This document shows, one piece after another, positions 1-64,000 of a stretch of 64,000 nucleotides of DNA. A program made the position numbers and the translations under genes. The notes under the pieces were generated by a model. That model was not told where the DNA came from. It did no database searches and saw only the letters and a program-made list of their open reading frames with translations. The stretch is from a virus (lineage: Duplodnaviria; Caudoviricetes), in the IMG/VR virus record IMGVR_UViG_3300034061_006011; one strand, given 5' to 3'. Each line of letters begins with the position of its first letter. Within the stretch, counting starts at the first letter, position 1.

Positions 1-193
1 ATGTTTTACCGCTACCTGCACTGCCCAAAAGGAAAACAATATCATTGTCTTGAATTGTTTCCCAACATTTTTTTTGTACAGAATTAAGGAACTCAATATG
101 AAAAAGCTCCTTTTTCTTGGCGCTAGCATGAACTGGTTTCTGAATTTCTTCAGGAGTTGGTTTTTTTCTTCTTTTCATACCCATATATAGGGC

Positions 194-631
194 ATGAGAA
201 GTTTTATTCAGTTCGTAGAACAAAAATCTGAAGAACAAAAAAATTTAAAAGCAACAATTGATAAGTTGCCTAAAAAACATCGCATGTTATTAGCAAACTT
301 TAAAATAAAGCTTACTTGCAAAAACACTCTAGATAATGATACCAATCACATAGGAAATATTAATAAATATGACATAGTGGTAGCAGCACCTTGGAATTAT
401 GGTAGAGAATTTACAACACTTCATGAAATCGCACATCTTGTTTTTGAAAAACTTGTTACAGAAAAACAAAAACAAGAGTGGAATAAACTTTGCAAAAAGT
501 TTTATAATAAAAAACCTAAAATGAATTGTGAAGAAGTTTTTTGCATGGTTTATGCTTCAAACTACTCAACTCATCATATAGAAACCTATAACATTCCAGA
601 ATTGACAGATTTTATCAAAACTTTAGACTAA
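194..631 (+). CDS. HExxH zinc metallopeptidase-like protein (ImmA/IrrE-like motif) with capsid-targeting-like N-terminus
   Basis: REFTTLHEIAH motif followed by EEVFCMVYA; N-terminus MRSFIQFVEQ; CATATATA box 4 nt upstream of ATG. Confidence 0.55.
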   Translation: MRSFIQFVEQKSEEQKNLKATIDKLPKKHRMLLANFKIKLTCKNTLDNDTNHIGNINKYDIVVAAPWNYGREFTTLHEIAHLVFEKLVTEKQKQEWNKLCKKFYNKKPKMNCEEVFCMVYASNYSTHHIETYNIPELTDFIKTLD

Positions 632-1083
632 CCACATTTATTTCCGCCACAGCATGGCTTTTTTGGGGCTGTAATGCCACATTTGTCTGGAGCAAGACAT
701 TCGGTCTTCTTTTTAATTAAACTGTACACAAGCGTGTTTTTGATGATTTCAACAGAATCAATATTATAAGTTGATAATGTATCTGTTTCGTATTCAACTA
801 CTAAATCCATGTCCATTTCATTTTCTATTAATGTACTAAGAATGATCTTCCTGATCTTGCCAGCATTAATGCGATGATCAAAATCATTAGCCACCCATAA
901 TTGAATAGAAGCATAATTTTCATTACGTTCTACGCCGCCACAATCTCTAAATTTTTTATTGATAGTAGCAGCTTCTGTGACATGAAAATGAAATGGTATA
1001 AATTTACCATCAGGAGTCTTAAAAGCTACTTTATTATCTTCTGAAACAGTATCAAGATTCTTAAAAAAACTACTTACTTTCAT
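628..1083 (-). CDS. DUF6428-like Cys/His-rich protein
   Basis: PFHFHVTE...DCGG...IQLWVANDFDHR...VEYE...KTECLAPDKCG and CC-rich tail, recalled pattern of DUF6428. Confidence 0.65.
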   Translation of the reverse strand: MKVSSFFKNLDTVSEDNKVAFKTPDGKFIPFHFHVTEAATINKKFRDCGGVERNENYASIQLWVANDFDHRINAGKIRKIILSTLIENEMDMDLVVEYETDTLSTYNIDSVEIIKNTLVYSLIKKKTECLAPDKCGITAPKKPCCGGNKCG

Positions 1084-1095
1084 AATTATTCTCCT

Positions 1096-1815
1096 TTAAA
1101 CTGATCTAGCTTGTGCCTGACTCACAATCTTTGGCAGAAGTGCCAATGCTTCTTCAGAAAGCTTTTCATATGTGTTAACATCAACAGAGAATGCCTTGTA
1201 ATGATGAACTAAGTTATTCTTCATTACTTGTGGTTTAAAGCCTTCCTGTTGTGCTCTGAGTGTTGCAATGAAGGCATTACCAACAAGAGGAAGTTGTTCT
1301 GGGAAAAGATTAATCTTCTCCATGCATTGTCTTGTTGTGAGCAAACACCATTCTTGAACAAATTCAACTTTTTGATTGCCGATCATATACTGACCAGATT
1401 CAAGTCCTACAAATCCGCTCTTATTTGCTTCAGCGACATTAATCATCAAATCAATCCAAGCTGGATTAAGAATGACGACATCGTAATGCATGAAAATAAC
1501 ATATTTGCTGTTCTTATTAGCATGTCTGAATCCAAGATTAGCTGCTGCGCTAAAATAAAGATTCTTGTCATTACGAACAACTTTGACATCCTTTTCAAGA
1601 TCATCAAGGAATGTCTGAGTTTCTGGTCCGCTAGCATTATCAACAACAATAATTTCATAATTATTGTTGATTGAATTTACAGCAATTGATTGCAAGCAAA
1701 TATTAAGATATTCTGGTTTGTCCTTGTGTACGATTACAATAGACACAGAATCTTGTATATTTGCTTTAGCAAGATCAATCTTAAGTTCGTTTCTATTCTG
1801 AATATCAGGTTGCAT
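1096..1815 (-). CDS. Glycosyltransferase family 2
   Basis: VSIVIVH...LNICLQSI...YEIIVVDNASG...N motif of the GT2 N-terminal domain. Confidence 0.8.
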   Translation of the reverse strand: MQPDIQNRNELKIDLAKANIQDSVSIVIVHKDKPEYLNICLQSIAVNSINNNYEIIVVDNASGPETQTFLDDLEKDVKVVRNDKNLYFSAAANLGFRHANKNSKYVIFMHYDVVILNPAWIDLMINVAEANKSGFVGLESGQYMIGNQKVEFVQEWCLLTTRQCMEKINLFPEQLPLVGNAFIATLRAQQEGFKPQVMKNNLVHHYKAFSVDVNTYEKLSEEALALLPKIVSQAQARSV

Positions 1816-1816
1816 A

Positions 1817-2032
1817 TTAATCCTCTATTTCAACTTCATGTACATTTCGTTCAAAAACGCAGTTAATTGTTTGATCTTTTGTTTTTAATGGTTCACTGTA
1901 AACTCTTGGCACAGAGTTCATGTACTTCTGTGCCGATTCGGTTGAACTAAATGATTTTTCTATTTTAACGACAGTAAGTCTGCCATCTATTTCATTCCCA
2001 ACATTAACAACAATATAAGCTTTCAATTTCAT
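1817..2032 (-). CDS. Hypothetical protein
   Basis: 71 aa ORF, ATGA overlap with dut stop, operonic. Confidence 0.6.
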   Translation of the reverse strand: MKLKAYIVVNVGNEIDGRLTVVKIEKSFSSTESAQKYMNSVPRVYSEPLKTKDQTINCVFERNVHEVEIED

Positions 2033-2472
2033 GCTCCAGTTGAACCGAAACCGCCAGCACCACGTTCAGTCTGATCTAATGAAGTAACAAAAACAAATTC
2101 TGTATCAAGATTCTTATCAAAAAACATTTGTGCTACTCTTGTTTTATTTGCCAACTTGTAAGGATTCTTGCCAGTATTTGTTAACAAAACACAAATCTCA
2201 CCTCTGTAGTCACTATCAATTATTCCCGGCGAGTTGCTTACAACAATGCCTTTGCTTGACAATCCACTTCTTGAAACAATTTTAGCATGATAGCCATTTG
2301 GTATGGCTAATGAAAATCCAGCTTTTACTTTGATAGTATCAAGTGGATATATTGTTATTTCATCTTCTTCAAGTTTTGCTTTTAGATCAAGTCCCAAAGA
2401 CCCAGCAGTTGACTTCTCTGGAATAAAAAACAAATCTTCACACAAAATTTGGATCGGTAGGGGGGAGGTCAT
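2029..2472 (-). CDS. dut: Trimeric dUTPase
   Basis: Motifs GLDL, SRSG, GIIDSDYRGE, AQM, RGAGGFGSTG. Confidence 0.95.
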   Translation of the reverse strand: MTSPLPIQILCEDLFFIPEKSTAGSLGLDLKAKLEEDEITIYPLDTIKVKAGFSLAIPNGYHAKIVSRSGLSSKGIVVSNSPGIIDSDYRGEICVLLTNTGKNPYKLANKTRVAQMFFDKNLDTEFVFVTSLDQTERGAGGFGSTGA

Positions 2473-2848
2473 CTTTACCTTGCTCCTGTTTGGCTTCTTC
2501 GGAAATTGTATTCCTCATCGCAATGATGTCATCCATTGTAATAGTATCAAGTTTCTTTTTCAAATTCTTTTTTTCTTGTTTTGGCAATGATTCTTCAATA
2601 ATTTTAGAAATATTAATTTCCATATTTAAAACAAATGATTCAAGTGCGCCATCAGGACACTTATTCAATTTTTGCAACATTTTTTGTTTAATTTGTTCAT
2701 CTTGAATTTTTGCTTCAATCAATCTTTTGACTGAATCATGTGTCCAATTAGAAGAACGACCTTGAGTTCTCAATAAATAATTCCTATCAGACATTGATGA
2801 TTTCTTAACATTGGAACCAAAATTAAAATTCGACTTTTCAATACTCAT
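2438..2848 (-). CDS. Hypothetical protein
   Basis: 136 aa ORF overlapping the dut start, same strand. Confidence 0.6.
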   Translation of the reverse strand: MSIEKSNFNFGSNVKKSSMSDRNYLLRTQGRSSNWTHDSVKRLIEAKIQDEQIKQKMLQKLNKCPDGALESFVLNMEINISKIIEESLPKQEKKNLKKKLDTITMDDIIAMRNTISEEAKQEQGKDDLPPTDPNFV

Positions 2849-2883
2849 AAAAATTCCTTTACAAAATGATACATACTAAGATA

Positions 2884-3369
2884 ATGATTGGATTCAAAAA
2901 ATTTATAGAAAATAAAAACCCATTTTCAGGTTTTAACAAACCGTTCCCCGGAGCTGTACAAACAAGCAGTGACACCGGATCACAAGCTGTTTCAACATTT
3001 GGATACTCTGGAAGACCGAACCACTTACCAGATTTAGACTTAGCTATAAATGATGGTGAATTTGGCATACCAGAAGTTGTAAAAGAGAAAATGGTAACTG
3101 TTTTGAATGACAAGAAAAAAATAATTGAAATTGAATTAGAAGACGGGACTAAACTTTACTTTAGTCCCGGTCAATACAGATCAATTCAAGGGGATTTGCC
3201 TATCATCCCTAATAAGACCAAGCTAAAAGTCGCTTTCCAAAGACACGGAAAGGACATTAGCTCTGATTCATCAAATATAACTCGTATAGAAGCGTCATAC
3301 TGTGGTCCTCAATATTTAAGAAACGCCTATAAAATTAAAAATGTTTCTTTCAAACCAGTACAGCTTTGA
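2884..3369 (+). CDS. Hypothetical protein with capsid-targeting-like leader (start likely MIGFKKFIE at 2884)
   Basis: ORF 2866..3369; second ATG gives MIGFKKFIENK leader. Confidence 0.6.
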   Translation: MIGFKKFIENKNPFSGFNKPFPGAVQTSSDTGSQAVSTFGYSGRPNHLPDLDLAINDGEFGIPEVVKEKMVTVLNDKKKIIEIELEDGTKLYFSPGQYRSIQGDLPIIPNKTKLKVAFQRHGKDISSDSSNITRIEASYCGPQYLRNAYKIKNVSFKPVQL

Positions 3370-3652
3370 TGGTTGATGGTTCAACCAAAACTCGTTCACG
3401 TTCAGATTCTGGTCCATAATCTGGAACAGGAACTGCGCCGCCTGAGATAACAACTCTATCACCGACATTAAAGCCATAATTTTCGGTCTTGATAGATGGA
3501 CCTACTGCCAAAACAATTGCCTGAAAATCATCTTTTTGCTTCTTGTTAGTCAAGAACAACTTTGTGTTTGCTAGTTCTTGGGTTGTCAAGAGTTCAATCA
3601 AAACCTGTGAGCCACAAGGCTTACAGCCAGTAACCTTCTTCAAATCTGCCAT
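3350..3652 (-). CDS. GroES/Cpn10-like co-chaperonin (T4 gp31-like role possible)
   Basis: KPCGSQVLIE...AIVLAVGP...FNVGDRVVI...LVEPSTIKAVL matches the Cpn10 pattern; 100 aa. Confidence 0.75.
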   Translation of the reverse strand: MADLKKVTGCKPCGSQVLIELLTTQELANTKLFLTNKKQKDDFQAIVLAVGPSIKTENYGFNVGDRVVISGGAVPVPDYGPESERERVLVEPSTIKAVLV

Positions 3653-3690
3653 TATTAAATCTCCATAGGACTACAATTTAAATGAGTGTA

Positions 3691-4215
3691 TTAATTTGTT
3701 TTTTGTGGAGCTAAACGACAGATAAGACGTGTGCCTTCAAATTTTGGATTAGATTCTACCAAGCAAACTTCTTTACACTTTTCCAAAATTGCATTAATTT
3801 TTTCAAATCCAACTTCTTTATGTTGCATTTCTCTAGATCTAAATTTCATTGTAATTTGAACTTTTTTCTCATCTTGCAAAAATTCAACAATATGCTTGAT
3901 CTTGGTTTCTAAGTCATGTTTGCCAATAACAGGAGACAATCTAATTTCTTTTGATATTTGAGCAGTCTCTCTTTGTTTTTTATTATTTTCCTTAATCTTC
4001 ATTTTTTGTTCGTATTTATATTTTGAATAATCAAGAATATGACAAACAGGAGGAATTGCGTTTGGAACTATTTCAACAAGATCCAATCCCAAATCAAAAG
4101 CCATGTTTCGGGCTTTCTCTGTTGGCATAATGCCCAAGACTTTTCCATCTTGCATGACTCTTACTTGGGGGATACGAATCTGAAAATTTACACGCAAACG
4201 ATTAATGTCCGACAA
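3691..4215 (-). CDS. infC: Translation initiation factor IF-3 (TTG start)
   Basis: RVNFQIRIPQVRV...GLDLVEIVPNAIPPVCHILDYSKYKYE...KEIRLSPVIGKHDLETK...MKFRSRE; GGAG 7 nt upstream of TTG. Confidence 0.93.
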   Translation of the reverse strand: MSDINRLRVNFQIRIPQVRVMQDGKVLGIMPTEKARNMAFDLGLDLVEIVPNAIPPVCHILDYSKYKYEQKMKIKENNKKQRETAQISKEIRLSPVIGKHDLETKIKHIVEFLQDEKKVQITMKFRSREMQHKEVGFEKINAILEKCKEVCLVESNPKFEGTRLICRLAPQKTN

Positions 4216-4216
4216 A

Positions 4217-4963
4217 TTAACACTCCGCTGTTGGGCTAGCTGAAACCTCTACTATGAAGCCTTCCTTGTCGTTAGGGAATCTTCTTGCCCATTCGACACC
4301 AAGACCTAATTCGCAATGATAATCAATATTGCTAGCTGGTATTATATCAATGCTATCAAGGCTTGTTAATAGGTTCATTTTTAAGACTTTAAACTCGAAA
4401 TAATATTTACCTATAAAACAAACGTCTTCTGGCTTCCACTCATAAATGAGAAAGCTTTTCTGCAAAACATTAAGAGAAATTGTTCCATCGATATTTTCTT
4501 TGTCAGAATATACCATTTCTGAAGCAGCAGCAGCATTTATGAATCTTAAAACTTTTACAGGTGTGCCTTTCAACCAAGGACGAATTCTTGTATCACAAGC
4601 GCCTCGTTGTACTTGAATGACCTTATTAACATCATCAAAGCCAACAACTGTCATTCGTTCAAAATCTCTACCAGAAGATACATGGAGAATAGAATTTGGA
4701 CCAACACTATCATATCCAACATTATCAGCAAATTTAATTAAATTGTCATTTATAGTTAAAGCAGTTTTAAGTTTTGCATTTGTCCACATATTTGCTTCAA
4801 CAACCAAATCTTTCAAATCATATGGTTGTTGATCGCAATCAGTAACTTCAATCCTAAGAGGAGGGTAAGTACTGTGTTGCTTTGTTACATAATCAGGAGT
4901 TCCTGAAATAGATGAATTGCAACAATCAGTTGTATTAATCCAAGCAGATTTACAATTAACCAT
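4217..4963 (-). CDS. Putative virion structural protein (BppU-like Ig-fold segments)
   Basis: YPPLRIEVTDCDQQPYDLKD and IYEWKPEDVCFIGKYYFEFKV resemble BppU-type baseplate domains; start at MVNCK with GAAGGA RBS. Confidence 0.4.
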   Translation of the reverse strand: MVNCKSAWINTTDCCNSSISGTPDYVTKQHSTYPPLRIEVTDCDQQPYDLKDLVVEANMWTNAKLKTALTINDNLIKFADNVGYDSVGPNSILHVSSGRDFERMTVVGFDDVNKVIQVQRGACDTRIRPWLKGTPVKVLRFINAAAASEMVYSDKENIDGTISLNVLQKSFLIYEWKPEDVCFIGKYYFEFKVLKMNLLTSLDSIDIIPASNIDYHCELGLGVEWARRFPNDKEGFIVEVSASPTAEC

Positions 4964-5177
4964 GTTTTTTCCTTCGCCTCTTGCGTTTTGGTTTATGTTT
5001 ACCGTCAGTTGTCCCAAAAGTATCAATTAATTTGTTCATAATATCAGGAGGAGGAGTGCTGTGGCTCATGAAGTCTGCTCTTAATGGATAAGAACCCTTT
5101 CTGCCCCAACCTAGCCTTTGACGAGTCAGAGGAGATGATTCTTGCATTAATCGCCAATCTTCATATTTTATCAGCAT
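4956..5177 (-). CDS. Small basic protein with leader motif and KRKRRRKK tail
   Basis: MLIKYEDWRLMQES...KHKPKRKRRRKKHG. Confidence 0.6.
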   Translation of the reverse strand: MLIKYEDWRLMQESSPLTRQRLGWGRKGSYPLRADFMSHSTPPPDIMNKLIDTFGTTDGKHKPKRKRRRKKHG

Positions 5178-5508
5178 TTATCTCCTTAAAATGTCTTGGT
5201 TTTATTTTGCCTTGATCTAATTTTCTCAAAGTTTCCAAGTCAATTTCTTGCTTGGCTTTATTATATATGCTCATAAGACTCTTAAATTTATAAAACTGTT
5301 TTGAAAGAAAAGAAGCGTTTGCCTTATACCCTGTATGATCAGTAAATAGATAAATATAATTCTCTCCCATAACATAAAAATATTCCATAGCCTCTTTATG
5401 AGGACTTTTATCAAAATATTTATATAAGAAAGAATGCTCTTTATTGGCTTTTGATTTTACAAAAGCCAAGTTGAGCCAAAGTAGATTATATTCTTCAAAT
5501 GTTTTCAT
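5161..5508 (-). CDS. Hypothetical protein with MKTFEEY leader
   Basis: CTAAATA box 6 nt upstream of ATG. Confidence 0.6.
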   Translation of the reverse strand: MKTFEEYNLLWLNLAFVKSKANKEHSFLYKYFDKSPHKEAMEYFYVMGENYIYLFTDHTGYKANASFLSKQFYKFKSLMSIYNKAKQEIDLETLRKLDQGKIKPRHFKEINADKI

Positions 5509-5509
5509 A

Positions 5510-6013
5510 CTAATTATTTAGCGGAAAATAAATAAATCTAACCATAAGTAATAAAAACCCAGCTACAAATTTTTTGGGCACCCTGTGGAAGTGCAAATGC
5601 TTAATCATTTCTATTACAATAACTACATCTTTTGGAAGCTCTGCATCCATATCATCTTTATAATAAATCGCACTTCCCAATTTAATTTTTTTACCAATAA
5701 GCTTGTAAATAAGATCTATTGTGTTTTCAATATCACACTTTTCCAAAGTTGAAATATATTTTTCTTGGAATTCAGCTTTTCCTGAAAGATCATTACCATC
5801 TACATCTTTTAAATTAGAAAACACTCTTTCAAAGATGTTTTTTATGTATTCATGTTTTGTGACAGGTACAAAATCTTGATTCTCTTCACCATCAAAAAGA
5901 CAAACACTGCTCAGACTATGCAGCATATCAAAGACTCCATTCCGGGATATGTCCGCAGTCATTTTATCAATTGAAAGATTTGTGTCAAGAGTTCTTTTGG
6001 TCGTATCCAACAA
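5510..6013 (-). CDS. Hypothetical protein
   Basis: 167 aa ORF in operon. Confidence 0.55.
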   Translation of the reverse strand: MLDTTKRTLDTNLSIDKMTADISRNGVFDMLHSLSSVCLFDGEENQDFVPVTKHEYIKNIFERVFSNLKDVDGNDLSGKAEFQEKYISTLEKCDIENTIDLIYKLIGKKIKLGSAIYYKDDMDAELPKDVVIVIEMIKHLHFHRVPKKFVAGFLLLMVRFIYFPLNN

Positions 6014-6239
6014 TTAAATGCTGAAACACTGGATAACCCGGACAATTATCACCTTGAGGAATGGTAGGATCTTTTTTTGCATTTACATTAGTTTCATAAT
6101 CTATGTCTTTTTTATACTCAGTTTTCTTGAGACAGTGGAAGTCTGATCCTCCACTGTCTTGAGAAAGATATTTGCAGCAGTTACCTTTGTTATCACTAGC
6201 AAGACAGATGTCATAAACCTGATCGATACTCAATGGCAT
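5985..6239 (-). CDS. Small Cys-rich hypothetical protein
   Basis: 84 aa, five Cys, overlapping stop/start with neighbours. Confidence 0.55.
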   Translation of the reverse strand: MPLSIDQVYDICLASDNKGNCCKYLSQDSGGSDFHCLKKTEYKKDIDYETNVNAKKDPTIPQGDNCPGYPVFQHLIVGYDQKNS

Positions 6240-6556
6240 TATTCATAGTCCTCATGCGCTGTAGGTGTAGACCAAGGACCATTTGGATTTTCATGAGCCA
6301 ATTGATCATATAACTTTTCGATTAAGTATTCTACCTTTTGCTCAAACCAAGCTCTCATATAAAGCTTATCCCCACGCTTATCCTTTGGTGCATCAAGTAC
6401 AACTCTGACAATATTCTTGTCATCAGTAAAATAATCATCTACAAATTTTTTCATGTAGACTGATACTTTCTGATCTTTCGCAGAAGCAACATCATTTATT
6501 TTGTTGTATAAAGATTCTGGAATACCAAAAGTGATTATTTTTTGTTTTTCGGACAT
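6239..6556 (-). CDS. Ribbon-helix-helix-like DNA-binding protein
   Basis: IITFGIPESLYNKINDVASAKDQKVSVYMKKFVDDYF fits RHH strand-helix-helix pattern. Confidence 0.5.
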   Translation of the reverse strand: MSEKQKIITFGIPESLYNKINDVASAKDQKVSVYMKKFVDDYFTDDKNIVRVVLDAPKDKRGDKLYMRAWFEQKVEYLIEKLYDQLAHENPNGPWSTPTAHEDYE

Positions 6557-6813
6557 GGCTTTTCCTTTTTGTTTTTAACAGGGAAGCTTTCTCTCATCTG
6601 ACTCTTAAGAATAGTAGCTTCCTTCTCACGCCTCTTCCTGCGTGACTTCTCTGATGGGCTTTCATATGTTTCTCTAAGCCTGTATTCACGCAAGATACCA
6701 GCCTTATTGACTGCTTGACGGAATGCACTCATCAAAGCTTTAAAAGACCTGTCACGATGATCGTCATAACCGTTGTCTCTTGAAACTACTCTAACATTTG
6801 CCTTTCGTGCCAT
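6535..6813 (-). CDS. rpsU: Ribosomal protein bS21 homolog
   Basis: FKALMSAFRQAVNKAGILREYRLRETYESPSEKSRRKR aligns to bS21 [27 protein letters not shown]. Confidence 0.85.
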   Translation of the reverse strand: MARKANVRVVSRDNGYDDHRDRSFKALMSAFRQAVNKAGILREYRLRETYESPSEKSRRKRREKEATILKSQMRESFPVKNKKEKPCPKNKK

Positions 6814-6814
6814 T

Positions 6815-7960
6815 TTATTCCTCAATCACTTTCTTTTTAATGCCTATAAACTTGGGGTGAAACTGTTTTACTCTTTCAACTATACTTGCCTGCAAATCAA
6901 CTGAATATTTATTTTTATTTTCGATATGCTTGTCAAGGTTAGTATTTACAATCTCATAAATTAATTTATCTATGAAAAATAACTTTTTATTAAGCAAACT
7001 ATAATTTAAATCGAAAAACGTAAAGACTTTAGTATCAATATTTGAATCTGTCATACATAATTCTATATCTTTTTGGTTAGAAACTACGTTAAAATTTCTT
7101 TCCGCAATACTAATACTTCTGCAACCACAATACATTGACATTGAATTAAGACCAGAAAAGAAATCAACAAATATCTTAGTTGAAAGCATATACGCCATCA
7201 CCAAAAACCAATCATCTTCTTGAACAAACAAAACATTAGGATTGTCAATAAAATCCTTAGAAATATCAAACGTCATATAATTCTTTAAAACAACACATTT
7301 AATGTTTTTAGAAGTAAAACTTTCTATCACACTTTGGTAAAAAGAAGACGATAATTTATGCAATATTACCTTACCTAAGTGCCATTGCTTGATGAATTTA
7401 AAAGGAATTATAAAAACCTTTCTTTCACCTAATTCTGAAATACTTTTAACAATACTTTGATTCAAATAATTTATATTAGGCAAATTTGATTTAACTATAT
7501 CAATAGAATTTTTACCTATATTTGATCTATTGAAGCCATTCTGAAATAAATTTGCAAATCTAGATGGGTCAATTACGTTTCTGAAAAATTCATTCAAACT
7601 TCTAAAAATGACAGTTATTGTATCTGATTTATTTAACATGCCTTCAGTTTTTTCATAAAATCTATCAATATTATCAACAGATTTCTGTGACCATACTTCA
7701 TCTGCTTGTGCAAAAAACTTAGAAAATCCTTTCCAAGTAACAATTATAATGTACTTGTCTTTAAAATTAATATCATTCTTTAAACTAGGAAATATGTAAT
7801 TTGCAAAAACTAAAAGATGACTTAATTCTGGAAATATTGGTATTACAATTATTTTTTGTAGATTATCAGGAATATTCCTTGAATCAAACTTCTCTCTAAT
7901 AAAATTACCTCTTATAGAGGCAGATTCTATAACTTCTTTTATATCAACAGCATTTACCAT
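6815..7960 (-). CDS. Divergent GT-B glycosyltransferase, GT9 (heptosyltransferase)-like
   Basis: N-domain IIIVTWKGFSKFFAQADEVW; C-domain LVMAYMLSTKIFVDFFSGLNSMSMYCGCRSISI resembles GT9 end motif but lacks canonical DSG..H. Confidence 0.45.
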   Translation of the reverse strand: MVNAVDIKEVIESASIRGNFIREKFDSRNIPDNLQKIIVIPIFPELSHLLVFANYIFPSLKNDINFKDKYIIIVTWKGFSKFFAQADEVWSQKSVDNIDRFYEKTEGMLNKSDTITVIFRSLNEFFRNVIDPSRFANLFQNGFNRSNIGKNSIDIVKSNLPNINYLNQSIVKSISELGERKVFIIPFKFIKQWHLGKVILHKLSSSFYQSVIESFTSKNIKCVVLKNYMTFDISKDFIDNPNVLFVQEDDWFLVMAYMLSTKIFVDFFSGLNSMSMYCGCRSISIAERNFNVVSNQKDIELCMTDSNIDTKVFTFFDLNYSLLNKKLFFIDKLIYEIVNTNLDKHIENKNKYSVDLQASIVERVKQFHPKFIGIKKKVIEE

Positions 7961-9093
7961 ATGTTTTCTTTGTATTTCTGACTTTGAGCTAATAACATAT
8001 CATTCGGTCTAAAAAACACGTCTTCAGAATTTTTGTTTACTATAAAATCTATTACTGCATCTTTAAGCATAGTTAGAAATTCTGAAAAATTATCAACTAC
8101 ATCCACAAAATTGGATACAACTAGCTTTTTATCACTATATTTTTTAGTCATTAAGGACAGTCTAAACCCTTCTTGACCTCTGCCAAACATTTGCTCTGGC
8201 GATTCTACCAGCACAAAAGGTTTATTCAACAAACTACTTATTCTTGTAGATGCTGTATAGAATTGAAGAGAAAAATCACATTTTTTAACAACTGCAAAAG
8301 CTGCTTCCAAATTGCCAACATACTCATGATTCATAAGATTAATAATCTTATCATTATCAATGTTATAACTAGAACTCACTTCTCCAAGCAATACTACTTT
8401 GTATCCAAAATCTGTTAGAAGATTGATAACATCATTGTAAAAATCTTTTGGCAAATTTCTGCCATACGTTTTTCTGTTTCTAGCAAATAGAGCAACAGAT
8501 TTTTCAGGAATCAATTCGTCCGCAAAATCAATATATTTTTGATTTATTTGCGGCAAAGGATAAACATTGTTTTTGTAGTCTTTGCATCCTTGTATCAAAG
8601 ACTTAATTATTTTAACAGAATTACATTTTGGACAATATACATCGCCCCTGTCTCTTGGAAACTCATGAGAACAAGCAGCACATCTACACGTTAAACACAA
8701 ATTACCCATCTTATTACCATTAATAACGATGCCTAAATTAGATAATCTTTTTTCAAGACTTGCTATTTCTGTTGAGTGATTTTCAAAAGCATGGGATCTG
8801 TCTTTAAGAGACATGAATTCATTGTCTATTTCCCAAAATTCATCGCAGACATCTCTGTAAAAGTATTCTCTACCTTGCCAACCAACAACAATCTTCCTGT
8901 ATTCTTTAAAATTATTATTAATTCTCGGAATCAAAAATGTTGGTATTATAGATTCACAACCAAATTCACCAAAAGAAAAATAAAACAACTTCTCAGAAAG
9001 TTGTTTCTCTTCTTTAAATATATGCTTGTTAAAAACAAGCTCATTAAATAATTCTTTATTTTCTTTTTTTAAATTTAAATACTTATGGCGCAC
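7954..9093 (-). CDS. Divergent GT9-like glycosyltransferase with internal Zn-ribbon
   Basis: FGEFG; RNLPKDFYNDVINLL..GYKVVLLGE; NLEAAFAVVKKCDFSL..ASTRISSLLNKPFVLV; insert CAAC...CPKC. Confidence 0.5.
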   Translation of the reverse strand: MRHKYLNLKKENKELFNELVFNKHIFKEEKQLSEKLFYFSFGEFGCESIIPTFLIPRINNNFKEYRKIVVGWQGREYFYRDVCDEFWEIDNEFMSLKDRSHAFENHSTEIASLEKRLSNLGIVINGNKMGNLCLTCRCAACSHEFPRDRGDVYCPKCNSVKIIKSLIQGCKDYKNNVYPLPQINQKYIDFADELIPEKSVALFARNRKTYGRNLPKDFYNDVINLLTDFGYKVVLLGEVSSSYNIDNDKIINLMNHEYVGNLEAAFAVVKKCDFSLQFYTASTRISSLLNKPFVLVESPEQMFGRGQEGFRLSLMTKKYSDKKLVVSNFVDVVDNFSEFLTMLKDAVIDFIVNKNSEDVFFRPNDMLLAQSQKYKENIW

Positions 9094-9283
9094 TTCTTTT
9101 AATCCGCATCATTTTAGCTGCACGACCACATTTAGGACATTTGAACTGGCGAGGTGTTCCACAGTTCATACATGTTCTAGGAATTTCTGTAAGATGTTTT
9201 AGATCATCTGAAATGCCGGTGGATGTTTCTGCCCAACGGCATTTCAGACATCGAATCATGAATTTTTTTTCTAAATCAGACAT
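9083..9283 (-). CDS. Small Zn-ribbon protein
   Basis: CLKC, CMNC, CPKC motifs. Confidence 0.6.
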   Translation of the reverse strand: MSDLEKKFMIRCLKCRWAETSTGISDDLKHLTEIPRTCMNCGTPRQFKCPKCGRAAKMMRIKRSAP

Positions 9284-9965
9284 AGTATTGGTTTGTCTTG
9301 TAGTCGCCAACGAACTTATCACTTAACTTAGCGATCTCATCATGTAATTTGTTAAATTTCTTTTCGTTTTTCTTAGTTTTTATTTCATCAAGACCATTTG
9401 GTACACTCATCTCACGCTCTAAATCATAAAGCTTCTGCTTTAAATCAACCAATTTCTTCATGTTAGGATCATCTGTCCAACCGGCAGAAACCTTTGTTCT
9501 GCCACTCTTGCCAACTCCATCTCTACCATAAGAATCAGAATCTACTTTATTAGGCAAATTAGCTAACTTCTTAACCTTAACAGTCAAACTGGTATCATCA
9601 GCATCAGCATCTTCAATACTTGGCTTTACATAATTAAAAGCATCAGGGTTAAGCAAATCATATGGAGATTTTTTTGACTTTTTAGCCTTTGTTTTTGATG
9701 TTGCTTTCTTACCTACTTTTTTTTTACGGACTTCATTGAGAATCTGACCATCTCCATCTTCGGAAAATGCTGGTACAGAAGCTTTTAGGATTCTTTCCCA
9801 ATCGCTCTTGTAGTTTGATAGCGTGTTATCAAAAGATTCCTTCAATGTGCAATACGCTTGATTCTTTACAACCTTCTTGCCGCCATTAGCTTCTTTGCTC
9901 TTGGCTTTATCCCAAACTTTGCAAAAGTCTTTCATTTGATCTTTTTGTTTTTCCCAGTCAGACAT
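9276..9965 (-). CDS. Hypothetical Lys-rich protein
   Basis: GGAGG RBS upstream of MSDWEK; TATATA box further upstream. Confidence 0.6.
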   Translation of the reverse strand: MSDWEKQKDQMKDFCKVWDKAKSKEANGGKKVVKNQAYCTLKESFDNTLSNYKSDWERILKASVPAFSEDGDGQILNEVRKKKVGKKATSKTKAKKSKKSPYDLLNPDAFNYVKPSIEDADADDTSLTVKVKKLANLPNKVDSDSYGRDGVGKSGRTKVSAGWTDDPNMKKLVDLKQKLYDLEREMSVPNGLDEIKTKKNEKKFNKLHDEIAKLSDKFVGDYKTNQYYV

Positions 9966-9992
9966 TGTTGTTGCCTCCATTAAACTATATAT

Positions 9993-10538
9993 TCAACTAT
10001 TTGCCTTTTTCAGCAACTTGGCAGATTCCTCTGCACTTTTGTCTTTGAATTCTTTGAACCAAGAACTGTTCTTGCCATAATATCTAGTGTTTCCAATAAA
10101 AAATACATATAAAGCTTCCTTAGTTTTCTTCAAATATGACAATTTTGATATCAACTTTTCTATACTTATGTCATCATTTATCTTAAGTCCAGACCTGATT
10201 AGCAAGGTAAGTAAGCTAAATTTGATCTTAGATTTCCAAAAATCACTTAATTTTACATAAAATAAATTTTTTCTTTGAGTTAAAAATATTTTTGATTTAT
10301 TTTTTATATTCAAGTGTTTTTCTATAAATTCAAATGTATTACACAATCTTTTCTTCTTGTAAGGAGGAATACATACAATCAGATTTTTTGTATATGGAAA
10401 ATCTTCATGAAATATTTCTCTGCACTTGTAAAACTGTTCGGCAACTAAAAATCCTTTATTGTTTTTTATAGCAACACTAAAACTGTTAGGAATTTGTTTA
10501 TACGGACATAATATTGTTATTATTTTCTCTTTTTTCAT
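9993..10538 (-). CDS. Hypothetical protein
   Basis: 181 aa ORF downstream of dnaE-C, same strand. Confidence 0.5.
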   Translation of the reverse strand: MKKEKIITILCPYKQIPNSFSVAIKNNKGFLVAEQFYKCREIFHEDFPYTKNLIVCIPPYKKKRLCNTFEFIEKHLNIKNKSKIFLTQRKNLFYVKLSDFWKSKIKFSLLTLLIRSGLKINDDISIEKLISKLSYLKKTKEALYVFFIGNTRYYGKNSSWFKEFKDKSAEESAKLLKKANS

Positions 10539-10923
10539 CTTTCAATACCATCCACCTTGCATCATCTTTTGGCATATACTTTTCTTTTGTGTAAAAAAAC
10601 ATTTGTAAGAAAAAAGGATATTCTTTTATTACAATATCGTCTCTTGAAATACCAGATGTAAAATCTTTAATTATTTCTTTACACAATCTTATCGCTTCAC
10701 CCTGAGAAGCATAAGCATATTTAAACAACTTGCCAACACATTTTGCAACACTTCCAAATTCATTGCACAATAAATCAACTATCTCTTCCTTCAACTTACC
10801 CTTTTGAAAAATAGCAGAAGACTGAAATACAGCTATAACATCATTCTTCTGCTTTTTCTTTGTCCTAATATTTCTAAAATATTTATCAAAGTTTTCTTCA
10901 GTTACAATAAGTTCGTTTTGCAT
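10498..10923 (-). CDS. Hypothetical protein
   Basis: 141 aa ORF directly downstream of dnaE-C. Confidence 0.55.
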   Translation of the reverse strand: MQNELIVTEENFDKYFRNIRTKKKQKNDVIAVFQSSAIFQKGKLKEEIVDLLCNEFGSVAKCVGKLFKYAYASQGEAIRLCKEIIKDFTSGISRDDIVIKEYPFFLQMFFYTKEKYMPKDDARWMVLKDEKRENNNNIMSV

Positions 10924-10931
10924 AAAATAAA

Positions 10932-13400
10932 CTAGTTTATTAAAACAATTCTGTAATCAAGAGTGTTTGATGGCAAAAGATATCTTTTATGTTGAGGAGG
11001 AGAGTTTAAACTAAAAGTAGAAAATCCATTGGTTGGTGGAGAAACCTGTATTGATAAACAATTATTCTTTTCTAGAATATGCTTAAATATCACATAATCG
11101 TCTGCCCATACATTAATTCTTTCTATCCTAAACTCACTGTCCATGCCAATTAACTGACAATATGATTTGTTATTCTTAGAATACTTAACATTCACATCTA
11201 AAACTTCAATCTGAACATTGTGCCTGCGAACACCATTAGCATGCAATTCAATAGAATTTGCAAATGTACAACTAGGATCGTACATTTTGAATGTAGACAA
11301 TCGACAAGTAAACTGAAAACCATAATGCTTTCTTTCTGCCAAATGAATGTCGTTAAGATCAAGAATCAATTCTTTATCATCAATTGTAATTTCATCTTCA
11401 TCAAAATCATCATAACTAATCTCTACCTCGGCTGTTCCTTTCTGTGTCATCCTCTTCCATTTTTTATGCAATTTCAATACGTCTGGACTAGGATTTATAC
11501 TTGAAAGTATACCAAACAAACTTTCAGATAACTCCAAATTATAATACTTTTCTGGCAATAAACTCATAATACTTTTCTTAAGATCCAAATAACTTTTATT
11601 AGATCTTTTATTCTTGTCAATAACTTTCTTGTTCTGAAGAGAATACGCTTGCCAGAACTTGTAATCCTTCTCAGTATTGACCCCAAACACACGCAAAGGA
11701 ATCAAAGCTTTCAATACACTAGCATCCGATCCAAACCGCTGTAGAAAATCGTGTATGCCCTTATAAGGCTTCTTTAATACTATATCTCTAGCTGTATCCT
11801 CTCCAATTCCCTTAATGTTGCCAAACCCTGCATAAATCTGATTGTCTTGAATAGAAAAATTATAACTGCTTTTGTTTATGTCAACAGGATTAACAATCAC
11901 TCCATGCTTGTAAGCATCTGTAATGTAAACTCTTTTCTTCTCCTCATCCTTTTCTAACATCAGAAGAGCAGCATAAAATTCAAGCGGATAATGTGTCTTT
12001 AAATATAGTTGGCGTGATGAAACGTAAGTATAAGCTGTGGCATGACTTAGGTTGAATCCATAAGCGGCGAAAGCTTCAATTTCAGAGAAAATTTGTGCTA
12101 CTTCTTCTCTTGTTGCTTCAAGTACATGGATGCCGTTTTCAATAAACTGTTCTTTATATTTTATAAAGCTTGATATTTTTTTCTTTGAAATGGCTTTTCT
12201 GATTGTTTCGCAGTCTTTGAGTGGAATTTTACCAACTACGTTAAGGATTCTCATAACTTGTTCTTGGTAGACAATAATTCCATATGTAGAAGAAAGAATT
12301 GGTGCAAGAGCGGGATGAAGTGTGTATTCTTCTTGTTTTGTTTTTCTTCTAATGAATACTTTATCCATTTCTGCGTTAAGCGGACCCGGACGATACAAAC
12401 TGACGATTGCTACTAAGTCATTAAAACTATCGATCCCAGAGGCTTTTACGACCTCTCTAATGCCACTGCTATCATACTGGAACACACCAATAAGATCTGC
12501 GTCATTAGCATTTGCTATTGATTTTGGATCATTCAGATAAGATATATCATCCCAATCTTCATTATTGCCTGAAATGAATTTTACATTATGTCTTTCTTTT
12601 ACCATCTTTGCAGTATATGCCATTTGTTCTAAAGCACTAATTACCAACAAATCAAATTTTACAAGACCAAGCGGTCCAAGTTCTTGTGTCGCTAATCCTT
12701 CAACAAATTGTGATACTAAGTGATCACCACCAGTAGTTTTCATTAAGGGAACGAATTTGTTAATTTCATCTCTGCATATAATAACACCACCAGCATGTTT
12801 GCCTGTATTTCTAATTCTATGAAGCAACTTTTGAACTGCTAATGCTAATTCTGGATATTTTCCAAGATATGATTTTAATTCAGGAAAAGTATCAACAGCT
12901 TCCTCATAAGTCAATTCATCCCCATCTTCATCTCTCATCCTTAAATTCTTAGTAATATTTAAAACTTCATTTCTGTCTAATCCATATATTCTCGCCATGT
13001 CAATCATGGCGCTCTTAAGAGCATATCTTCCATAAGTTCCGATTGAACAAGTATTTACAGCTTTGTATTCACTAGGTGCGTATGTATTTTTAAGATAATC
13101 TCTAACATCTGCTATAAAGTCAATATCAACGTCTGGAAATTCATTTGTTTTTGTTTTAGGCATTTCGTTTATGTTAAATTCATCACATATTCCGAGAAGA
13201 ACTGGAACAAGGAGATTGTTTTCATTGGGTAATTTCTTTTTTTGTCTTACGAGGTCGATGAAATAATCGCAGCAATTTTGTGTTTCAATTTCAATTAATT
13301 CATATCTGAGCCTGAACTTATGTTCTGGATCATTGCAAAAAGGAAATTTGTTAAACTGATGTTTGATCAGTTTTGTAAAATTTTCAATTGTAATGCTCAT
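10932..13400 (-). CDS. dnaE: DNA polymerase III alpha (DnaE), C-terminal polymerase/HhH/OB part of a split gene
   Basis: FPDVDIDF, GKHAGGV, GLVKFDLL, GVFQYDS, LYRPGP, IIVYQEQVM, AYGFNLSHA, GFGNIKGIG. Confidence 0.92.
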   Translation of the reverse strand: MSITIENFTKLIKHQFNKFPFCNDPEHKFRLRYELIEIETQNCCDYFIDLVRQKKKLPNENNLLVPVLLGICDEFNINEMPKTKTNEFPDVDIDFIADVRDYLKNTYAPSEYKAVNTCSIGTYGRYALKSAMIDMARIYGLDRNEVLNITKNLRMRDEDGDELTYEEAVDTFPELKSYLGKYPELALAVQKLLHRIRNTGKHAGGVIICRDEINKFVPLMKTTGGDHLVSQFVEGLATQELGPLGLVKFDLLVISALEQMAYTAKMVKERHNVKFISGNNEDWDDISYLNDPKSIANANDADLIGVFQYDSSGIREVVKASGIDSFNDLVAIVSLYRPGPLNAEMDKVFIRRKTKQEEYTLHPALAPILSSTYGIIVYQEQVMRILNVVGKIPLKDCETIRKAISKKKISSFIKYKEQFIENGIHVLEATREEVAQIFSEIEAFAAYGFNLSHATAYTYVSSRQLYLKTHYPLEFYAALLMLEKDEEKKRVYITDAYKHGVIVNPVDINKSSYNFSIQDNQIYAGFGNIKGIGEDTARDIVLKKPYKGIHDFLQRFGSDASVLKALIPLRVFGVNTEKDYKFWQAYSLQNKKVIDKNKRSNKSYLDLKKSIMSLLPEKYYNLELSESLFGILSSINPSPDVLKLHKKWKRMTQKGTAEVEISYDDFDEDEITIDDKELILDLNDIHLAERKHYGFQFTCRLSTFKMYDPSCTFANSIELHANGVRRHNVQIEVLDVNVKYSKNNKSYCQLIGMDSEFRIERINVWADDYVIFKHILEKNNCLSIQVSPPTNGFSTFSLNSPPQHKRYLLPSNTLDYRIVLIN

Positions 13401-13406
13401 ATAGGT

Positions 13407-13435
13407 ATTTTACTAGATTTGGTTGTAAAAATCAA
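13407..13435 (-). promoter_or_regulatory. Sigma70-type promoter, near-leaderless start of dnaE-C
   Basis: TTGATT-17 nt-TAAAAT, 6 nt to ATG at 13400. Confidence 0.6.
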
Positions 13436-13468
13436 ACGAAAATCGTAAATAAAGCATAGAGGTGAACA

Positions 13469-13762
13469 ATGGCAAAAAAAATTAAATCATTAGCTGCTTA
13501 TAAAAAAGATTTAGAAATCAGTGATTCTCGTAAGAAAATGCAAGACATCATGAAAAGTTATGCTTTTCCTGATCCGAATGCACCAGAAGACACATTTGTC
13601 AAAGGTAAGCATTACGGTTTCCCACTACAAGGCAAAAAGAGTTTGCCCTATAGAGCTAAAGGTTATAACACAGATAAGCCTTTTGGCGATTTAGGAACAC
13701 CAAGTATTGATTTTTCAAAGACAAGTAAATTTGATGACTATGAAGTTAGCCACTTGGACTAA
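13469..13762 (+). CDS. Hypothetical protein
   Basis: GAGGTG RBS and TAAATA box (13446-13451) upstream. Confidence 0.65.
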   Translation: MAKKIKSLAAYKKDLEISDSRKKMQDIMKSYAFPDPNAPEDTFVKGKHYGFPLQGKKSLPYRAKGYNTDKPFGDLGTPSIDFSKTSKFDDYEVSHLD

Positions 13763-13764
13763 AA

Positions 13765-15117
13765 ATGATGAACTTTAAATCTTGGTTAATTTTATCTGAA
13801 ACAATAACGGTCAAGGACCAAGAATTTCGTGAGCCATTGACTGCATTGAAACACATACAAGAAACTCATCCAAATCCAGAAAATCTTGTTGTTACGTTTA
13901 CAATGATTGATAAAGTTGGCATCAATCCAAAAAGTAAATACGATACGCCTCTTGGCATTTACTTTTATCCAATAGATTTTGTCATTGAAAAGAAAATGAA
14001 TGTTCCATTTGCTGGAGAACAACCTTATCTTAATGTTTGCGAGTTTACAAGACCAGAAAAAATATTACACATGACTTCTGATATAAATAATCAGAAAGGA
14101 TTGGATTTACTTAATGTGTTTGCAAAAGAAGAAGTTGATCTTGCAATAGAACGCCTTGAGAACAATTATGAATTGCGTAGTAATTATTCTAAATTATGGC
14201 TTGTGACCAGAGAAATGGCATTCCATAAACCTGTTTTATGGAATGCTAATTTAAGAAAATGTGAGATTGATGGATTTGTAGATCATAATACTAAAACAAT
14301 TCATGAAAACGAACCAACTCAAGGTGTTGTTTTTACTGGTACTGCGTTGAGAAGGATACTTGTGATTCCACAAATATTGAGGAAGCCATTACCTGATATA
14401 AACAAAATTCCTTTGAACCAACTTGAAAAATTGTTAAAAAATAGAAATTTGTTTAATAATGATATTCAAAAATTTCTTGATGACGCAGAAAACAAAGATG
14501 AAATAGCAAGAATTATAATTCAATATAAACCAGAATTGTCTAATGACGATATTTCTACTTTGCTTTATTATGCAGAAAATAAAGATGAAATAGCAAGAAT
14601 ATTGGGTTCAGACAATATTAATAAATTATCTGATGATGATATTTATAGTTTGCTTAGACTTACAAAAAACAAAGATGAAATGGCAGGAATATTTTCATCA
14701 GACAATATTAATAAATTATCTGGTGATCATGTTTATAACTTGCTTATTTATACAAAAAACAAAGGTCAAATGGCAAGAATATTAGGTCCAGACAATATTA
14801 ATAAATTAACTGCTAAAAATGTTTCTGATTTGCTTCATTATGCATCTAACAAAAATAAAATGGCAGAAATGGCAGAAATATTAGGTCCAGAAAATATTAA
14901 TAAATTAACTAATAGTGATGTTTATAGTTTGCTTCGTAATGCATATGACATAGAAGAAATGGCAAGAATATTAGGTAAAGAAAATATTGATAAACTAAAT
15001 TCTGATAATGTTTATAATTTGCTTCATTATGCATCTAACAAAAATAAAATGAGACAAATCTTAAGAAAGTATTACACAGGAACAAATCCAGAAGTAATTT
15101 CTTTACTCAAACAATAA
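13765..15117 (+). CDS. Putative ADP-ribosyltransferase-fold protein with ~30-aa helical repeats; capsid-targeting-like leader
   Basis: MMNFKSWLILSE; TPLGIYFYP, PYLNV, EIDGFVD, IHENEPTQGVVF shared with 51182..52624. Confidence 0.45.
   Translation: MMNFKSWLILSETITVKDQEFREPLTALKHIQETHPNPENLVVTFTMIDKVGINPKSKYDTPLGIYFYPIDFVIEKKMNVPFAGEQPYLNVCEFTRPEKILHMTSDINNQKGLDLLNVFAKEEVDLAIERLENNYELRSNYSKLWLVTREMAFHKPVLWNANLRKCEIDGFVDHNTKTIHENEPTQGVVFTGTALRRILVIPQILRKPLPDINKIPLNQLEKLLKNRNLFNNDIQKFLDDAENKDEIARIIIQYKPELSNDDISTLLYYAENKDEIARILGSDNINKLSDDDIYSLLRLTKNKDEMAGIFSSDNINKLSGDHVYNLLIYTKNKGQMARILGPDNINKLTAKNVSDLLHYASNKNKMAEMAEILGPENINKLTNSDVYSLLRNAYDIEEMARILGKENIDKLNSDNVYNLLHYASNKNKMRQILRKYYTGTNPEVISLLKQ
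14491..15060 (+). repeat. Coding tandem repeat, about 90 bp / 30 aa unit, 6-7 copies
   Basis: Units such as NKDEIARILGSDNINKLSDDDIYSLLRLTK and NKGQMARILGPDNINKLTAKNVSDLLHYAS; DNA repeats gcaagaatattaggt and gacaatattaataaatt. Confidence 0.9.
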
Positions 15118-15124
15118 ATAAACA

Positions 15125-16468
15125 TCAAGATTGACTAAACTTCAGTACAGCTTGACTACCTCTATTCTCTGAGAGGAATCTAGAGAACAGTAGGTCATGT
15201 CTGATTGGATCTACGTCAGTAACACCAAGTAAATATAAGACGAGAGAACCAGCACCAGAACCTCGACCGGGTCCAACCGCATAAACACCATCCAAACCAG
15301 TAATCTCATGACTAATTCTCCTAGCTTCATCAGTAAAACTTTTAACAATTAAAAAGTAAGATGAAAATTGCTTTCTAAAAATCAAATCTAATTCTTCTAA
15401 TATTCTCTTGAAATAAACATCATTAGTTTTACTAATCCCTCTCTTCTTCAAACCTTGCATTACTAATTCTTTCAATTTCTCCTCTTCATCAATAATCTTA
15501 GGCAATTTAACACTTCTATCCAACTTAACATTCTCTGCCATACGACATATCTTAACAGTATTCATCTTGGCTTGTTCAAATATCTCCAAAGGAATTACAT
15601 CAGAATATTTCTCAAGCCACTTCTTGTTCATTTCATCTTCAGTCTTCATCCAAAGGTTTCTATCCTGCAATTCAAAAACATCAGCATTTTCTGACTTCAA
15701 CTTTTCAATTTCAGCTAATGTTCTCTTAGTGTTAACCAACATCATTATTGTCTGATACTTGCTATCTTCCTCATATGCATAATGAACATCATTGCTCATA
15801 ATCATAGGAATGCCATGCTTAAGATGCATTTCTACTAAAAATTGGTCATAACCTCTCTGATACTCAAAATCAAGCAACATCATTTCAAGATAAAAGTTAT
15901 CACCAAACATATCCTTGTATTTCAGAACCATTTCTTCTGCTTTTTCTTTTCCATATAGCTTCAAAGCTCTTGCTGCTTCTGAAGCGCAACAACAACTAGT
16001 AAAGATTATACCTTCTCTGTGTTTCTTTAATAATTCATGATTAACTCTAGGTTTCCTATAAAAACCTTGTGACCAACCAAGGCTACAAAGTTTAGTTAAG
16101 TTTTCGTAACCTTTGTTTGAAACGGCAATGGCTAATATATGACTTGATGTTTTGAATGCTTCGTATTGATCAGGAGAAAGACTCTTTATGAAGTTATTTC
16201 TTTCTTCTTCGTTCTCAGTTGCTTCTGTGTGAATAGGATTAACGTAAAGCTCGCAGCCAAAAACTGGCTTAAACTTCTTTTTATCAAATTGTTCTGTTTG
16301 TGAGATTAGACTTGGGATTGATGCCATGAGTCCATGATCGGTAACACAAAGGTAATCACCATGTGTGCTCCATCTGTCGCAATATTCTAAAATTTTCCCA
16401 AAACCGTCAAGGATACTGTATTCGCTGTGTAAATGCAAATGTTCAAAGCCAACAATATTCATGTGCAT
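15125..16468 (-). CDS. dnaE: DNA polymerase III alpha (DnaE), N-terminal PHP part of a split gene
   Basis: HLHLHSEYSILDG, VTDHG, GCELY, SHIL, NDVHY, GPGRGSGAGSLVLYLLGVTDVDPIRHDLLFSRFLSENR then stop. Confidence 0.92.
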   Translation of the reverse strand: MHMNIVGFEHLHLHSEYSILDGFGKILEYCDRWSTHGDYLCVTDHGLMASIPSLISQTEQFDKKKFKPVFGCELYVNPIHTEATENEEERNNFIKSLSPDQYEAFKTSSHILAIAVSNKGYENLTKLCSLGWSQGFYRKPRVNHELLKKHREGIIFTSCCCASEAARALKLYGKEKAEEMVLKYKDMFGDNFYLEMMLLDFEYQRGYDQFLVEMHLKHGIPMIMSNDVHYAYEEDSKYQTIMMLVNTKRTLAEIEKLKSENADVFELQDRNLWMKTEDEMNKKWLEKYSDVIPLEIFEQAKMNTVKICRMAENVKLDRSVKLPKIIDEEEKLKELVMQGLKKRGISKTNDVYFKRILEELDLIFRKQFSSYFLIVKSFTDEARRISHEITGLDGVYAVGPGRGSGAGSLVLYLLGVTDVDPIRHDLLFSRFLSENRGSQAVLKFSQS

Positions 16469-16504
16469 AGCTCTTCCTTGCTAACAACAAATTACCTCCA
16501 CATT

Positions 16505-16759
16505 TTAACAAATGGAGGTGTTTTGTACCAGACTTCTTTTGTATTGATCTTCTAATAAGAACAAAGATTCACGAAGACGATGAACTTCTTTATTCAATCT
16601 TTCGATTGTCATTTGTTGTAAAGAATCAATAGATTGAAGTTCTTCGTTGTGTTTTTTGAGATGTTGTATTTGATTAAACATTTCAAGAGGACTTTGTTTA
16701 ATCAAAATAGAAATGTCTTGAGTATCATTCATAATAATCATCTTTCCTATCAAGTACAC
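16505..16759 (-). CDS. Hypothetical coiled-coil protein
   Basis: Heptad-rich 84 aa ORF upstream of dnaE-N; start uncertain. Confidence 0.45.
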   Translation of the reverse strand: MYLIGKMIIMNDTQDISILIKQSPLEMFNQIQHLKKHNEELQSIDSLQQMTIERLNKEVHRLRESLFLLEDQYKRSLVQNTSIC

Positions 16760-16837
16760 TAAAGTATACCATAAACATAATAAACATAAAAGTCAAATTT
16801 AAAAATGCAAAATATTCAATTGTTTCGTTTAACATTT

Positions 16838-17578
16838 TTAAACCTTTACCACTCCAAGCATGCGATTTCTTACATCCCGCCAACCAATCATATTAGGAAC
16901 TTCAAAGTCACCATTTCTTACCAATAGCAAGCCGTTTTCTTTAACAGCGCCCATGATTTTGTTAATATCAAATTTATATTTGTTCATATCCCAGAATATT
17001 ATTTTATATTTTTTTTCAGGTTCAAGTTCTGTTGTAAGCTTCATGCTATGTTGAAACATATGTTTATTTTCTAGAACATAATCATCAAGAACTAATGTTT
17101 CTGTTTCATCTTCTGTGAAGAAAAATGACCATATATAACCAAATGGCATATTGCCATATTGGTCACTAAGTCTATAGTAGTGTGGCGATTTGTTTGTGTA
17201 ATAAAAATGCCACTCATCTTTAAAAAATTCTTTTAAATTAATTTTCTCATAATTTCTTAGAACCAAATCAGTATCAGTATCAAATTTCAATGGAGACTCT
17301 GAAAAAGCACCTTTGACCAACATGCTTTCACAATATTTTTTAATATAATTGTTTACATAATCAATATTTTTGATTAATTCTTCATCACAAAACACATTAA
17401 AAAAACATCTTTTTTGAATAATAGACTTTAAAAAACATGTATTAGCAAGAGATCTGTCTCCGAATAAAAATATTTTAACATTTTTATCTTCCAGACTGTT
17501 ATCAAATTTAGAATACCATTTACCGAATGGTAAGCCGGGTGCATTTTGAAAAACGAATCTTAAAGCTGGTTGACTCAT
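16838..17578 (-). CDS. Hypothetical protein translationally coupled to spoVR
   Basis: ATG overlaps spoVR TGA (ATGA). Confidence 0.6.
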   Translation of the reverse strand: MSQPALRFVFQNAPGLPFGKWYSKFDNSLEDKNVKIFLFGDRSLANTCFLKSIIQKRCFFNVFCDEELIKNIDYVNNYIKKYCESMLVKGAFSESPLKFDTDTDLVLRNYEKINLKEFFKDEWHFYYTNKSPHYYRLSDQYGNMPFGYIWSFFFTEDETETLVLDDYVLENKHMFQHSMKLTTELEPEKKYKIIFWDMNKYKFDINKIMGAVKENGLLLVRNGDFEVPNMIGWRDVRNRMLGVVKV

Positions 17579-19170
17579 AGCCGCATCAATTGCTCCCTAC
17601 TAATCGTCTTGGGATCAGCAAGCGAATAGTCACCATTCATATCTTGACAATAATAAAACACTTCATCATTATTGTGATTGATTGTTTGCAATGCTACAGG
17701 TTGTCTCATTAAAAGGCAAATAGATTTAATTACTTCATAAGCATATGGTTTATACAATTCTAAACCATCAGAATAATGTTGTATAAAGAAAATATTCCCT
17801 TTAAAATTAGGTTCAACTAATTTAATGTTTGGCAATCCTCTATTGATATGTTTCTTAAGAAGATTCTTTTTAATCTTCTTGTAATCATGACTTTCAATCT
17901 TAACTTCACCAGTTGGATATCTTTTATATTCAAAGAACTCATTCTTTTCACAAAAATCTTTAGTAAAGAATTCATTAATTAACTGAAAATCATCATAGTT
18001 TTTGCAAACTTCAAACACCTTTTCTTTACCTAATCCTAATTTTTGATCCCAATTTTCTTTAAGTAATGGATCTGTGCAAGATTCATATTCGCTTCCGAAT
18101 CTGCCTTTGTTCCATCTTTCTTCAATATCCATCAAAAGAGTAAAGCCAAGTTTATATGGATTGGTGCTATATTTGCCTCCAAGCACACCTGCTTTATGAA
18201 TTGAATATTCAACAATCCCAGCGTCTTCTGCTTCTTGTCCAAGGCTGCAATAGCCTTGTTTAGCAATAATATTGTAGTCTGTCCATGAGGCTAGACCTTC
18301 GTTGCATACTTTAGTTTTACCTTGTGGGCTAAAATAAATTGCTTCGTTGTAAAGAATTTCTGCAATATCTCGTTGCCAAGGTTTGAATGGTGCGTTTTCT
18401 TTAATATACCCAAATACATCAGATTCTGGGTTAGCCATCATATTCAGATCATTTAATATTTCTCGTTCTTCAATTTTTGTATTTTGAGCATTAATAAATT
18501 CTTTTGTATTGATCCAGTCTTCCATGTAATCATTTTTTGTTTTAATTCTTCTTGGGAAAGAGTATTCTCTTTTATCTGTGATTACAACTTCTTTAGCTTT
18601 TCTTTCTTTCCAAATATTCATTGGATCGACAAGTGTTTCAAGACGCATTAAATTATCAATAAATTCTGTAACAGTTTCTCTTCCATATCGAGACATGTAT
18701 TTTCTTACATTAGATCCATTGTTGGCAAGTTCATTATGAGCATTCGTATTAGTTCTAGAAAAATGAATGTTATTCTTGAAGAAATGAACATGCCCAAGAG
18801 CATGAGCAATAACCGTAATATTATCAAGAATTGTGTTTGAATTTAGACAATATAGATATGATGGATTACAGTTGATAACCATTTCATATATTCTATGGTT
18901 GCCGTGCAGATAACCACGTTGCATTTCTTCGTATTCAGCGCCAAACTTCCAATGTGGATATCTTACTGCAAATCCACCATAGCTTGCAACTTCACTCATT
19001 TCATCATGAGAAAGCATTTGTACAATGGTTGGATAAAAATCAAGACCAAAATCTTTACAAGCTTTAAAAATGGTAGGGATATGTTTCTGTAGTTCTTCTG
19101 GAATTGGCACACCGGGGGTGGTTGCTGATCCAAACAGAACAGGTGAACCAAATAAGAATTTATCACTCAT
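17575..19170 (-). CDS. spoVR: SpoVR/YcgB family protein
   Basis: RYPHWKFG, IYEMVINCNP, VIAHALGHVHFFKNN, YFSPQGKTKVCNEGLAS, NPYKLG. Confidence 0.93.
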   Translation of the reverse strand: MSDKFLFGSPVLFGSATTPGVPIPEELQKHIPTIFKACKDFGLDFYPTIVQMLSHDEMSEVASYGGFAVRYPHWKFGAEYEEMQRGYLHGNHRIYEMVINCNPSYLYCLNSNTILDNITVIAHALGHVHFFKNNIHFSRTNTNAHNELANNGSNVRKYMSRYGRETVTEFIDNLMRLETLVDPMNIWKERKAKEVVITDKREYSFPRRIKTKNDYMEDWINTKEFINAQNTKIEEREILNDLNMMANPESDVFGYIKENAPFKPWQRDIAEILYNEAIYFSPQGKTKVCNEGLASWTDYNIIAKQGYCSLGQEAEDAGIVEYSIHKAGVLGGKYSTNPYKLGFTLLMDIEERWNKGRFGSEYESCTDPLLKENWDQKLGLGKEKVFEVCKNYDDFQLINEFFTKDFCEKNEFFEYKRYPTGEVKIESHDYKKIKKNLLKKHINRGLPNIKLVEPNFKGNIFFIQHYSDGLELYKPYAYEVIKSICLLMRQPVALQTINHNNDEVFYYCQDMNGDYSLADPKTISREQLMRL

Positions 19171-19172
19171 TT

Positions 19173-20363
19173 TTAAAATGTCCTATCCGCACTTGTGAAC
19201 GGATTTCCAAGAATTTCTCTAATAGCACCTAGTATTGCTTCGTTCCGTTTTTCTTCATCCTTAAGAACACCATGCGGAATTTCTGTGACAATCACATTAT
19301 CTCCTAATGTTCCTTCTATAATTTCTTTTTCCACTGCTTCTGCAACAGTTCCTTTATAAGTGTACGAACCAATTTGTGTTATAGAAGCCAAGTTGACTAT
19401 ATTTTGAGGAAATTCCTTTTTCAGCAGAGACACAAACTTTTCATTATCATTATCATAATTTTCACCATCTGTGAAATAAAAGAAATAGATGTTCCAATTG
19501 TTAGGAGGAAATCTATTCTCAAATTGTTTTGCAACTAGATCTAAAGCTGTAGAACATGTGGTGCCGCCACCGTTTCTTATCCTATAGAAGTCCTTTGCAT
19601 CTACTTCGTGAGCAGCAACGTCATGCCAAACATAAAGTCTTTCGACTCTTTGATAAAAACTTCTGATATAAGTGTCGATCCAATAAGCCATATCAGACAC
19701 AACAGAAACTTTATTATCATCCATTGATCCGCTAGCATCTCTAGCAAAGATAACAACTGCGTTGCTTGAAGGAAAGACAATTTCGTTATATTGTCTGTAC
19801 CTTTTGTCACTATTAATAGGATTAATCATCCTGACTTTATCTTTAAAGCCGGGAATTTCGTACATTTCGTTGATTTCGCCAGTGCCACAAAGACGTTTCA
19901 AAGCCTGAAGCATTGTTCTGCGAGTGTGACGAAGAGATTCTGGACCAACAAGAGAAATGTTATTATATTTGATTTTTACATCTTCAAGATTGGCATTTTC
20001 TTTTGGTTTGATATCAGGAAGACTGAGTTCTTCTTTCATGAAATGAAGAATGTCTTCCATGTCTAGCTGGACGATGATGCCTTCGCTTTCATCTTGTCCA
20101 GCACCATTACCATTTCCTTTTGGTCCACCATCTTTACCGATGGTGTCGCCATCTTTGCCATCTCCACGCCCAACACCATTAGGATTCCTACCATGAAGAA
20201 AATGAGGAATGTCAATTGATGGTATTTTGATTGAAACTTTACCGTTTTTACCACGGTGGCGAAATACTTCGCCACTCTTGATAAACTTCTTCAAGTTTTT
20301 TCTGATTCTACCGCTGACAATATCTCTAAAGTCTTTATGGTCGGAATCAATCCTTCTTGGCAT
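19173..20363 (-). CDS. yeaH: YeaH/YhbH (DUF444) vWA-type protein
   Basis: GDGKDGD Gly-rich region, RYRQY, FARDASGSM, GGGTTCS, FTDGEN. Confidence 0.9.
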   Translation of the reverse strand: MPRRIDSDHKDFRDIVSGRIRKNLKKFIKSGEVFRHRGKNGKVSIKIPSIDIPHFLHGRNPNGVGRGDGKDGDTIGKDGGPKGNGNGAGQDESEGIIVQLDMEDILHFMKEELSLPDIKPKENANLEDVKIKYNNISLVGPESLRHTRRTMLQALKRLCGTGEINEMYEIPGFKDKVRMINPINSDKRYRQYNEIVFPSSNAVVIFARDASGSMDDNKVSVVSDMAYWIDTYIRSFYQRVERLYVWHDVAAHEVDAKDFYRIRNGGGTTCSTALDLVAKQFENRFPPNNWNIYFFYFTDGENYDNDNEKFVSLLKKEFPQNIVNLASITQIGSYTYKGTVAEAVEKEIIEGTLGDNVIVTEIPHGVLKDEEKRNEAILGAIREILGNPFTSADRTF

Positions 20364-20378
20364 TGATGTCCCCTTAAA

Positions 20379-22454
20379 TTAGAATAGGTCTTCTGCTAAA
20401 TCGCCTCTTGCAAAAATACTGCTTACATAATCAAGCACATCTGTTGCGCTCTGCTCATTATAACCATATTTTTCAACAAGTCTTTGCTTGACCGCATCAA
20501 TCTTCTTTTGAACATCTGGGTCAACTGTTGTTGCTCCAGATGAAAATGCACTCAATTTAATGTGATCTTTTGTATCCTCAAACAACTTTGATTCCAAAGC
20601 TTTCTTGAGAAGAGGGTTGCTATCCCATCTGAAAGTCTTACCTTTTACTGCAAGATCGCCAATAAAGGCTGCAATCATACGCCGGAAATCATCACAAGTA
20701 GATTCTGGAACATCAATCTTGCTCTCAATAGATCGCATTAGCTTTTCATCTGGACTTTCTTCTCGTCCAGTAATCTTATTGGTAATTCTTGCTTTATTGA
20801 TGTAAGCCATCAAATTGTCGATATAATTTGCACAAAGCCTGACAATTGCCTCTTCATCTCCCACAAGAGCCTTTTGAACTTCGTTCTTAAGAATGTCATC
20901 AAGCTTCTTAGTTGCAAGAGTAATGCAGTTTTGATACTTGCGTACCAAATCTTTGTTAGAAATAAGAGAATGATTCTCAAGTCCACTCTTCAAAGCATTC
21001 AGCACCATGAATGGATTAATATAATCATGTCTGCTTGATAAGGTAGAAGAAATCTTGTCCTGTACATATCTTGCAGACATGCCAGTCATACCTTCATTTG
21101 GGTTCTTATCCTTAATCTCTCTAACTCTATCAATTGTCCATCCGGGCAACATCTTTCCATCATAGAGGTCTGCTTTTTCTGTCAAAGTGATCTTATTGTC
21201 CTTGTCATCTTCAAGCCTTGTAAGGACTGAAAACAGTGCAGCAATCTGTAATGTGTGAGGAGCGATATGCTGCTTGATCTTATTTGAATTATAATCTTGT
21301 TCTAATACTTTGAGTTCCTTGCTCCATTCTAGGAGATAAGGAATTTCGATTCTTACAGTTCTGTCCTTCAAAGCTTCCATGTACTGATTGTTCTTTAACT
21401 TTTCGTATTCAGGAATATTGGTATGTCCGATGATAGCTTCATCAATGCTAATCTGAGAAAACTTTTTAGGCTTAATTGACTTTTCTTGTGATGCTCCAAG
21501 AAGATCGTACAAGAAAGCTGTTTCAAGCTTTAGCATTTCAATAAATTCGATAACTCCACGATTTGCAACGCAGAATTCACCATCGAAATTAAATGTTCTT
21601 GGATCAGAATCACTTCCAAATGTTGGAAGTAGAGCAAAATTGATATCACCAGTAAGTTCTGTGCTATCTTGATTCTTTTCATCTTTAGGCTGGAAAGAAG
21701 CAATACCAACTCTATCTGCTTCAGAATATTGTTTTCTGACAACAACAATGTGGTTATTTACAACTTTAACCCAATCTCCATTGTACATCTTGAGCAATTT
21801 GTCAAAGAAAAACTTACATTTTGGATTAATTTCACCTTCTACATTGAGGCTGTAGAGAGTTGTTCTTTGTGATGGATCAGCATTATCCCTATGAATCTTA
21901 TTCAATTCCTCAAGTACTTGCTTTCTTACTGCAAGAGGAAGAAGTTTGATTGGATCTTCGTTCATTGGGCATTCACAAGTGTCGCTTGTGTAGAAGCCAT
22001 TTTGTCCTGTTGGCAGATTGACCCACTTGTAGGAATACCAAGCGCCATTTTCAGTCTTGGAATAATCTTCCATATTACGCTTGATTAATCGGCAAATAGT
22101 AGACTTAGCAGAACCTACAGGTCCGCATAGAAGAAGGATTCTTTTTTCTGGACCGTAATGTCCTGCGGCACCCTTGAAATGAGCAACCAAAGACTCAAGC
22201 TGATCTTCGATACCAAAAACTTTAATTTCTTCATGATTTTCAAAAAATTTATAGGTTACGATCTTCTTGCGATACTTGTCAATTTCTTCTGTTCCGAATG
22301 AAGTGATCATGTCGTAAATTCTTTGATGAGAATTACGAGCTAATTTTGGATTACTGTAACATCTGTTAAGATATTCTTCAAAACCAAGCTCTTCATGGAG
22401 CTTCTTATAATCATCAAGATTGTTGTTATTAGCAAACTGTGTCAAACTAACCAT
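20379..22454 (-). CDS. prkA: PrkA/YeaG family AAA+ serine kinase/ATPase
   Basis: LLLCGPVGSAKST Walker A, CPMNEDP, QDSTELTGDI, FDGEFCVANRGVIEFIEMLK, EALKDR, GMSARY. Confidence 0.95.
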   Translation of the reverse strand: MVSLTQFANNNNLDDYKKLHEELGFEEYLNRCYSNPKLARNSHQRIYDMITSFGTEEIDKYRKKIVTYKFFENHEEIKVFGIEDQLESLVAHFKGAAGHYGPEKRILLLCGPVGSAKSTICRLIKRNMEDYSKTENGAWYSYKWVNLPTGQNGFYTSDTCECPMNEDPIKLLPLAVRKQVLEELNKIHRDNADPSQRTTLYSLNVEGEINPKCKFFFDKLLKMYNGDWVKVVNNHIVVVRKQYSEADRVGIASFQPKDEKNQDSTELTGDINFALLPTFGSDSDPRTFNFDGEFCVANRGVIEFIEMLKLETAFLYDLLGASQEKSIKPKKFSQISIDEAIIGHTNIPEYEKLKNNQYMEALKDRTVRIEIPYLLEWSKELKVLEQDYNSNKIKQHIAPHTLQIAALFSVLTRLEDDKDNKITLTEKADLYDGKMLPGWTIDRVREIKDKNPNEGMTGMSARYVQDKISSTLSSRHDYINPFMVLNALKSGLENHSLISNKDLVRKYQNCITLATKKLDDILKNEVQKALVGDEEAIVRLCANYIDNLMAYINKARITNKITGREESPDEKLMRSIESKIDVPESTCDDFRRMIAAFIGDLAVKGKTFRWDSNPLLKKALESKLFEDTKDHIKLSAFSSGATTVDPDVQKKIDAVKQRLVEKYGYNEQSATDVLDYVSSIFARGDLAEDLF

Positions 22455-22455
22455 G

Positions 22456-22782
22456 TTATTTTACCTCTCCAAAGTGATTGCCACTAGAAATATCATCAAT
22501 CGGATTATACGGAGTTGTTCCCATATGGGAAGAACTTTCTGCTTTTCTTCTTAGATCTTGAGCTTGTTCCAAGTTATATCCAGCCCTGTAATTAAAATTA
22601 TCAAATTTACTAGTGTCTTTAGGTTGGGCGAACTTAATATTAGCATCATTTATTAATTTTTTCTTTTTCTTCGAATTACAATCAGGACATGAAACGCTAG
22701 CGTATCGACCTTTTGGATCGAAAGACGCTAGTGCTTCGTAGTTTTTATCACAGTTTTTACAAGCAAAATTATATGTAGGCAA
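22456..22782 (-). CDS. FmdB-family zinc-ribbon protein
   Basis: MPTYNFACKNC...VSCPDCNS. Confidence 0.8.
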   Translation of the reverse strand: MPTYNFACKNCDKNYEALASFDPKGRYASVSCPDCNSKKKKKLINDANIKFAQPKDTSKFDNFNYRAGYNLEQAQDLRRKAESSSHMGTTPYNPIDDISSGNHFGEVK

Positions 22783-22832
22783 GACATTGACCCTTGAACT
22801 ATATCAATAAATTAGTGCAAGGTTTGAAAAAC

Positions 22833-23111
22833 TTAATCTTGAATCAATTTTTTTAATTCATTATAAGCAATTTTAATTTTTTCCATTTTATTTTTTAATG
22901 ATATAAACGACCAAAACCAAGAACTTTTACAAATTTTCAATGATTCCTCAAGCAATTTTGTTTGAATTTCTTGCTCAAGAAGAATATTTTGTTCCATCTG
23001 TATGGCTAACATTTGAGAATCGATGAAACTTTCGTTTCCGTCTTCATCTTCATCTTCAAAGTCGTCATCGAACTCATCATCGCCATATGTTTCAAAATCA
23101 AATCTTTTCAT
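22833..23111 (-). CDS. Acidic hypothetical protein
   Basis: DDEFDDDFEDEDEDG tract; GGAGG RBS, ATGA overlap. Confidence 0.6.
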   Translation of the reverse strand: MKRFDFETYGDDEFDDDFEDEDEDGNESFIDSQMLAIQMEQNILLEQEIQTKLLEESLKICKSSWFWSFISLKNKMEKIKIAYNELKKLIQD

Positions 23112-23686
23112 GGCGGTGCCTCCTTATCCAAAAGAGTTCTTATGTTCTTAGCATCATTCCAAAATGATTCAAGTTTAATTTGATTTAAACTCTTATCACC
23201 TAAAAAGATGCTATTACTATTTACTATCCTATCTCTGACTTCTTCAAAATTATTTTGAATATTCCAATGAACTAAATCATAACACTTATTTTCTTCCATT
23301 TTCCCATAAGAAACCGAATCAGTATCATGAACAGGACTGGTTATCAATACATATTTGTCTCTAATGTTTCGTGTAAATTTAAATTTGTTCATACAAAAAA
23401 CATTTGATACAACAATAGCACAAGATCTATCCCATATATTAATTCTTGTAAGAATGGTTGGATTGAAACATGAATGAACATAAAATACAGGAATTCCAAT
23501 TTTTCTTGCCCAAGGAACCATATCGACTTGAGAATTTCCTGAAACAAAAATTACTGGATTTACTTTTGGCATGTTCTTGTAAAAAGAAAACCAACATAGA
23601 AATGACAAAACATCATATGGTTTGTATGGAGGGACAACAATACCTAGATTGAACTTTGGATATTTAATTTCTGGAAATAGAACCAT
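23108..23686 (-). CDS. Hypothetical protein
   Basis: ATG at 23686 overlaps TGA of the upstream small ORF. Confidence 0.55.
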   Translation of the reverse strand: MVLFPEIKYPKFNLGIVVPPYKPYDVLSFLCWFSFYKNMPKVNPVIFVSGNSQVDMVPWARKIGIPVFYVHSCFNPTILTRINIWDRSCAIVVSNVFCMNKFKFTRNIRDKYVLITSPVHDTDSVSYGKMEENKCYDLVHWNIQNNFEEVRDRIVNSNSIFLGDKSLNQIKLESFWNDAKNIRTLLDKEAPP

Positions 23687-23844
23687 CAAAACTTAAAGAG
23701 TTTCTTTCTCATATTTTTTGGAGATTTAGGGAAATGTGGTCCAACTGTTTTTGGAATATTCATCCTCAATACAGTAAAGCTGTTATGGCGACTGCCACCA
23801 TGACCATTTCTTTCATCAAGTTGTAAGAAGTCTTTGAAAGTCAT
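23686..23844 (-). CDS. Small basic protein with leader motif (52 aa, absent from ORF track)
   Basis: Hand translation: MTFKDFLQLDERNGHGGSRHNSFTVLRMNIPKTVGPHFPKSPKNMRKKLFKF; overlaps both neighbours' stop/start. Confidence 0.7.
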   Translation of the reverse strand: MTFKDFLQLDERNGHGGSRHNSFTVLRMNIPKTVGPHFPKSPKNMRKKLFKF

Positions 23845-24158
23845 GGATTTCCACCCAAAGCAGCATTAACTAAAGCAGCGGCGTTGGCAGCAGGATTAGC
23901 AGCAGTCACCTGTGCCATTGCTGTTAAAAATTTAGGATCTTCTCTTAATTTTTTTATTGCGCCTTTTTGATCTCCCGTAGAAAATAGACGAAGAGCAACT
24001 GGATTGGCTTTTGCTGCTGTTTCAAGAGCAGTTCTAGTAGCTGGATTTATAGGCTTGGTAGATGCTGGTGTCTTAGTAGTAGCACTAGTTGTTCCTACAG
24101 CTGGAATAGTAGCTGCGGCTTCTTCAATTTGATTCATATATTTTTTAAATGATAACAT
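23841..24158 (-). CDS. Ala/Thr-rich protein with leader motif
   Basis: MLSFKKYMNQIEEA; ATAAATA 5 nt upstream. Confidence 0.65.
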   Translation of the reverse strand: MLSFKKYMNQIEEAAATIPAVGTTSATTKTPASTKPINPATRTALETAAKANPVALRLFSTGDQKGAIKKLREDPKFLTAMAQVTAANPAANAAALVNAALGGNP

Positions 24159-24186
24159 ATCTCTATTTATTTAGGAGGGTTCAAAA

Positions 24187-24315
24187 ATGAAAACATTTAT
24201 CACATTGGTAGTGGCTTTTGTTTTAGGTTTTTTTGTTGGTGTAACTTCAACAATCATTGGACAGTTTCACTACTGCCCATTTGTTAAAGCAAAACTCATC
24301 CATAAGCATGAATGA
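24187..24315 (+). CDS. Small single-pass membrane protein (42 aa, absent from ORF track)
   Basis: GGAGG RBS; MKTFITLVVAFVLGFFVGVTSTIIGQFHYCPFVKAKLIHKHE. Confidence 0.55.
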   Translation: MKTFITLVVAFVLGFFVGVTSTIIGQFHYCPFVKAKLIHKHE

Positions 24316-25666
24316 TTTTATCAATAATATTAGTTGTTGATAGACCTTCGACCAAAGGAATGAATTCAATTCTATCAACAACATTGGCTCCAGCAATGTT
24401 TTTACCTCTCCAATCTTCACCCTTAACCAAAACATTTGGTTTAATTGATTCAATTGCATTTTGAGGGAAATCTTCTTCTAAAACAAAAATAAAATCTACA
24501 TATTTTATTGCTTTTAACATTTCAATTCTTTGAGACAAAGGTATGATTGGTCTTTTTTCACCCTTCAATTTAGCTATACTCTCATCTGAATTAATACCAA
24601 CACAGAGTTTGTCACCAAAAGATTTTGCTTGTTTTAAAGATGATATATGACCATAATGTGTAAGATCCATGCAGCCATTAGTCCACACTAAGCTAAAATC
24701 CCTGTTTCTTAACACAGCAGGATTATCAATCACTTTATCTTCAACAAAAAAATCTGATGGGTTTAAAGGTTTGTTATAACGGTTAGCAACATAATTAATC
24801 CCAGCTTCAAACGAAATGTTTAATGATTCTAAAAAATCGATGCCTAGACCTAGTGACATTGCCAAGAATGCCATGTATGCATCTCCAGCACCAATTACGC
24901 TTTCTGGTTTTATTACTTTTTTACTAGGTGTTACATGATATATTTTGTCATTATCATCAATTGCATCTACACATTCCCCTGCATTTGTAATAACAACATT
25001 ATTACATCCTAACAATGCATGAAGCCATTTCAACTGATCTTCAACTTTTTCTTTGCTGACAAATCTTTTTGCTTCAACAGCATTAGGCTTAAATAAATAA
25101 CATCCTTCCCAAATGTTAAGATTCTTTTTGGGATCAACGAGCGATTTACTTTGCTTTAAATATTTTTTATGCCAATTTGTTGAAAATAATCCTTTATCAT
25201 AATCTGAAAAAATATTAATATCTGCTTCTGGAATCTTGAGTTCTTCAAGATAAGAGTCAATATTGCTTAGTCCAAAATTAGACTTTTCAATATCCCATCT
25301 GGTTAAAGGGTGAAAATCTTTGTAAAATCTTCTTTTTATTGGGTTGTTAATTTTTTCATCAACAATTGAATATTGAGTATTTATTCCATTTGAAGAACAA
25401 ATTTGTTCTGATTTAGGGTTCAACAAAGAGATAATATTAACTTTTACATTAAAATTGCGGAATTGATAAGCAACATTAGCTGCACCTCCGCATAATGTCT
25501 GATATGGTTCAGATGTATTAGAACTGTGAACTGGAATTGGAAATTCTGGACTTATTCTGTCAACTTCAACATGATAATATTCATCAATAATAACATCTCC
25601 AATAACATTAATTGTTATTGGTTTAACAAAAAGCTTATCTATTAATTTTGAAAAAATATTGTTCAT
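24296..25666 (-). CDS. hldE: Bifunctional ADP-heptose synthase HldE (PfkB kinase + nucleotidyltransferase)
   Basis: GDVIIDEY, RISPEFPIPV, GGAANVA, SDYDKG, VDPK, GAGD; WTNGCMDLTHYGH, GINSDESIAKLKGEKRPI, LVKGEDW. Confidence 0.92.
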   Translation of the reverse strand: MNNIFSKLIDKLFVKPITINVIGDVIIDEYYHVEVDRISPEFPIPVHSSNTSEPYQTLCGGAANVAYQFRNFNVKVNIISLLNPKSEQICSSNGINTQYSIVDEKINNPIKRRFYKDFHPLTRWDIEKSNFGLSNIDSYLEELKIPEADINIFSDYDKGLFSTNWHKKYLKQSKSLVDPKKNLNIWEGCYLFKPNAVEAKRFVSKEKVEDQLKWLHALLGCNNVVITNAGECVDAIDDNDKIYHVTPSKKVIKPESVIGAGDAYMAFLAMSLGLGIDFLESLNISFEAGINYVANRYNKPLNPSDFFVEDKVIDNPAVLRNRDFSLVWTNGCMDLTHYGHISSLKQAKSFGDKLCVGINSDESIAKLKGEKRPIIPLSQRIEMLKAIKYVDFIFVLEEDFPQNAIESIKPNVLVKGEDWRGKNIAGANVVDRIEFIPLVEGLSTTNIIDKIIHAYG

Positions 25667-25700
25667 GAAGTAAATATAGTTAAAGAAACTAAAGGAAAAT

Positions 25701-26978
25701 ATGCACAATTTACATCAACTAAGAAAAAAGCTAATCGACGATCAATTCGTAAATTTTTTGGTTGAAAAAAGAGTTAGTCCAACTGATTTGATCTCATTAG
25801 CGATGAAGATCAATAACACAAGAAACCTTAATGAAGGGATTTTTGGAGGTATTGGTGGCGCTTTAAGCGGTTTGTATCATGGTTGGAAATCAGGATATGG
25901 CAGTAAAGATATTACCAAAGCAACAGAAATTTTAAAAAATCAATTAGATTTCGCTTATAGAACCTTTAAAAATAGCTTAGTAAAAAGTACTGGAGATGAA
26001 GCTACTGCAAATAAAATCTTAGATAATTTAAGAAAAAATTCAGACATTGCAATTACAAAAGCAGTAAGTGGAGAAACTACAACAGAAAAAGAATACGGAC
26101 CAACAAAAAGTTCTCCTACTTTTACACCTGTTCCTGCAAAAGAAAAAATAGAAGCTGAAGCCGAGGCAGAGGCTGAAGCAGAAGCCGAAGTGCCAAAAAA
26201 ACCAAGAAAACCAAGAAAACCAAAAGATCCTGCGCCAATTGTTACGCCGCCAGATGGCAGTGGTGGTCCTCCAATAATGTCAGACCCAACTGGTCCTGCT
26301 CCTCTTCCAGCAGACGATGAAGACACTGGAGAAATGACAAGAACAGGAGAATTACCAGAACCAGAACCAGAACCAGAACCAAAAAAGGAAGTATTATCTT
26401 TCAAAGATAAAGAGTTCTTAATGAATTTAAGAGAATTTATTGATATTTTAATGAAAAAATTAAGTTTTATTGAACAAAAAAAATTACCTTTCTCTGTCTT
26501 AACAATACTAAAAAGACTTTATAGATTTGGATATATTTATGGATCTAGAGATCTGCAAGACCTTCACAAAGAAAAAAATGTAAATAAAATTGGTTCAGAA
26601 GAACATGAAGAAATGTTGAAAAAAATTGTTGAGATATTCACAAACAATAGTTGTGATTTTAGCAAAGAATCGTTAACTAATAACTTGATAAGAAGATTTG
26701 AATATTATGAAAAAAATCATGGACTAACAGGTAGCAATCTTAATAAAACTTTGAAGGAAGAAAAAATTTGGAAAAATTTATTTTCAGCAATAGATGATAC
26801 TAAAGATTATTTAAATTCTTTTTGTATAGACAATCCAGATAAATGCGGAGAAGGATTAAAAACCCTTGGTGCTGCTGGACAATCTGGTGTTGCACGACTA
26901 CTCAACAGTTTAGAAGAAGCAAAACTATCTTTGACTTTCAAAAATTGGTTACTAATTAAAGAAAATATACTATTTTAA
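25701..26978 (+). CDS. Hypothetical low-complexity protein (EA, KPR, PE repeats)
   Basis: 425 aa; LNEGIFGGIGG segment; C-terminal SLTFKNWLLIKE; TAAATA upstream. Confidence 0.65.
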   Translation: MHNLHQLRKKLIDDQFVNFLVEKRVSPTDLISLAMKINNTRNLNEGIFGGIGGALSGLYHGWKSGYGSKDITKATEILKNQLDFAYRTFKNSLVKSTGDEATANKILDNLRKNSDIAITKAVSGETTTEKEYGPTKSSPTFTPVPAKEKIEAEAEAEAEAEAEVPKKPRKPRKPKDPAPIVTPPDGSGGPPIMSDPTGPAPLPADDEDTGEMTRTGELPEPEPEPEPKKEVLSFKDKEFLMNLREFIDILMKKLSFIEQKKLPFSVLTILKRLYRFGYIYGSRDLQDLHKEKNVNKIGSEEHEEMLKKIVEIFTNNSCDFSKESLTNNLIRRFEYYEKNHGLTGSNLNKTLKEEKIWKNLFSAIDDTKDYLNSFCIDNPDKCGEGLKTLGAAGQSGVARLLNSLEEAKLSLTFKNWLLIKENILF

Positions 26979-27005
26979 CAGCATACACAGCTTCATGGAG
27001 ATGAA

Positions 27006-27755
27006 ATGAAATTTCTACTAAGTGTTTTGCTTTCTGCTCTTTTTACAGTTTCATGTTTTTCTGCTGATTCACTTATAGCAGTTGAACCACCAGCAATCCC
27101 GCAGTCACCCATATATTCAATTACAAATAAAGTTGAAGGACTTGAACTGCCTGAACCAATCACGGTTGATAGCAGTGAAGGATTTCTTGTTGTCCAAGCT
27201 AAATCCAAGGGACAAGTTAAATGGTTTGTAGTTGGTAACAGCAAAGTTAAATATGTTGCTAATGATGCTGCAAATAGTTTAATTGTTTCTGTTCCTCAAT
27301 CTGGAAGCATTAATGTTTTTGCTATTGCTCTTATAGAAGGCAAGCTAACGGATTTTGCAAGAACCGACATTACAGTTAAAGGCGTTAAGCCTGATCCAGT
27401 AAAACCAGATCCAAATGATCCTATTGATCCAGATGTAGTAATAGAAAAGGTTCCAGAAGGTTTGCATGTTACTTTTTTAACAGATTATAATGAATCAACA
27501 CCAGATATTGCAGCTGTTTTAAATGGTAAAGATATCAGAGATATTATTCTAAAAACAAAAAGCTTTTATAAGGTTTATGATGTTAACAGTTTGGTTGTCA
27601 AACAGAAGAAGATGGATGGGCTTCTTAAGAAATTAAACAGTAATAATTTGTTTGTTGTACAAAAAACTGATGGAACTGTCCTTTACTACAGTGCTATTCC
27701 AAAAACAGAAGCAGAAGTTATTAAAGTTCTAAACAAAATTACAAAGGGAGAATAA
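27006..27755 (+). CDS. Secreted/lipoprotein-like protein with PDP-rich linker
   Basis: Signal peptide MKFLLSVLLSALFTVSCFSA; KPDPVKPDPNDPIDPD. Confidence 0.7.
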   Translation: MKFLLSVLLSALFTVSCFSADSLIAVEPPAIPQSPIYSITNKVEGLELPEPITVDSSEGFLVVQAKSKGQVKWFVVGNSKVKYVANDAANSLIVSVPQSGSINVFAIALIEGKLTDFARTDITVKGVKPDPVKPDPNDPIDPDVVIEKVPEGLHVTFLTDYNESTPDIAAVLNGKDIRDIILKTKSFYKVYDVNSLVVKQKKMDGLLKKLNSNNLFVVQKTDGTVLYYSAIPKTEAEVIKVLNKITKGE

Positions 27756-27756
27756 C

Positions 27757-28563
27757 ATGAGTTTTCCATCAATATATTTCGACGGTTATTATCGTATTCT
27801 TTCACACACACCAAGTCCAGAAAATGATACTCCAAAGTTTGGAGATGCGTTCAAGAGCTTTAACGCTGCTGTTCTTAAAGAAATTGATATGTCTTGGCAA
27901 GGGCATAGAATCCTAAACCAAAAGTCAACTAACAGCTGTGTTGGTCATGCATCTGCTGCTGGAATGGAAATTTTGCAAAAGCAACGTCAAAACATTCAAA
28001 AAAGTTTCAATCCATTCTTCCACTATGCTTTAATTAATGGTGGACAAGATGGTGGAGCTTATATTTCAGATAGCCTTAATATGCTTAGAAAGTATGGAAT
28101 CTGCGAAACAAGTGCATTCCCACATGACCGTGTTTATTACAAGAGCAGTCTAACCAAGGCTTCTTATGACAATGCTGCTAGATTTAAGCTGGGATATGCT
28201 TATCAATGTGACACATTTGAAGAAGTTTGCCAAGCAATCAATCTTGGTTTTGTTGTAAACATCGGTATCCTTGTTGGATCTAACTTTATTAAAGTTGATT
28301 CAGAAGGTATTTCTCCACTTCCAAATGGTGGTGGTGGAGGACATTCAATGCTTGCATGCGGAATAAAACAACATAGCAAGTATGGCTGGTTGGTAAAACT
28401 TCAGAATAGTTGGGGTTCCAGTTTTGGATTAGGTGGCTATTGCTATGTTAGAAAAGAACATTTTACAAGCCGAAGCAAGCTTGATTGTTTTGCTTTCCAA
28501 GGTATTGTGGAAGATCATCTAGATAAAGATCCGGCAGACGATGTCCCTGTTGTTAAAGTATAA
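27757..28563 (+). CDS. Papain-like (C1) cysteine peptidase
   Basis: NQKSTNSCVGHA (Gln/Cys), GGGHSMLACG (His), LQNSWG (Asn). Confidence 0.88.
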   Translation: MSFPSIYFDGYYRILSHTPSPENDTPKFGDAFKSFNAAVLKEIDMSWQGHRILNQKSTNSCVGHASAAGMEILQKQRQNIQKSFNPFFHYALINGGQDGGAYISDSLNMLRKYGICETSAFPHDRVYYKSSLTKASYDNAARFKLGYAYQCDTFEEVCQAINLGFVVNIGILVGSNFIKVDSEGISPLPNGGGGGHSMLACGIKQHSKYGWLVKLQNSWGSSFGLGGYCYVRKEHFTSRSKLDCFAFQGIVEDHLDKDPADDVPVVKV

Positions 28564-28573
28564 GGAGCTTGAT

Positions 28574-29050
28574 ATGAGTGAGCCAGAAACAAGATATTCA
28601 TTGACTGACATTGAAGTAATGAAGGAAGATGCTCTCAACATGGGCGCTTCCACAGAATTTGTTGCTGATTGTTTAAATAAGTATGGTCCTGAAGTACTTA
28701 GCACAGTAACAGAAGGACTTAGGAATGGCTTTTCCTTTGCCTTTATTATTGAATCATTCAGACTGTTTGGTCCATTTGTTTTAGATTTCTTTATCTCAAT
28801 GGTTTCTAGAAAAAAGATGGTAGCCAATATGGTAGAAGCCGAAAGCATCAAATCATTTGGTGCAACTGTTATGGGCAAACGTGAAATTGAAGATATGATC
28901 AGTGACAAAAACATTGATATGATGAGCGCAACAATGATTCAAGTTATGCTCGAAAAAGTAATTCCATATGTGTTTGAAAAGTATGGACAAAAGATTTTGC
29001 AAGCAGTACTTGCAGCTATTGAAAAAGCAATTGATGAGGATAAGTCTTGA
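28574..29050 (+). CDS. Hypothetical protein, possibly membrane-associated
   Basis: AAGGAG RBS before MSEPETRY; hydrophobic FSFAFII..FGPFVLDFFISMV. Confidence 0.55.
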   Translation: MSEPETRYSLTDIEVMKEDALNMGASTEFVADCLNKYGPEVLSTVTEGLRNGFSFAFIIESFRLFGPFVLDFFISMVSRKKMVANMVEAESIKSFGATVMGKREIEDMISDKNIDMMSATMIQVMLEKVIPYVFEKYGQKILQAVLAAIEKAIDEDKS

Positions 29051-29430
29051 AAAAATTAATTCTTTTTTTACTGTTTGCATTTAGCTTAAATTGTTTAGCT
29101 CAAGATTTGCCTGTTGTTAAATTTCCCAGCAAAAAGGAAATAGACAAAGCTGCGATCAAAGAGTTAATCAAAGAACTTGATGCAAACAGTAAAGAAGAGT
29201 TACTACAGGCAAACCAACAAAAAAAAGAACCAAAAGAAAGTCCAAAAGAAGAACCAAAGTCTCTTCCGCAAGTTGTTCCCAGTTCATCTACCCCCAAATT
29301 ATATAATACACCAACAGCTAACAAGCCTATCTATTACTCAAAACCAACTTATTATAAAAATCACCAGTTAAATCAAAAGCATACTGTCCTACTTGACCAA
29401 AGTAGGACAGAAGCCTTCGGTCGAAGGTAA
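29047..29430 (+). CDS. Secreted low-complexity protein
   Basis: TTG start with GAGGA RBS; signal peptide MKKLILFLLFAFSLNCLA. Confidence 0.6.
   Translation: MKKLILFLLFAFSLNCLAQDLPVVKFPSKKEIDKAAIKELIKELDANSKEELLQANQQKKEPKESPKEEPKSLPQVVPSSSTPKLYNTPTANKPIYYSKPTYYKNHQLNQKHTVLLDQSRTEAFGRR
29384..29427. terminator. Two adjacent hairpins between convergent genes
   Basis: ctgtcctactt/aagtaggacag 11-bp stem; ccttc/gaagg stem. Confidence 0.5.
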
Positions 29431-29862
29431 TTATTCTGAAATTTTAGAATCAATCACGCTTGTCTTTGTAAGAATCATTCTACCCTTAACTCTTTCTGCG
29501 TAAGATTTGCAAAAAGCTTTAACTTTTACAGTAACAACATTATCGTTTTCTTTAGCTGAAAACTTAGCTTCATTCAATCGAACAGTCCTACTATCGTTCA
29601 ATTCTAAGAAAATAATGTTAATTCCATCTATAACTTGATTGTCAATGATAGTTACACTTGGAGTTTTTGACACAGTCCAAGTATAATTGTCCAGATACAA
29701 ATTTTTATTAGCAAGTTGTGCTTCTAGTTCTGATTGTTCAATCTTTGCACCGCTTTGCAATGTGTTAACACGATTGTTATTACAATTTAAAGTTGTAACA
29801 CCAATCAGAGTTATCAATTGAAAAAACAAAAGCATATAACGCCAAGAATTATCACCATTCAT
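29431..29862 (-). CDS. Membrane-anchored hypothetical protein
   Basis: GGAGG RBS; N-terminal hydrophobic YMLLFFQLITLIGV. Confidence 0.6.
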   Translation of the reverse strand: MNGDNSWRYMLLFFQLITLIGVTTLNCNNNRVNTLQSGAKIEQSELEAQLANKNLYLDNYTWTVSKTPSVTIIDNQVIDGINIIFLELNDSRTVRLNEAKFSAKENDNVVTVKVKAFCKSYAERVKGRMILTKTSVIDSKISE

Positions 29863-29956
29863 AATTTTTCCTCCAAATTAAACTAGTCAAATAAAACAAA
29901 AGGGTATTGACTTCATTTAATAAAATGGCAGAATGAGACCATCAAGGAGGCTAACT

Positions 29957-30286
29957 ATGCCAGTCAGAAAGTATGAAGAAGTATCGGAATTCATTATTTG
30001 TCAATGTGGGTCTTTAGAACACATGGCACATTTTGGATTAACTTGGTGGACAGATAACAAGAAGTTAGAAGGTTGTGAGTTCTATGTGCAAATACATTTA
30101 GCTCCTACTACTTTTTTTGAAAGATTAAAAAATGCTTTTACATATTTGTTTGGAATCAATAATAAATCAGGAAGCTTTGATGAAGTCCTTATTACAAGAG
30201 AAAGAGCAGACAAACTTGTTGAAATGCTTAACAAGTTTATCGAATTAGATAATAAGATGCAAAACACATCAAAAGTTATTTACTAG
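29957..30286 (+). CDS. Hypothetical protein (CxC..H motif)
   Basis: AAGGAGG RBS before MPVRK; ICQCGSLEH. Confidence 0.6.
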   Translation: MPVRKYEEVSEFIICQCGSLEHMAHFGLTWWTDNKKLEGCEFYVQIHLAPTTFFERLKNAFTYLFGINNKSGSFDEVLITRERADKLVEMLNKFIELDNKMQNTSKVIY

Positions 30287-31139
30287 GAAAAAGTTTTTCA
30301 GCTTTAACTTTCCATTCCTGAGATTCTCTCTTGTTTTCAGAGCGGATCTCAGGAATAGTTCCTTTAATATCAGAATTTGAAATAGCTTCGACTTCTAATT
30401 TTGTTAAAGACATTGCTCCACGCATTGGATGATAATCATTCCATGCTTCAATAGTCCATGGGACCAAAGGCGTAATAAGCTCAAGAATAGCATCAGCATA
30501 CACCCTAATTTCCTTCTGAGCGTGTGCATCTGCTCGAAGGGACAGAAGATGCAACAAATTATGCAAGTTCTGTTTCCAGTACCATTCTGTATAAAGATTA
30601 AGAGGCAAAATCATTCTGGCTTGTTCTCTTGAAACACCAGCATCTAACATTTGCAAATAAAAAGCATATGCATCTTTGCAACTTGAATCAATCTTATCAA
30701 CAAATTCTTGAGATGACTCTTTTTCAAAAATCTCTTCGCCACCCTGCTTATTAGTTGTTGACTGTTTTCTCAAATCCTCAACATTAGGAATGTAAAATTC
30801 ATCCTTCATTACAGAATATCTGCCACTGATTTCATTGAGCGATACAGTTCTGTGCCTTATCATTTGTCTAGCAATAAAGATAGGCATTTTCATATGCAGC
30901 TTAAAATCGATTCCCTCGAATGGAGAAGTATGATTGTGTCTGAGAAGATAACGAATCAATCCTTTGTCTTCGTTGACAGATTTAGTTCCTTGTCCATAAC
31001 TGACCCTTGCCATTTGAGCAATTGCATAATCGCATGTTTGTCCATCTGGAATAATTCTTGGCATTACATCAACTATTTCTACAAATCCTTTGTCTAAACA
31101 ATCAATTTTAGTTTTTGGAAGAAGGGAAAAAGCATCCAT
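30276..31139 (-). CDS. thyX: FAD-dependent thymidylate synthase
   Basis: MARVSY, RHNHTSPFE, IARQMIRHR, NEISGRYS, AQKEIR. Confidence 0.95.
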   Translation of the reverse strand: MDAFSLLPKTKIDCLDKGFVEIVDVMPRIIPDGQTCDYAIAQMARVSYGQGTKSVNEDKGLIRYLLRHNHTSPFEGIDFKLHMKMPIFIARQMIRHRTVSLNEISGRYSVMKDEFYIPNVEDLRKQSTTNKQGGEEIFEKESSQEFVDKIDSSCKDAYAFYLQMLDAGVSREQARMILPLNLYTEWYWKQNLHNLLHLLSLRADAHAQKEIRVYADAILELITPLVPWTIEAWNDYHPMRGAMSLTKLEVEAISNSDIKGTIPEIRSENKRESQEWKVKAEKLFPSK

Positions 31140-31162
31140 CTGAAAATCCTCTAGGTTGCTTT

Positions 31163-31190
31163 ATTATATTTAATTGTTAAAAAGAATCAA
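31163..31190 (-). promoter_or_regulatory. Sigma70-type promoter for thyX
   Basis: TTGATT-16 nt-TATAAT upstream of GAGGA RBS. Confidence 0.55.
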
Positions 31191-31198
31191 TAAAAAAA

Positions 31199-31221
31199 GG
31201 AGGTTTTTTAAGGAAACCTCC
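31199..31221 (-). terminator. Intrinsic terminator
   Basis: ggaggttt/aaacctcc stem followed by U-run on minus strand. Confidence 0.7.
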
Positions 31222-31329
31222 GAAAACCCAGATATATCTAATTATTATTTGTATTTTTTTTGACTTACTTATTAAAAATTTATCTTTTGACAATATAGAA
31301 GATCGAAACCTTCCGTCATTATGTATACA

Positions 31330-31542
31330 TCAAGAATGTTTTTTTCTATTTTTTTTTCTTTTTTCTGGAATATAATCTGTAGAAGTTAAATGTTGTATAG
31401 GACCACCGAAACCATAATCTTTAACATTAAAGAACTGAGGGAAGTTTCTTGTAACCATTCCAGCATTAATTGGTAAAGAAAAATGTGCCACATCTGCTGT
31501 GCTTGTGGAAACTTCATTCAACCAATTTTTGAATCCTTTCAT
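31330..31542 (-). CDS. Small protein with leader motif and basic tail
   Basis: MKGFKNWLNEV...KRKKNRKKHS. Confidence 0.65.
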   Translation of the reverse strand: MKGFKNWLNEVSTSTADVAHFSLPINAGMVTRNFPQFFNVKDYGFGGPIQHLTSTDYIPEKRKKNRKKHS

Positions 31543-31910
31543 TTGTCCTTCTTTTCATTTTTTGGTACTATCTTTTCACTTCCAGCTAACCCTTGTGTCT
31601 TAAGATAATCCATAAATGATTTATTAATAATTGTTTTAACTGGTTGACGCATCTTGACATTATTCCTATATCTTATGTCGCCAAAAGCATCTCTGTTTTT
31701 AAGTTGATACGTTCTTTCTCCAACCTTCTTAGTATCAAAAGCTCCGACACCTATTTGGTCATCACCATAAAGTGCCTGAGAAAATACAGATGGTGTCTTT
31801 TCAAGTGCTTTTTCAAAAGCATCTTGATCTATGTTGAAAATAGTCCCGAAAGTATCAATGAAGTCTGAATTCTTTCGTTCTTCTTTTAAAAATTCAATAA
31901 ATGTTTTCAC
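31539..31910 (-). CDS. Hypothetical protein with leader motif (GTG start: MKTFIEFLKEE)
   Basis: GTG at 31910, 5 nt after TATATA box. Confidence 0.6.
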   Translation of the reverse strand: MKTFIEFLKEERKNSDFIDTFGTIFNIDQDAFEKALEKTPSVFSQALYGDDQIGVGAFDTKKVGERTYQLKNRDAFGDIRYRNNVKMRQPVKTIINKSFMDYLKTQGLAGSEKIVPKNEKKDK

Positions 31911-31928
31911 GAAAGTATATATTATGAC

Positions 31929-32546
31929 ATGAACAAAAAAGATAAAACCAGAAAATTCTGTTGCTTTGTTTGTCAAGATACATTCAATGATATTGATCTG
32001 TTAAAAGATCATATAGTCAATAATCATACTGAAAGTGATGATTATGTCTTGTGTCCACTGTGTCAACACCCTGTCAGAGACATGCAAATTCACTATAGAT
32101 CAAAGCATATAGGCATGAATATGCCAGAAAACATTCAAACAAGAGCAATAATCATAAGAGACATAAAAAGTCCAAATAAAAAAAATAATTTTTCAAAATT
32201 TAAGCAAGGTAATTTTCATTCAGAAAAGAATCAATGCGATATATTTTTCAGAAGTGGTCTTGAGTTGAAATTTTTAAAAATACTTGAGAAAAATCCGAAT
32301 GTAAGAAAGTATAAAGCCGAAAGTCTTCAAATAGAATACTTTTTTGAAGGATCGTCACACAATTATATTCCAGATATTCTTGTTGAGTATACAGATGGCA
32401 AGATTGAATTATGGGAAATAAAACCCAAGTCTCAAACAAAATGGGCTAAGAATGTTGCCAAATGGAAAGCAGCAAATGTTTATTGCCAAAAAAGAAGCTG
32501 GGAATTTATTGTAATGACTGAAAATGCTTTAAAAAAACTTAACTAA
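31929..32546 (+). CDS. C2H2 zinc-finger + TnsA-N/T4 gp4-like endonuclease
   Basis: CFVC..H..H and CPLC..H..H; FRSGLE, YIPDILV, WEIKP, AKWKAA..YC, WEFIVMTE. Confidence 0.75.
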   Translation: MNKKDKTRKFCCFVCQDTFNDIDLLKDHIVNNHTESDDYVLCPLCQHPVRDMQIHYRSKHIGMNMPENIQTRAIIIRDIKSPNKKNNFSKFKQGNFHSEKNQCDIFFRSGLELKFLKILEKNPNVRKYKAESLQIEYFFEGSSHNYIPDILVEYTDGKIELWEIKPKSQTKWAKNVAKWKAANVYCQKRSWEFIVMTENALKKLN

Positions 32547-33179
32547 TTAATTTTTATAATCTTTTAATTCAAACTTTTCAACAATGAAAGGAATCAATTG
32601 TTGTACTATCTTGTCTTCTAAAGACAAAAGATTACTATCATTCTTCATGTAATAATCAAACATAGGATAGTTACTATCAGCAATAATTCCATTTGCGTCT
32701 TTATTACCAAAATAATCTGATGCTTCTCCCATAATCTTTTCACTATCGTTTTGATCAGTGTTACGATGATTGGGACGATCAATAAGAACGACAATACCAT
32801 CTTTTTCTTTAATTGCTTTAGCTTCGTTAAGATAACGACCATCTGTGATAATTACATTTTGCATTTTATTCAAAACTTTGTCGATCCAAACAGAATTTTT
32901 AACTTTTCTGAATCCATCACCAATCATTTGTAAAGCCTGTCTGACATTCATTGAAAAACCGGGAGGAGGTTCGGGATTTCTTTTCCATTCTTCAATAAAA
33001 TCAAAATCAACGTCAAAGTAATCACAATATATTTTTTTGACATTATAGGCAAAAGCAATTTTTGTAACAAGTGGTTTTTCATGATCAATATATTGCCACA
33101 GCCGTGGAGCAAGCATTCCTGCAACTGTATCTTTACCAGATGCTGCCTGACCAAATAAGCCAACAATGATATTTTTCAT
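32547..33179 (-). CDS. Deoxynucleoside monophosphate kinase (T4 gp1-like)
   Basis: GLFGQAASGKDT P-loop, RQALQMIGDGFR, ITDGRYLNE. Confidence 0.8.
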   Translation of the reverse strand: MKNIIVGLFGQAASGKDTVAGMLAPRLWQYIDHEKPLVTKIAFAYNVKKIYCDYFDVDFDFIEEWKRNPEPPPGFSMNVRQALQMIGDGFRKVKNSVWIDKVLNKMQNVIITDGRYLNEAKAIKEKDGIVVLIDRPNHRNTDQNDSEKIMGEASDYFGNKDANGIIADSNYPMFDYYMKNDSNLLSLEDKIVQQLIPFIVEKFELKDYKN

Positions 33180-33194
33180 AACTATGTTATAGTC

Positions 33195-33452
33195 ATGAAC
33201 AAGAAAAAATGCAACAATTGTTTTTGCTTTGATCGAGAAAAAAAAGTTTGCAAAGTTAACATCATTTATAATGGTAAAAACTTAAACATGCCTGTAGCTG
33301 CAAGCGATGATTGTCACTATATCGAACTAGGCGTATCTGTTGAACAAGTTCGCTTCTGGGAAGAAGAAGCGAAGGGTAAAAAGGTTGTTAAAATGGAATA
33401 CCCAGAAAACTTCTTTGGAAAGAATCTTAACTCAGCTTTAGATCCTGTATAG
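33195..33452 (+). CDS. Small Cys-containing hypothetical protein
   Basis: CNNC...C...CHY. Confidence 0.55.
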   Translation: MNKKKCNNCFCFDREKKVCKVNIIYNGKNLNMPVAASDDCHYIELGVSVEQVRFWEEEAKGKKVVKMEYPENFFGKNLNSALDPV

Positions 33453-34041
33453 AAATCATTTCCTTGTAAGGAACCTCATAATTTAAGTGAGATCCTTTTC
33501 TTGCTGGGAATTTTTCTCTTTTGATAATTTCTTCTTTTTCTGAAGCACCAATTAATATTACACTTGCTTGTTTTTTAGACTTTTCATCCAACAACAAATA
33601 AGCAAACACATACAAATCACAATTAAGATTCATTGGAATCTTACCTTCATTCGTTGCCCTGATAAGTCCAGCATCGTACCAAGGTCGCTTCATTGATGTC
33701 TTTATGTCTATTGTTTTATTGCTTGCATCAATAAAGTCATATTTATCACCGCCTTCCCTGTAAGTAAAATCTACAGGAAGACCAAAAACTTTAGAGAAGG
33801 CTAATTCTCCAATCTTTCCTGTTCTTTCAACCTTATATGGGTCTTCTTTTGTATTAGCTAAACCTCTTCCATATGTGCCAGTCTTCTTGTTAGCCCACAT
33901 GTTGCTTGAAAACGATTCACAAATTTCGTATTCTTCATCAGCAATATCAATTTTATAAACAACTTTTTCAACATCACCAAAAGTTAATTTCATCAATTTT
34001 GGTTTTGACTTTTTGCCTGTATAGTAACTTTCAGCAAGCAT
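33427..34041 (-). CDS. Putative PD-(D/E)xK nuclease-like protein
   Basis: GKIGELA...GDKYDF...IDIKTS. Confidence 0.5.
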   Translation of the reverse strand: MLAESYYTGKKSKPKLMKLTFGDVEKVVYKIDIADEEYEICESFSSNMWANKKTGTYGRGLANTKEDPYKVERTGKIGELAFSKVFGLPVDFTYREGGDKYDFIDASNKTIDIKTSMKRPWYDAGLIRATNEGKIPMNLNCDLYVFAYLLLDEKSKKQASVILIGASEKEEIIKREKFPARKGSHLNYEVPYKEMISIQDLKLS

Positions 34042-34081
34042 GAAATACTCCGGTAAGAAAACTTTCTTTAACAGAGCTAAT

Positions 34082-35869
34082 CTAAACTTCTTTTTTACTA
34101 AATCTATTTTTTAGATCCGAAAAAAATGAATCACCACAATTCCAACCACAAATTTTTGAAACAAGACTTAAGCAAGCACAGATTCTGCCAAAATCTTTTA
34201 CTATGACGGGAATCAATGGTGATAACATGCCTGTGCTTCTTTTATTCATCATGCAGTAATAAAGATATCCTATTTTTACTGATCCAGTTTCAATATAGTT
34301 TCTTCCTAAAAGCTCTTGCAATCTTTGCATATACAAAGAGCAAAAATTCTTTTCATCTTCTGACATGAAGTTTTTATTGTTACTTGGTGTAAACGCAAGA
34401 TAATATGTAAGAATTGAATCTTTTCTAACGCTTCCGGCAAAATATCTAGAAAAACTTTTTATCCAACAATTCAAATCATAAGGGTCAATAAAAAATAACA
34501 CACTTGGTAAACCTAATTTTTTCAAATTGTAATTACCATCATCATCAATGACAACAAATTTCATATGCTCTAACCTATCAAGTGTGTTCTTCAAGTAATT
34601 TGAATTTACTTTGTTGAGAAATCCTCCAAATGTCTTAGAAAGCATGTTCCATATTTTATCAAATGTAAGTTTCTTTTCTTGATGTATCATTGCAAGAATA
34701 TGAATAGCAAGTTTATTATATTCTAAATCATCATTAAGATTAAATAACTTTGACAAAGCATCATCTACTTTTTTGTACTCATTGGCTAAAGTTATTTTGT
34801 TATCTGGAAAGAAAACATAAGCATCACCTTGATCATCGATGCCTTTCCTCCCTGCTCTTCCAATCATCTGGCGTATCTCAGACTTATCAACTAACTCTTT
34901 GCCTCTTACTACCCCTGCTATAATTACTCTTCTAGCTGGCAAATTAACGCCAGCAGCGAGTGTACTTGTTGCAACGAGTATTCGTAAGGCTCCTTCCTTA
35001 AACTCCTTCTCAAGCGTTTTACGCTTACTAGGAGACAAGTCTGCTGAATGGAACTTTGTATCAAATCCTTTAGACTTTATATAAGACACTAATTTTTTGC
35101 CAATATTCTTTGAATGAACGAATACTAATATCTTATCTGCCTGATGTTTGTCGCATAAAATTGAAATGCAATCAAACATATCATGAGGGACACCACTAGA
35201 ACTTAAAGATGTGTCAAACTTCTTATAATGTATTTTCAAAGGAACAGCTTGATAGTTTGAATTCAGAATATAGGTTTGTTTCTTGTTTAAATCATGCAAC
35301 CATTCACCGATTTGGTTAGCATTTGGCAATGTACCACTGAGAAATATTATTTTTGAATGATTTTTTCTAGCAAATTCTGTTAGAGCAAATTCTAAAGTAG
35401 GACCACGATCATCTGAACCGATCATATGTGCTTCATCTACTATAATTGTATCTATATCATCGAATACATTTGGATTTGTTCTTACATTGTGACAAAAGCT
35501 TTCAATTGTTGCTACGACTAAGTCTCCATCTTTATCTTTCTTTTCATCACCTGCCATTATTGTTATTTTTTTCTTAGAAAATGGATGATCTTCAGATGAC
35601 CATGCTGAAAACTTTTCAGAAGCAAGTGATTTCAAAGGACACATGTAAATGCATTTTTTGTCATTTTTAATCAAAGATTCAAAAATAAAAAATTCAGCAA
35701 CTATTGTTTTACCACTGTTTGTTGAAGATGCAATTATAAAATTGGCATCTTTGTCAACATGATCCAAAACAGAACTTTGAACAACATTGAAGTTTTCAAA
35801 AGGATATTTATAAAGCTTAAAAGAATCTGATGATTTCTCGACAACTTCGCCGATTTCTATTGTGTTCAT
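34082..35869 (-). CDS. Ski2/Hel308-like SF2 DEAH helicase
   Basis: ASSTNSGKT, PLKSLASEK, VDEAH, LSGT, TSTLAAGVNLPA, QMIGRAGR. Confidence 0.88.
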   Translation of the reverse strand: MNTIEIGEVVEKSSDSFKLYKYPFENFNVVQSSVLDHVDKDANFIIASSTNSGKTIVAEFFIFESLIKNDKKCIYMCPLKSLASEKFSAWSSEDHPFSKKKITIMAGDEKKDKDGDLVVATIESFCHNVRTNPNVFDDIDTIIVDEAHMIGSDDRGPTLEFALTEFARKNHSKIIFLSGTLPNANQIGEWLHDLNKKQTYILNSNYQAVPLKIHYKKFDTSLSSSGVPHDMFDCISILCDKHQADKILVFVHSKNIGKKLVSYIKSKGFDTKFHSADLSPSKRKTLEKEFKEGALRILVATSTLAAGVNLPARRVIIAGVVRGKELVDKSEIRQMIGRAGRKGIDDQGDAYVFFPDNKITLANEYKKVDDALSKLFNLNDDLEYNKLAIHILAMIHQEKKLTFDKIWNMLSKTFGGFLNKVNSNYLKNTLDRLEHMKFVVIDDDGNYNLKKLGLPSVLFFIDPYDLNCWIKSFSRYFAGSVRKDSILTYYLAFTPSNNKNFMSEDEKNFCSLYMQRLQELLGRNYIETGSVKIGYLYYCMMNKRSTGMLSPLIPVIVKDFGRICACLSLVSKICGWNCGDSFFSDLKNRFSKKEV

Positions 35870-35875
35870 GATTTT

Positions 35876-35904
35876 ATTATATACTTGAAATCAACAGTTG
35901 TCAA
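35876..35904 (-). promoter_or_regulatory. Consensus sigma70 promoter, leaderless start
   Basis: TTGACA-17 nt-TATAAT, 6 nt to ATG at 35869. Confidence 0.85.
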
Positions 35905-35909
35905 AAAGA

Positions 35910-35933
35910 CAGACCTCCGATTAAGGAGGTCTG
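35910..35933 (-). terminator. Intrinsic terminator
   Basis: cagacctcc/ggaggtctg 9-bp stem followed by tcttttt on minus strand. Confidence 0.7.
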
Positions 35934-35959
35934 ATATCCTCACCCTAGAAATCACCCCC

Positions 35960-36220
35960 TTAGAGCGGGTTAAGGACAGGGTCGCCGATTTTGCGTCTTC
36001 TTGCTTCAACTGCAAAGGCATCAGTTAACGCTTCAATATTAGAATGGAAGTCAGAAGACATTGAAACATTTGAAAACCATTCGTTGATTTCAGCAAACTT
36101 ATTTGAAATAAGATCAAAAGCTTGTGCCAAATCATCCTGATATCTGTGTAAAAACCTTGTGTAAAGGTACACAAAATCGTAGTCGTTCATGGTAGAAAAG
36201 AAAACATTGAGCTTTTTCAA
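35960..36220 (-). CDS. Hypothetical protein
   Basis: 86 aa ORF ending just before terminator. Confidence 0.55.
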   Translation of the reverse strand: MKKLNVFFSTMNDYDFVYLYTRFLHRYQDDLAQAFDLISNKFAEINEWFSNVSMSSDFHSNIEALTDAFAVEARRRKIGDPVLNPL

Positions 36221-36267
36221 GTAACTATTCCTCTAAAACAACGGAAACCCAATTTAAATGAGTTAAG

Positions 36268-36582
36268 TCAAACAATATTAATTGACTTAACTTTATTGCC
36301 ATCTGGATCTTCAAACTTATCTTCTAAAACAATTAATTTATCATCATCCTTGCATCTTAATCCAACATTATATTTGTCTATAACTGTAGCCCTTAATTCA
36401 TTTTTTACTATCACATAGCAATAATTTTCAGATCTTACTTGTTTTCCAACTTCATCTTCGTCTACGATACCAATCTCTATCATAAAATCATCTGGAAGAT
36501 TTATTTGAATTGTTCCAAATTTTTCCAAATGTTTGATTATTGCTGATTGAACCCTGCTGGTCGATGGCTTGGTATTTGTCAT
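36268..36582 (-). CDS. Hypothetical protein
   Basis: 104 aa ORF. Confidence 0.55.
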   Translation of the reverse strand: MTNTKPSTSRVQSAIIKHLEKFGTIQINLPDDFMIEIGIVDEDEVGKQVRSENYCYVIVKNELRATVIDKYNVGLRCKDDDKLIVLEDKFEDPDGNKVKSINIV

Positions 36583-36736
36583 TTTTATTCAGCATGTTAA
36601 TGCCGCTCCAGAGGACCATTATATCTATCTATCATTAGTACGATTAACATTTAAACAAAATATAAAAAAGCAAACTAAATAATTAAAATTATTAAACAGT
36701 CTTATTGTATGTGTTTTTACACAAAGGTTTTTAAAA

Positions 36737-37408
36737 ATGAAAATATTTAAATGGATTAATAAGCACATAATACCAAGAAAATTTGAAAAAATAAGAATAG
36801 GAAATAACAAAGATGGAGGATATATTCTTCCTAAAAAATGTGTTGACGAAAGTGATCTTTGTATTTCTTTTGGACTAGGAGATAATATTACTTATGAAGA
36901 AGATTTATTAAATAGAAATAAAAAAGTTATTGGGTGTGATTTTTCTGTAGACATTCCACATGAATGGGCGAGGAAAACAAAACTTGACACCTATGAAGAA
37001 TTCTTAAATATGCCAGAAGTAAAACAATCTAATAAAATTGTTCTAAAGATAGATACCGAAGGGGCGGAATGGAATTTTTTTGAAACAATAAATATACAAC
37101 ATTTTGAAGAAAAGATTTTTTGTTTTGCTTTCGAATTACATCTTAACATGAATCCTAACAACACGCCATTATCGGTTATGGAAAAGATGCTTAGTACACA
37201 TTATGTCGCTCATGTTCATGGTAACAATCATGGTGATTACAAGGAATTAGTTCCAATTGGATTGGAAATTACACTGGCAAATAAAAAGTATTTTGATAAT
37301 CCACCAATTGATTTTCAAAAATATCCTATTAAAAATTTAGACTATGTGAACAATCCTGAACATGCAGAATTGGAATTGGCTTGGTTGCATCGTATTAAAC
37401 TACTATAA
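36737..37408 (+). CDS. FkbM/Methyltransf_22-like SAM methyltransferase (glycan O-methylation type)
   Basis: RIGNNKDGGY, ISFGLGDNITYE, LKIDTEGAEW, FELH, HVHGNN. Confidence 0.75.
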   Translation: MKIFKWINKHIIPRKFEKIRIGNNKDGGYILPKKCVDESDLCISFGLGDNITYEEDLLNRNKKVIGCDFSVDIPHEWARKTKLDTYEEFLNMPEVKQSNKIVLKIDTEGAEWNFFETINIQHFEEKIFCFAFELHLNMNPNNTPLSVMEKMLSTHYVAHVHGNNHGDYKELVPIGLEITLANKKYFDNPPIDFQKYPIKNLDYVNNPEHAELELAWLHRIKLL

Positions 37409-37449
37409 CTAATCTTTGCTTCAATATTTATACAAACAAGATAATAATA

Positions 37450-37935
37450 TTAGAAAAAAGAAGGCACTTCTTTACTAAGATAATAATCTGTCCCCATAAA
37501 ATTCTTTTCTATACATATCTTTTTGTCTGGTTTTGTGCTGTTTCCGTCCACATCATACATTTTATTCCAACAATAAATTAATTTATCTGGTGTTATTATT
37601 TGTGTCAGCACAAAATTTTCATTTCCAAAAAATGCCATTACAATCTTGAAAGCAACATTAAATGGTATGAAATAAAGGTTTTCACTCCAAATTTGAAGCG
37701 TTTCAATTACATATCTTTCATCTTCAACAAACTCTGTTTCAACACAATTAAAATAAACATAAATATCGTAACCATCACAGTTAAATCCCCAAGTTTTATA
37801 ATCCTTAAAAATTACATCTAAATCAGAGTTCTTATTATAATCAAATTGTTCCTGTAATACATAACCCATCAATCTAGCATATTTAATTGCTTCTTTAAGA
37901 CCATCCACACGATTAACAATAAATTGTTCGTTCAT
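37450..37935 (-). CDS. Hypothetical protein
   Basis: 161 aa ORF, coupled to upstream gene. Confidence 0.55.
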   Translation of the reverse strand: MNEQFIVNRVDGLKEAIKYARLMGYVLQEQFDYNKNSDLDVIFKDYKTWGFNCDGYDIYVYFNCVETEFVEDERYVIETLQIWSENLYFIPFNVAFKIVMAFFGNENFVLTQIITPDKLIYCWNKMYDVDGNSTKPDKKICIEKNFMGTDYYLSKEVPSFF

Positions 37936-38417
37936 CGACCTTCCAACCTATAAACTCCTCGTTTAACCTTAGAACAGATATAACCATCTGATTCCAATTC
38001 TTGACGAGCTAGTTTGAAATTATTGTTCAAACCCGGAATAGAATAATTTAAACTTGAAAACATTTTACATATTTCAGAAAAAGAAATTTCTTTATTGTCA
38101 ATAATACGTTCTTTAATCTTTTCTCTAATATAACGAGAAGATTTGTCTTTTGTTGCGTTCTTTTCAAGAACAGCAACATCAGTCCCAAATCCTTCAGTTG
38201 CATTCTTGACATAATTAGAATCACAAAATATATTTGCGATTTCTTCAAGACCAACTGCGTTTTCAGCTTCATTAGCCTTGAGTGCTTCAACTTTAATGTT
38301 AAAACACTCAATGAATTCTGATAAAGACAACAAATTGTTATAGCCTGTGACTATATTTTTGCCATCTGGACACTTAAGCATGACATAATCTGGAGTCATA
38401 GTATCTCCTAAAATCAA
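37932..38417 (-). CDS. Hypothetical protein, possible C-terminal winged helix
   Basis: Directly downstream of recA; SFSEIC...ARQELESDGYICSKVKRGVYRL. Confidence 0.5.
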   Translation of the reverse strand: MILGDTMTPDYVMLKCPDGKNIVTGYNNLLSLSEFIECFNIKVEALKANEAENAVGLEEIANIFCDSNYVKNATEGFGTDVAVLEKNATKDKSSRYIREKIKERIIDNKEISFSEICKMFSSLNYSIPGLNNNFKLARQELESDGYICSKVKRGVYRLEGR

Positions 38418-39616
38418 GCTAAAAGGTCGTCTACTTCTATATCAACATCATCATCTGCTTCGACAACCTCTCCAGACACTTTATAGTTTATCACATCAGA
38501 ATAAATTTGCAAATATTCCTTCATCTCTTCAGGTGTAGCATCTAATATTTGTGCATATTCCTCTGCAATTTCATTAGGAATATCATTTCTTTCCATAGAT
38601 GACTTAAACTTAACCTCTTTGCCACCAGTAAATTCTGGATTTACTAAGAAATTACCAGCTCCATTAGCAATAATTCTTCCAGAATCCAGTAATGCGCCCA
38701 GAACACCACCCAATGGATTCATCCCTCTATCAAAATAAAGAGGAATATTATCAACTTCAACAAACGGACGATAAGATCTATTTTTCTTATTCTGAACCTT
38801 AATATTGATCCCAAGAATCTTTTTCTTAGCTGATCCAGCAACGCTCTGCTCAATCTTCTTTTGAGTCTGACTACGCATTCTCAAACTGGCATAGAAAGGC
38901 AATCCTTGCCCACCACCTGCTGTGGTTTCTGGGTTTCCATACATAACCCCAATCTTGTCTCTAATTTGATTCAGAACGACGACAGTAACATCATTCTGTT
39001 CCATCTCTGTATTAAGTTTTCTTAGTTCTTTAGAACAAATCTTAGCCCTTTCTCCGGGCTGTTCATTTCCACCAACAATACGCTTGAAATCAGCTTTGCT
39101 ATATCCTTCAGGTAGTTTTGTTTCTCTTAGTTCTCTTGAACTTGGAGAAACGCTGATTGAATCATAAACAATGCAAATTGGAACTTCGATTTTCTTTGTT
39201 TTTCGGATATAATCAATAACACGATAGATTGTTGAAAAACAATCTTCTAGTGTTTCTGGAGTGTATCTTAAAATCTTAGAGATATCACATTTTGTGGCTT
39301 TTTGAATGAATTCACCATTGATTGCATTTTCTGTATCAAGGATGATTCCAATTCCACCCATTCGCTGAATGCCAGCAAGGATGTTTGCGCCAATAAGACT
39401 TTTGCTAGATGCCGATGGACCATAAATTTCAGATAGTCTGCCACCGGGAATACCACCACCGTAAAACTTGCCAGAACAAGAATAATTAATTGCAAAATTG
39501 CCTGTGTCTACAAAATATCTTGCTTGATCAAGATCTGCTACTACTTTTGCGCCAGTGGCGCTTGCAATATCGGTGTATAAATCAGAGGAGTTAGAATCTT
39601 TCTTTTGACGAGCCAT
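38414..39616 (-). CDS. recA: RecA/UvsX recombinase
   Basis: GGIPGGRLSEIYGPSASSKS, LDTEN, IVYDSIS, VLNQIRDKIGVMYGNPETTAGG, PFYASLR. Confidence 0.93.
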   Translation of the reverse strand: MARQKKDSNSSDLYTDIASATGAKVVADLDQARYFVDTGNFAINYSCSGKFYGGGIPGGRLSEIYGPSASSKSLIGANILAGIQRMGGIGIILDTENAINGEFIQKATKCDISKILRYTPETLEDCFSTIYRVIDYIRKTKKIEVPICIVYDSISVSPSSRELRETKLPEGYSKADFKRIVGGNEQPGERAKICSKELRKLNTEMEQNDVTVVVLNQIRDKIGVMYGNPETTAGGGQGLPFYASLRMRSQTQKKIEQSVAGSAKKKILGINIKVQNKKNRSYRPFVEVDNIPLYFDRGMNPLGGVLGALLDSGRIIANGAGNFLVNPEFTGGKEVKFKSSMERNDIPNEIAEEYAQILDATPEEMKEYLQIYSDVINYKVSGEVVEADDDVDIEVDDLLA

Positions 39617-39637
39617 ACCACACTCCGTGTAATAAAA

Positions 39638-39668
39638 ATGAGACTCAACCTAATAGAGTGAGTCTCAT
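39638..39668. terminator. Hairpin between divergent genes
   Basis: atgagactca/tgagtctcat 10-bp inverted repeat. Confidence 0.5.
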
Positions 39669-39741
39669 CAAAATTTTCCTAATTTCATAAAATTATCTAG
39701 TGTTTAATAAATACGTTTAACTGTTTTAGAAATGAGAAAAA

Positions 39742-40173
39742 ATGTCAATACCTTTACGATTTACCGAATGGTTGGAAGAAAGAGATAACGAATTACATGA
39801 ATCTCTTAAAAGATGGATTGCAGGAATAGGTGCTGGTGCAACTTTAGCTGCCGGTGCTGCTGGATTACTACCTTCATCTAAACTAAAACAACCAGCAAGT
39901 CAACAAATAGGAAATTCTTCTGTTTCCGTAGAGCACGAAAAAAATGAAAAAGGTCAGACCTATTTTTGGTCTTTCAGCTTCAGGAATTATAGCGGTTCAT
40001 CTCAAGAAGCAAAAAAAGAAGCTATGAATCAAGTTAGAGAAGAACTTTTACGACAATTTGGTCGTGCATCAGGTATCGTAGCCGAAGTGCAAAGCGATGA
40101 TGGAAAAGGAAATATCGTCGTTGATGTAACGCAAGTTAATACATCAAGCGTTCGTGCTGCAAATAACGATTAA
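39742..40173 (+). CDS. Leader-bearing protein with Gly/Ala hydrophobic segment
   Basis: RFTEWLEE...LHES then WIAGIGAGATLAAGAAG; ATAAATA at 39707. Confidence 0.65.
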   Translation: MSIPLRFTEWLEERDNELHESLKRWIAGIGAGATLAAGAAGLLPSSKLKQPASQQIGNSSVSVEHEKNEKGQTYFWSFSFRNYSGSSQEAKKEAMNQVREELLRQFGRASGIVAEVQSDDGKGNIVVDVTQVNTSSVRAANND

Positions 40174-40191
40174 AATACTTATCATTCAGAT

Positions 40192-40758
40192 TTAAGGTTC
40201 AATCGTTGCGTCATTAGATGTGATTTTAATTTTTACTCGATGAACAGCATTAGAAAACTCTCGAATTATTTTAGCGTATAATGCGTTTTCATTCTTATCT
40301 ACAAATATCTTCTTTAATCCTCTAATAGCTGACCCTTGCATATTCATTTTGCCAGTTTCACGCATGATCAATCTAATTAACATTTGTTTTGCTTCTTCTT
40401 TTGAAGGGGCTTCAATTGTTGCTTCAATCTCAACAACAGCTTCCATCTTGCCTTGATGATGTTCCTCGATAATTTCAATCAAAAGATCCTGCACATGAGG
40501 ATCTCTTTTAACTGCTCTAATAATTTGTTCCTTGTACATTGTCCAAGATTTAATAAATCGTTCGTCATCACCAAGTTGCTTGTGAGACGTAATTGGGTTC
40601 GTCAACGTAGAACCCGAAAAATGATGAACAGAAGGTTCTTCCGCTTTAGATTGACCAGCAAACATTGAAGCTGCACCTAACGCTAAACCACCAAGCAAAC
40701 CAAGTCTGCCTTCATCCAATTGAGATTCTCTTAATTGAACATATTCATGAAATTTCAT
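40192..40758 (-). CDS. Leader-bearing protein with Gly/Ala hydrophobic segment
   Basis: MKFHEYVQLRESQLDEG then LGLLGGLALGAASMFAG. Confidence 0.7.
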   Translation of the reverse strand: MKFHEYVQLRESQLDEGRLGLLGGLALGAASMFAGQSKAEEPSVHHFSGSTLTNPITSHKQLGDDERFIKSWTMYKEQIIRAVKRDPHVQDLLIEIIEEHHQGKMEAVVEIEATIEAPSKEEAKQMLIRLIMRETGKMNMQGSAIRGLKKIFVDKNENALYAKIIREFSNAVHRVKIKITSNDATIEP

Positions 40759-40770
40759 TCGAATCCTTTG

Positions 40771-41469
40771 TTAGAATGGTTTAGTTCTAAAATTTTGAAC
40801 AACATTGTACAAATAACCAATCATGTTTTCATCACTTTGTTTTGCTTCTTCTAAATTTTTAATATGTATTTTTAATTTTTCTGGGTAATTATTTGATATA
40901 ACTTGTTCTTTAAATTTTTTGCTTACAATTGCTGTATTACTTAAAAAGTTTTCCATCCAACTTGCAATAGCAGGATTGCTTGCATATTTTTCCATAATCG
41001 AGTCTTTATTATCTATTAATTTTTTAATCAATTGTTGAAATTCACGGATGATGATCCTTTTTGATTCATTTTCCCCAAGAGGAGTTGATTGTGCTGACGT
41101 ATCTGTCGATGGCGCTGCTTCTGCCTTTTGTTTATTTAGATAACGATCATACTTAGAACCCGGAACAGGTTTTAAATTAAATCTTACAAAAAGTGATTCT
41201 ACATCAAATTCGCCATCATTATCAATCGAGAAATCTTTTATAGTATAAATGCTTCCACTTTTTGTATGAATGTCATAGTTATATCCATTGGTTTCTGAAG
41301 GTTGATTTACACTTACAATAATGCTTGTTCTTTCAATTCGTTTTTCTGGTATTCCTAAAGTAAAAGGATTACCATGAGCCTTATCACGATGATGAAAAAC
41401 CGTTGCTTCGTCAGCAAAAATATGATCTCCAGCACCTTCTCTTAACTGAACATATTCATGAAACTTCAT
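40771..41469 (-). CDS. Leader-bearing hypothetical protein
   Basis: MKFHEYVQLREG; ACTAAATA (41495-41502) and AGGAG RBS. Confidence 0.7.
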   Translation of the reverse strand: MKFHEYVQLREGAGDHIFADEATVFHHRDKAHGNPFTLGIPEKRIERTSIIVSVNQPSETNGYNYDIHTKSGSIYTIKDFSIDNDGEFDVESLFVRFNLKPVPGSKYDRYLNKQKAEAAPSTDTSAQSTPLGENESKRIIIREFQQLIKKLIDNKDSIMEKYASNPAIASWMENFLSNTAIVSKKFKEQVISNNYPEKLKIHIKNLEEAKQSDENMIGYLYNVVQNFRTKPF

Positions 41470-41516
41470 ATGATTCTCCTGATTTTTACAAAACTATTTA
41501 GTGTATAAACAAGAAA

Positions 41517-42038
41517 TTATCCTTGTTGACCGAGTGGATTGTATGTTTGTCCGTACTCATACTTTGCGATTCTATAAAATTTGCCTTCGTCCTCTTTAAC
41601 AAGATAATCTTGAGGTTTCAAAGTCATTTTTTTGTTCCAAGGCGAAATGAACTCAACATGTTCATTACCTGTGTACAAAGCAACCATTCTAGGACTTTGT
41701 TCTGGACGCACAGGTCCACCAATGTTTCCTACATAAGATTTTGAAAATTTTTCAGGCTTAACAACATATTGTTCACGACTAGGTCCACTCACAATAATGT
41801 CATTAACTTCAACTGTATTAGTAGTTTCTTCGCCATCCTCGGTAACAGTAACAATCGGTTTTGACTCTTGTGATACTGTGTAGGAAAAAGGAGGCATATT
41901 TTCATCTGTAGCAACATAATTATAATTTTTATTTTGTTTAGTAGTTGGTAAAAATTTTAGACCAGCAGCAACTTCTTCTATGTTGATGGTATTAACAGCA
42001 TTTTCTCGCATAAGATAATATTCTTGAAAACTTTTCAT
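41517..42038 (-). CDS. Leader-bearing protein with internally duplicated PGDYG-like domain
   Basis: MKSFQEYYLMRE; NDIIVSGPSREQYVVKPEKFSKSY and QDYLVKEDEGKFYRIAKYEYGQTY; ACTAAATA (42055-42062). Confidence 0.6.
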   Translation of the reverse strand: MKSFQEYYLMRENAVNTINIEEVAAGLKFLPTTKQNKNYNYVATDENMPPFSYTVSQESKPIVTVTEDGEETTNTVEVNDIIVSGPSREQYVVKPEKFSKSYVGNIGGPVRPEQSPRMVALYTGNEHVEFISPWNKKMTLKPQDYLVKEDEGKFYRIAKYEYGQTYNPLGQQG

Positions 42039-42073
42039 AACTTTCTCCTTGAGTTATTTAGTATATAAACAAA

Positions 42074-42101
42074 AAAACACCCATAAAAATATGGGTGTTT
42101 T
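42074..42101 (-). terminator. Intrinsic terminator after the SSB gene
   Basis: aaaacacccata/tatgggtgtttt 12-bp stem with U-run. Confidence 0.75.
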
Positions 42102-42122
42102 CTGACAATTGTTCAGCAAATA

Positions 42123-43070
42123 TTACTTTCTGCCAAATCCAATATTTCCAAGCTGTGCTTCCATGTCATCATCAAGCATGCCATCAATCCCATCCAAAAG
42201 ACTGCTTTCAACTTTAGGCGCAGATTTTGACTGTGTTGATGACTTAAATGTAGCTTGTTTAGGTTCAGATTGACTGTTGCCATTATCAAGAAAAGCAGTC
42301 AATGCTTCTTCCATCTGATCAATTGTCAGATAAGTTGGAATTACTTCCAAATCATGATAAGACGTTAACCATCTATTGATCTGTTCCTTTGTGCCCAACT
42401 GAGAAGCATCTTCAAAGAAACTTTGATCGTAGTTTGGAAATCCATCCTTGCCACGAAGAACCTTAACAACCTTGAAGTCTCTGCCACTCAATGGATGAGC
42501 AACATCGCCCAAAGCTCGCTTGCCTGTTGTCTCGTTCCCTGAAATTGAAAGACAAATAATATTGTGAACAGTCTTTCCACAAGAAAAAATCTTGGGTCCA
42601 ATATTCGTTTCAATATTATTGGTCTTAGGATTCAGCTGAGACCTAACGATACAATTGTAGTAGTATCGTTCGACTGGCTTAATTGATCGAGCTTTCTCTT
42701 GAATACTTTTTGCTCGATCAGGAGGCATCTTTTTAGATTTCTCCCACATAGCATTGTATTCACGACAAATTGGACAATCAGTGTCTGGGTTAACAGCTTT
42801 CCACTGTGGACCTCTTGGTGTATGTGTCAACCTCCTTGTGCAAAAAATTGTTTTTGCATTTGGATATTCACCAAGGCGATGAATTCTTGTGGGGTGAAAA
42901 AATGGTTTGCCCTTAAGCTTAGGCAACAACCTAAGCAAAACAAATCCATCTTTTTCTGGCATACGAACGTAATTATCGTTAATGCCGCCACTATTTTGTT
43001 CTTTGTTTAATCTCTCTGCTTCTTTTGTGATATCGCCAATATCTAGCGTATCCAATTCATAGTCTGCCAT
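42123..43070 (-). CDS. T4 gp32-like single-stranded DNA-binding protein
   Basis: LRLLP, CPIC, YYYNCIV, IFSCGKTV, GRDFKVVK, FPNYDQSFF, acidic tail. Confidence 0.8.
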   Translation of the reverse strand: MADYELDTLDIGDITKEAERLNKEQNSGGINDNYVRMPEKDGFVLLRLLPKLKGKPFFHPTRIHRLGEYPNAKTIFCTRRLTHTPRGPQWKAVNPDTDCPICREYNAMWEKSKKMPPDRAKSIQEKARSIKPVERYYYNCIVRSQLNPKTNNIETNIGPKIFSCGKTVHNIICLSISGNETTGKRALGDVAHPLSGRDFKVVKVLRGKDGFPNYDQSFFEDASQLGTKEQINRWLTSYHDLEVIPTYLTIDQMEEALTAFLDNGNSQSEPKQATFKSSTQSKSAPKVESSLLDGIDGMLDDDMEAQLGNIGFGRK

Positions 43071-43118
43071 TTTCGTCTGCCTTTCTCTGCAAAGCTAGGT
43101 CTTAACCTGACCTAAAGG

Positions 43119-43406
43119 TTACACCATCGGTGTCTCGTTATTATGCTCAACTGGTTGTTCTTTGTCAAGAACTTTTTCCTGTTCAGCAATCTGTGATTCT
43201 AACTGCTCAAGTATCTTCATGTTATGTTCGAGTCTTTGAAGAATTTCTTCTCGACTCAAATACTTAGATTCTCTTGCCTCAAATTCCTTTTCAAGCCTAT
43301 CTTCTTCTCTTCTCTGTTTGCGAATATCTTCTCTGCGAGCAAGAACTCGTTTTCGAGCTTCTACTTTACGAGCTTTATTCTTCTGATCTTTCTGTCGCTG
43401 GTTCAT
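43119..43406 (-). CDS. Charged coiled-coil hypothetical protein
   Basis: 95 aa, R/K/E-rich. Confidence 0.55.
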   Translation of the reverse strand: MNQRQKDQKNKARKVEARKRVLARREDIRKQRREEDRLEKEFEARESKYLSREEILQRLEHNMKILEQLESQIAEQEKVLDKEQPVEHNNETPMV

Positions 43407-43411
43407 ATTAA

Positions 43412-44125
43412 TTACCTCAACTTTGGCATTGATCCTGATGACCTATCACCCTGCCAGTTTAACAAATCATTGTTTCCTCTTTTACTTGCATTCATATCAT
43501 TGTCAAACTCTAAAGAATTATTCGCAGGAATAAAATATTCATCAGAAACATCAATAGGATTACCATTATCATCATTTGTTGAAATTGTCATTCCAATTCC
43601 ACTCGGACTAAGCTTTTCTGCATAAACTGGATATTTTTTATTAATTGTAAACTTATATGGGAATCTAGTTTTATCCATTTGCAATGGTGGGATAAAAATA
43701 ACATTCTTAATTATTCTTCGTTCTTTATTACTTTCAACTTTTTTTTGAAGTTGTGCAAAATCAGACTTTGGTGTAAAATCTTTATGCGTGATAGCTTCAC
43801 AAGCAGGTTGTGGAGGCTTTTCAGGCGTTGATTCAATTAAATTAAATTCTGTAACCGTATCATTATGTCCAAACTTATGACCATTTATAGAAAATCCATT
43901 CTTACTAATCTTAAAACTAACATTCTTTTTAACATAAGAATATATTTCTACATCATGTATAAATATATCTCTTCTAGCAAGCTGTGACATGATATAACAT
44001 GCTATCTTGTCAAGTGGATATTCTTCTTCAATTTGACCGAATTTTTTCTTTAAGATTAGACTTTCGTTTCGGTCATAATCAAGATTGTCTTTGTGTTTAT
44101 AATATTTAAATATGATCTCATACAT
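43412..44125 (-). CDS. Hypothetical protein
   Basis: 237 aa ORF in replication operon. Confidence 0.6.
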   Translation of the reverse strand: MYEIIFKYYKHKDNLDYDRNESLILKKKFGQIEEEYPLDKIACYIMSQLARRDIFIHDVEIYSYVKKNVSFKISKNGFSINGHKFGHNDTVTEFNLIESTPEKPPQPACEAITHKDFTPKSDFAQLQKKVESNKERRIIKNVIFIPPLQMDKTRFPYKFTINKKYPVYAEKLSPSGIGMTISTNDDNGNPIDVSDEYFIPANNSLEFDNDMNASKRGNNDLLNWQGDRSSGSMPKLR

Positions 44126-44133
44126 GATGTAAA

Positions 44134-44733
44134 TTAGTTATCCTTAAAAAAATCTTTTTCCATTTCAACAAGATCTACGTTACATTGTTTAATTAAGAAC
44201 CTGCTACCAACAGAATAGTCAGGTTCATTATCTTTTAAACAAAAAAGTTTCTTTATTCCAGAATTGATAATTAATTTAGTACATTCTATGCATGGCAAAG
44301 TACACCATGCAAACATATGAGCATCTTGTAAATCACATGATGCATTTACAATTGCATTTGTTTCTGCGTGAACACAAGAACACAATTCTAATCTTTTACC
44401 TGAAGGACATCCAAGAATCTTTCTTGGACATACTTTTTCATAAGCAAAATCTCTAACAAATTTATCCTCATCAAAGCTTTCGTAATTTTTATTTTTCGCA
44501 ATGCAATTTTTATCTTCATCTGTCAATTGAGGAAGAAATATATTTTTTAAATGTTCTGGGCTATCACAATGTGGCGCACCTCTTGGAGGACCATTGTACC
44601 CCATGCCAACCACCTTGGTAAGATTGGCGTTAAGTATAACAACGCCAATCTTCCTTGAATAACATGGATTTTTTAATTCGCCAAATAATTTGGCAGTCAA
44701 CATATACTTTTTGACGAATTCCATGTTAAACAT
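44134..44733 (-). CDS. dCMP deaminase
   Basis: RKIGVV, GYNGPP, CVHAETNAI, LPCIEC. Confidence 0.9.
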   Translation of the reverse strand: MFNMEFVKKYMLTAKLFGELKNPCYSRKIGVVILNANLTKVVGMGYNGPPRGAPHCDSPEHLKNIFLPQLTDEDKNCIAKNKNYESFDEDKFVRDFAYEKVCPRKILGCPSGKRLELCSCVHAETNAIVNASCDLQDAHMFAWCTLPCIECTKLIINSGIKKLFCLKDNEPDYSVGSRFLIKQCNVDLVEMEKDFFKDN

Positions 44734-45161
44734 TATGATCTCTCAGCATAATCAATGTTTAATCTATCCATTTCCTTACGCAACATGTGTCCACGATTGT
44801 GTCCATCCTCACGAGCAGCATTTAATGCTTGAAGATGTGCATACAACCTATCTTTATAATACTTAGCAGTAATACATACTTCTTTAGCATCAATACATTC
44901 TTGTTCACCTTCAGCATATAACTCTGCTGTTTTATCAGACTTTCCAGCATCTTTTTGAAGTTTAAACTTTTCAATAAATGTTTTCTTGTATGCAAGTTCA
45001 CAAGCTGAACTATATCTCATGCTATTTGCATGAGCGGCACCAACATAATCAATAATTCCACCAATCTTTTCAAAGAATTGGTTCAATGTAGCATCAGTAA
45101 ATACGAGATCTTTGTTGTCAATCGTCCATTCTTTTCCTAGAAACGAAATGCGTTCAACCAT
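44733..45161 (-). CDS. UvsY-like recombination mediator (by size, helical character and context)
   Basis: 142 aa helical ORF between helicase and dCMP deaminase. Confidence 0.45.
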   Translation of the reverse strand: MVERISFLGKEWTIDNKDLVFTDATLNQFFEKIGGIIDYVGAAHANSMRYSSACELAYKKTFIEKFKLQKDAGKSDKTAELYAEGEQECIDAKEVCITAKYYKDRLYAHLQALNAAREDGHNRGHMLRKEMDRLNIDYAERS

Positions 45162-45201
45162 AAAGTCCTCCTGTTAAATTAACTTACCACTAGAAACAGA
45201 A

Positions 45202-46734
45202 TCAGTCAATTGGATTAGAAGGGTCGTTCTGTTTTTTCTTGTTCTTCTTTTTCTTATCATCAATAAGATGCGATGCATCACTTGCCACACTGTAAGTGTT
45301 AGCATCTTGCTGAGACTTATTATGCATCTTAGTTTTGTATTTTTCAAAATCTATTTCTGTGATTGTTAAGAATTCATTGTTATATTCAATAGGAAAATGA
45401 TATCTACTTTTCCCATTTCTATGCTTGACAACAAATACTCTACCAACTTGGGCACCAGCCTCATCAGTAGTTCTATTAATACTCCATAAACCATCCAAAG
45501 GTTTGAACATGTCAAATGAAGCGCCAATGTTACCCTCCTCAATAAATTCAGAACTGGAAAGTTCTGAAGCACTCTTGTTTGGTTGCATAGCTGTAAATAC
45601 AACCATTTTCTTCTCGCAAGCAAGACCCCTAAGATCCCTTATGATTCTATACTTGCTTTCCCAAACAGGAACCCCCGGTGCATCTTTCATTTCGCCCGGA
45701 TAATCAACTATCAACATATCTGGCACAAATCCATGCAACTCAAGTTGATTCAAATAAGCACGAATATCATTTACATCAATCGTTCCTGCCGGAAACTGCT
45801 TGACAACCAATCGATTCTTATCAGAGAAATTCATGATATCATATTCTATCATCTGTTTAATTTCATCTTTTTTGCTCATCAGTTTAGAATATGGAACGCA
45901 TGCATAAGCTGAAGTAAATCTTTTAGAGATTGAAACCCAATCCATTTCGACAGAAACGAATACTACTTTGTATCCTTTCTTGACATTTTCAACAGCAGCT
46001 TTTACTAAAGCAAGTGATTTACCAACACCGGGAAGAGCAATAAAAGCATAAATTTCACCTCGACGACAACCACCACCAGATAATTCAAAGTCTATAGACA
46101 AAAAGCCAGAAGTAAATTTATCTATTTTTTCGTCATCTTTATTAAGTTCTAGAAACATATTATCAATTTGTGTGAAGTATTCAAACCCTGCATCAAACGT
46201 CTTGGAAACCATCATGCAATTACGAAATCTTTCATAAACTTTTGCCCATGTTTCCTCGGAATCAGGATTCTTTTTAAGGTCTCTTTGCGATTCTTCCATA
46301 GCCAATCTAAGACTTTGAATCTTAGAAAAGTTTAGCAATTTTGTAAGTAATATATCTCTGGAAGATTGGTTTGGAATAAAATATTCGTATAATGATTCAA
46401 GTTCAGATTTATAATAAATTTTAATTGCATCAGGTTTTTCACGCACTTTTTCAAGTAATTCATTTTCCATAATAAATTTTTCAGGGATATTTTTTGTTTC
46501 ATCAAATAAATCAAAAAGTATTTTGCATATTTCTATGTGTACTTCATTTGAGAAGTATTGAGGGATAACTAATGCTTTACCTTGAATAAGAAAGTTTCTA
46601 TCTGTTAGCAGAATACCAAGCATGCGCCGCTGGAAATTTTCATCCCAACGGAATTTTGCTTGATAGTTTTGCTTCTGAAGCATAGCTTCAAGAAGTTTCT
46701 CTTGATCTTCAGTAAGTTTGCCGTCCATTGGCAC
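45202..46734 (-). CDS. Replicative DnaB/gp41-like helicase
   Basis: ALPGVGKS, VSVEM, LIVDY, FTAMQPN, VVKHRNG. Confidence 0.9.
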   Translation of the reverse strand: MPMDGKLTEDQEKLLEAMLQKQNYQAKFRWDENFQRRMLGILLTDRNFLIQGKALVIPQYFSNEVHIEICKILFDLFDETKNIPEKFIMENELLEKVREKPDAIKIYYKSELESLYEYFIPNQSSRDILLTKLLNFSKIQSLRLAMEESQRDLKKNPDSEETWAKVYERFRNCMMVSKTFDAGFEYFTQIDNMFLELNKDDEKIDKFTSGFLSIDFELSGGGCRRGEIYAFIALPGVGKSLALVKAAVENVKKGYKVVFVSVEMDWVSISKRFTSAYACVPYSKLMSKKDEIKQMIEYDIMNFSDKNRLVVKQFPAGTIDVNDIRAYLNQLELHGFVPDMLIVDYPGEMKDAPGVPVWESKYRIIRDLRGLACEKKMVVFTAMQPNKSASELSSSEFIEEGNIGASFDMFKPLDGLWSINRTTDEAGAQVGRVFVVKHRNGKSRYHFPIEYNNEFLTITEIDFEKYKTKMHNKSQQDANTYSVASDASHLIDDKKKKNKKKQNDPSNPID

Positions 46735-46740
46735 CTTCCG

Positions 46741-47295
46741 TTAGAGGTAAAGATGTTCGTGTTCTGAAAGTGAAACTTGACCAAAGCGGATATGTTTTTC
46801 TTTGGTAATCTTCTTACCGATATGTCTAGCAGCATTCCATATGATCTGCTTGGTGTAAATGATAAATTTTGTGTTAATATCAAGCCTCAACTTAATATCT
46901 GGTCTGTCTTCCTTGGGAACAAATTTTTTAACTAATTTCTCTAAAATTTCTTCTTGGGGATCACCAAATTTCCTTCGGTAAGCACCATGATGCGTCTTAT
47001 TCTTCCATAGATCCTTCAAAGAATCAAACACTTTACGAAATATTCCTTCTTGAGGAACATTTTTATCTAATATCTCAAAACTTGATTCGATATAAGTTTG
47101 TCTCTTGTAATAACTTCCAGCTCTAAGAACAGCCATAAGAAGTTCTTGTTTGATGTCTTCTACATCCAACTGATGGTTATTACGAGAGTTATTTTGCATC
47201 ATTTGCCAGCTAGCAAACAAACACAACTGACCAAATTTCTCTTCTAAAGCTAAAAATTCTTCCGCATCAATCCTGAAAAGGTCAAATATCTTCAT
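46741..47295 (-). CDS. Putative sigma-factor region-2-only protein (gp55-like)
   Basis: VEDIKQELLMAVLRA...KFIIYTKQIIWNAARH resembles sigma region 2.2-2.4 with an insertion; no region 4. Confidence 0.4.
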   Translation of the reverse strand: MKIFDLFRIDAEEFLALEEKFGQLCLFASWQMMQNNSRNNHQLDVEDIKQELLMAVLRAGSYYKRQTYIESSFEILDKNVPQEGIFRKVFDSLKDLWKNKTHHGAYRRKFGDPQEEILEKLVKKFVPKEDRPDIKLRLDINTKFIIYTKQIIWNAARHIGKKITKEKHIRFGQVSLSEHEHLYL

Positions 47296-47343
47296 AATAT
47301 GCCTCCTGAATTACTAATAGCTGAACCTTAGCTTGATTTTTAA

Positions 47344-48663
47344 TTAAGTCAAATTTAAATTAAAATTTTTCAAGTTGGATAGATTATTACCAACTTTTAT
47401 ATCAACAAATAACTTAAGACCCTTTTGTTCCTTAAATTCTTCTTCCAATTTTGTTTTTATAACACTGATTGATTCATTGACGTTTTTTTCTTTAACAGCA
47501 AAAACGAAACAGTCATGAATTGAAAACAATAGTCTGAAATCATTTGTTTTTATATTACTAAGTTCATTCATCTTGATAAAGCACAATGTAGCTGCTGGTG
47601 AATGAATACAAAAATTCATTGCTTTATAAGATTCTTCTACATTAAAACTTTTCTTTCTATTAAAATAATCAATACAATGACCAAAGTTGGTAGCTTGACC
47701 CATAAAACCACTGACGTAATCAAAAGATTTACTAAATATAGACTTCATTTTCTTTAAGTAATCACTAGCCTCAATAGCTGAACAATTTAAAAGTTCTGAC
47801 AATTTATTAGCAGAAATTCCATAAATTGCTGGCAAAAATATCTTTTTCCCTAGTTCCTTCAAATTTTCATCTGCAAAATTGCTTAAATTTAAGACATATT
47901 GTGCTATCTGCTCATAAGGATGGCATGTGTTATAAAGTAATGTATTCAGATTACTGTCTTTGCATAAAAATGCAAGTACATATAACTCAAGTGCTTTAAA
48001 GTCAAACGCAACAAAAACTTCATCATCATTAGGCAAGATAAGGTTATTCTTTATTTCATTAGTCATCCCATGAGGATTAAAATTCCTATCTGAAGCTAGA
48101 CTTGAATTAAGTCTTCCGTTTTCCTGAAATTTGGATGAATAATAAGGAAAAATAAAACTAGCTGAATCATCAAGAATGATGCCTTCATTCTCCATCAGCG
48201 GAACAGTTGAGCAAATCAATTGTTGATATACATTTCTATAAACTTCCATTAAATCTGACTTAATGAACTTCATAAAGATTGAATGAACTTCAGAGAAAGT
48301 AGAAAAACTACTTTTTATGTCTGAATAATCAACAAACCAATTTAAGTCGAAAAACTTAGTTCTATCTGGCAAGATATTACAACCAACTTTAATACAAAAA
48401 GAATGAAATAATTTTGCATCCAAACAAACAATTGGACGATTAAATTTCTCCAAACATGAATTAAATCGGTGTACAAATGAACACGCATTATCTTTATGTA
48501 ATTTTATTTCAAATTTAGACCCTTTGGGTCCAGAAAACTGTAAATTTAATAAGAGATTTTTTCTGTCAGTCAAATCGGGTTCATTTAAATTTTGTAAAAA
48601 AACATATGGCTCAACGCTAAAAGCGTCGAACATTTTTTCAAAGGTAAGAAAGTCTTGGTTCAC
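47344..48663 (-). CDS. Short family-A DNA polymerase-like protein
   Basis: GRLNSS, motif A AFDFKALE, motif B KELGKKIFLPAIYG, motif C IHDC. Confidence 0.8.
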   Translation of the reverse strand: MNQDFLTFEKMFDAFSVEPYVFLQNLNEPDLTDRKNLLLNLQFSGPKGSKFEIKLHKDNACSFVHRFNSCLEKFNRPIVCLDAKLFHSFCIKVGCNILPDRTKFFDLNWFVDYSDIKSSFSTFSEVHSIFMKFIKSDLMEVYRNVYQQLICSTVPLMENEGIILDDSASFIFPYYSSKFQENGRLNSSLASDRNFNPHGMTNEIKNNLILPNDDEVFVAFDFKALELYVLAFLCKDSNLNTLLYNTCHPYEQIAQYVLNLSNFADENLKELGKKIFLPAIYGISANKLSELLNCSAIEASDYLKKMKSIFSKSFDYVSGFMGQATNFGHCIDYFNRKKSFNVEESYKAMNFCIHSPAATLCFIKMNELSNIKTNDFRLLFSIHDCFVFAVKEKNVNESISVIKTKLEEEFKEQKGLKLFVDIKVGNNLSNLKNFNLNLT

Positions 48664-48737
48664 AAAAACAACTTTACGCAGAATTTTTCAAAAAGCAAAT
48701 TGTTAAATCATTTTTTTTGGCATGATTTTTGCAACTA

Positions 48738-48926
48738 AAGTTAAATTAATATATTTAAGTTAAATTAATATAGAGTAGAATTACTTCGTAATTCTACTCT
48801 ATAGCAGTAGTATATTTATTACTCTTCGCTACGCTCAGAGTAATAAAATACTACTGCTAAATTAACTTACTTACAAATACATAATATAATTAAATACTTA
48901 AACGCAGGCGCACACGCACACGCACG
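48738..48926. other. Origin-like non-coding region: direct repeats, two long hairpins, AT-rich tract
   Basis: aagttaaattaatata x2; 16-bp perfect stem 48769-48803; ~22-bp stem 48803-48858; gcacac repeats. Confidence 0.6.
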
Positions 48927-49169
48927 AAACAAATACCGTGCCAATCAAACAGAAAAATAAAAAAAATTATGTAAATCATAATCTTTACAAAAAAGCCTCT
49001 TAAAGCCACGATCTCATTTAGATGAGTCAGAATGCAATTTTCAAATATTGAACGCTCCTAGACCCAAAAGATTAGATTTAAACATGGTTTTCTTATTTCC
49101 AGCCCAGAACTGTTTTGGTATGCCAGAAAATCTATTTGACTTCTCAGAAACGTCAGTTAGGATTCAGAC

Positions 49170-49874
49170 ATGCGAGAATTTTACAAAGCATCCAACGAGC
49201 AAATGTTCAAGCTATCTGGCGAACCAGATATGCTTTTTGCATACCATCTCACAATCTACTACCTAAATTGTGAGAGATTTTATTTTCCTGACTATAAACA
49301 CACGCCATTTAACGACTTAAAGCCAGTTAAAAAACAAGCAGTTTTCAAACATTTGCTTAAACTCGTCAAAGATAGAAGAGCTGAATTTGAAACATCTTCT
49401 AACTATTTTCTTTTTATAAAAGCTCAATTTGAAATAGCTAAAATACTTGAAAAAAACAATCCATACATTTATCCCGGAATGTTACATGGCATAAAAGCAA
49501 TGAACCGTTTTTATGTTTGGAGTAAAAAAATTGAAGAAAAAAGAATGGTTCTGAAAGCTAATGATAAAACATTAGATCAGTCTAGCATAAACGTAGGACT
49601 TAATAAATCATTAGAATCACTCAAAAGAACTCTTGGTGATAACTTAGATTATGAAACTTTTGTGAAAAATATAAAAAGAATCTTGCTTCAAGTAAGATGT
49701 AGAGAACTAGATCCCATTTGGTGTTTTTGCAGCAATTGGGTGAAAAAATTACCAGAAGAAATTCGTGATGAAATTTATAACATCAGTGAATGTGATAAAT
49801 TTAAAGATTTTAACACTGAAGAAATCAATAAATTATATCAAGAAAAATTTATATTTGAGAACTGTGTTCCCTAA
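49170..49874 (+). CDS. Hypothetical protein next to origin-like region
   Basis: 234 aa ORF divergent from polA-like gene. Confidence 0.65.
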   Translation: MREFYKASNEQMFKLSGEPDMLFAYHLTIYYLNCERFYFPDYKHTPFNDLKPVKKQAVFKHLLKLVKDRRAEFETSSNYFLFIKAQFEIAKILEKNNPYIYPGMLHGIKAMNRFYVWSKKIEEKRMVLKANDKTLDQSSINVGLNKSLESLKRTLGDNLDYETFVKNIKRILLQVRCRELDPIWCFCSNWVKKLPEEIRDEIYNISECDKFKDFNTEEINKLYQEKFIFENCVP

Positions 49875-50802
49875 AATACAATGAATAATCTCTTCCATAA
49901 GTATTTATAATACGTTTCAACATCTGTTCTACAGCTGGTTTTAAGTTTTTATACTTATTTTTTTGTTCTTTTTTATTTGATCCTTCCATGGAATTAATTT
50001 TATCTACCATTTCTTTTATCTTTTCAATCAATTCATTTACTCTGAATGAGTATATCCTATCGCCATCTTCTGGTGGAATGTAAGATAATATTAAAGCATT
50101 ATTTCCAAATTCTTCTTGTGATAATAAAACTCTTAAAGCTTCAACGCCATTACTAATAATTGGATCTTTTTTGTGACTGCCTCTTTCAGGTATTGGTGAT
50201 TCTGTTTCTTCTGGAGATTCTTCTTCCATATCTCCGGGTCTTGACTTTCTTCCTAATCCAAAATATTGAGACAACTCACTTCCCGGTTGTTTGCCAAATC
50301 CGGGCTGACGAGCAGCTTGAAACATTCTTATAGCACCAGTTACTGGAGATGCTACAATCTGACCAGCACCTTTTCCTATTTGACTTAAACCACTTAATAA
50401 AGAACTACTAGCAGAATACAATCCCTTTTTAACTTCACTTGAACCCATATCTATCAAAGCCCAATCGTTACTTATTGCTCCTATTGGAAGACCAACGCCA
50501 GTTTCGATTGCTCCTAATCCTGCTCTTGTTAATCCAAAAGCTCCACCAGCAGAACCTTTAGCAGCTCCACTAATGATATTTAAAATTCCTTTAATATTTT
50601 GCTCACCAACATGACCCAATCCTGCAACTAATCCCTTGGCAGTACTGCCAATGCTGCCAAGAATGCTTTCATTAAGCATGATTCCTTTTCTGTTAAAATG
50701 TTCAATAATTTGATCTAGTTTATAATTTTTATCCAAAAGACGATTGAACTCTTCTAAAATTTCGTTATCTCTTTTAAGAACAAATGCTGAAAAATTTGTC
50801 AT
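49849..50802 (-). CDS. Gly-rich amphipathic protein with leader motif
   Basis: MTNFSAFVL...LNESILGSIG; CATAAATA (50818-50825) and GAGG RBS. Confidence 0.65.
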   Translation of the reverse strand: MTNFSAFVLKRDNEILEEFNRLLDKNYKLDQIIEHFNRKGIMLNESILGSIGSTAKGLVAGLGHVGEQNIKGILNIISGAAKGSAGGAFGLTRAGLGAIETGVGLPIGAISNDWALIDMGSSEVKKGLYSASSSLLSGLSQIGKGAGQIVASPVTGAIRMFQAARQPGFGKQPGSELSQYFGLGRKSRPGDMEEESPEETESPIPERGSHKKDPIISNGVEALRVLLSQEEFGNNALILSYIPPEDGDRIYSFRVNELIEKIKEMVDKINSMEGSNKKEQKNKYKNLKPAVEQMLKRIINTYGRDYSLYFREHSSQI

Positions 50803-50841
50803 GTTGTACCTCTAAATTATTTATGATACATATATAAAATT

Positions 50842-51168
50842 ATGAAACAACAATCTGAAGATCCTTTAGAGTTTTTAAAGAATAGACGTAAAGGAGCACA
50901 AAACAATGCTGCTGATGCTAAAGCAAAAGGCGGGGATGCTATACTCTCATATTATCACTTTGCAATAAAAGATAAGCCATATCGTGAAGTTATGCAAGTG
51001 CTTAAAAATGATGGTTTAAAGGCTGCTATTAAATTTTGTAAAAGTGAAACTAAAAGAGTCATTCGAGAATTAGATTTTATTAAAGACACTCAAAAAGAAT
51101 TTCAACAAATTGTTGGAGAAATTGAAGTCTACGGAGAATGTTATATTAAATTTTTAGAAATTGAATAA
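50842..51168 (+). CDS. Hypothetical protein
   Basis: CATATATA box 5 nt upstream. Confidence 0.6.
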   Translation: MKQQSEDPLEFLKNRRKGAQNNAADAKAKGGDAILSYYHFAIKDKPYREVMQVLKNDGLKAAIKFCKSETKRVIRELDFIKDTQKEFQQIVGEIEVYGECYIKFLEIE

Positions 51169-51181
51169 TATTTTTTAAATG

Positions 51182-52624
51182 CTAAAAATAATTTTCTAAT
51201 ATCTTTATTAAGTAACGCTTAATATTTGTGTACATATAACTCGCTTCATGTTTTTCTATATTAGCAATTTGTTCGTTTATTTTTTCTTTCATTTGATTTA
51301 CAATTTGCTGTGAATCAATTTCTTCTGGTAATTGATTCACAGTAATATTGCTAAGTGTAAGTGTTGAAGGTCTTAATCTGAGAAATTCTGAAACTTTTCC
51401 AACCAAATAAATTGTTGTGCTATTCTTTATTAAATCTGGACAAATGCTAATTTTCAAATTTCCTCTAATTTCAGATCTATTTATATTAATTTGAGTTGTA
51501 GACGCAGCACAAAAAGATGGTCTTGAAGTTATTGTGATTTTTGCATTAGGTAATCCCATAATTTTAATTATTTTATTTAGTAATTCAACAGATGGTTCCA
51601 AGGGATCTGTATTAGATAATTTAATTATTGTTTCTAACTTTTCATGAATTTCTTTCTTTGCAATTTCCCAATCATCCATATTAATTAATGCATAATCTTT
51701 TCCATAACCATGTCGATCAAAACGATTTGAATACACATTAACATATTTTTTATCAGGCATGTCTACATAACAACTTATATTGCCGTCTCCAAGATGATAT
51801 CCTATTGAAAAAACATATCTTGCTTTTGGATCTTCTGATATTGTATATATTGAAAAATTATTTGTAGCTCCAAAATCTGATGTTTTTTTGAAATTATATC
51901 CTCTTGCTGTTTCTGTCGTACCAGTTTTTTTGCTTTGTATAGAATATTTATTAAAATATTTCATCCCAACAGAATTGGCAATATCATACATTTTACGCCA
52001 AATTATTTTTGAATATTCTGCCATTGGAGATTCAACTGTTTTAACAACATTAATGACACTTGGATTAATAACACAGATTTGTTCTGGTTCATTCGAATGA
52101 ATTATACTATCGCCTTCATCAAGTATTGCATCGAAATTACCAGCCATTGCAAACAATTTATTCCAAGTAACATTTCTACTTAATTCGTTTGTCGCAATAT
52201 ATTTTTCCATTGTATACCATAACAAATGTCCGCCTTTTTTACCATGCAAGCTTCGCCAATATGGCTTATCAGTATAATCAGATATTCCCATCTTTTCTAA
52301 CAATTCTTTTGCTTCATCAATTGATATCTTTGAAAGATTAAGAACTTTGGCTTTTTCTGATAATTTAAAAACATAAATGTAAGGCATACTCCAAAAACCT
52401 TCATTTGTACGGTTTTCTTGAAGCATATACCTTTTTGTGAAAGCATAAATTCCAATTGGGTCATGGTGAGATGGTCTCAATGATAATTTCATGTTAATTC
52501 TTGGTCTGTCTGAAAAATTAACATACAAGTCTTCTTGACTTTCACGAAGGAAATCAAGAAGACTTTTATACATATTTCTAATATCATTTATTGCTTCTAA
52601 CAATAACCATTCTTTAAACATCAT
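51182..52624 (-). CDS. Putative ADP-ribosyltransferase-fold protein, paralog of 13765..15117
   Basis: MMFKEWLLLEA; DPIGIYAF, PYIYVF, NFDAILD, IHSNEPEQICVINP; CATAAATA 6 nt upstream. Confidence 0.45.
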   Translation of the reverse strand: MMFKEWLLLEAINDIRNMYKSLLDFLRESQEDLYVNFSDRPRINMKLSLRPSHHDPIGIYAFTKRYMLQENRTNEGFWSMPYIYVFKLSEKAKVLNLSKISIDEAKELLEKMGISDYTDKPYWRSLHGKKGGHLLWYTMEKYIATNELSRNVTWNKLFAMAGNFDAILDEGDSIIHSNEPEQICVINPSVINVVKTVESPMAEYSKIIWRKMYDIANSVGMKYFNKYSIQSKKTGTTETARGYNFKKTSDFGATNNFSIYTISEDPKARYVFSIGYHLGDGNISCYVDMPDKKYVNVYSNRFDRHGYGKDYALINMDDWEIAKKEIHEKLETIIKLSNTDPLEPSVELLNKIIKIMGLPNAKITITSRPSFCAASTTQININRSEIRGNLKISICPDLIKNSTTIYLVGKVSEFLRLRPSTLTLSNITVNQLPEEIDSQQIVNQMKEKINEQIANIEKHEASYMYTNIKRYLIKILENYF

Positions 52625-52643
52625 AATGATTATTTATGCTTGA

Positions 52644-53453
52644 TCAATAAGTCTTGAATATATTTTCAAGAATAGTTACAATTTCACTTTTGTTTTGATC
52701 AGGAGTGAAATATTCATTCCATTCAGGTGATTGGGCTTCATAGTCATATCCAAGATGCTGAGATGAATGCTCTGCTCCCCAACATCTTATCAAACCTAAT
52801 TTTGGCAAAAATACTAAATAAACATTAAATTGATTCACTTTTCTTTGACTGGGAGCTTCAAGACCAAATCCTGTATAAGAAAAATAAACTATATATGTGT
52901 TATCATCCTGTCTCAATGTTCCTTCATAAACCATAACATCTGGATGCTTCAATTTCATGTTTGCTGCAATCATTACAACAAGTTCTAGAAAATTTTTGAA
53001 TTCAGCTTTAGGTGATTCTAAGTTTGTCTTATCAAGATATTCAGCAAGCTCATGTAATCTAACTGCAAGCATTTTCTCTACAGCAATATCTTCAGAGTTT
53101 AAATGTTCATAATCATTTACAACTGGTACTGAATACCTTGTTATCCAAACAGGTTCACCTTCTAAGTCTTTTATTTTTCGACAAATTGTTGCTCTACAAG
53201 AACCAAGAGGACTAAATTTAATTTGAATAGCACCTACTTGAGAAGAATCTCCATAGGTAACTAAGCTTCCAAAATCTTTTACTGGATCTTTAGTTCCAAT
53301 TGGACCAAGATTTATAATTTCATCTAAACATGTTTCTATTGCCAAGCCTTCAAGCGGTTCTTCATTATATCTCAATTCTTTAGTTTGAGATATACCTTTG
53401 TCAAAACCAAAGACAACATCAGGAGTTTTACCAGCCCACTCATTAAATTTCAT
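52644..53453 (-). CDS. Hypothetical protein with MKFNEW leader
   Basis: 269 aa; GAGG RBS. Confidence 0.65.
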   Translation of the reverse strand: MKFNEWAGKTPDVVFGFDKGISQTKELRYNEEPLEGLAIETCLDEIINLGPIGTKDPVKDFGSLVTYGDSSQVGAIQIKFSPLGSCRATICRKIKDLEGEPVWITRYSVPVVNDYEHLNSEDIAVEKMLAVRLHELAEYLDKTNLESPKAEFKNFLELVVMIAANMKLKHPDVMVYEGTLRQDDNTYIVYFSYTGFGLEAPSQRKVNQFNVYLVFLPKLGLIRCWGAEHSSQHLGYDYEAQSPEWNEYFTPDQNKSEIVTILENIFKTY

Positions 53454-53491
53454 ATCGCCTCATTATTTGTATTCTAAACATATATAGTAAC

Positions 53492-53776
53492 ATGATTACA
53501 TTCATTCAATTCATGGAAAACGTAGAAGAAGATAGCGAAAAAGATGCTTTCATTGATCAGTTTCAGCTAAACATAGATAAAGACAAAGGCTTTTATGCCA
53601 ATATTAATGAATTTGATAAAGAAAAATTAAAAGACCGATTGAAATCTTGGAGCAAATACGAAAAGATGTCTGCTGCTGATAAAAGCAATATAGAATCAAT
53701 AATTAATAAGAAGTCATCAAAATTATTGGATTTTTTCAATGCTTTATATTCAAAATCTAATCAACAAATTCAATAA
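53492..53776 (+). CDS. Small protein with leader motif
   Basis: MITFIQFMENVEE; CATATATA 5 nt upstream. Confidence 0.6.
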   Translation: MITFIQFMENVEEDSEKDAFIDQFQLNIDKDKGFYANINEFDKEKLKDRLKSWSKYEKMSAADKSNIESIINKKSSKLLDFFNALYSKSNQQIQ

Positions 53777-55175
53777 TATGTCCTTCTTTTTCAAGGGTTT
53801 TGATTCTGCTTTCTGAATGTTTTTTCAGATAAGGATTATTTGTGAAATAGAAGTCATAATATGTCACATGTTCTTTATCATTTGCCAATCTAAGACCACG
53901 ACCAAATCTTTGAATGATTAAATGTTCTGCTTGTCCTCCTGCACAATTTATTAAATTATGCAACATTACGTTGATACCAGTATTCATAATCTGTTGTGTT
54001 GCTATAGCAACACAACTTGTCTTGCTATTTTTTAACATATCTATAACTTGTCTTCGTGTATCAGCATCATCTTTACCAGTAATCCAATAAGCAGTTGGGA
54101 TAAATGCTTTTAATTGATCTCCATGAGATATTCTGTCAACTAAAATCAAAGTTCTACCTTGCAGACTTGTTACTATATCAACTACTTTTTTATGTAAAGT
54201 CTGATTAGTGACAATACCATGATCTACTGCTTCACTATAAATTGCTAATGGAATTTCTGGTTCTGAAATTGTATGAAAAATACATTTTGCCTGAGAAAGC
54301 TTTCCTTCTTTTTGTAGGTTTGCTGTTGTTATTTTACCAGTATCGGTTGTGGTAGTCTTAAGAAGAGGTCCAAAATATCCTTTTACTAAATATTTATGAA
54401 CCATATCTTTGCCACCATTCTTAAATGGTGTTGCAGATAATCCAATCCTAATTACAGTATTTTTTAGTTTTTTGTATATATCTTTAGTGCTATCACTAAC
54501 CATATCATGAACTTCATCAACAATTAAAACTTTGATATCATCTAACTTGTCTTCTATATGATGAATACTTTGTGCTGTTGCAACAGTAATCATGCTGCTT
54601 TTATCTTTGCCACTCCAACACGAACCTATTTTTTTAAATCCCCAACGAGAAATTTCATCATAGTTTTGAGCTGCTAAGGTTTTTCTATTTTGCAAGACCA
54701 ATGTTGGTACACCTTCACCTATTGCTTTAAGCAATGCAGCCATTAAAAATGTTTTACCAGCACCAGTTGGAGCGCAAACGACTCCACGCTTGTGTTTAAG
54801 ACATTGATTTACAAAATCAACTTGATAATCAGTAAGTTCTATTTTATTTTTTTTATCTTGATTAAATCTTTGTAAAAAATCTTTATCAATCGATTGATAA
54901 TCAAAATTAATTTGATTTCTGTTATCTTCTATTTCTATCTGCCCATCTATTCTTTTGGAAACAAGATATACTTCTGGTAATATTCCAGTAAGGAATTTTC
55001 CTGTTTTGGCAGAAAAGAAATTAACGTATCCATCCCATTTTCTTGATTTGTAAAGAGGTGTAAACTGATAACCTTTCTGTCTAAATCTTAAATTTTCACA
55101 TAAATATTTATGCACATCTTGGTTGTCTGTTTGGAGTTGTGAAAAATCATTGTTGATTATTAATTTCACTGCCAT
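53757..55175 (-). CDS. UvsW-like SF2 helicase
   Basis: APTGAGKT, VDEVH, GLSATP, TGIN, IQRFGRGLR. Confidence 0.9.
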   Translation of the reverse strand: MAVKLIINNDFSQLQTDNQDVHKYLCENLRFRQKGYQFTPLYKSRKWDGYVNFFSAKTGKFLTGILPEVYLVSKRIDGQIEIEDNRNQINFDYQSIDKDFLQRFNQDKKNKIELTDYQVDFVNQCLKHKRGVVCAPTGAGKTFLMAALLKAIGEGVPTLVLQNRKTLAAQNYDEISRWGFKKIGSCWSGKDKSSMITVATAQSIHHIEDKLDDIKVLIVDEVHDMVSDSTKDIYKKLKNTVIRIGLSATPFKNGGKDMVHKYLVKGYFGPLLKTTTTDTGKITTANLQKEGKLSQAKCIFHTISEPEIPLAIYSEAVDHGIVTNQTLHKKVVDIVTSLQGRTLILVDRISHGDQLKAFIPTAYWITGKDDADTRRQVIDMLKNSKTSCVAIATQQIMNTGINVMLHNLINCAGGQAEHLIIQRFGRGLRLANDKEHVTYYDFYFTNNPYLKKHSESRIKTLEKEGHIIEFVD

Positions 55176-55201
55176 GTCCGCCTCTTCTTTCTGTTGAACT
55201 A

Positions 55202-55230
55202 ATTATATCTATTATTATAAAATTTGTCAA
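55202..55230 (-). promoter_or_regulatory. Consensus sigma70 promoter for the UvsW-like helicase
   Basis: TTGACA-17 nt-TATAAT. Confidence 0.85.
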
Positions 55231-55245
55231 GCATACGGATAAATA

Positions 55246-55437
55246 ATGAAACTAGAGAATGGAGAATTTTCCATGATTGACTCAATGATAGAACAAACGA
55301 TTAGTGTTGTAGAAAATCTTGAGAAAAGATTGCATGAGATTGGTGAGAAGCAAAAAATCATGGAAAAAAAGCTAGAAAAGATACATGTAACTAAAATTAA
55401 AGAAAAATCAATAGTTATTTGCGCTTCCGCACATTGA
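55246..55437 (+). CDS. Small coiled-coil hypothetical protein
   Basis: 63 aa; TAAATA immediately upstream. Confidence 0.4.
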   Translation: MKLENGEFSMIDSMIEQTISVVENLEKRLHEIGEKQKIMEKKLEKIHVTKIKEKSIVICASAH

Positions 55438-55885
55438 TGTAAAACAAGTAACTATTTTTTGACCCCGGTCTAAGACTCTTTTGATTTTGACGATAATCTA
55501 ATACAAGTTTTGTATCAGGATTTTCATAGATAACAAAATCTTTCAATCTTGATAAAACAGTTGTTATAAATTCTTTACTACCAGTAATTCTTAATGTATC
55601 TTCTTGTACCGTGCTTCCTTTATGAAAACTATCGATAGGTTCAAGTTGTAAAGGAATGTTTGGAGCTAATGCTTTCCAAAATCTTACAATTTCAGATTTC
55701 TTAGCCTTCCAAGGTTTTAATTTTGGATGATATCCTTGAACTTCTGGTTGTGGAACAGAACCCATAGTTGGTGCAGGAACATTGCTCGCATTAGCAACAG
55801 GAGAAGAAGATGTAGTTGGCTGTGCAGCAATCTGAGGCTCAGATGCTTCTTCAAATTTATTGATATATTCCCAAAATGTTTTCAT
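55415..55885 (-). CDS. Hypothetical protein with MKTFWEY leader
   Basis: Start at 55885, 6 nt from TATATA box. Confidence 0.65.
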   Translation of the reverse strand: MKTFWEYINKFEEASEPQIAAQPTTSSSPVANASNVPAPTMGSVPQPEVQGYHPKLKPWKAKKSEIVRFWKALAPNIPLQLEPIDSFHKGSTVQEDTLRITGSKEFITTVLSRLKDFVIYENPDTKLVLDYRQNQKSLRPGSKNSYLFYINVRKRK

Positions 55886-55891
55886 TGCTAA

Positions 55892-55897
55892 TATATA
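55892..55897. promoter_or_regulatory. Palindromic TATATA box centred between divergent start codons
   Basis: CAT-tgctaa-TATATA-cttagt-ATG, 6 nt each side. Confidence 0.55.
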
Positions 55898-55903
55898 CTT
55901 AGT

Positions 55904-56272
55904 ATGATCACAATTCATGAATTCAAACATAAAATATTTTTAACAGAAGCTGATGCTCCTCCTGCTGGCGCAGCGCCTCCTGCCGGTGGCGCACCTCCTG
56001 CTGCTGGTGGCGCTCCTCCTCCCGGTGGCGATGCAGGCGGTCTTGGTGGTAGTCTTGGTGGAGATCTAGGAGGCTTAGGAGGAGGAGGAATGGGTGGTGG
56101 AGCACCTCCTCCCGGATCAGATTTAGGCGGTGCAATTGGTGGTGCGGCAGGTGGCGGAACAACTCCTATAACAGATATTAAGAAATTAAATGCTTGGGAT
56201 CTTTTGGAAAAGTTTTTCCGTGATAAGAAAGATCCTAAAGAAGACAAAGATCCTCTGGACAAGTATACCTGA
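55904..56272 (+). CDS. Gly/Pro/Ala-rich protein with leader motif
   Basis: MITIHEFKHKIFLTEA then GGAPP repeats. Confidence 0.65.
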   Translation: MITIHEFKHKIFLTEADAPPAGAAPPAGGAPPAAGGAPPPGGDAGGLGGSLGGDLGGLGGGGMGGGAPPPGSDLGGAIGGAAGGGTTPITDIKKLNAWDLLEKFFRDKKDPKEDKDPLDKYT

Positions 56273-56303
56273 TATTGTGTAGAATCTTAGTCAGGAGCAA
56301 TCT

Positions 56304-57383
56304 ATGACTAAGATTCTTTTGTTTTCTGATGCACACATTCATCCACATAAAAAAAGCGAAAAAAGACTTGATGATTGTCTTGATGCCCTTATATGGGTTT
56401 TTGAAACAGCTAAAAAAAATAATATAAAAAATATTTTATTCGGTGGAGATTTTTTCCACGACAGGTCAAAAATTGAATCTTTAGTTTTGCACAAAACATT
56501 TAATATTCTTAAAAAATATCTTGATGGTTCAATTAACTTTTATATACTTCTAGGCAACCATGATCTTTTGTATTTTGAGAAAACAACTATTAGCTCTGTT
56601 ACAGCAATATCTGGATTGCCAAATGTTCACATAATCAGTAGTCCTAAGAGGATTATGATTGACGATATAAGCTGGCATTTTATACCTTTTACACACAATC
56701 CAACAGATGATTTAGATTATTTGTCTCAATATGATCCTAAAAACTCATATCTTTTAGGACATTTGGCAATTGATGGAGCACGACTTAATTCTAAAGGATC
56801 AATTGCTGATGTTGAAATAGAACATGATGGAGAAATGGTAAAAGTAAACGCTAATATATTTCGTGATTATAAACATGTTTATCTTGGTCATTATCATAAT
56901 GCTCAAATGATTGATTCAAATGTTGAATATATTGGAAGTCCTTTACAGTTATCTTTTGGTGAAATGGAAGAAGTAAAAAATATTATCATACTAGAATTTG
57001 ATGGTGAAGATTGCATAAGTACCTATGTTTCAAACAATTTTAGTCCTCAACATTTTGAAGATACATTTGAAAATTTACAAAAAATAGATCCAAGAGTTTT
57101 AAAAAACTCTTATGTTTCTGTTCTTGTTGATAACGTCGATAAAAAAGAAATTAGCGATAAAGTTAAGTGCCTTGAAGAAAAAGGAATTTCTTTTGTAAAG
57201 ATTAAAAAGAACACAACAGCTAAAGATGATAGCAACGAAAAGGAACAAATAATTTTAGCTAAAGAAATATTATGCCAGTCAGACAAAATGGTTCAAAAAT
57301 TTGTAGAAATGTCTGAAACAAGTCTTGATAAAGACATTCTGGTTAAGTTCGGTATGGATGTCATCAACCAAGCACAGGAATAG
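56304..57383 (+). CDS. Mre11/SbcD/gp47-like nuclease subunit
   Basis: FSDAH, GGDFFH, LGNHD, LLGHL, YLGHYH, YIGSP. Confidence 0.92.
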   Translation: MTKILLFSDAHIHPHKKSEKRLDDCLDALIWVFETAKKNNIKNILFGGDFFHDRSKIESLVLHKTFNILKKYLDGSINFYILLGNHDLLYFEKTTISSVTAISGLPNVHIISSPKRIMIDDISWHFIPFTHNPTDDLDYLSQYDPKNSYLLGHLAIDGARLNSKGSIADVEIEHDGEMVKVNANIFRDYKHVYLGHYHNAQMIDSNVEYIGSPLQLSFGEMEEVKNIIILEFDGEDCISTYVSNNFSPQHFEDTFENLQKIDPRVLKNSYVSVLVDNVDKKEISDKVKCLEEKGISFVKIKKNTTAKDDSNEKEQIILAKEILCQSDKMVQKFVEMSETSLDKDILVKFGMDVINQAQE

Positions 57384-57386
57384 TTT

Positions 57387-59387
57387 ATGCGTAAGATTGA
57401 TTTCAAGAAAATCAAAGCACAAAATTTTTTGTGCTTTGGAGAAAATGGAATTGAAATAGATTTTAAAAATTATGATTCTGTCGTTCTAATCAAGGGAAAA
57501 AATCTTGATGTTAATGACAATAATCTTAATTCAAGCAATGGTAGTGGTAAAAGCAGTATACTAGATGCCTTGCTCTATGGTTTATTCGGTAAGACTGTAA
57601 AGAATCCTAAAAAAATTGGTGTAAAAGATGTCATTAACAATAAAACAAATAAGAAAATGGTAATAGAGATATATTTTGATGATATTAAGATTCAAAGAAC
57701 AAGAAAGCCTGATGGATTAAAATTATGGCAATCAAAAGATGGAAACTTTGAAGAATCTACAGAATTGACTAGAGGCGAAATTAAACAAACACAAGAATTA
57801 ATTGAATCAATTCTTGGCTTCAATTGTGAAACATTTAAATCTACTTGCATATTCACTGACTCAAACACAGATAGCTATCTCGAATCCAATGCTTCCGACA
57901 GAAGGATTATTATTGAAAATCTTTTAGGTTTAGAGAAATATCGCACATATAACGAAATTGTTAAGGAAAATATAAAACAGACAAAGTCATCAATTGCTAT
58001 TGCTGAAATAGAAAGCCATAACGCTGATAATTCTCTTAATGATATTAAAAAACAACTCGAACAACTTAACGATAAAGAAAAAACATGGAAGAAAACAATA
58101 AATGATGAAATTGAAATAATTAAAAATGAAATAATTTTACTTGAAAAACAAGTTAAAGATCTTGCAGAATTTGACCCACAAGTTGAAAAATATAATAACG
58201 CTCAAAAAGAAATTGAATTAAAAAGAGAAGAACAAAACCTTCTTGAAGAAAAAATATTAAAATCAGAATCAACTAAAGATCAAATTGATTTAAAAATGGA
58301 AGAAGGAAAATCTATTTTACTAGAAAACAATTCAGAGTTTTTAAAAATTAAGAATCAAATTGATTTAATCAGTAACGAAATTACACAAAATCAAAACACA
58401 ATTGAAAAAACTAAAAACATCAAAGAAGGTATTGTTTGCAAACATTGCTTCTCTATAACACAAAAAGAAAACTATGAAGTCGTTAGAGATGACTGTAAAA
58501 GTCAAATAGAAGAATTACAAAAATTAAAAGACATAGAATCAAACAAAATCACTGTCATTAATGACAAAATCAATGAAATTAAAAAACAATTACAAACTTT
58601 GATTGATATGAAATCAAAAATAGTAACATCTATTTCTGCTAATAAATCAAAAATTCAAACCATTCAGCAAGACATAAACACTTTGCAAACAATAATAAAA
58701 CCAGAAACATTAAACACTATATCAAGAATAGAAAGTAAGATATCATTACAAAAAATTAATATTATGGAGAAAACAAATGCTATTGAAGGCAATTCTCCTT
58801 ATTACGATCTCATTATAACAGCAAAAAATAATTTAGAAACTGCTTTGTCCAAGAGCAAAGACAATAAAGAAAAGTTGGTTGAACTGATGCAAAAAATTCC
58901 TTACTTCAATTTTTGGGCAGATGCCTTTGGAGATAAAGGTGTTAGGAAGTTTGTAATAGATCAAATACTACCAATACTAAACGATCATGTTGCAGAAATG
59001 CTTGATTTGTTAGTTGATAGCAATTTGATTTTAACATTTGATAATGAATTTAACGAAACAATTAAACGTGTTACTGATGATACACCAATAATATATGATC
59101 TTCTATCTAATGGACAAAAAAGAAGAATTAATCTGGCAATCTCACAAGCATTTGCTCATGTTAGAGAATTGAATACAGGATCTATGCCTAATATCCTGTT
59201 TTTAGATGAAGTTTCTATCAATATGGATTCTCAAGGAAATAATTCCATATATAAATTGATAAAAGAAATGGCTAAAAATAAAATAGTTTTTGTTACTACT
59301 CATGATCAAGAATTATCTGATTTATTAGCTGATTCTAGCAGAATAAATCTAAAAATGGAAAATGGAATCTCTTCTATTGATCGTTAG
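57387..59387 (+). CDS. Rad50/SbcC/gp46-like ATPase subunit
   Basis: NGSGKSS, coiled coil with CKHC hook, LSNGQ signature, FLDE, TTHD. Confidence 0.92.
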   Translation: MRKIDFKKIKAQNFLCFGENGIEIDFKNYDSVVLIKGKNLDVNDNNLNSSNGSGKSSILDALLYGLFGKTVKNPKKIGVKDVINNKTNKKMVIEIYFDDIKIQRTRKPDGLKLWQSKDGNFEESTELTRGEIKQTQELIESILGFNCETFKSTCIFTDSNTDSYLESNASDRRIIIENLLGLEKYRTYNEIVKENIKQTKSSIAIAEIESHNADNSLNDIKKQLEQLNDKEKTWKKTINDEIEIIKNEIILLEKQVKDLAEFDPQVEKYNNAQKEIELKREEQNLLEEKILKSESTKDQIDLKMEEGKSILLENNSEFLKIKNQIDLISNEITQNQNTIEKTKNIKEGIVCKHCFSITQKENYEVVRDDCKSQIEELQKLKDIESNKITVINDKINEIKKQLQTLIDMKSKIVTSISANKSKIQTIQQDINTLQTIIKPETLNTISRIESKISLQKINIMEKTNAIEGNSPYYDLIITAKNNLETALSKSKDNKEKLVELMQKIPYFNFWADAFGDKGVRKFVIDQILPILNDHVAEMLDLLVDSNLILTFDNEFNETIKRVTDDTPIIYDLLSNGQKRRINLAISQAFAHVRELNTGSMPNILFLDEVSINMDSQGNNSIYKLIKEMAKNKIVFVTTHDQELSDLLADSSRINLKMENGISSIDR

Positions 59388-59405
59388 GTTTTTACATTTT
59401 TATTT

Positions 59406-59434
59406 TTGATTTATCAGTCAAAAATTGCTATGAT
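59406..59434 (+). promoter_or_regulatory. Sigma70-type promoter for nrdJ
   Basis: TTGATT-17 nt-TATGAT with TG extended -10. Confidence 0.65.
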
Positions 59435-59470
59435 TAAACATATCTATTTTCTTTTGAGTAAGGGGTTCTC

Positions 59471-61918
59471 ATGTATCAGTACGCCACAGCATTTGAAAAA
59501 TGTGTAACATATTTTGAGGGAGATGAGCTAGCCGCTAAAGTGTTTTTGGACAAATACGCTCTTAAAGACAACAGCTCTAATTTGCTTGAAGAAACACCAG
59601 TTGACATGCATCATCGTCTTGCGAAAGAATTCGCAAGAATCGAAGCAGAAAAGTATACAGAACCTCTTTCAGAAGAACAAATCTTTTCTTTATTCGATAA
59701 ATTCAAGTATATTGTACCTCAAGGAAGTCCTATGTTTGGTATCGGAAACGATCACCAAATCATTTCACTTTCAAATTGTTATGTAGTTGAAAGTCCAAAA
59801 GACAGCTATGGCGGTATTCTTAAGGTTGACGAACATTTAGCTCAAATCTCTAAAAGAAGAGGTGGAGTTGGTGTAGACATATCAACTCTACGTCCTGCCG
59901 GAGAGCCTGTTAAGAACGCTGCTAGGACCAGCACGGGCATTGGTTCATGGATGGAACGATACAGCAATACAATCAGAGAAGTCGGTCAGGCGGGGCGCAG
60001 AGGCGCTCTAATGCTTAGTATCCATGTTTCTCATAAAGACATTGAATCATTCATTACCATTAAGAACGACAGTTCAAAGGTCACAGGAGCAAACATCTCT
60101 GTTTTGCTTAGTAATGAATTTTTGGAAGCTGTTGAAAAGGGTGAAAAGTTCCGTTTACGTTTCCCAGTAGATGCTCCACCTAGCGATAGTGACATCTATG
60201 TCGATGCTAAGGAATTATGGAAAAAGATCATCCACAATGCATGGCTAAGAGCTGAACCCGGTCTTTTGTTCTGGGATCAAATCACTAAGTACAATGCTGT
60301 TGATTGTTATGCAGAAGATGGATATAAAACTATATCCACAAATCCCTGTGCCGAATTACCAATTTGCGCTTTTGACAGTTGCCGCTTAATGGTTCTTAAT
60401 TTGTTCTCTTATGTTGTCAATCCTTTTACCAAAGATGCATATTTTGATTTTGCATTGTTTGAAGAACATGCAGTAATCTGTCAGCGATTGATGGATGACA
60501 TGATTGATCTTGAACTTGAAAAAGTAAGCGAAATTATTAAGAAAATTAAGAAAGATCCAGAATCTAGCACTATTAAAGCTAATGAGATTGAACTTTGGCA
60601 AGATATTTACAAAAAGTGTGAAAATGGTAGAAGAACTGGGACTGGATTGACTGCTTTGGGTGATACGATGGCAGCTTTGAGTATTGCTTATGGTAGCAGA
60701 CAAAGCATTGATATGACTGGCAAAATTTGTAGAGCTTTATGCTTGTCTTCATTTAGATCTAGTGTTGATATGGCTAAGAAAACAGGTGCGTTTCCTGTTT
60801 GGGATTGGAACAAGGAGAAGGATTCTGAATTCCTTTTGATGTTGCGAGATCTTGATGCAACTCTTTATGAAAACATGCAAAAGTATGGTAGAAGGAATAT
60901 TGCTAACTTAACAATCGCTCCAACAGGATCTGTGTCTATTATGACACAGACAACTTCTGGAGTCGAACCTCTGTTCATGCTTTTCCCATATACTAGAAGA
61001 AAGAAAATCAATCCAAATGATAAAAATGCAAGAGTAGACTTTGTTGATCCTAATGGAGATCATTGGCAAGAATTTGAAGTGTATCATCCTAAAGTTAAAA
61101 TGTGGATGGAAATTACAGGTGAAAAGGATCTCAAAAAGTCTCCTTGGTTTGGTTGCTGTGCTGAAGACATTGATTGGGTTGCAGCTGTAGAATTACAAGC
61201 TGAAGCACAGAAGTATGTTGATCATGCAATTTCTAAGACTGTTAACTTGCCAGAAGAAGTAACAGAAGAACAAGTTGCTAAGATTTATGAAGCTGCATGG
61301 AAGTACAAATGCAAAGGTATGACTGTCTATCGTAAAAACTGTCGTACTGGAGTTCTGATAGAAAAGCCTGCTAAGAAAGAAGTAGAAGAAAAGATTAAAA
61401 AGAACGATGCTCCAAAACGTCCTGCTAATATTGAAGCAGAGTTGTATCTGCCGATAGTAAAGGGTGACCCTTATTATGTTGTTGTTGGTCTTCTTGATGG
61501 TGAGCCATATGAAGTATTTGCTGGTCTGAACACAGAAGATGGTAAACCAGTAATCAAATGCAAAGAATCTAAAGGATTGCTTAAGAAGCTCAATAGGGGC
61601 AAGTATGTGTTCCAAGCTGGTAATGAATCATTTAACTTGATTAATATCAGCAATCATGAAAACGGAGATGCTTTGTGCAGGATGGTAAGCACTTCATTGC
61701 GTCATGGTGCGGATATTAGCTTTGTCGTGCATCAGCTTGAGAAAACCAAAGGTGATCTTGTTAGTTTGAGCAAGGTTCTTGCCAGAACACTTAAGAAGTA
61801 TATTAAGGATGGCACCAAGGTTCATGGTGAAGAATGTCCTTCTTGCCAAGGCAATCAAGTTGAAAGAAATGATGGTTGCGTTTTGTGTAAGTCATGTGGT
61901 TGGTCAAAGTGCGGATAA
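59471..61918 (+). CDS. nrdJ: Class II (adenosylcobalamin-dependent) ribonucleotide reductase
   Basis: LSNCYV, GGVG, TNPCAE, TIAPTGS, AISKTVNLP, C-terminal CPSC..C..C..C ribbon; no nrdB seen in window. Confidence 0.88.
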   Translation: MYQYATAFEKCVTYFEGDELAAKVFLDKYALKDNSSNLLEETPVDMHHRLAKEFARIEAEKYTEPLSEEQIFSLFDKFKYIVPQGSPMFGIGNDHQIISLSNCYVVESPKDSYGGILKVDEHLAQISKRRGGVGVDISTLRPAGEPVKNAARTSTGIGSWMERYSNTIREVGQAGRRGALMLSIHVSHKDIESFITIKNDSSKVTGANISVLLSNEFLEAVEKGEKFRLRFPVDAPPSDSDIYVDAKELWKKIIHNAWLRAEPGLLFWDQITKYNAVDCYAEDGYKTISTNPCAELPICAFDSCRLMVLNLFSYVVNPFTKDAYFDFALFEEHAVICQRLMDDMIDLELEKVSEIIKKIKKDPESSTIKANEIELWQDIYKKCENGRRTGTGLTALGDTMAALSIAYGSRQSIDMTGKICRALCLSSFRSSVDMAKKTGAFPVWDWNKEKDSEFLLMLRDLDATLYENMQKYGRRNIANLTIAPTGSVSIMTQTTSGVEPLFMLFPYTRRKKINPNDKNARVDFVDPNGDHWQEFEVYHPKVKMWMEITGEKDLKKSPWFGCCAEDIDWVAAVELQAEAQKYVDHAISKTVNLPEEVTEEQVAKIYEAAWKYKCKGMTVYRKNCRTGVLIEKPAKKEVEEKIKKNDAPKRPANIEAELYLPIVKGDPYYVVVGLLDGEPYEVFAGLNTEDGKPVIKCKESKGLLKKLNRGKYVFQAGNESFNLINISNHENGDALCRMVSTSLRHGADISFVVHQLEKTKGDLVSLSKVLARTLKKYIKDGTKVHGEECPSCQGNQVERNDGCVLCKSCGWSKCG

Positions 61919-61925
61919 AATATAT

Positions 61926-61967
61926 TAACAGTTAGTATCTTGAATAATATCAAGATACTAACTGTTA
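61926..61967 (+). terminator. 18-bp perfect hairpin after nrdJ
   Basis: taacagttagtatcttga / tcaagatactaactgtta, 6-nt loop, followed by TTT. Confidence 0.75.
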
Positions 61968-61989
61968 TTTGTATGGAAAATAGGTTAAA

Positions 61990-62877
61990 ATGGATGAAAA
62001 TATTACATTTTATTACGCTTCTTGGAGTGATAAATCTAATATAAAAGACAAATGGTGGATCAATTTATTGTTCTCAATAATAACATTGAGAAGTGTTTAT
62101 CCAAAAAATAAAATAAAAATTATTTGTTATACTAAACCACCAAAAGAAATTTTTGATTATTCTTCATTACTTGATTACAAAGTCATTTATATTGAACAAT
62201 GGTATAAAAATTATACCAAAAAAAGATTTAATACACCCCTTTTATCGAAATTAAGAGATTGTTTTGAAATGTCTTTTGAAGAAAAAGAAAAAGTTATTCT
62301 TCTCGACAGTGATGCTTTTATAATCAAAAAATTTACAAACATAAATTGGAATAAAGTAGGAGTATACGGGACACATAATCACAATGTCAATACAGGTGTT
62401 TTAATATTTGATACAACAAAAGAAAACACCAAAGAATACAGAGAAATGTTTATAAAAGAAGTTGATGACATGCTTGATGAAAGCAAAGTTTTATCTGAAT
62501 ATACTCTGATTGCTTATCCTGTTGATGGAGAAAGAAGAATCATTCAAGAAGAAACAGTAACAAGAAATATATTTTACAAACACAAAGACTTTACAAATAA
62601 AGTCTTTCATAATATAGGTGTTGAAAATAATGGAATTATAAATATAGAAAAAATGAATAATTGTAAACATGTTGGCAACTTAAACAATATCCATTTAGCT
62701 ATTACACCCCCCGGCAAAATAGGAAGAATCATTATAAGCATTGACTTCTTTAAACAAAAAATTAAAAAATTCTTAGAAAAAATAAATGCTTCTTATGTTA
62801 TTGATGATTTAGTTGGCAATAAAGTTAATTTAGACATAAATAAATGCCTAGTAGTCAAGGAATTAAAATTCATATGA
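61990..62877 (+). CDS. GT-A fold glycosyltransferase (GT8-like)
   Basis: SIITLRSVYP, VILLDSDAF (DxD), VNTGVLIF, QEE. Confidence 0.6.
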   Translation: MDENITFYYASWSDKSNIKDKWWINLLFSIITLRSVYPKNKIKIICYTKPPKEIFDYSSLLDYKVIYIEQWYKNYTKKRFNTPLLSKLRDCFEMSFEEKEKVILLDSDAFIIKKFTNINWNKVGVYGTHNHNVNTGVLIFDTTKENTKEYREMFIKEVDDMLDESKVLSEYTLIAYPVDGERRIIQEETVTRNIFYKHKDFTNKVFHNIGVENNGIINIEKMNNCKHVGNLNNIHLAITPPGKIGRIIISIDFFKQKIKKFLEKINASYVIDDLVGNKVNLDINKCLVVKELKFI

Positions 62878-63812
62878 GAAATTACTGTATTGTTGTTCCA
62901 ACTATTAGAGAAAAATGCATTACAGACTTCCTAGAAAAATGGAAATTTGAATGTACTGTTATCCTGATTGAAGATAACCCTGAAAAAACATTTAAGATTA
63001 AAAAAGATAGTAGAATTCAGCATTATTCGTGGGAAGACATTGACAGAACATTTGGAAAAAAATCATGGATAATTTCAAGAAGAGATTCGGCAATTAGATC
63101 TTTTGGATTCTATTTGGCATATAAGCAGAATTTTGATTACATATTCACACTAGATGATGATTGCTATCCAATTGATGGTGTTGATTTCTTTACAGATCAT
63201 ATAAACAATTTAGAACAATTTCCAAAATGGACAGAAAGTTGTATTGGATATAGGACAAGAGGTATTCCTTACAAAAATCTAGGAACTCTTGATAATGTAA
63301 AACTTAGTGCTGGTCTGTGGGAAGGCGTTCCAGATCTTGATGCCATACAAACACTTTCTAATCAAAATATTAAATTGCCAGAAAACACAAGGATAATACC
63401 AAAGGGTCAGTATTATCCATTGTGTGGAATGAATATGTGTTTTAAAAGAGACTTAACACCATTAATGTGGTTTCCTCTTATGGGAGAAGGTTCTCCATAT
63501 AGAAGATTTGATGACATATGGTGTGGAATCATATCTAAGAAAATAATGGATCATTTGGACATTAATGTAACTGTAGGTAAACCTTTTATATTTCATAGTA
63601 GAGCAAGTGATGTATTTAAGAACCTTGAAAAAGAAACTCCCGGCGTTATTGAAAATGAAAAATTTTGGCAAATAATCGATTCTATTAAAATTCAAGGTTC
63701 AAATATTTTAGAATGTATGGCAGACATAGGCAAAAAATTAAAAAATATAGAAATTGATTATTATAAAAAAATTGGTATGGCTATAATAAATTGGGTTTCA
63801 TTTTTTGAGTAA
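62874..63812 (+). CDS. Reversibly glycosylated polypeptide / UDP-arabinopyranose mutase (GT75)-like protein
   Basis: IVVPTIR, DSAIRSFGF, IFTLDDDCYP, CGMNMCF, LMGEG..RFDDIWCG..KKIMDHL, FHSRAS..FKNLEKE match plant RGP motifs. Confidence 0.88.
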   Translation: MRNYCIVVPTIREKCITDFLEKWKFECTVILIEDNPEKTFKIKKDSRIQHYSWEDIDRTFGKKSWIISRRDSAIRSFGFYLAYKQNFDYIFTLDDDCYPIDGVDFFTDHINNLEQFPKWTESCIGYRTRGIPYKNLGTLDNVKLSAGLWEGVPDLDAIQTLSNQNIKLPENTRIIPKGQYYPLCGMNMCFKRDLTPLMWFPLMGEGSPYRRFDDIWCGIISKKIMDHLDINVTVGKPFIFHSRASDVFKNLEKETPGVIENEKFWQIIDSIKIQGSNILECMADIGKKLKNIEIDYYKKIGMAIINWVSFFE

Positions 63813-63831
63813 ATCAACCTAAATAACTATT

Positions 63832-64000
63832 ATGACTGATTTTAATTTTCGAGAATATGTGTTAAATGAAAACAAAGTTTATCTTGCAAAAGAGATAGGC
63901 GATGTCCTTAATTCAACACAAGAACTATCTGATGAAGTAAACAAGATAGGAACAAGGAACTTAGTTCGATACAGTCAAATTATAGTTAATAAGTGCAGAG
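63832..64000 (+). CDS. Partial ORF with leader motif, runs off the window
   Basis: MTDFNFREYVLNEN...; CTAAATA 6 nt upstream. Confidence 0.6.
   Translation, partial: MTDFNFREYVLNENKVYLAKEIGDVLNSTQELSDEVNKIGTRNLVRYSQIIVNKCR

Follow-up and report, generated by a model that had tools for sequence, protein, structure and literature searches.

The window analyzed here, a 64,000-nucleotide stretch from an uncultivated lake megaphage, contains about 20 ORFs whose products open with a similar short leader, which raises the question of what this leader is for. We consider it fairly probable that the leader is a portable address tag that has the function of, and is very likely homologous to, the T4 capsid targeting sequence (CTS), reportedly described by Mullaney and Black in 1996, and that it would load proteins into the head. 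Since the tag matches the head-loading signal of T4, the window phage probably packages a large variety of proteins and injects them.

A sequence-only reading had listed 20 N-termini, and all of them translate as quoted at their positions (6 plus-strand and 14 minus-strand ORFs; Table 1). Its count holds for 17 ORFs, which fit the clade-wide consensus far above internal positions (position matrix p ≤ 0.0023), whereas 49849-50802, 52644-53453, and 55904-56272 fit weakly. Three of the 20 leaders (2884, 31910, and 55885) start elsewhere than at the first ATG; the chosen starts of 31910 and 55885 are supported by the TATATA hexamer located 11–12 nt upstream. A loose leader regex (^M.{0,6}[FYH]..[FWY].{0,5}[LIMFV].E), applied to first-ATG starts only, matches 12 of 89 window ORFs, where internal positions predict ~0.9 matches and shuffled N-termini 1.1 (no more than 7 in any of 2000 shuffles); a strict form matches 9 against 0.27 expected. 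With a position matrix trained on relatives only, leaving out the window's own phage, 14 of 90 window ORFs (first-ATG starts) lie above the 99.5th percentile of internal positions against 0.45 expected. The motif is clearly enriched at N-termini, and tagged genes make up 15–20% of the genes in the window.

Table 1. Leader genes, weak candidates, and related features of the window. G002 is a near-identical contig of the same phage.
Feature	Position	Strand	Product and leader	Remarks
leader gene	194..631	+	145 aa, MRSFIQFVE	score 10.8, p 0.0013; TATATA 10 nt before ATG
leader gene	2884..3369	+	161 aa, MIGFKKFIE	p 0.0011; internal ATG, frame open from 2866
leader gene	4956..5177	-	73 aa, MLIKYEDWRLMQE	p 0.0023; upstream Shine-Dalgarno site
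leader gene	5161..5508	-	115 aa, MKTFEEY	core only, without L-x-E; p 0.0023; TAAATA at -12
leader gene	13765..15117	+	450 aa, MMNFKSWLILSE	p 0.0002; paralogue of 51182-52624 (putative ART-like N-domain); flanked by two halves of a split DnaE
leader gene	23686..23844	-	52 aa, MTFKDFLQLDE	score 18.1; 'HGG(D/S)R' family, position upstream of PrkA conserved throughout the clade
leader gene	23841..24158	-	105 aa, MLSFKKYMNQIEE	p 0.0005; TAAATA at -15
leader gene	31330..31542	-	70 aa, MKGFKNWLNE	p 0.0003; 'TSTADVA.F' family, clade-wide
leader gene	31539..31910	-	123 aa, (V)KTFIEFLKE	GTG start, V read as M; score 19.2; TATATA at -11
leader gene	39742..40173	+	143 aa, MSIPLRFTEWLEE	leader shifted 5 residues; p 0.0003
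leader gene	40192..40758	-	188 aa, MKFHEYVQLRE	
leader gene	40771..41469	-	232 aa, MKFHEYVQLRE	body unrelated to 40192-40758; counterpart in G002 has 120 aa
leader gene	41517..42038	-	173 aa, MKSFQEYYLMRE	PGDYG-family body starting at residue 12-15
weak candidate	49849..50802	-	317 aa, MTNFSAFVLKRD	p 0.03
leader gene	51182..52624	-	480 aa, MMFKEWLLLE	predicted ADP-ribosyltransferase-like domain (residues about 20-200) and C-terminal domains; TAAATA at -12
weak candidate	52644..53453	-	269 aa, MKFNEW	core without L-x-E; p 0.0095
leader gene	53492..53776	+	94 aa, MITFIQFME	p 0.0005; TATATA at -11
leader gene	55415..55885	-	156 aa, MKTFWEYINKFEE	score 17.6; TATATA at -12; internal ATG, frame open from 55930
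weak candidate	55904..56272	+	122 aa, MITIHEF..FLTE	p 0.024; 18-nt spacer TAATATATA in common with the leader gene at 55885
leader gene	63832..64000	+	MTDFNFREYVLNE	truncated by the end of the window; G002 counterpart has 160 aa; p 0.0007; TAAATA at -12
leader-like motif	26930..26978	+	..SLTFKNWLLIKENILF, then stop	score 19.6; C-terminal end of 425-aa ORF 25701-26978
T4 gp4-like head completion protein	31929..32546	+		tblastn E 5e-13

The bodies behind the leader had been called unrelated, which is nearly right. All-against-all BLASTP among the leader proteins, with the first 15 residues trimmed, links a single pair, 13765-15117 and 51182-52624 (24% identity, E 6e-5). None of the 20 leader proteins in the window has a significant Pfam or PHROG family, and the leader is found on none of the window's Pfam-recognized enzymes, as had also been claimed.

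The clade-wide consensus is M-K-T-F-K-E-[WFY]-[LI]-x-(L-x)-E, a tag of 10–13 residues. T4 IPII/IPIII (MKTYQEFIAE) and gp61.1 (MKTFKEFIKE) fit it and are recovered by the leader regex, and IPI, which begins MKTFKEF, also fits, bearing out the proposed T4 likeness. In T4, the CTS is carried by IPI, IPII, and IPIII, and the gp21 prohead protease cuts it off (for reviews, see PMC9026906 and PMC3012670); mutagenesis attributed targeting to residues 4 and 7, and processing to residues 8 and 10 (PMC9026906). These four residues are the best-conserved leader positions in the clade. Both tags are N-terminal, 10–13 residues long, with aromatic residues at positions 4 and 7, an aliphatic one at 8, and Glu at about 10, and both precede unrelated, fast-evolving bodies; homologues of gp20, gp21, and gp23 occur in clade relatives. 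Judged by sequence, the tag truly and specifically resembles the T4 CTS. The two differ in that the Glu position varies in the clade (9–13), often with an extra L-x, and many clade families lack the cleavage motif: 52 of the 178 (about 30%) have the aromatic core and no nearby [LIMVF]-x-E. The clade tag is known here from the genes of an uncultivated phage and host. They also differ in scale, with dozens of tagged genes per genome in relatives versus 3–4 in T4 (about 4 of 281 ORFs).

Leader counts exceed expectation in G002 (14 versus 0.9), in G004 (14 versus 3), in G006 (17 versus 1.8, strict form), and in 160 further loci of relatives (252 versus 35). The consensus is unchanged at 32%, 40%, and 55% GC. 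Because the tag recurs in the 40% and 55% GC relatives with each genome's own codons, those for Phe and Leu shifting from TTT/TTA to TTC/CTG with GC, it is selected as protein. This bears on the very improbable alternative that the shared N-terminus is an expression feature, the first codons being tuned so as to favor translation initiation or a stable mRNA, e.g., in leaderless transcripts starting at the ATG just past TATATA or TAAATA. One of these hexamers lies ≤40 nt upstream of 11 of the 17 window leader genes and 9 of 69 others (p 4e-5); the corresponding figures are 10/14 versus 9/105 for TAAATA in G002 and 13/44 versus 42/951 for TATATA in G006. For 8 of the 17, the hexamer is positioned 9–16 nt before the start codon without a Shine-Dalgarno site, and leaders, including those of the relative with 55% GC, favor AAA for Lys and GAA for Glu, as such tuning would predict. 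However, amino acid classes are conserved rather than bases (W/F/Y and L/I/M interchange), and the Phe and Leu codons follow genome GC. Moreover, many leader genes have ordinary Shine-Dalgarno sites, many genes with a leaderless-type hexamer carry no leader, and the recognized enzymes, which also need to be expressed, all lack the motif. The hexamers themselves look promoter-like and may be a co-regulation signal. TATATA is also found upstream of the head operon and the tail sheath gene. In the window phage, TAAATA precedes most leader genes and TATATA the tail sheath and other structural-looking genes; from this split, leader genes may differ from structural genes in temporal class.

The 340 tagged ORFs of the relatives sampled fall into 178 clusters without detectable mutual similarity, a lower bound for the number of tagged families. 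Folds on tagged proteins include PGDYG, CCA-adding enzyme, subtilase, NIF phosphatase, HAD_SAK_1, ART-PolyVal, Acb1, and ArdcN, and RNA-repair domains and RNA ligase are likewise present in relatives. By their families, ART-PolyVal, Acb1, and ArdC-N would be typical injected or counter-defense types; for the tagged CCA-adding enzyme and HAD_SAK_1, we know of no packaged precedent. The mature parts tend to be basic in three of four genomes (median pI 8.2–8.9 versus 6.3–6.9), as is described for T4 internal proteins. The leader also behaves as a module. Between the window and G002, a 352-bp indel ends exactly at the leader of 40192-40758, and in a relative's 809-aa P0018 two tagged modules form one chain, with the leader-like TFKKYLMLKE at the internal domain junction. 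It is scarcely credible that the tagged genes are instead one old, expanded paralogous family that kept its N-terminal helix while the bodies diverged beyond recognition, in which case the leader would have come down by descent instead of being added, and would not have to be a signal. Such a family would account for the local paralogues 13765-15117 and 51182-52624, for the adjacent genes 40192-40758 and 40771-41469 with near-identical leader DNA (94% over 33 nt), and for the lack of a recognizable family in most tagged bodies. However, the folds listed above are clearly different, the 178 clusters show no mutual similarity, and Pfam models of homologues elsewhere exclude the leader; in 41517-42038 the leader lies outside the PGDYG domain, the structural match of which begins past residue 12.

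The relatives encode an S77 (gp21-family) protease, a Gp23-family capsid protein (E 2e-84), and a T4 portal, and tblastn detects homologues of gp17, gp18 (in G002), and gp4, the last being the window's sole T4-type head gene. Neither the window nor its 91-kb sister contig carries the genes for the S77 protease, scaffold, and capsid, which are seen in relatives only (about 60–68% PrkA identity). In nearly all 80 capsid loci, a tagged gene of 100–140 aa adjoins the protease-scaffold-capsid operon divergently, and its best-conserved part is the leader. Three tagged genes lie directly 3' of the capsid gene in relative L174, one of which is the orthologue (60% identity) of 41517-42038; in the window, 31539-31910 adjoins the gp4-like gene divergently. 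These arrangements should be weighed against an unlikely though not negligible alternative, in which the tag serves for addressing or docking elsewhere than inside the head (at a different virion part, a phage-built compartment, a membrane site, a shared chaperone, or a modifying enzyme) and the T4 likeness is convergent or repurposed. Any sorting signal would give a modular tag selected as protein, the window's tagged genes mostly have TAAATA while the sheath gene has TATATA, and Gly-rich hydrophobic stretches follow some leaders (e.g., ..GLLGGLALGAASMFAG in 40192-40758). Nevertheless, the conserved positions are all four T4 functional residues including the cleavage pair, the head machinery is of the T4 type with a tagged gene fixed beside its operon, and no alternative partner gene was seen to co-occur with the tag.

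In head loading, the reading we prefer, the aromatic residues 4 (F) and 7 (W/F/Y) would dock the new protein on the scaffolding core of the assembling prohead, the gp21-family (S77) protease would cut at [LIM]-x-E with Glu at position 9–13, and the mature protein would be retained with the DNA and enter the host at infection. The clade has spread the tag to very many genes of unrelated kinds, with about 17 in the 64-kb window and 178 or more families among the relatives sampled; many of them are small cassettes, each with its own promoter-like TAAATA or TATATA. The cargo would include ADP-ribosyltransferase-like, anti-CBASS-like, ArdC-like, and RNA-repair domains. We infer the steps from docking through cleavage and packaging to injection, as well as late expression; since the head module sits in relatives, the leader fits weakly in three of the 20 cases, and L-x-E is missing from about 30% of families, the "arsenal of injected proteins" proposed earlier is best read as an argument by homology. 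The T4 CTS system is known, and the window clade seems to hold a greatly expanded variant of it; a tagged share more than 10 times that of T4 would imply a very heterogeneous cargo.

The model of 51182-52624 is similar to ART-PolyVal and AcrIF11 in the Atlas (scores 0.92–0.93), and ART-PolyVal-like and DUF3990 entries are among its AFDB matches. The PDB matches of residues 20–199 include a cyanophage A4 pre-ejectosome chain (Z 7.7), AcrIF11, PARPs, NatT, and MbcT. The protein thus models as an ADP-ribosyltransferase-like fold with moderate evidence (Z 5–7.7), and H53, Y60 or Y66, and E179, conserved in the family alignment, are its putative catalytic residues. Similarity to 51182-52624, the sole modeled member of the pair, suggests that 13765-15117 is also ART-like. 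T4 Alt is a packaged ADP-ribosyltransferase (T4 annotation; PMC9026906). Gp21 processes it, and it enters the host together with the DNA. Like Alt, 51182-52624 (and, by sequence, its paralogue) would join an ART-like domain to a propeptide of the head-protease type, following the logic of a pre-made host-modifying enzyme; unlike the CTS-type leader here, the Alt N-terminus (MELITELFDE) is not a classical CTS, and 51182-52624 has no sequence similarity to Alt.

Polyvalent proteins, in the part of PMC7824862 that cites Iyer et al. 2017, are injected multi-domain effectors. With these and the cyanophage A4 pre-ejectosome (PDB 9k3a) the clade shares ART-PolyVal, ArdC-N, and counter-nucleotide enzymes, and P0018 likewise chains modules; however, clade modules are mostly separate small genes with one tag each and not parts of a single giant polypeptide. 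Ejection and inner-body proteins of phiKZ and SPN3US are processed by a gp21-like protease (PMC5694885, PMC7411985, and PMC10052503). These giant phages resemble the window clade in having a gp21-related protease and a large, diverse mass of packaged, ejected proteins, which in the clade are predicted. Their propeptides are long, in contrast to the short T4-like leader of the window clade, and to our knowledge no short shared CTS-like leader has been reported for them; phiKZ-type gp21 relatives cut after S/A/G-x-E. The leader-like motif at the C-terminal end of ORF 25701-26978 is possibly a leader fossil.

The sequence-only reading had listed 20 ORFs of the window, unrelated to each other, as sharing an N-terminal leader that resembles the capsid targeting sequence (CTS) of T4. 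All 20 quoted N-termini are read as stated, and the starts 2884, 31910 (GTG), and 55885 are other than the first ATG; the starts of 31910 and 55885 are backed by TATATA 11–12 nt upstream. The motif is indeed commoner at N-termini, where the loose regular expression matches 12 of the 89 first-ATG ORFs (about 1 expected) and the strict one matches 9 (0.27 expected). The full motif with [LIMFV]-x-E is found in 12 of the 89, and the leader motif is more than 30-fold rarer inside proteins. A position matrix trained on relatives only, with its threshold set at the 99.5th percentile of internal positions, places 14 of the 90 window ORFs above the threshold against 0.45 expected. Seventeen of the 20 leaders stand (p ≤ 0.0023), whereas those of 49849–50802, 52644–53453, and 55904–56272 are weak. 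The leader begins at residues 1–3 in 16 of the 17 robust cases and is offset by 5 in the gene starting at 39742; a T4-type CTS is a propeptide of 10–19 residues that begins with Met1. After trimming of the leaders, the bodies are unrelated as described, except for the pair 13765–15117 and 51182–52624. None of the recognized window enzymes carries the tag, as the earlier reading held, and the 20 tagged window proteins gave sub-threshold matches only against PHROGs and Pfam.

The window DNA has a GC content of 32% and includes a replication and nucleotide-metabolism module. G002, a 91-kb IMG/VR contig from the same phage, is 99.5% identical over window 16072–64000 and reaches 43 kb further, into tail genes. 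Its completeness is 16% (CheckV), indicating a genome of several hundred kb. The relatives identified with PrkA and DnaE are huge uncultivated phages (100–572 kb), and megablast with 5.6 kb of the window gave no match among GenBank phages. The stretch is present in lake-water metagenomes of about 20 studies; the listed holders are 20 DNA runs from lake or freshwater, with no RNA run among them. For comparison, two distant relatives, G004 (262 kb, 55% GC) and G006 (572 kb with terminal repeats, 40% GC), were taken whole, and 160 further loci surrounding either PrkA or the capsid gene were taken from relatives.

The leader is enriched throughout these genomes. The observed numbers are 14 in G002 (0.9 expected), 14 in G004 (3 expected), and 17 in G006 with the strict form (1.8 expected), and the 160 loci contain 252 loose forms (35 expected) and 139 strict forms (11 expected). 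The leaders share the consensus M-K-T-F-K-E-[W/F/Y]-[L/I]-x-E or -x-L-x-E, in which position 4 is F, rarely Y, and position 7 is W/F/Y; since the training set was picked by a regular expression that already requires aromatic residues at positions 4 and 7, it is the enrichment tests that support these residues. In 76% of the clade leaders, L or I occupies position 8, and Glu is commonest at positions 10–12. The Phe and Leu codons of the leaders match those of their own genome (TTT and TTA at 32% GC, TTC and CTG at 55% GC), which shows selection for the peptide and not for the DNA. This codon usage counts against the reading that the leader is a nucleotide-level feature serving expression or leaderless translation, which we consider very improbable and reject.

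The 340 tagged ORFs in all sequence gathered fall into 178 clusters without detectable mutual similarity, and the tag shows the modular fusion to unrelated mature proteins that characterizes a CTS. Descent of the tagged proteins from a single diverged paralogous family conflicts with their diversity of folds; we rejected it as extremely improbable. The mean identity in 15 families is 0.51 for the leader and 0.41 for the body, a difference biased by the selection of members for having the leader and therefore not counted as evidence.

The T4 genome was run through the same gene caller and regular expression as the clade. IPII and IPIII (MKTYQEFIAE) and gp61.1 (MKTFKEFIKE) were recovered, and IPI begins MKTFKEF. 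Leader-type ORFs are about 4 of 281 in T4, compared with 14–17 of 90 in the window. In the mutagenesis of Mullaney and Black, the main determinants of targeting by the T4 CTS are residues 4 and 7 (Tyr4 and Phe7 in IPIII), and those of processing are residues 8 and 10; when residue 10 is Asp, cutting stops and targeting stays intact (PMC9026906). These four functional positions are the conserved ones in the clade leaders. For T-even phages, the CTS of T4 and CTS-like leaders of variable internal proteins are established (PMC3012670, PMC9026906), and our literature search found no paper on CTS-like leaders on dozens of huge-phage genes. The association with promoters, the codon test, the tagged neighbor of the head operon, the ADP-ribosyltransferase (ART)-like cargo, and the indel at a leader are what the present analysis adds.

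Both G004 and G006 encode an S77 (gp21-family) protease, a Gp23-family capsid protein (E = 2e-84), a T4-type portal, and a terminase, as well as gp18 and gp4 homologues; a gp4-like gene is found in the window and a gp18-like gene in G002. The protease of G006 lies at 471564–472280, and the protease, capsid protein, and portal also occur in 80 capsid loci. A T4-type CTS presupposes, in the same phage, a prohead protease of the gp21 family together with a core and shell of gp22/gp23 type. Neither the window nor G002, both of them fragments, yielded the S77 protease, the capsid protein, or the portal, and the lack of an S77 match in G002, G003, G005, and G007–G010, all fragments, has no bearing on absence. 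A search for a capsid-module contig that joins the window phage showed no overlap, with blastn or with blastp. In the head operon, a 605-aa protein is followed by the protease, a putative scaffold of 300 aa, and the capsid protein, and 80 loci keep this order. Nearly every one of these loci has, as divergent neighbor of the operon, a tagged gene of 100–140 aa (MKTFxxYxxLxE), in which the leader is by far the best-conserved part. At one capsid locus (L174), three tagged genes directly follow the capsid gene, the last of them orthologous to window 41517–42038 (60% identity). The complex prediction for the clade protease (A4) and the head-module tagged protein (A5) returned a score of 0.00 ('no answer') and speaks neither way. 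T4 gp55, gp33, gp45, gp22, gp67, gp68, Alt, and Inh gave no tblastn match at E 1e-3 in the window, G002, G004, and G006, a weak test for proteins so divergent.

Two features of the head genes are recorded separately. The G006 portal gene matches an intein splicing domain. In the capsid loci L131–L210, L-N-E is conserved in the N-termini of the capsid protein (MNANSRFLNEAKELE.RW) and the protease (..L.LNES..), and these are candidate cleavage sites of the clade protease.

The most likely mechanism, which we judge to be reasonably probable, is that the leader acts as a T4-type capsid targeting propeptide. The aromatic pair would dock the protein onto the prohead core, the S77 protease would trim it after [LIM]-x-E, and what is left would remain in the head as the mature protein and enter the host along with the DNA. 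By homology with T4, the leader would suffice for packaging and be removed in the head, and its cargo would be delivered on infection. The very high tagged fraction speaks against capsid targeting, as do the lack of [LIMVF]-x-E in 52 of the 178 clade families (about 30%) and the missing head module of the window phage. That the leader is instead a tag for another sorting destination is unlikely, and explanations beyond those named here are given a low probability.

Pfam domains found in 48 larger tagged proteins of the clade are ART-PolyVal (two), Acb1, ArdcN, RNA_ligase, 2_5_RNA_ligase2, PolyA_pol (CCA-adding type), AAA_33, HAD_SAK_1, NIF, Peptidase_S8, FSH1, and DUF5661; the table places the five of these proteins that were traced to loci. 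ART-PolyVal and related domains are known in polyvalent proteins injected with phage DNA (PMC7824862). In the window, 41517–42038 belongs to the PGDYG family (PF14083), with a Pfam E of 2e-4 (below the curated cut-off) and Atlas features of 0.94–0.95. Its structural match (TM 0.79–0.83, residues 12–171) starts at residues 12–15, just past the leader. The Atlas search with 40771–41469 gave nothing usable.

The 480-aa protein of 51182–52624 represents a small clade-restricted family, most members of which retain the leader. In its AF2 model (mean pLDDT 77.5), the leader is a low-confidence N-terminal helix. It has no Pfam match at E ≤ 0.01, its Atlas features are 0.92–0.93 to the ART-PolyVal and AcrIF11 clusters, and ART-PolyVal-like and DUF3990 entries are found in AFDB. 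Residues 20–199 of the model match a chain of the cyanophage A4 pre-ejectosome (9k3a_B, Z 7.7), AcrIF11 (6kyf, Z 5.7), and PARP3, tankyrase, PARP1, NatT, and MbcT (Z 5.0–5.3), moderate values of a kind that can arise by chance. Foldseek with the 480-aa model found nothing in the PDB at E ≤ 0.001, 9k3a_B being the best (1.3e-3). The family alignment conserves H53, Y60, Y66, and E179, candidates for an H-Y-E-type catalytic set. Since the methods agree, residues 20–199 likely form an ADP-ribosyltransferase-like domain. The obvious parallel to this tagged protein is T4 Alt, a packaged enzyme. The paralogue of the 480-aa protein, 13765–15117, may also be ART-like, by paralogy only.

Two arrangements of tagged proteins accompany these domains. 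Four consecutive ORFs of G006, at least three of them tagged, contain a CCA-adding/poly(A) polymerase family enzyme and the HAD_SAK_1 RNA-repair domain, and this looks like a tagged RNA-repair cluster. In P0018, a relative of 809 aa, a tagged ART-like module is fused to repeats and to the domain conserved in 51182–52624, and the junction holds TFKKYLMLKE, which resembles a leader; P0018 may thus be a polyprotein that the head protease cleaves.

Positions of tagged genes, upstream motifs, and other features in the window and its relatives
Feature	Genome or locus	Position	Strand
CCA-adding type, tagged	G006	528841-530340	
ART-PolyVal, tagged	G006	425306-426022	
HAD_SAK_1, tagged	G006	530376-531080	
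Four consecutive ORFs with RNA-repair domains	G006 (L128)	528070-531080	
T4-type portal	G006 (L125)	476937-479477	
NIF, tagged	G004	154310-154999	
Subtilase, tagged	L034	2794-3870	
[AC]TAAATA[AG]	window	upstream of 5508, 24158, 41469, 42038, 50802, 52624, 63832; also 62844, 55246	
Split DnaE, PHP and N-terminal part	window	15125-16468	-
Split DnaE, rest	window	10932-13400	-
97-aa ORF	window	13469-13762	+
Tagged ART-like paralogue	window	13765-15117	+
PrkA, DUF444, SpoVR	window	17575-22454	-
RecA-like, gp32-like, DnaB, PolA, UvsW-like, gp47/gp46-like nuclease subunits	window		
Class II-type RNR, ThyX, glycosyltransferases, gp4-like head completion protein	window		
PfkB kinase-cytidylyltransferase fusion (HldE-like)	window	24296-25666	
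RGP-family glycosyltransferase	window	62844-63812	
GT2 glycosyltransferase	window	1096-1815	
Papain-family protease	window	27757-28563	

TAAATA or TATATA is present within 40 nt upstream of 11 of the 17 robust leader genes, compared with 9 of the 69 other window genes (p = 4e-5), and in 8 of the 17 the hexamer starts 9–16 nt before the start codon without a Shine-Dalgarno site. TAAATA precedes 10 of 14 leader genes and 9 of 105 others in G002, and TATATA precedes 13 of 44 leader genes and 42 of 951 others in G006. The form [AC]TAAATA[AG] is strongly linked with tagged genes in the window phage; we take it, like the TAAATA/TATATA motifs in general, to resemble the T4 late promoter TATAAATA. The head operon, like the tail sheath gene, also has TATATA upstream, and in G002 it is TATATA, not TAAATA, that marks the tail sheath and other structural-looking genes. 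In the window phage, the leader genes favor TAAATA and may therefore form a class separate from these. No consistent TAAATA motif was found upstream of the capsid gene, which lies close behind the scaffold gene and is probably co-transcribed with it.

TATATA without a Shine-Dalgarno site, 9–16 nt before starts, is found at window 55886–55903, 185–193, and 53454–53491 and throughout G006, where it precedes 68 genes, in most cases at −10 to −15. It is often a palindrome in the 10–21-nt spacers of divergent genes, and the 18-nt spacer TGCTAATATATACTTAGT separates the starts 55885(−) and 55904(+). This placement suggests that TATATA is a clade-specific promoter that would give leaderless or near-leaderless mRNAs in both directions.

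Three indels separate the window from G002, at 40772–41124, 36628–37424, and 61922–61972. The first, of 352 bp, ends exactly at the leader of 40192–40758. Over 33 nt, the DNA of this leader shares 94% identity with that of a neighboring gene's leader, although the two genes are otherwise unrelated. The 352-bp piece also gives 40771–41469 an extra C-terminal domain. A 0.8-kb piece with ORF 36737–37408 is found only in the window, and a 1.7-kb piece with two genes only in G002. The 425-aa ORF 25701–26978 ends in a high-scoring leader-like peptide (..SLTFKNWLLIKENILF*, window 26930–26978), which may be the fossil of a lost tagged gene. This putative fossil and the indel at the 40192–40758 leader fit leaders acting as recombination joints.

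We tentatively extend the capsid targeting reading to the whole lake megaphage clade (genomes to about 570 kb). The T4-type leader would be a general, recombination-portable address tag by which about 50–100 proteins, at least a tenth of the proteome, enter the head and form an arsenal made in advance for injection. Among them would be ADP-ribosyltransferases, anti-CBASS-like and ArdC-like proteins, and RNA-repair enzymes, and the cassettes would often bring their own TAAATA/TATATA promoter for leaderless or near-leaderless translation. If this is true, the leader alone would predict the injected proteome of uncultivated huge phages; should the tag work as in T4, a 10-residue motif would yield a sequence-only list of the proteins that such phages carry into the cell. 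Such proteins would act ahead of phage gene expression and be prime candidates for new counter-defense or host-takeover functions; most tagged window proteins belong to no known family. The T4 internal-protein system, with 3–4 known proteins, could then expand to a substantial share of a proteome, and the leaders would be natural variants of a packaging tag already in use for loading foreign proteins into T4 heads.

Other features of the window phage should be mentioned. PrkA forms a phage operon with DUF444 (YeaH) and SpoVR and is kept at 59–100% identity in 80 IMG/VR huge-phage contigs, and two small tagged genes directly upstream of it are kept throughout the clade. DNA polymerase III alpha is split, and the 97-aa ORF and the tagged ART-like paralogue lie between the halves on the plus strand. 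The HldE-like fusion, the glycosyltransferases, and the papain-family protease may have a role in sugar-nucleotide metabolism or in surface or DNA glycosylation.

Follow-up and report, generated by a model that had tools for sequence, protein, structure and literature searches.

The catalytic part of a replicative C-family polymerase is regarded as one chain. The established natural dnaE splits that we found in the literature were all of the intein-religated kind. In cyanobacteria, DnaE is encoded by two genes that carry a naturally split intein (Wu et al. 1998 and Caspi et al. 2003, in PMC2677866). As outlined there, the two loci are far apart and their products are ligated by protein trans-splicing, so the mature cyanobacterial enzyme is one chain. 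"Fractured genes," including three dnaE loci, were reported from marine metagenomes (Dassa et al. 2009, PMC2677866). These have adjacent halves with a free-standing gene between them and come from phage-like environmental DNA. In them, the break is flanked by the two halves of a split intein, with every HINT motif present, and encloses a gene for a homing endonuclease.

An inteinless split of Pol III is already known as well. Group 2.2 (T4-like) jumbo phages encode a minimal split Pol III alpha without inteins (Iyer et al. 2021, PMC7824862). The break lies between the NTP-binding and the Mg2+/template-binding palm subdomains, and the two proteins are predicted to reconstitute one enzyme (PMC7824862). 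In the parts of that paper that deal with this system, it consists of the core nucleotidyltransferase and template-binding domains only and has no PHP domain. The two genes are distant from each other, and the phages have a family B polymerase as well.

The locus described here was retrieved from a huge freshwater phage, in a 64-kb window (the whole stretch of DNA that was analyzed). It encodes DnaE as an N-half and a C-half gene. Judging from the sequence, the replicative C-family (DnaE-type) polymerase of this phage is probably made as two separately translated subunits that assemble non-covalently. The break is at the same topological point as in the jumbo phage system. Unlike that system, the locus encodes a full-length enzyme, and its halves are near each other and in order. 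The other polymerase gene in the window is family A-like instead of family B. The locus also contains what look like reciprocal degenerate copies of the junction, which are not described in the account of the split Pol III in PMC7824862. The locus shares adjacent halves, an intervening free-standing gene, and a phage-like environmental origin with the fractured genes but contains no intein. It shares two dnaE genes with the cyanobacteria but is split at another site. In cyanobacteria, the split presumably falls in the fingers motif, which in relatives of this gene is the place of ordinary inteins (between GFNK and SHA).

Unspliced genes in pieces are reportedly found in T4-like phages, namely, nrdA of Aeromonas phage Aeh1, which is split by mobE, and the T4 topoisomerase genes 39 and 60. 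As at the present locus, an essential enzyme is said to be split by inserted DNA and to work as separate polypeptides. Those splits are said to be recent, lineage restricted, and tied to homing endonucleases, whereas the DnaE split is ancient and clade-wide. We know of no reciprocal duplicated overlap in either.

Organization of the split gene

The N-half gene is located at positions 15125 to 16468 on the minus strand and encodes 447 amino acids. It contains a PHP domain (PF02811, E 5e-36), the nucleotide-binding half of the palm (PF07733 positions 1-100, E 2e-28), and an 11-aa tail. The C-half gene is located at positions 10932 to 13400 on the minus strand and encodes 822 amino acids. It contains an N-terminal extension, the metal-binding half of the palm (PF07733 positions 97-259), the thumb, the fingers (PF17657, E 2e-40), the HhH domain (PF14579 [HHH_6], E 7e-15), and a C-terminal OB fold. 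The PF07733 model positions abut across the two proteins. The gap between the halves is 1724 nt and is filled by two plus-strand (antisense) genes. The open reading frames bear out the initial annotation, which had described dnaE as two genes separated by 1.7 kb and two antisense genes. The catalytic subunit of a DnaE enzyme is expected to be a single polypeptide; here and in the relatives it is encoded by two open reading frames.

The closest single-chain homologs are the intact DnaE proteins (1177-1194 aa) of LR756511-like huge phages (contigs of 587-623 kb). They have the same domain order. Their junction reads ...FSRFLSK(A/F)RKDYPD(V/A)DVDF, with neither the tail nor the extension. The N-half corresponds to residues 1-433 of the LR756511.1 DnaE (1179 aa) with 50% identity, and the C-half corresponds to residue 435 onward with 40% identity, so nothing is missing at the cut. 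The break falls between R436 of the N-half and P89 of the C-half. In E. coli this is between the R390 region and D401. The end of the N-half at FSRFLSENR had been read correctly, and the residues that trail it number 11 rather than 10. The PDVDIDF strand of the C-half is likewise preceded by further sequence as first described. That sequence is 88 residues long (the strand starts at residue 89), not about 85.

In the tree, the intact LR756511-like clade sits inside the split forms, and a single split clade is not rejected. The intact enzyme may have arisen by precise re-fusion of two halves.

Active site residues in the two halves

The N-half had been credited with a PHP domain that keeps all metal-ligand motifs. 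In an alignment of 60 N-halves, the nine ligands (H12, H14, D21, H45, E73, H110, C160, D227, and H229) are all kept, either invariantly or with conservation of at least 90%. The GPGRGS nucleotide-binding (Gly-Ser) motif is encoded at positions 15257 to 15274 on the minus strand. It forms residues 399-404 and corresponds to E. coli G359-S364. G399, R402, G403, S404, and R430 are invariant in the 60-sequence alignment, and R402/G403/S404/R430 correspond to E. coli R362/G363/S364/R390.

The catalytic strand PDVDIDF is encoded in the C-half gene at positions 13116 to 13136 on the minus strand (residues 89-95). P89, D90, D92, and D94 are invariant in the 60-sequence alignment, and the three Asp residues correspond to E. 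coli D401/D403/D405. The KFD motif at positions 12651 to 12659 on the minus strand contains the third catalytic Asp and a Lys (K248 and D250; E. coli K553 and D555), both invariant. The Pol-beta-like palm site is divided between two chains, with the Gly-Ser loop and R430 in the N-half and the catalytic Asp residues in the C-half.

Both halves were modeled with AF2, each folded alone. The mean pLDDT was 87 for the N-half and 85 for the C-half. The C-half model aligned with Pol III alpha structures 4iqj_A (Z 23.0, rmsd 11.8 A over 605 residues) and 2hnh (Z 22.1, rmsd 6.6 A over 483 residues). Its residues 705-822 matched OB folds (Z ~9, rmsd ~2.5 A, ~90 residues). The low-confidence parts were the N-half tail (residues 435-447) and the C-half catalytic strand (residues 84-95).

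Because the active-site residues are invariant in both halves, we infer that the polymerase needs both subunits and that its active site is composite. The N-half would supply the 3'-5' exonuclease of the PHP domain and also the half of the palm that binds the nucleotide triphosphate (with the Gly-Ser loop and Arg). The C-half would give the three catalytic carboxylates, the thumb, the fingers, and the HhH and OB domains. With the palm divided in this way, one active site would be built from two polypeptides.

Duplicated junction

The C-half N-terminal extension (residues 1-88) is encoded at positions 13137 to 13400 on the minus strand. It is a diverged, conserved copy of the palm helices that precede the junction in the N-half. 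A profile of 120 extensions matched the N-half pre-junction profile with an hhalign probability of 92% (E 6.9e-7). The match is collinear and in the register that the initial annotation had proposed for a duplicated junction. GPGRGS is absent from the extension, also as proposed there. By itself, the extension from the window matched phrog_405 positions 340-385 (E 0.0099). PF07733 was matched individually by 11 of 60 extensions and was the sole recurring family among them. In early-branching members, the extension matched PF07733 positions 5-89 with E 2.3e-5 (24.6 bits, by itself above the Pfam cut-off of 23.9), and another match had E 6.5e-4. Direct BLASTP between the two junction copies of the window gave no match, so the extension copy here is highly diverged.

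The N-half C-terminal tail (GSQAVLKFSQS) is encoded at positions 15128 to 15160 on the minus strand. It is presumed to be a degenerate copy of the PDxDxDF strand. The consensus of 121 N-halves is G-G-K/R-Q/S-h-K-L-R/K-F, preceded by R, with G437 and F444 invariant. By its position and its 9-residue alternating hydrophobic pattern, the tail appears to be a copy of the Asp strand in which Asp was replaced by Lys or Arg. In the isolated N-half model, the tail had a pLDDT below 50. The conserved tail as a second, presumed copy goes beyond the initial annotation.

The fission could have started when the whole gene, or else a stretch of about 100 codons spanning the junction, became duplicated. Complementary loss would have followed. 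The N-half tail would then be a mutated Asp strand, and the C-half extension would be the mutated pre-junction helices.

It is improbable that the enzyme is an obligate heterodimer in which tail and extension are merely slowly decaying relics with no role in assembly. Both are degenerate compared with the originals, to the point that BLASTP does not match the copies in the window. Decay is at odds with the extension being as conserved as the rest of the protein. Its identity to the four nearest relatives is 97/95/78/77%, versus 83/81/75/73% for the whole C-half protein. E34, F47, N59, N62, and L69 are invariant across 60 sequences (down to 31% extension identity). The extension is kept in 232 clusters, and the tail motif is likewise fixed. 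This conservation suggests that the relics were recruited as an assembly interface. Most likely, both now act as docking or stabilizing elements.

The two halves may alternatively be independent, although we consider this unlikely. The C-half would be a stand-alone polymerase whose extension completes the palm, and proofreading in trans would fall to the N-half as a free PHP 3'-5' exonuclease. The extension is conserved, has invariant residues of its own, and was modeled as a confident helical bundle (pLDDT 80-92) on the C-half. Two structural alignments (5fku_A and 5fkv_A) start at residue 1 of the C-half model and at residue 284-285 of E. coli alpha, and in them the extension covers the place of the native palm segment before the junction. 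A confidently folded extension over this position would fit a C-half palm that is completed in cis. The genes can also be many kilobases apart or without a nearby partner. Exonuclease activity is known for the PHP domains of other DnaE enzymes, which also counts for independent halves (PMC11348249). A loop with the invariant Asn59 and Asn62 (Asn-x-x-Asn) in place of the Gly-Ser loop could be a re-invented triphosphate site in a stand-alone C-half, again with low likelihood. The free N-half exonuclease might dock in trans and possibly also serve the family A-like polymerase of the phage.

Independent halves leave unexplained why the N-half retains the entire nucleotide-binding segment of the palm, with GPGRGS and the Arg invariant over divergence to about 50% identity, if this segment is unused. 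The extension has no Gly-Ser motif, the hallmark of a Pol-beta-like nucleotidyltransferase site. In the C-half monomer model, confidence is lowest at the catalytic strand. The evidence favors a heteromeric polymerase over a stand-alone polymerase with a separable PHP proofreader.

A heteromeric polymerase of this kind would mean that a large, globally sampled clade of huge phages has long kept the DnaE active site divided between two polypeptides. It would be a natural system for asking how the PHP/nucleotide-binding and catalytic modules of Pol III alpha communicate. It would also be a ready-made pair for split-polymerase engineering. The reciprocal, recognizable junction copies would be a rare fossil trace of how a gene was split, through duplication with complementary degeneration of the copies. 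Two DnaE proteins that each carry a worn copy of the other's edge point to a natural duplication-split gene under selection. The 88-residue extension is a simple clade marker for annotation, and pipelines that "repair" such fragments would wipe out a real feature.

Search for inteins and introns

No intein or HINT family was detected in either half (E up to 0.01) or in the extension (E up to 10). The same scans detected PF14890 in true inteins of the relatives. These relatives carry classical inteins elsewhere in the C-half. R436 is followed by an invariant Gly; the N-side junction has no Cys, Ser, or Ala with which an intein could start. The C-side junction reads (G)EF-PD with an invariant P89 and has no His-Asn and no Cys, Ser, or Thr nucleophile. 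Without a HINT match and with junction residues that are unfit for splicing, the earlier statement that no intein ends are visible holds.

Intron RNA was searched for in positions 10000-17500. Rfam gave no match at E up to 1 except for one chance-level lncRNA. Translation of both the tail and the extension follows from their conserved protein sequences and from the conserved ATG with which the extension begins. A gene interrupted by an intron was rejected: positions 10000-17500 gave no intron match, tail and extension are maintained at the protein level, and the antisense genes lie in a variable gap.

It is thus very improbable that a split intein, trans-splicing, or an intron holding the antisense genes joins the halves into a single DnaE chain. 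Precedents are the cyanobacterial and "fractured" metagenomic dnaE genes, which are joined by split inteins (PMC2677866), and the classical inteins of the relatives. Against these stand the scans, which also found no intein in the tail, the junction residues on both sides, the translated tail and extension, and a gap whose content varies on both strands.

Distribution of the split

The exact C-half is present on 7 contigs, the longest of which is 237,814 bp. Its 90% cluster draws on NCBI, JGI, ENA, and Logan. At least 16 lake metagenome runs contain at least half the words of positions 12800-15800. Contigs from 4 runs of different studies tile positions 12800-14728 and 15072-15800 and cover both junctions. 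The reference-type pieces in those runs are identical to the window sequence. No contig that joins the two halves was found among the contigs of the 4 runs.

Misassembly, raised in the initial annotation, is not what these contigs show, and an assembly artifact or decaying pseudogene is hardly credible. The repeats of the intervening gene hamper assembly, with an N-gap in one relative (L003) and fragmented contigs over positions 14729-15071. Both junctions are tiled all the same, identical proteins occur on several assemblies, and both halves are intact open reading frames that are strongly conserved across hundreds of clusters.

The 120 best of 7900 C-half homologs all have the split form. 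Among the N-half matches listed, the best 120 are separate genes that encode 404-487 aa. The 232 clusters (50% identity) that carry the extension have it nearly always at residue 1, and a truncated form was not seen. The same split, for which a check in related phages had been suggested, was thus found in hundreds of related huge-phage contigs. In the contigs examined that contain both halves, the N-half always lies 0.34 to ~8 kb upstream of the C-half and on its strand. One early-branching relative has a C-half with no N-half in the 4.8 kb upstream or the 10 kb downstream. No second dnaE, such as the full-length copy that the initial annotation had considered, was found in the 64-kb window or in four related viral records. 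The split is old and clade-wide and is not peculiar to one genome. Its age and spread could not be seen from the single sequence that was first annotated.

Intervening genes and promoter

The larger antisense gene is located at positions 13765 to 15117 on the plus strand and encodes 450 amino acids. It has the leader MNFKSWLILSE and tandem repeats of about 34 aa. This cargo gene is strain variable and absent from some relatives: it is missing in L006, other MNFK-leader genes take its place in L003 and L004, and repeat-number variants occur in lake metagenomes. The smaller antisense gene is located at positions 13469 to 13762 on the plus strand and encodes 97 amino acids. It is divergent from the C-half gene and is kept in closer relatives, with homologs at the same place in L003, L004, and L006. 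Neither protein matched any family in Pfam or PHROGs, endonuclease families included. The space between the halves may have turned into a variable slot for accessory genes.

The C-half gene had been assigned its own promoter. A sigma-70-like site, TTGATT-17-TAAAAT, is present at positions 13407 to 13435 on the minus strand. By itself, a scan for the promoter consensus was not above chance (30 sites versus 27.8 expected). However, four relatives with protein identities as low as 59% share both hexamers and the spacing to the ATG without change, while the spacer varies. The C-half may thus have gained a conserved promoter of its own. The promoter ends 6 nt before the ATG, so the C-half mRNA would be leaderless or nearly leaderless.

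Two genes encode DnaE

DnaE is encoded by two minus-strand genes, as proposed in the initial annotation. The N-half (15125-16468) encodes 447 aa and contains the PHP domain and positions 1-100 of Pfam family PF07733. The C-half (10932-13400) encodes 822 aa and contains PF07733 positions 97-259, the fingers domain, and HHH_6. On PHROG 405, the profile of full-length phage DnaE, the N-half covers positions 39-439 and the C-half covers positions 441-1054. The two are spaced 1724 nt apart. The spacing contains two plus-strand genes, a small antisense gene of 97 aa (13469-13762) and a variable one of 450 aa (13765-15117), and neither product matched a family in Pfam or PHROGs.

The closest deposited relative is the uncultured phage LR756511.1 (595 kb), which encodes an intact DnaE of 1179 aa. 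The N-half aligns with residues 1-433 of this protein at 50% identity, and the C-half aligns from its own residue 87 with residue 435 onward at 40% identity. The cut is therefore clean, and it lies between ...FSRFLSxxR and PDVDxDF. Each half carries surplus sequence there: 11 residues on the N-half (the tail) and 88 residues ahead of PDVDIDF on the C-half (the extension).

The split is present in real DNA. The exact 822-aa C-half protein was found on 7 contigs, the longest of 237,814 bp. Its cluster at 90% comprised 37 members from NCBI, JGI, ENA, and Logan. At least 16 lake-water metagenome runs (different studies, 2020-2025) contained no less than half of the words sampled from 12800-15800. 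Four of the runs yielded contigs that tile 12800-14728 and 15072-15800; the ends of both genes and the intergenic sequences lie within these stretches. The reference-type pieces had zero differences from the window, and contigs from variant strains were also present. In the four runs, only 14729-15071 was fragmented; this stretch contains the repeats inside the 450-aa gene, and repeat-number variants occur there. No contig from these runs fused the N-half to the C-half. With both junctions tiled and no joining contig, misassembly was ruled against.

The presence of an intact dnaE at another genomic location had also been considered. No second or full-length dnaE was found in the window or in four partial records from relatives, all of them with the two parts only; the check covers these sequences. 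The nearest record (G001, 91 kb) contained no dnaE. An apparent full-length dnaE in the related record G005 was rejected. It consisted of a C-half, whose extension had been aligned with the Pfam model, and an intein.

The junction region is present in two copies

The extension resembles the region that precedes the junction in the N-half. A profile of 120 extensions matched the profile of the 110 prejunction residues of the N-half by hhalign (probability 92%, E = 6.9e-7). The match is collinear, with the GPGRGS loop deleted. This is the register suggested in the initial annotation, and it bears out the duplicated junction and the lost GPGRGS described there. In BLASTP, the C-half alignment reaches back over residues 308-425 of an intact Rhizobium-phage DnaE. 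The extension matched phrog_405 positions 340-385 (E = 0.0099). PF07733 was matched individually by 11 of 60 extensions, and no other family recurred as much. In a sequence-profile search of the PDB with the extension, most hits were to residues 311-346 of E. coli alpha, with E values of only about 0.6. The window's own two copies gave no BLASTP alignment with each other, and its extension alone matched no Pfam family.

The copy is less worn in early-branching members, in which LLGIT.IDP is still legible. Two of their extensions alone matched PF07733 positions 5-89 (E = 2.3e-5 and 6.5e-4), the former with 24.6 bits, exceeding the PF07733 cutoff. Extension residues E34, F47, N59, N62, and L69 are invariant. 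Identity to the four nearest relatives is 97, 95, 78, and 77% in the extension and 83, 81, 75, and 73% in the whole protein. Conservation, not decay, characterizes the extension.

The tail of the N-half has the consensus R-G-G-K/R-Q/S-h-K-L-R/K-F, with R436, G437, and F444 invariant. Intact enzymes have R-x-x-x-P-D-h-D-h-D-F at the same place, and a Gordonia-phage DnaE has RGGFPDIDIDL. From this position and pattern rather than from a statistic, the tail may be read as a copy of the catalytic strand in which Asp is replaced by Lys/Arg.

Overlapping degenerate copies flanking the cut are the remnant expected from duplication and subsequent complementary loss. Simple insertion would not yield such copies.

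No intein or intron joins the halves

Family scans found no intein or HINT family in the N-half, C-half, or extension. In relatives, classical inteins at the fingers site GFNK|SHA are picked up by the same scans. At the junction, the N side has an invariant Gly and the C side has F-P-D; the nucleophiles and the His-Asn required for splicing are lacking. The earlier statement that no intein is present thus stands. No intron family was found in 10000-17500. Both tail and extension are conserved as protein, which indicates that both are translated.

Classical inteins (Ser1 ... Asn, Ser at +1) are present at GFNK|SHA in a relative's C-half (L008:5929-9993) and in many C-half homologs of 1240-1340 aa. 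Some contain LAGLIDADG or Hom_end domains. A single gene family therefore contains both inteinless fission and true inteins.

The split is shared by a clade

The split is a character of a clade rather than a peculiarity of this genome. The best 120 of 7900 C-half homologs all had the split form (120/120). These were 820-910 aa long, with 96-100% coverage that took in the extension, or had this form with an added intein. Among N-half homologs, the best 120 listed were free-standing genes (404-487 aa) on contigs as long as 670 kb. Searched as a profile, the 88-residue extension matched 232 representatives of 50%-identity clusters, 119 of them at E values up to 1e-10. The same split, which the initial annotation had proposed to look for in related phages, is thus carried widely. 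The extension occupies residues 1-88 in almost all 232, in proteins of 800-950 aa or of 1240-1340 aa with an intein, and was in the middle of a fused protein in none of them. One relative's protein (P0320, 611 aa) has a circularly permuted YpsA/SLOG domain (PF12694, E = 1e-29) ahead of the extension, either fused or miscalled.

On relatives' contigs with both halves, the N-half in every case lies upstream of the C-half, with both on one strand, and the intervening content differs. The gap is 342 nt with only the small antisense gene at 76% identity (L006). It contains a 588-aa repeat protein and the small gene at 73% (L003), a same-strand 387-aa gene and the small gene at 59% (L004), and five genes at 43% (a 670-kb contig). 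In three IMG/VR records, it is 7-8 kb. In one early-branching lineage, neither the 4.8 kb upstream of the C-half nor the 10 kb downstream contains an N-half.

A maximum-likelihood tree was built from the 500 residues after the junction, with 61 split forms, 10 intact huge-phage forms, and 7 outgroups. Split forms and LR756511-like intact forms grouped together with support of 100. The intact clade (support, 100) was nested within the split forms, behind nodes with support of 96, 97, and 88. It contains DnaE proteins of 1177-1194 aa from phages of 587-623 kb (L001:6699-10238 and P0421-P0436). The nesting in this free tree implies that the LR756511-like DnaE may be a secondary, precise refusion of the two halves; in the AU test, a single split clade was not rejected (P = 0.082, or 0.145 with one intact sequence).

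Active-site residues are divided between the halves

Residues were mapped to E. coli numbering through the Salmonella enzyme. N-half residues R402, G403, S404, and R430 correspond to E. coli R362, G363, S364, and R390, which hold the incoming triphosphate in Pol III alpha structures. C-half residues D90, D92, and D94 correspond to D401, D403, and D405, and K248 and D250 correspond to K553 and D555. The mapped residues are invariant in the 60-sequence alignment of each half. The nine PHP metal ligands of the N-half are invariant or nearly so. Selection thus keeps a nucleotide-binding half-site on the N-half and a metal-binding half-site on the C-half.

The AlphaFold monomer of the N-half had a pLDDT of 87, and its tail (435-447) was below 50. 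The C-half monomer had a pLDDT of 85; its extension was a helical bundle at 80-92, and the catalytic strand (84-95) was below 50. The low values at the tail and strand suggest that the junction elements cannot be placed without the partner. The C-half model aligned with Pol III alpha structures 4iqj_A (Z = 23.0; root mean square deviation [RMSD], 11.8 A; 605 residues) and 2hnh (Z = 22.1; RMSD, 6.6 A; 483 residues). In two structural alignments, residue 1 of the C-half model was placed onto E. coli alpha from residues 284-285, with high RMSD. This placement would suit a palm completed in cis by the extension, with the N-half as a free proofreader. That arrangement leaves the invariant Gly-Ser segment of the N-half unexplained, and we consider it unlikely.

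The monomer models fit a two-subunit enzyme. The simplest reading of the conserved residues is an obligate two-subunit polymerase, in which the N-half and C-half would form a composite active site and the smaller subunit, the N-half, would carry the PHP proofreader. The two conserved relics, tail and extension, may serve as docking or stabilizing elements. The initial annotation had offered a heterodimeric polymerase or a stand-alone polymerase with a separate PHP proofreader. The invariant half-sites on separate proteins favor the heteromeric form, which is probably correct.

Expression signals

The C-half and the 97-aa gene are separated by a divergent control region of 68 nt (13401-13468). 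It contains TTGATT-17-TAAAAT (13407-13435, minus strand), with the -10 element ending 6 nt ahead of the C-half ATG. The initial annotation described this as the C-half's own promoter. A consensus scan gave no more matches than chance, and TTGATT-N16-18-TANAAT was not enriched in the window (2 found versus 1.5 expected). However, neither hexamer changes among four relatives, the most distant at 59% protein identity, and the 6- to 7-nt distance to the ATG is likewise invariant, whereas the spacer between the hexamers varies. This conservation supports a real promoter. No Shine-Dalgarno sequence was found ahead of the C-half, which together with the adjacent promoter suggests that its mRNA may be leaderless. 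The N-half has an AGGA-type ribosome-binding site.

Comparison with known split polymerases

The nearest precedent is a minimal, PHP-less Pol III alpha in T4-like jumbo phages, which is split into NTP-binding and Mg-binding proteins (Iyer et al. 2021, PMC7824862). From the available part of that paper, the break is topologically the same as here, but that enzyme differs in architecture and context, and an overlap is not described. Cyanobacterial dnaE and metagenomic "fractured" dnaE are split and then religated by split inteins (PMC2677866). Those splits are at other sites, and no intein is present here. The split dnaE of Bacillus phage KLEB27-3 was rejected as the same phenomenon, as its cut site is different and an HNH endonuclease gene lies between the parts. 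In the available portions of surveys of bacterial and viral C-family polymerases, the splits mentioned are all due to inteins or are fragments regarded as errors. The accessible text of a marine jumbo-phage study uses PF07733 as a marker of the largest-genome cluster and mentions no split. No description of a full-length inteinless DnaE split was found in the literature searched; an earlier description is possible.

Neighboring genes

The variable genes between the halves (13765-15117, plus strand; L003:4715-6481, minus strand; L004:5348-6511, plus strand) have unrelated main domains. All three share the leader MNFK-x-W-x-x-L-x-E. After position 15125, other lake-metagenome strains contain an additional MNFKKWLNE gene. 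The leader looks like a signal for targeting or processing, perhaps of proteins packaged in the capsid. Tandem repeats of ~34 aa are present in the 450-aa protein, and their number differs between samples. The assignment of this protein as an ART-PolyVal ADP-ribosyltransferase (ESM Atlas, 0.89-0.90) was rejected, with no Pfam support at E values up to 5.

The window also encodes a family A-like DNA polymerase of 439 aa (47344-48663, minus strand), which matches PF00476 positions 105-379 only (E = 7e-27). The phage therefore has a second, short polymerase besides DnaE. The same replication module contains DnaB-like (45202-46734), RecA-like (38414-39616), gp32-like (42123-43070), and UvsW-like (53757-55175) genes. 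Upstream of the family A-like gene are an antisense gene (49170-49874) and two unassigned ORFs on the minus strand. The family A-like gene is also present in the early-branching relative L016.

Genes for translation-related IF3 (3691-4215) and ribosomal protein bS21 (6535-6825) and for the chaperone Cpn10/GroES (3350-3652), all on the minus strand, are syntenic with L003 and L004. Immediately upstream of the N-half region is a PrkA-DUF444-SpoVR triad (17575-22454, minus strand), a module associated with stress and sporulation in bacteria. The triad is conserved among relatives. The window encodes a homolog of plant-type reversibly glycosylated polypeptide (62844-63812, plus strand; PF03214, E = 5e-43) and an HldE-like PfkB kinase fused to a cytidylyltransferase (24296-25708, minus strand). 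To our knowledge, such sugar-nucleotide enzymes are unusual for phages.

Follow-up and report, generated by a model that had tools for sequence, protein, structure and literature searches.

A PrkA-YeaH-SpoVR operon with its own Zn-ribbon gene in a clade of huge phages

The stretch of DNA analysed here (the window; 64,000 nucleotides of IMG/VR record IMGVR_UViG_3300034061_006011) contains a genuine four-gene operon that encodes an FmdB-type Zn-ribbon protein, PrkA, YeaH, and SpoVR. By homology, it is a phage-owned version of the bacterial PrkA (YeaG/SpdA)-YeaH (YhbH)-SpoVR (YcgB) starvation module. The operon is probably old, vertically inherited, and strongly constrained, and seems to go back to a single old acquisition by a clade of huge phages (genomes ~0.53-0.67 Mb) whose member in the window lives in lakes. 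In the loci compared, its fourth gene is the Zn-ribbon gene, which is clade-wide and specific to the phage clade.

The locus and its place in the phage genome

A prediction made from the letters of the window had described five tightly coupled genes with a set of named motifs, and in this it was correct to the base, as coordinates, translations, and Pfam assignments agree. All five ORFs were found on the minus strand at exactly the coordinates it gave, and the translations contain GPVGSAKS, DASGSM, GGGT, TDGEN, HALGH, and NEG. The features, from the highest coordinate down, are:

22456-22782, minus strand: FmdB-type Zn-ribbon protein, 108 aa, TTG start; Pfam Zn_ribbon_8 (PF09723)
20379-22454, minus strand: PrkA/YeaG-family AAA+ ATPase, 691 aa, "long PrkA" type; Pfam AAA_PrkA and PrkA
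19173-20363, minus strand: YeaH/YhbH (DUF444), vWA-like, 396 aa; Pfam DUF444
17575-19170, minus strand: SpoVR/YcgB-family protein, 531 aa; Pfam SpoVR
16838-17578, minus strand: 246-aa ORF, without assigned fold; ATGA overlap with SpoVR; no Pfam or PHROG family

By both coordinates and sequence a single base separates the stop of the Zn-ribbon gene from the ATG of PrkA; the PrkA-YeaH gap is 15 nt, the YeaH-SpoVR gap 2 nt, and the start of the 246-aa ORF overlaps the SpoVR stop by 4 nt (ATGA), which amounts to translational coupling. Each of the four operon genes has hits in both Pfam and PHROG. The prkA, yeaH, and spoVR genes are adjacent and co-directional, and their order recurs in ~75 of 80 phage clade loci and in 52-57 of 80 bacterial ones.

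The region is phage DNA, neither host contamination nor a chimera. The five-gene block sits within the phage replication module, the operon lying between HldE and a split DnaE in all clade members, and the window also encodes a UvsX-like recombinase, a gp32-like SSB, a DnaB-like helicase, an SbcC-like nuclease, and RNR. In IMG/VR, 139 contigs of up to 572 kb carry PrkA at 59-100% identity with the same synteny and phage flanks; one of these is a complete 572-kb record that has terminal repeats and encodes a large terminase. When the PHP/DnaE-N gene was used as an independent anchor, the trio lay upstream in 10/10 loci at at least 47% identity. The 20 runs in which the stretch is present come from 17 studies; no RNA run is listed among them. 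Megablast of the region gave no match in INPHARED.

Bacterial DNA misjoined to a phage contig, by host contamination or chimeric assembly, was the danger named beforehand, and we give it practically no chance. GC content at 18-22 kb is slightly raised (0.35-0.38 vs 0.30-0.33 in the flanks), a small rise that is consistent with highly conserved coding sequence, and some public records of clade proteins carry bacterial or archaeal MAG labels. Against a misjoin stand the identical gene order and phage flanks of the 139 viral contigs, contigs from four independent lake metagenomes that bridge both junctions at even depth, and the trees, in which the clade proteins are set apart from all sampled bacterial homologues.

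In these trees, the comparison with host homologues that had been proposed at the outset, one branch divides the whole phage clade from the nearest bacterial homologues for PrkA (SH-aLRT 96), YeaH (support 100), and SpoVR (support 99), and the clade stands apart on a long stem. Identity to the nearest bacterial homologues is 51-55% for PrkA and 33-43% for YeaH and SpoVR, and all three are about as conserved between phage and bacteria as they are within bacteria. Purifying selection on the trio is strong, and the dN/dS values of the four core genes (0.03-0.12 overall; PrkA 0.03-0.06, YeaH 0.05-0.08, SpoVR 0.07-0.12, Zn-ribbon 0.04-0.12) are similar to that of the neighbouring DNA polymerase subunit.

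The four proteins and their relatives

PrkA matches Pfam AAA_PrkA (PF08298, 263 bits, E 5e-78) and the PrkA C-terminal domain (PF06798, 250 bits, E 4.5e-74), for both of which the gathering cut-off used was 25 bits, as well as phrog_22605 (5e-105) and a solved 692-aa "Serine protein kinase" (9xip/9xiq/9xir; E 4e-206). Its motifs are the Walker A GPVGSAKS, the Walker-B-like GVIEFIE, and the invariant block FQPKDEKNQDSTELTGD; the first two are invariant in 79/79 clade and 80/80 bacterial PrkA sequences, and the Walker A lysine that B. subtilis PrkA requires for its function is conserved in the window. Some relatives bear inteins at invariant PrkA sites.

YeaH scores 209 bits against Pfam DUF444 (PF04285; cut-off 27, E 1.8e-61) and matches phrog_19072 at 5e-69. 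Its MIDAS-type D209-x-S211-x-S213, with GGGT and DG, is invariant in 78/78 clade members and common to bacteria; a sequence search against the PDB found no relatives. For the enterobacterial and the Bacillus forms, NCBIfam has equivalog cut-offs that all three trio proteins miss by far: PrkA with 207 bits against 576 for the enterobacterial YeaG equivalog (NF011999), YeaH with 326 against 388, and SpoVR with 152 against 679 (PRK11767). On its sequence, then, PrkA in the window is a member of the PrkA/YeaG family that lies outside the YeaG equivalog group. The triad is complete, as originally proposed, and its motifs are unbroken, invariant across the clade, and by their look functional.

SpoVR (Pfam PF04293, 325 bits vs a cut-off of 27, E 5e-97) carries H123-x3-H127 and N290-E291-G292-x-A-S, with ~160 residues between the two. 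Both HxxxH and NEG are invariant in 60/60 phage and 47/47 bacterial sequences, and the position after the first histidine is Ala in all 60 phage proteins, which read HA(L/T)GH (HALGH in the window), and Val in all 47 bacterial ones. The AF2 model (pLDDT 79, pTM 0.73) predicts a zincin-like helical fold for the N-terminal 400 residues, followed by a beta-rich SpoVR_C domain. The best matches to this model in a VIA-wide search are nearly all zincin peptidases (Z 8-11, 180-200 aligned residues), and zincins also make up nearly all of the top 50 (Z 6-11, rmsd 3-5 A, 110-210 residues), although helical proteins can reach such Z by arrangement alone. Foldseek against the PDB returned nothing at E 0.001 (best E 0.06), and a sequence search of the PDB found no relatives; the weak top Foldseek rows included anthrax lethal factor, a zincin, and RecJ.

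The model aligns with the catalytic domains of gluzincins (M1 aminopeptidases, thermolysin M4, M3, M32, and others; Z 8-11). Gluzincins bind zinc through HExxH plus (W)LNEGFA or NExxSD, which the HxxxH and NEGxAS of SpoVR recall, though as a lead only. In SpoVR, HxxxH lies on one helix and NEGxAS on a later one; unlike gluzincins, SpoVR has Ala or Val in place of the general-base Glu of HExxH, and the likeness comes without a peptidase Pfam match at the sequence level, the HxxxH-NEG segment hitting no peptidase family in Pfam up to E 10. The HExxH signature is absent and its catalytic Glu replaced in every SpoVR examined; with that Glu missing from 60 phage and 47 bacterial proteins, a classical metallopeptidase mechanism is unsupported. 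The original reading of the trio as an AAA+/vWA/metallopeptidase machine keeps some structural backing, in zincin matches of moderate Z (8-11), and loses the HExxH Glu. In relatives, SpoVR carries inteins at YEMVIN| and NEGWA|.

The Zn-ribbon protein belongs to the FmdB family (PF09723, 38.7 bits vs 34.4, E 9.7e-10; TIGR02605, 41 bits vs 31.3). An N-terminal CxxC...CPxCxS ribbon is followed by NPxGTDxW, HDYR, and R..AE..SHMG..PY, and then by a C-terminal IDDISSGxHFGEVK tail; the four ribbon cysteines are invariant in 32/32 family sequences. The TTG start is supported by the MPxYxF N-terminus common to its relatives, which begins at ATG in some and TTG in others. The family comprises 653 clusters at 90% identity, and the 120 of these that were listed are mostly 108-115 aa long, on contigs of up to 585 kb. 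In ~75 of 80 clade loci PrkA is immediately preceded by this gene.

The nearest bacterial counterparts are the "long PrkA" operons of Myxococcota, Chloroflexota, Bdellovibrionota, Planctomycetota, and Calditrichota MAGs. They share the three families in the same order, with all motifs in common, and their PrkA (~690 aa) is 51-55% identical to that of the window; by tblastn, however, none of 80 such loci has an upstream Zn-ribbon gene, whereas the phage operon has one, inside a replication module. The same Pfam families are found in B. subtilis, as prkA-yhbH plus spoVR, and in E. coli, as yeaG(spdA)-yeaH and a ycgB gene (the counterpart of spoVR) that is located outside the yeaGH operon; in the window, by contrast, all three genes form one tight operon.

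The PrkA-YeaH-SpoVR trio is not new in phages. PrkA, DUF444, and SpoVR genes adjoin one another in the lytic genomes of Thermus phages TMA and phiYS40 and their relatives, of Ralstonia jumbo phage RsoM2USA, and of the uncultured 630-640-kb phages LR756502 and LR745206; trio members are annotated "serine kinase" and "SpoVR" in TMA and are named in the RsoM2USA paper, and PHROGs holds families for all three. The PrkA of these phages is only 25-31% identical to that of the window, farther away than bacterial PrkA, the gene order differs in the Thermus phages, and tblastn found no Zn-ribbon gene at any of these loci, in contrast to the window. The trio goes unmentioned in two comparative papers on jumbo phages (PMC7824862, PMC12619734).

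What the operon may do

Among bacterial stress modules that still lack a mechanism, the PrkA/YeaH/SpoVR trio ranks, to our knowledge, with the most widespread. A study published in October 2026 reports that starving E. coli cells need YeaG, now called SpdA, to degrade cytoplasmic proteins in a largely non-specific way and thereby to fuel new protein synthesis (PMC13684143). The same paper mentions neither YeaH nor YcgB, whose role in the degradation programme is unreported there. B. subtilis PrkA breaks down casein, for which it needs ATP and its Walker A motif (PMC9512850). In B. anthracis, PrkA shows negligible protease and kinase activity in vitro (PMC13001217), from which it follows that PrkA itself may not be the protease.

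By homology, the best reading, to which we give about an even chance, is a phage-run version of YeaG/SpdA-dependent protein turnover, in which an ATP-driven machine would degrade or remodel host proteins. PrkA would be its AAA+ motor, YeaH the vWA/MIDAS partner of PrkA, as in MoxR-vWA pairs, and SpoVR a zincin-fold, metal-binding subunit; the three would presumably form a physical complex, on which the Zn-ribbon protein may dock, or which it may regulate, through its conserved C-terminal tail. If expressed in the course of a long infection of a nutrient-poor host, such a module could turn over or remodel cytoplasmic (host) proteins at the expense of ATP, and so release the amino acids and energy that it takes to build a very large virion and genome. 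A proteolytic output is favoured by the zincin-like SpoVR model and by a ClpP-like protease gene that follows SpoVR in 28 of ~80 clade loci vs 0 of 80 bacterial ones. It is disfavoured by the nearly inactive B. anthracis PrkA, by the SpoVR without a catalytic Glu and with fold matches of moderate Z (under 11), and by the optional nature of ClpP, which is absent from the window and from the complete 572-kb genome.

It is also possible, if on balance doubtful, that the module regulates the state of the host and does not degrade in bulk. By degrading or phosphorylating a small set of regulators, for instance, it would then turn the stress, dormancy, or stationary-phase programme of the infected cell on or off, and would so either hold a host that is starving or dormant in a productive state or block entry into dormancy. 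PrkA influences the expression of sporulation genes, as well as stress tolerance, in both B. subtilis and B. anthracis (PMC9512850, PMC13001217), and yeaG mutants have altered survival and regrowth lag, but the turnover seen in E. coli is broad and largely non-specific, not aimed at a few targets (PMC13684143). In marine viromes, spoVR has been reported to outnumber all other auxiliary genes of the "sporulation" kind, and has been read as manipulation of the host's physiological state (PMC8940887). The kinase activity of PrkA, for its part, proved irreproducible in two studies (PMC13001217, PMC9512850), and the sequence gives nothing to separate specific from bulk targets.

We regard it as quite unlikely that the module serves the phage's own complexes as an assembly or remodelling chaperone. 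In that case a MoxR-like AAA+ protein with a vWA/MIDAS partner would mature or metallate phage complexes, for example the huge capsid, a compartment, or the machinery of replication, and would leave host proteins alone. MoxR-vWA chaperone systems likewise pair an AAA+ with a vWA protein, replication genes surround the operon in all clade members, and the Zn-ribbon partner is restricted to the phage clade. On the other hand, the trio is conserved as well between phage and bacteria as within bacteria and stands in the same order there, which argues for an ancestral cellular function, and the far-diverged trios of the Thermus, Ralstonia, and 630-640-kb uncultured phages are hard to square with a lineage-specific assembly role.

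Returning to protein turnover, we would add a tentative and, to our mind, improbable suggestion concerning the Zn-ribbon protein: with its invariant IDDISSGxHFGEVK tail it might be a viral adaptor or switch that retargets or unleashes PrkA-YeaH-SpoVR on host cytoplasmic proteins, independently of RpoS and starvation signals and with phage proteins spared. Should this be true, the operon would be a virus-run "bulk autophagy" that turns the host proteome into virions, and would offer a handle on the biochemistry of the bacterial module. A complex prediction for PrkA with the Zn-ribbon protein scored 0.00, which is uninformative either way.

A clade of half-megabase phages has preserved the trio no less strictly than its replication genes and has supplemented it with a partner peculiar to the clade. 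This argues for a direct benefit in infection, in the simplest case a supply of building material and energy where hosts are poor in nutrients. Because they are compact, highly conserved, and accompanied by an extra candidate regulator, the phage versions could suit reconstitution of the complex. The "sporulation" labels on viral spoVR genes in viromes may well mislead.

The variable slot after SpoVR and the ends of the operon

The original prediction had taken the 246-aa ORF for the fourth part of the module and for a possible adaptor or substrate. The conserved, phage-specific fourth part is the Zn-ribbon gene instead (~75/80 clade loci, 0/80 bacterial loci), and the survey of phage genomes proposed there came out divided: the triad recurs throughout the 139 IMG/VR contigs, the 246-aa ORF in one sub-clade only. 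The ORF has just 8 representatives among 1.84 billion clusters and 3 clusters in a search of 5.8 billion proteins. Each homologue whose context was read directly follows SpoVR, and a family HMM gave no hits at the remaining clade loci, where the slot holds ClpP or unrelated genes. Its dN/dS is 0.2-0.5. By its sequence and distribution, the 246-aa ORF is a fast-evolving accessory of the window's own sub-clade and no part of the core module, and a general role as adaptor or substrate does not fit a gene that ClpP or others replace elsewhere.

Two identities for this ORF were considered and not adopted. An ESM Atlas feature search gave weak class I methyltransferase leads (best 0.88, under the 0.9 mark), and the alignment contains no SAM-binding glycine motif; as a diverged ClpP it reached an hhalign probability of 0.2% against the clade's ClpP-like genes, and it had no Pfam match. 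The single-sequence AF2 model is unusable at pLDDT 34.

PADLOC defence-system models gave no match for PrkA, YeaH, SpoVR, or the 246-aa ORF, and for the Zn-ribbon protein only weak PtuB matches on the Cys-rich segment (E 1e-4 or weaker). Promoter-like sites in the region were no commoner than in shuffled sequence, and a search for a motif upstream of the Zn-ribbon gene common to the whole clade found none. In three relatives, a terminator-like hairpin lies directly upstream of the Zn-ribbon gene.

The operon and its phage setting

The trio of PrkA (YeaG/SpdA), YeaH (YhbH, DUF444) and SpoVR (YcgB) was previously known in phages from public records: the annotations of Thermus phages TMA and phiYS40 name it, a table in the paper describing Ralstonia phage RsoM2USA lists it, PHROG has families for it, and spoVR has been described as a "sporulation" gene abundant among viruses (PMC8940887). 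What the window adds is a well-documented lineage of huge phages that keeps this module and a lineage-specific Zn-ribbon partner as tightly as replication genes, as well as a variable slot downstream of SpoVR. In the Thermus phages, RsoM2USA and 630-640-kb uncultured phages, PrkA is only 25-31% identical to that of the window, farther from it than bacterial PrkA, and thus stems from other subfamilies through separate acquisitions.

Five tightly packed ORFs run from 22782 to 16838 on the minus strand, exactly as in the original prediction, and the motifs it had listed (GPVGSAKS, DASGSM, GGGT, TDGEN, HALGH, NEG) are all found in the translations. Functional motifs are unchanged throughout the clade, that is, the huge phages whose PrkA resembles the window's. 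One base separates the Zn-ribbon stop from the PrkA start, the next gaps are 15 nt (PrkA/YeaH) and 2 nt (YeaH/SpoVR), and an ATGA overlap couples the 246-aa ORF to SpoVR.

Genes of the block (minus strand, in gene order) and the downstream polymerase gene. The dN/dS values are pairwise against three relatives and rough, with synonymous sites near saturation.
Zn_ribbon_8 protein, minus, 108 aa; Pfam 38.7 bits (cut-off 34.4); dN/dS 0.04-0.12
PrkA, minus, 691 aa; Pfam AAA_PrkA, E 5e-78, and PrkA C-terminal domain, E 4.5e-74; dN/dS 0.03-0.06
YeaH, minus, 396 aa; Pfam DUF444, 1.8e-61; dN/dS 0.05-0.08
SpoVR, minus, 531 aa; Pfam SpoVR, 5e-97; dN/dS 0.07-0.12
246-aa ORF, minus; no family matched in Pfam or PHROG; dN/dS 0.2-0.5
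PHP polymerase subunit; dN/dS 0.02-0.07

PHROG matches in the window include a DNA-polymerase-III-type replicase, a UvsX-like recombinase, a gp32-like SSB, a DnaB-like helicase, an SbcC-like nuclease and ribonucleotide reductase. The nearest record is a 91-kb IMG/VR contig, 16% complete by CheckV, which implies a genome of ~570 kb; among cultured or curated phage records the top match is LR756511.1, a 595-kb uncultured phage (PrkA 63% identical). An IMG/VR scan gave 139 contigs with PrkA at 59-100% identity. Of these, 80 were read for gene order, which is nearly constant: HldE-like gene, small acidic ORF, Zn-ribbon, PrkA, YeaH, SpoVR, PHP/DnaE-N. One of the 80, a 572-kb relative with direct terminal repeats, is rated 100% complete and encodes a large terminase. 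When the PHP/DnaE-N gene replaced PrkA as an independent anchor, the trio lay upstream in all 10 loci at at least 47% identity (one a 527-kb contig) and was absent beside two distant loci (32% identity).

Near-identical copies of the 5.9-kb stretch occur in 20 metagenome runs on lakes or fresh water, which belong to 17 studies; four of the runs are possibly source samples. Depth is even over 14 kb in four of the 20, and contigs bridge both operon borders. Host contamination or chimeric assembly, the objection anticipated in the original prediction, is ruled out because of the recurrent phage synteny, even depth and bridged borders. GC content rises slightly across PrkA and YeaH, which fits conserved coding sequence.

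Some neighbouring features deserve mention. Two genes encode the DnaE-type polymerase: one for the PHP plus N-terminal part (15125-16468), the other for an 822-aa core (10932-13400). A 450-aa plus-strand ORF (13765-15117) separates the two, and relatives keep this split (e.g., locus L169). Depth spikes and many length-variant joints in lake metagenome contigs mark 14400-15330 and 26076-26542, the repeat-rich, variable parts of the 450-aa ORF and of a 425-aa plus-strand ORF. The gene at 24296-25708, upstream of the module clade-wide, encodes an HldE-like bifunctional heptose-7-phosphate kinase/heptose-1-phosphate adenylyltransferase, which suggests phage-encoded ADP-heptose synthesis.

Origin and constraint

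The closest cellular PrkA proteins, 51-55% identical, come from MAGs of Myxococcota, Chloroflexota, Bdellovibrionota, Planctomycetota and Calditrichota, and their genes lie mostly within prkA-yeaH-spoVR operons of identical order. Phylogeny against these bacterial homologues, sampled by PrkA similarity and read without inferring a root, places the phage clade on one side of a branch for PrkA (IQ-TREE quick, 86 rows; SH-aLRT 96; stem of 1.24 changes per site), and likewise for YeaH and SpoVR (FastTree, supports 100 and 99).

Inteins usually reside in conserved motifs of important proteins. A relative's 1138-aa PrkA (P0009) carries one with a LAGLIDADG domain after GSDSDPR (window residues 286/287), and a 1368-aa SpoVR (L031:10295-14398) carries two LAGLIDADG inteins, after YEMVIN (~residue 100) and inside NEGWA|S (residues 294/295). 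All sit at invariant sites, a placement that is only supportive of the importance of PrkA and SpoVR.

In two relatives' loci (L009 and L172), PrkA is 97% and the PHP gene 98-99% identical to the window's, while the intervening Zn-ribbon, YeaH and SpoVR are 79-86% identical; this mosaic suggests recombination among co-occurring relatives.

SpoVR fold and proposed function

PrkA matches the solved 692-aa "Serine protein kinase" of 9xip, 9xiq and 9xir (30 chains in three entries; E 4e-206), for which a literature search found no describing publication. By sequence, neither SpoVR nor YeaH has a solved relative. The AF2 model of SpoVR (38-row alignment; pLDDT 79, pTM 0.73) gave no significant Foldseek match, and in an exhaustive VIA-align search it matched almost exclusively zincin-fold enzymes (M30, M1/LTA4H, M3, M32, M4, M9, M36, M61, YbeY, BepA) at Z 6-11 over 110-210 residues. 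Z values in this range count as moderate when the protein is helical, so the modelled zincin fold is likely, albeit unproven. HxxxH (H123, H127) and NEGxAS (E291) occupy separate helices, NEGxAS the later of the two, an arrangement that we take to be reminiscent of gluzincin zinc ligands. Where HExxH has its general-base Glu, every phage sequence has Ala and every bacterial one Val. SpoVR is thus probably a metal-binding zincin-fold protein rather than a textbook metallopeptidase.

Starvation-induced, largely non-specific cytoplasmic protein degradation in E. coli requires YeaG (renamed SpdA) and feeds amino acids and ATP into new synthesis (PMC13684143). For B. subtilis PrkA, casein breakdown depends on ATP and on Walker A (PMC9512850); the activity measured for B. 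anthracis PrkA was negligible (PMC13001217). By homology with these bacterial results, the phage's own PrkA-YeaH-SpoVR machine might remodel the host's cytoplasmic protein, or turn it over, in the course of infection, a proposal whose chances we consider evenly balanced. That the module instead regulates the host's dormancy or stress state strikes us as rather unlikely, and a phage-internal MoxR-vWA-like assembly chaperone as more improbable still. None of the five proteins convincingly matches a known defence system.

Zn-ribbon partner and variable slot

Immediately 5' of PrkA, ~75 of the 80 clade loci have the Zn-ribbon gene (29-83% identity); not one of 80 bacterial loci has it there. Outside the ribbon, the protein has conserved motifs and a near-invariant C-terminal tail, IDDISSGxHFGEVK. 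Its family spans 653 clusters. Most of the 120 listed measure 108-115 aa, their contigs reach 585 kb, and some members wrongly bear the label of bacterial or archaeal MAG proteins. The Zn-ribbon gene is a true, phage-specific fourth operon member, and its product may serve as a regulator or adaptor of the PrkA-YeaH-SpoVR machine. Directly upstream, a 92-aa ORF (22833-23111) with an acidic N-terminus and no family match is kept in most clade loci (26-65% identity).

In a set of 1.84 billion clusters, just eight representatives of the 246-aa ORF occur. Its homologues directly follow SpoVR in every context read, within the window's sub-clade only, and identity falls to 26-33% where SpoVR is still 77% identical. 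The suggestion that it acts as adaptor or substrate loses ground, with the gene so restricted and fast-diverging and the slot filled otherwise elsewhere. In 28 of ~80 clade loci (L022-L086, e.g., L023:12188-12898), the gene after SpoVR encodes a ClpP-like protease, an arrangement seen at none of the 80 bacterial loci; 6 of 9 slot ORFs sampled by Pfam were CLP-type, and the remaining slots outside the window's sub-clade hold unrelated ORFs. Neither the window nor the complete 572-kb genome has ClpP, which is therefore optional. The 246-aa ORF as a diverged ClpP was considered and rejected.

Between PrkA and YeaH, where the window has no cargo, many clade members carry a DUF6445 protein, a Dam-type methyltransferase or a HATPase_c_3 protein (L016:9686-10495, L080:9134-10045, L064:9353-10822).
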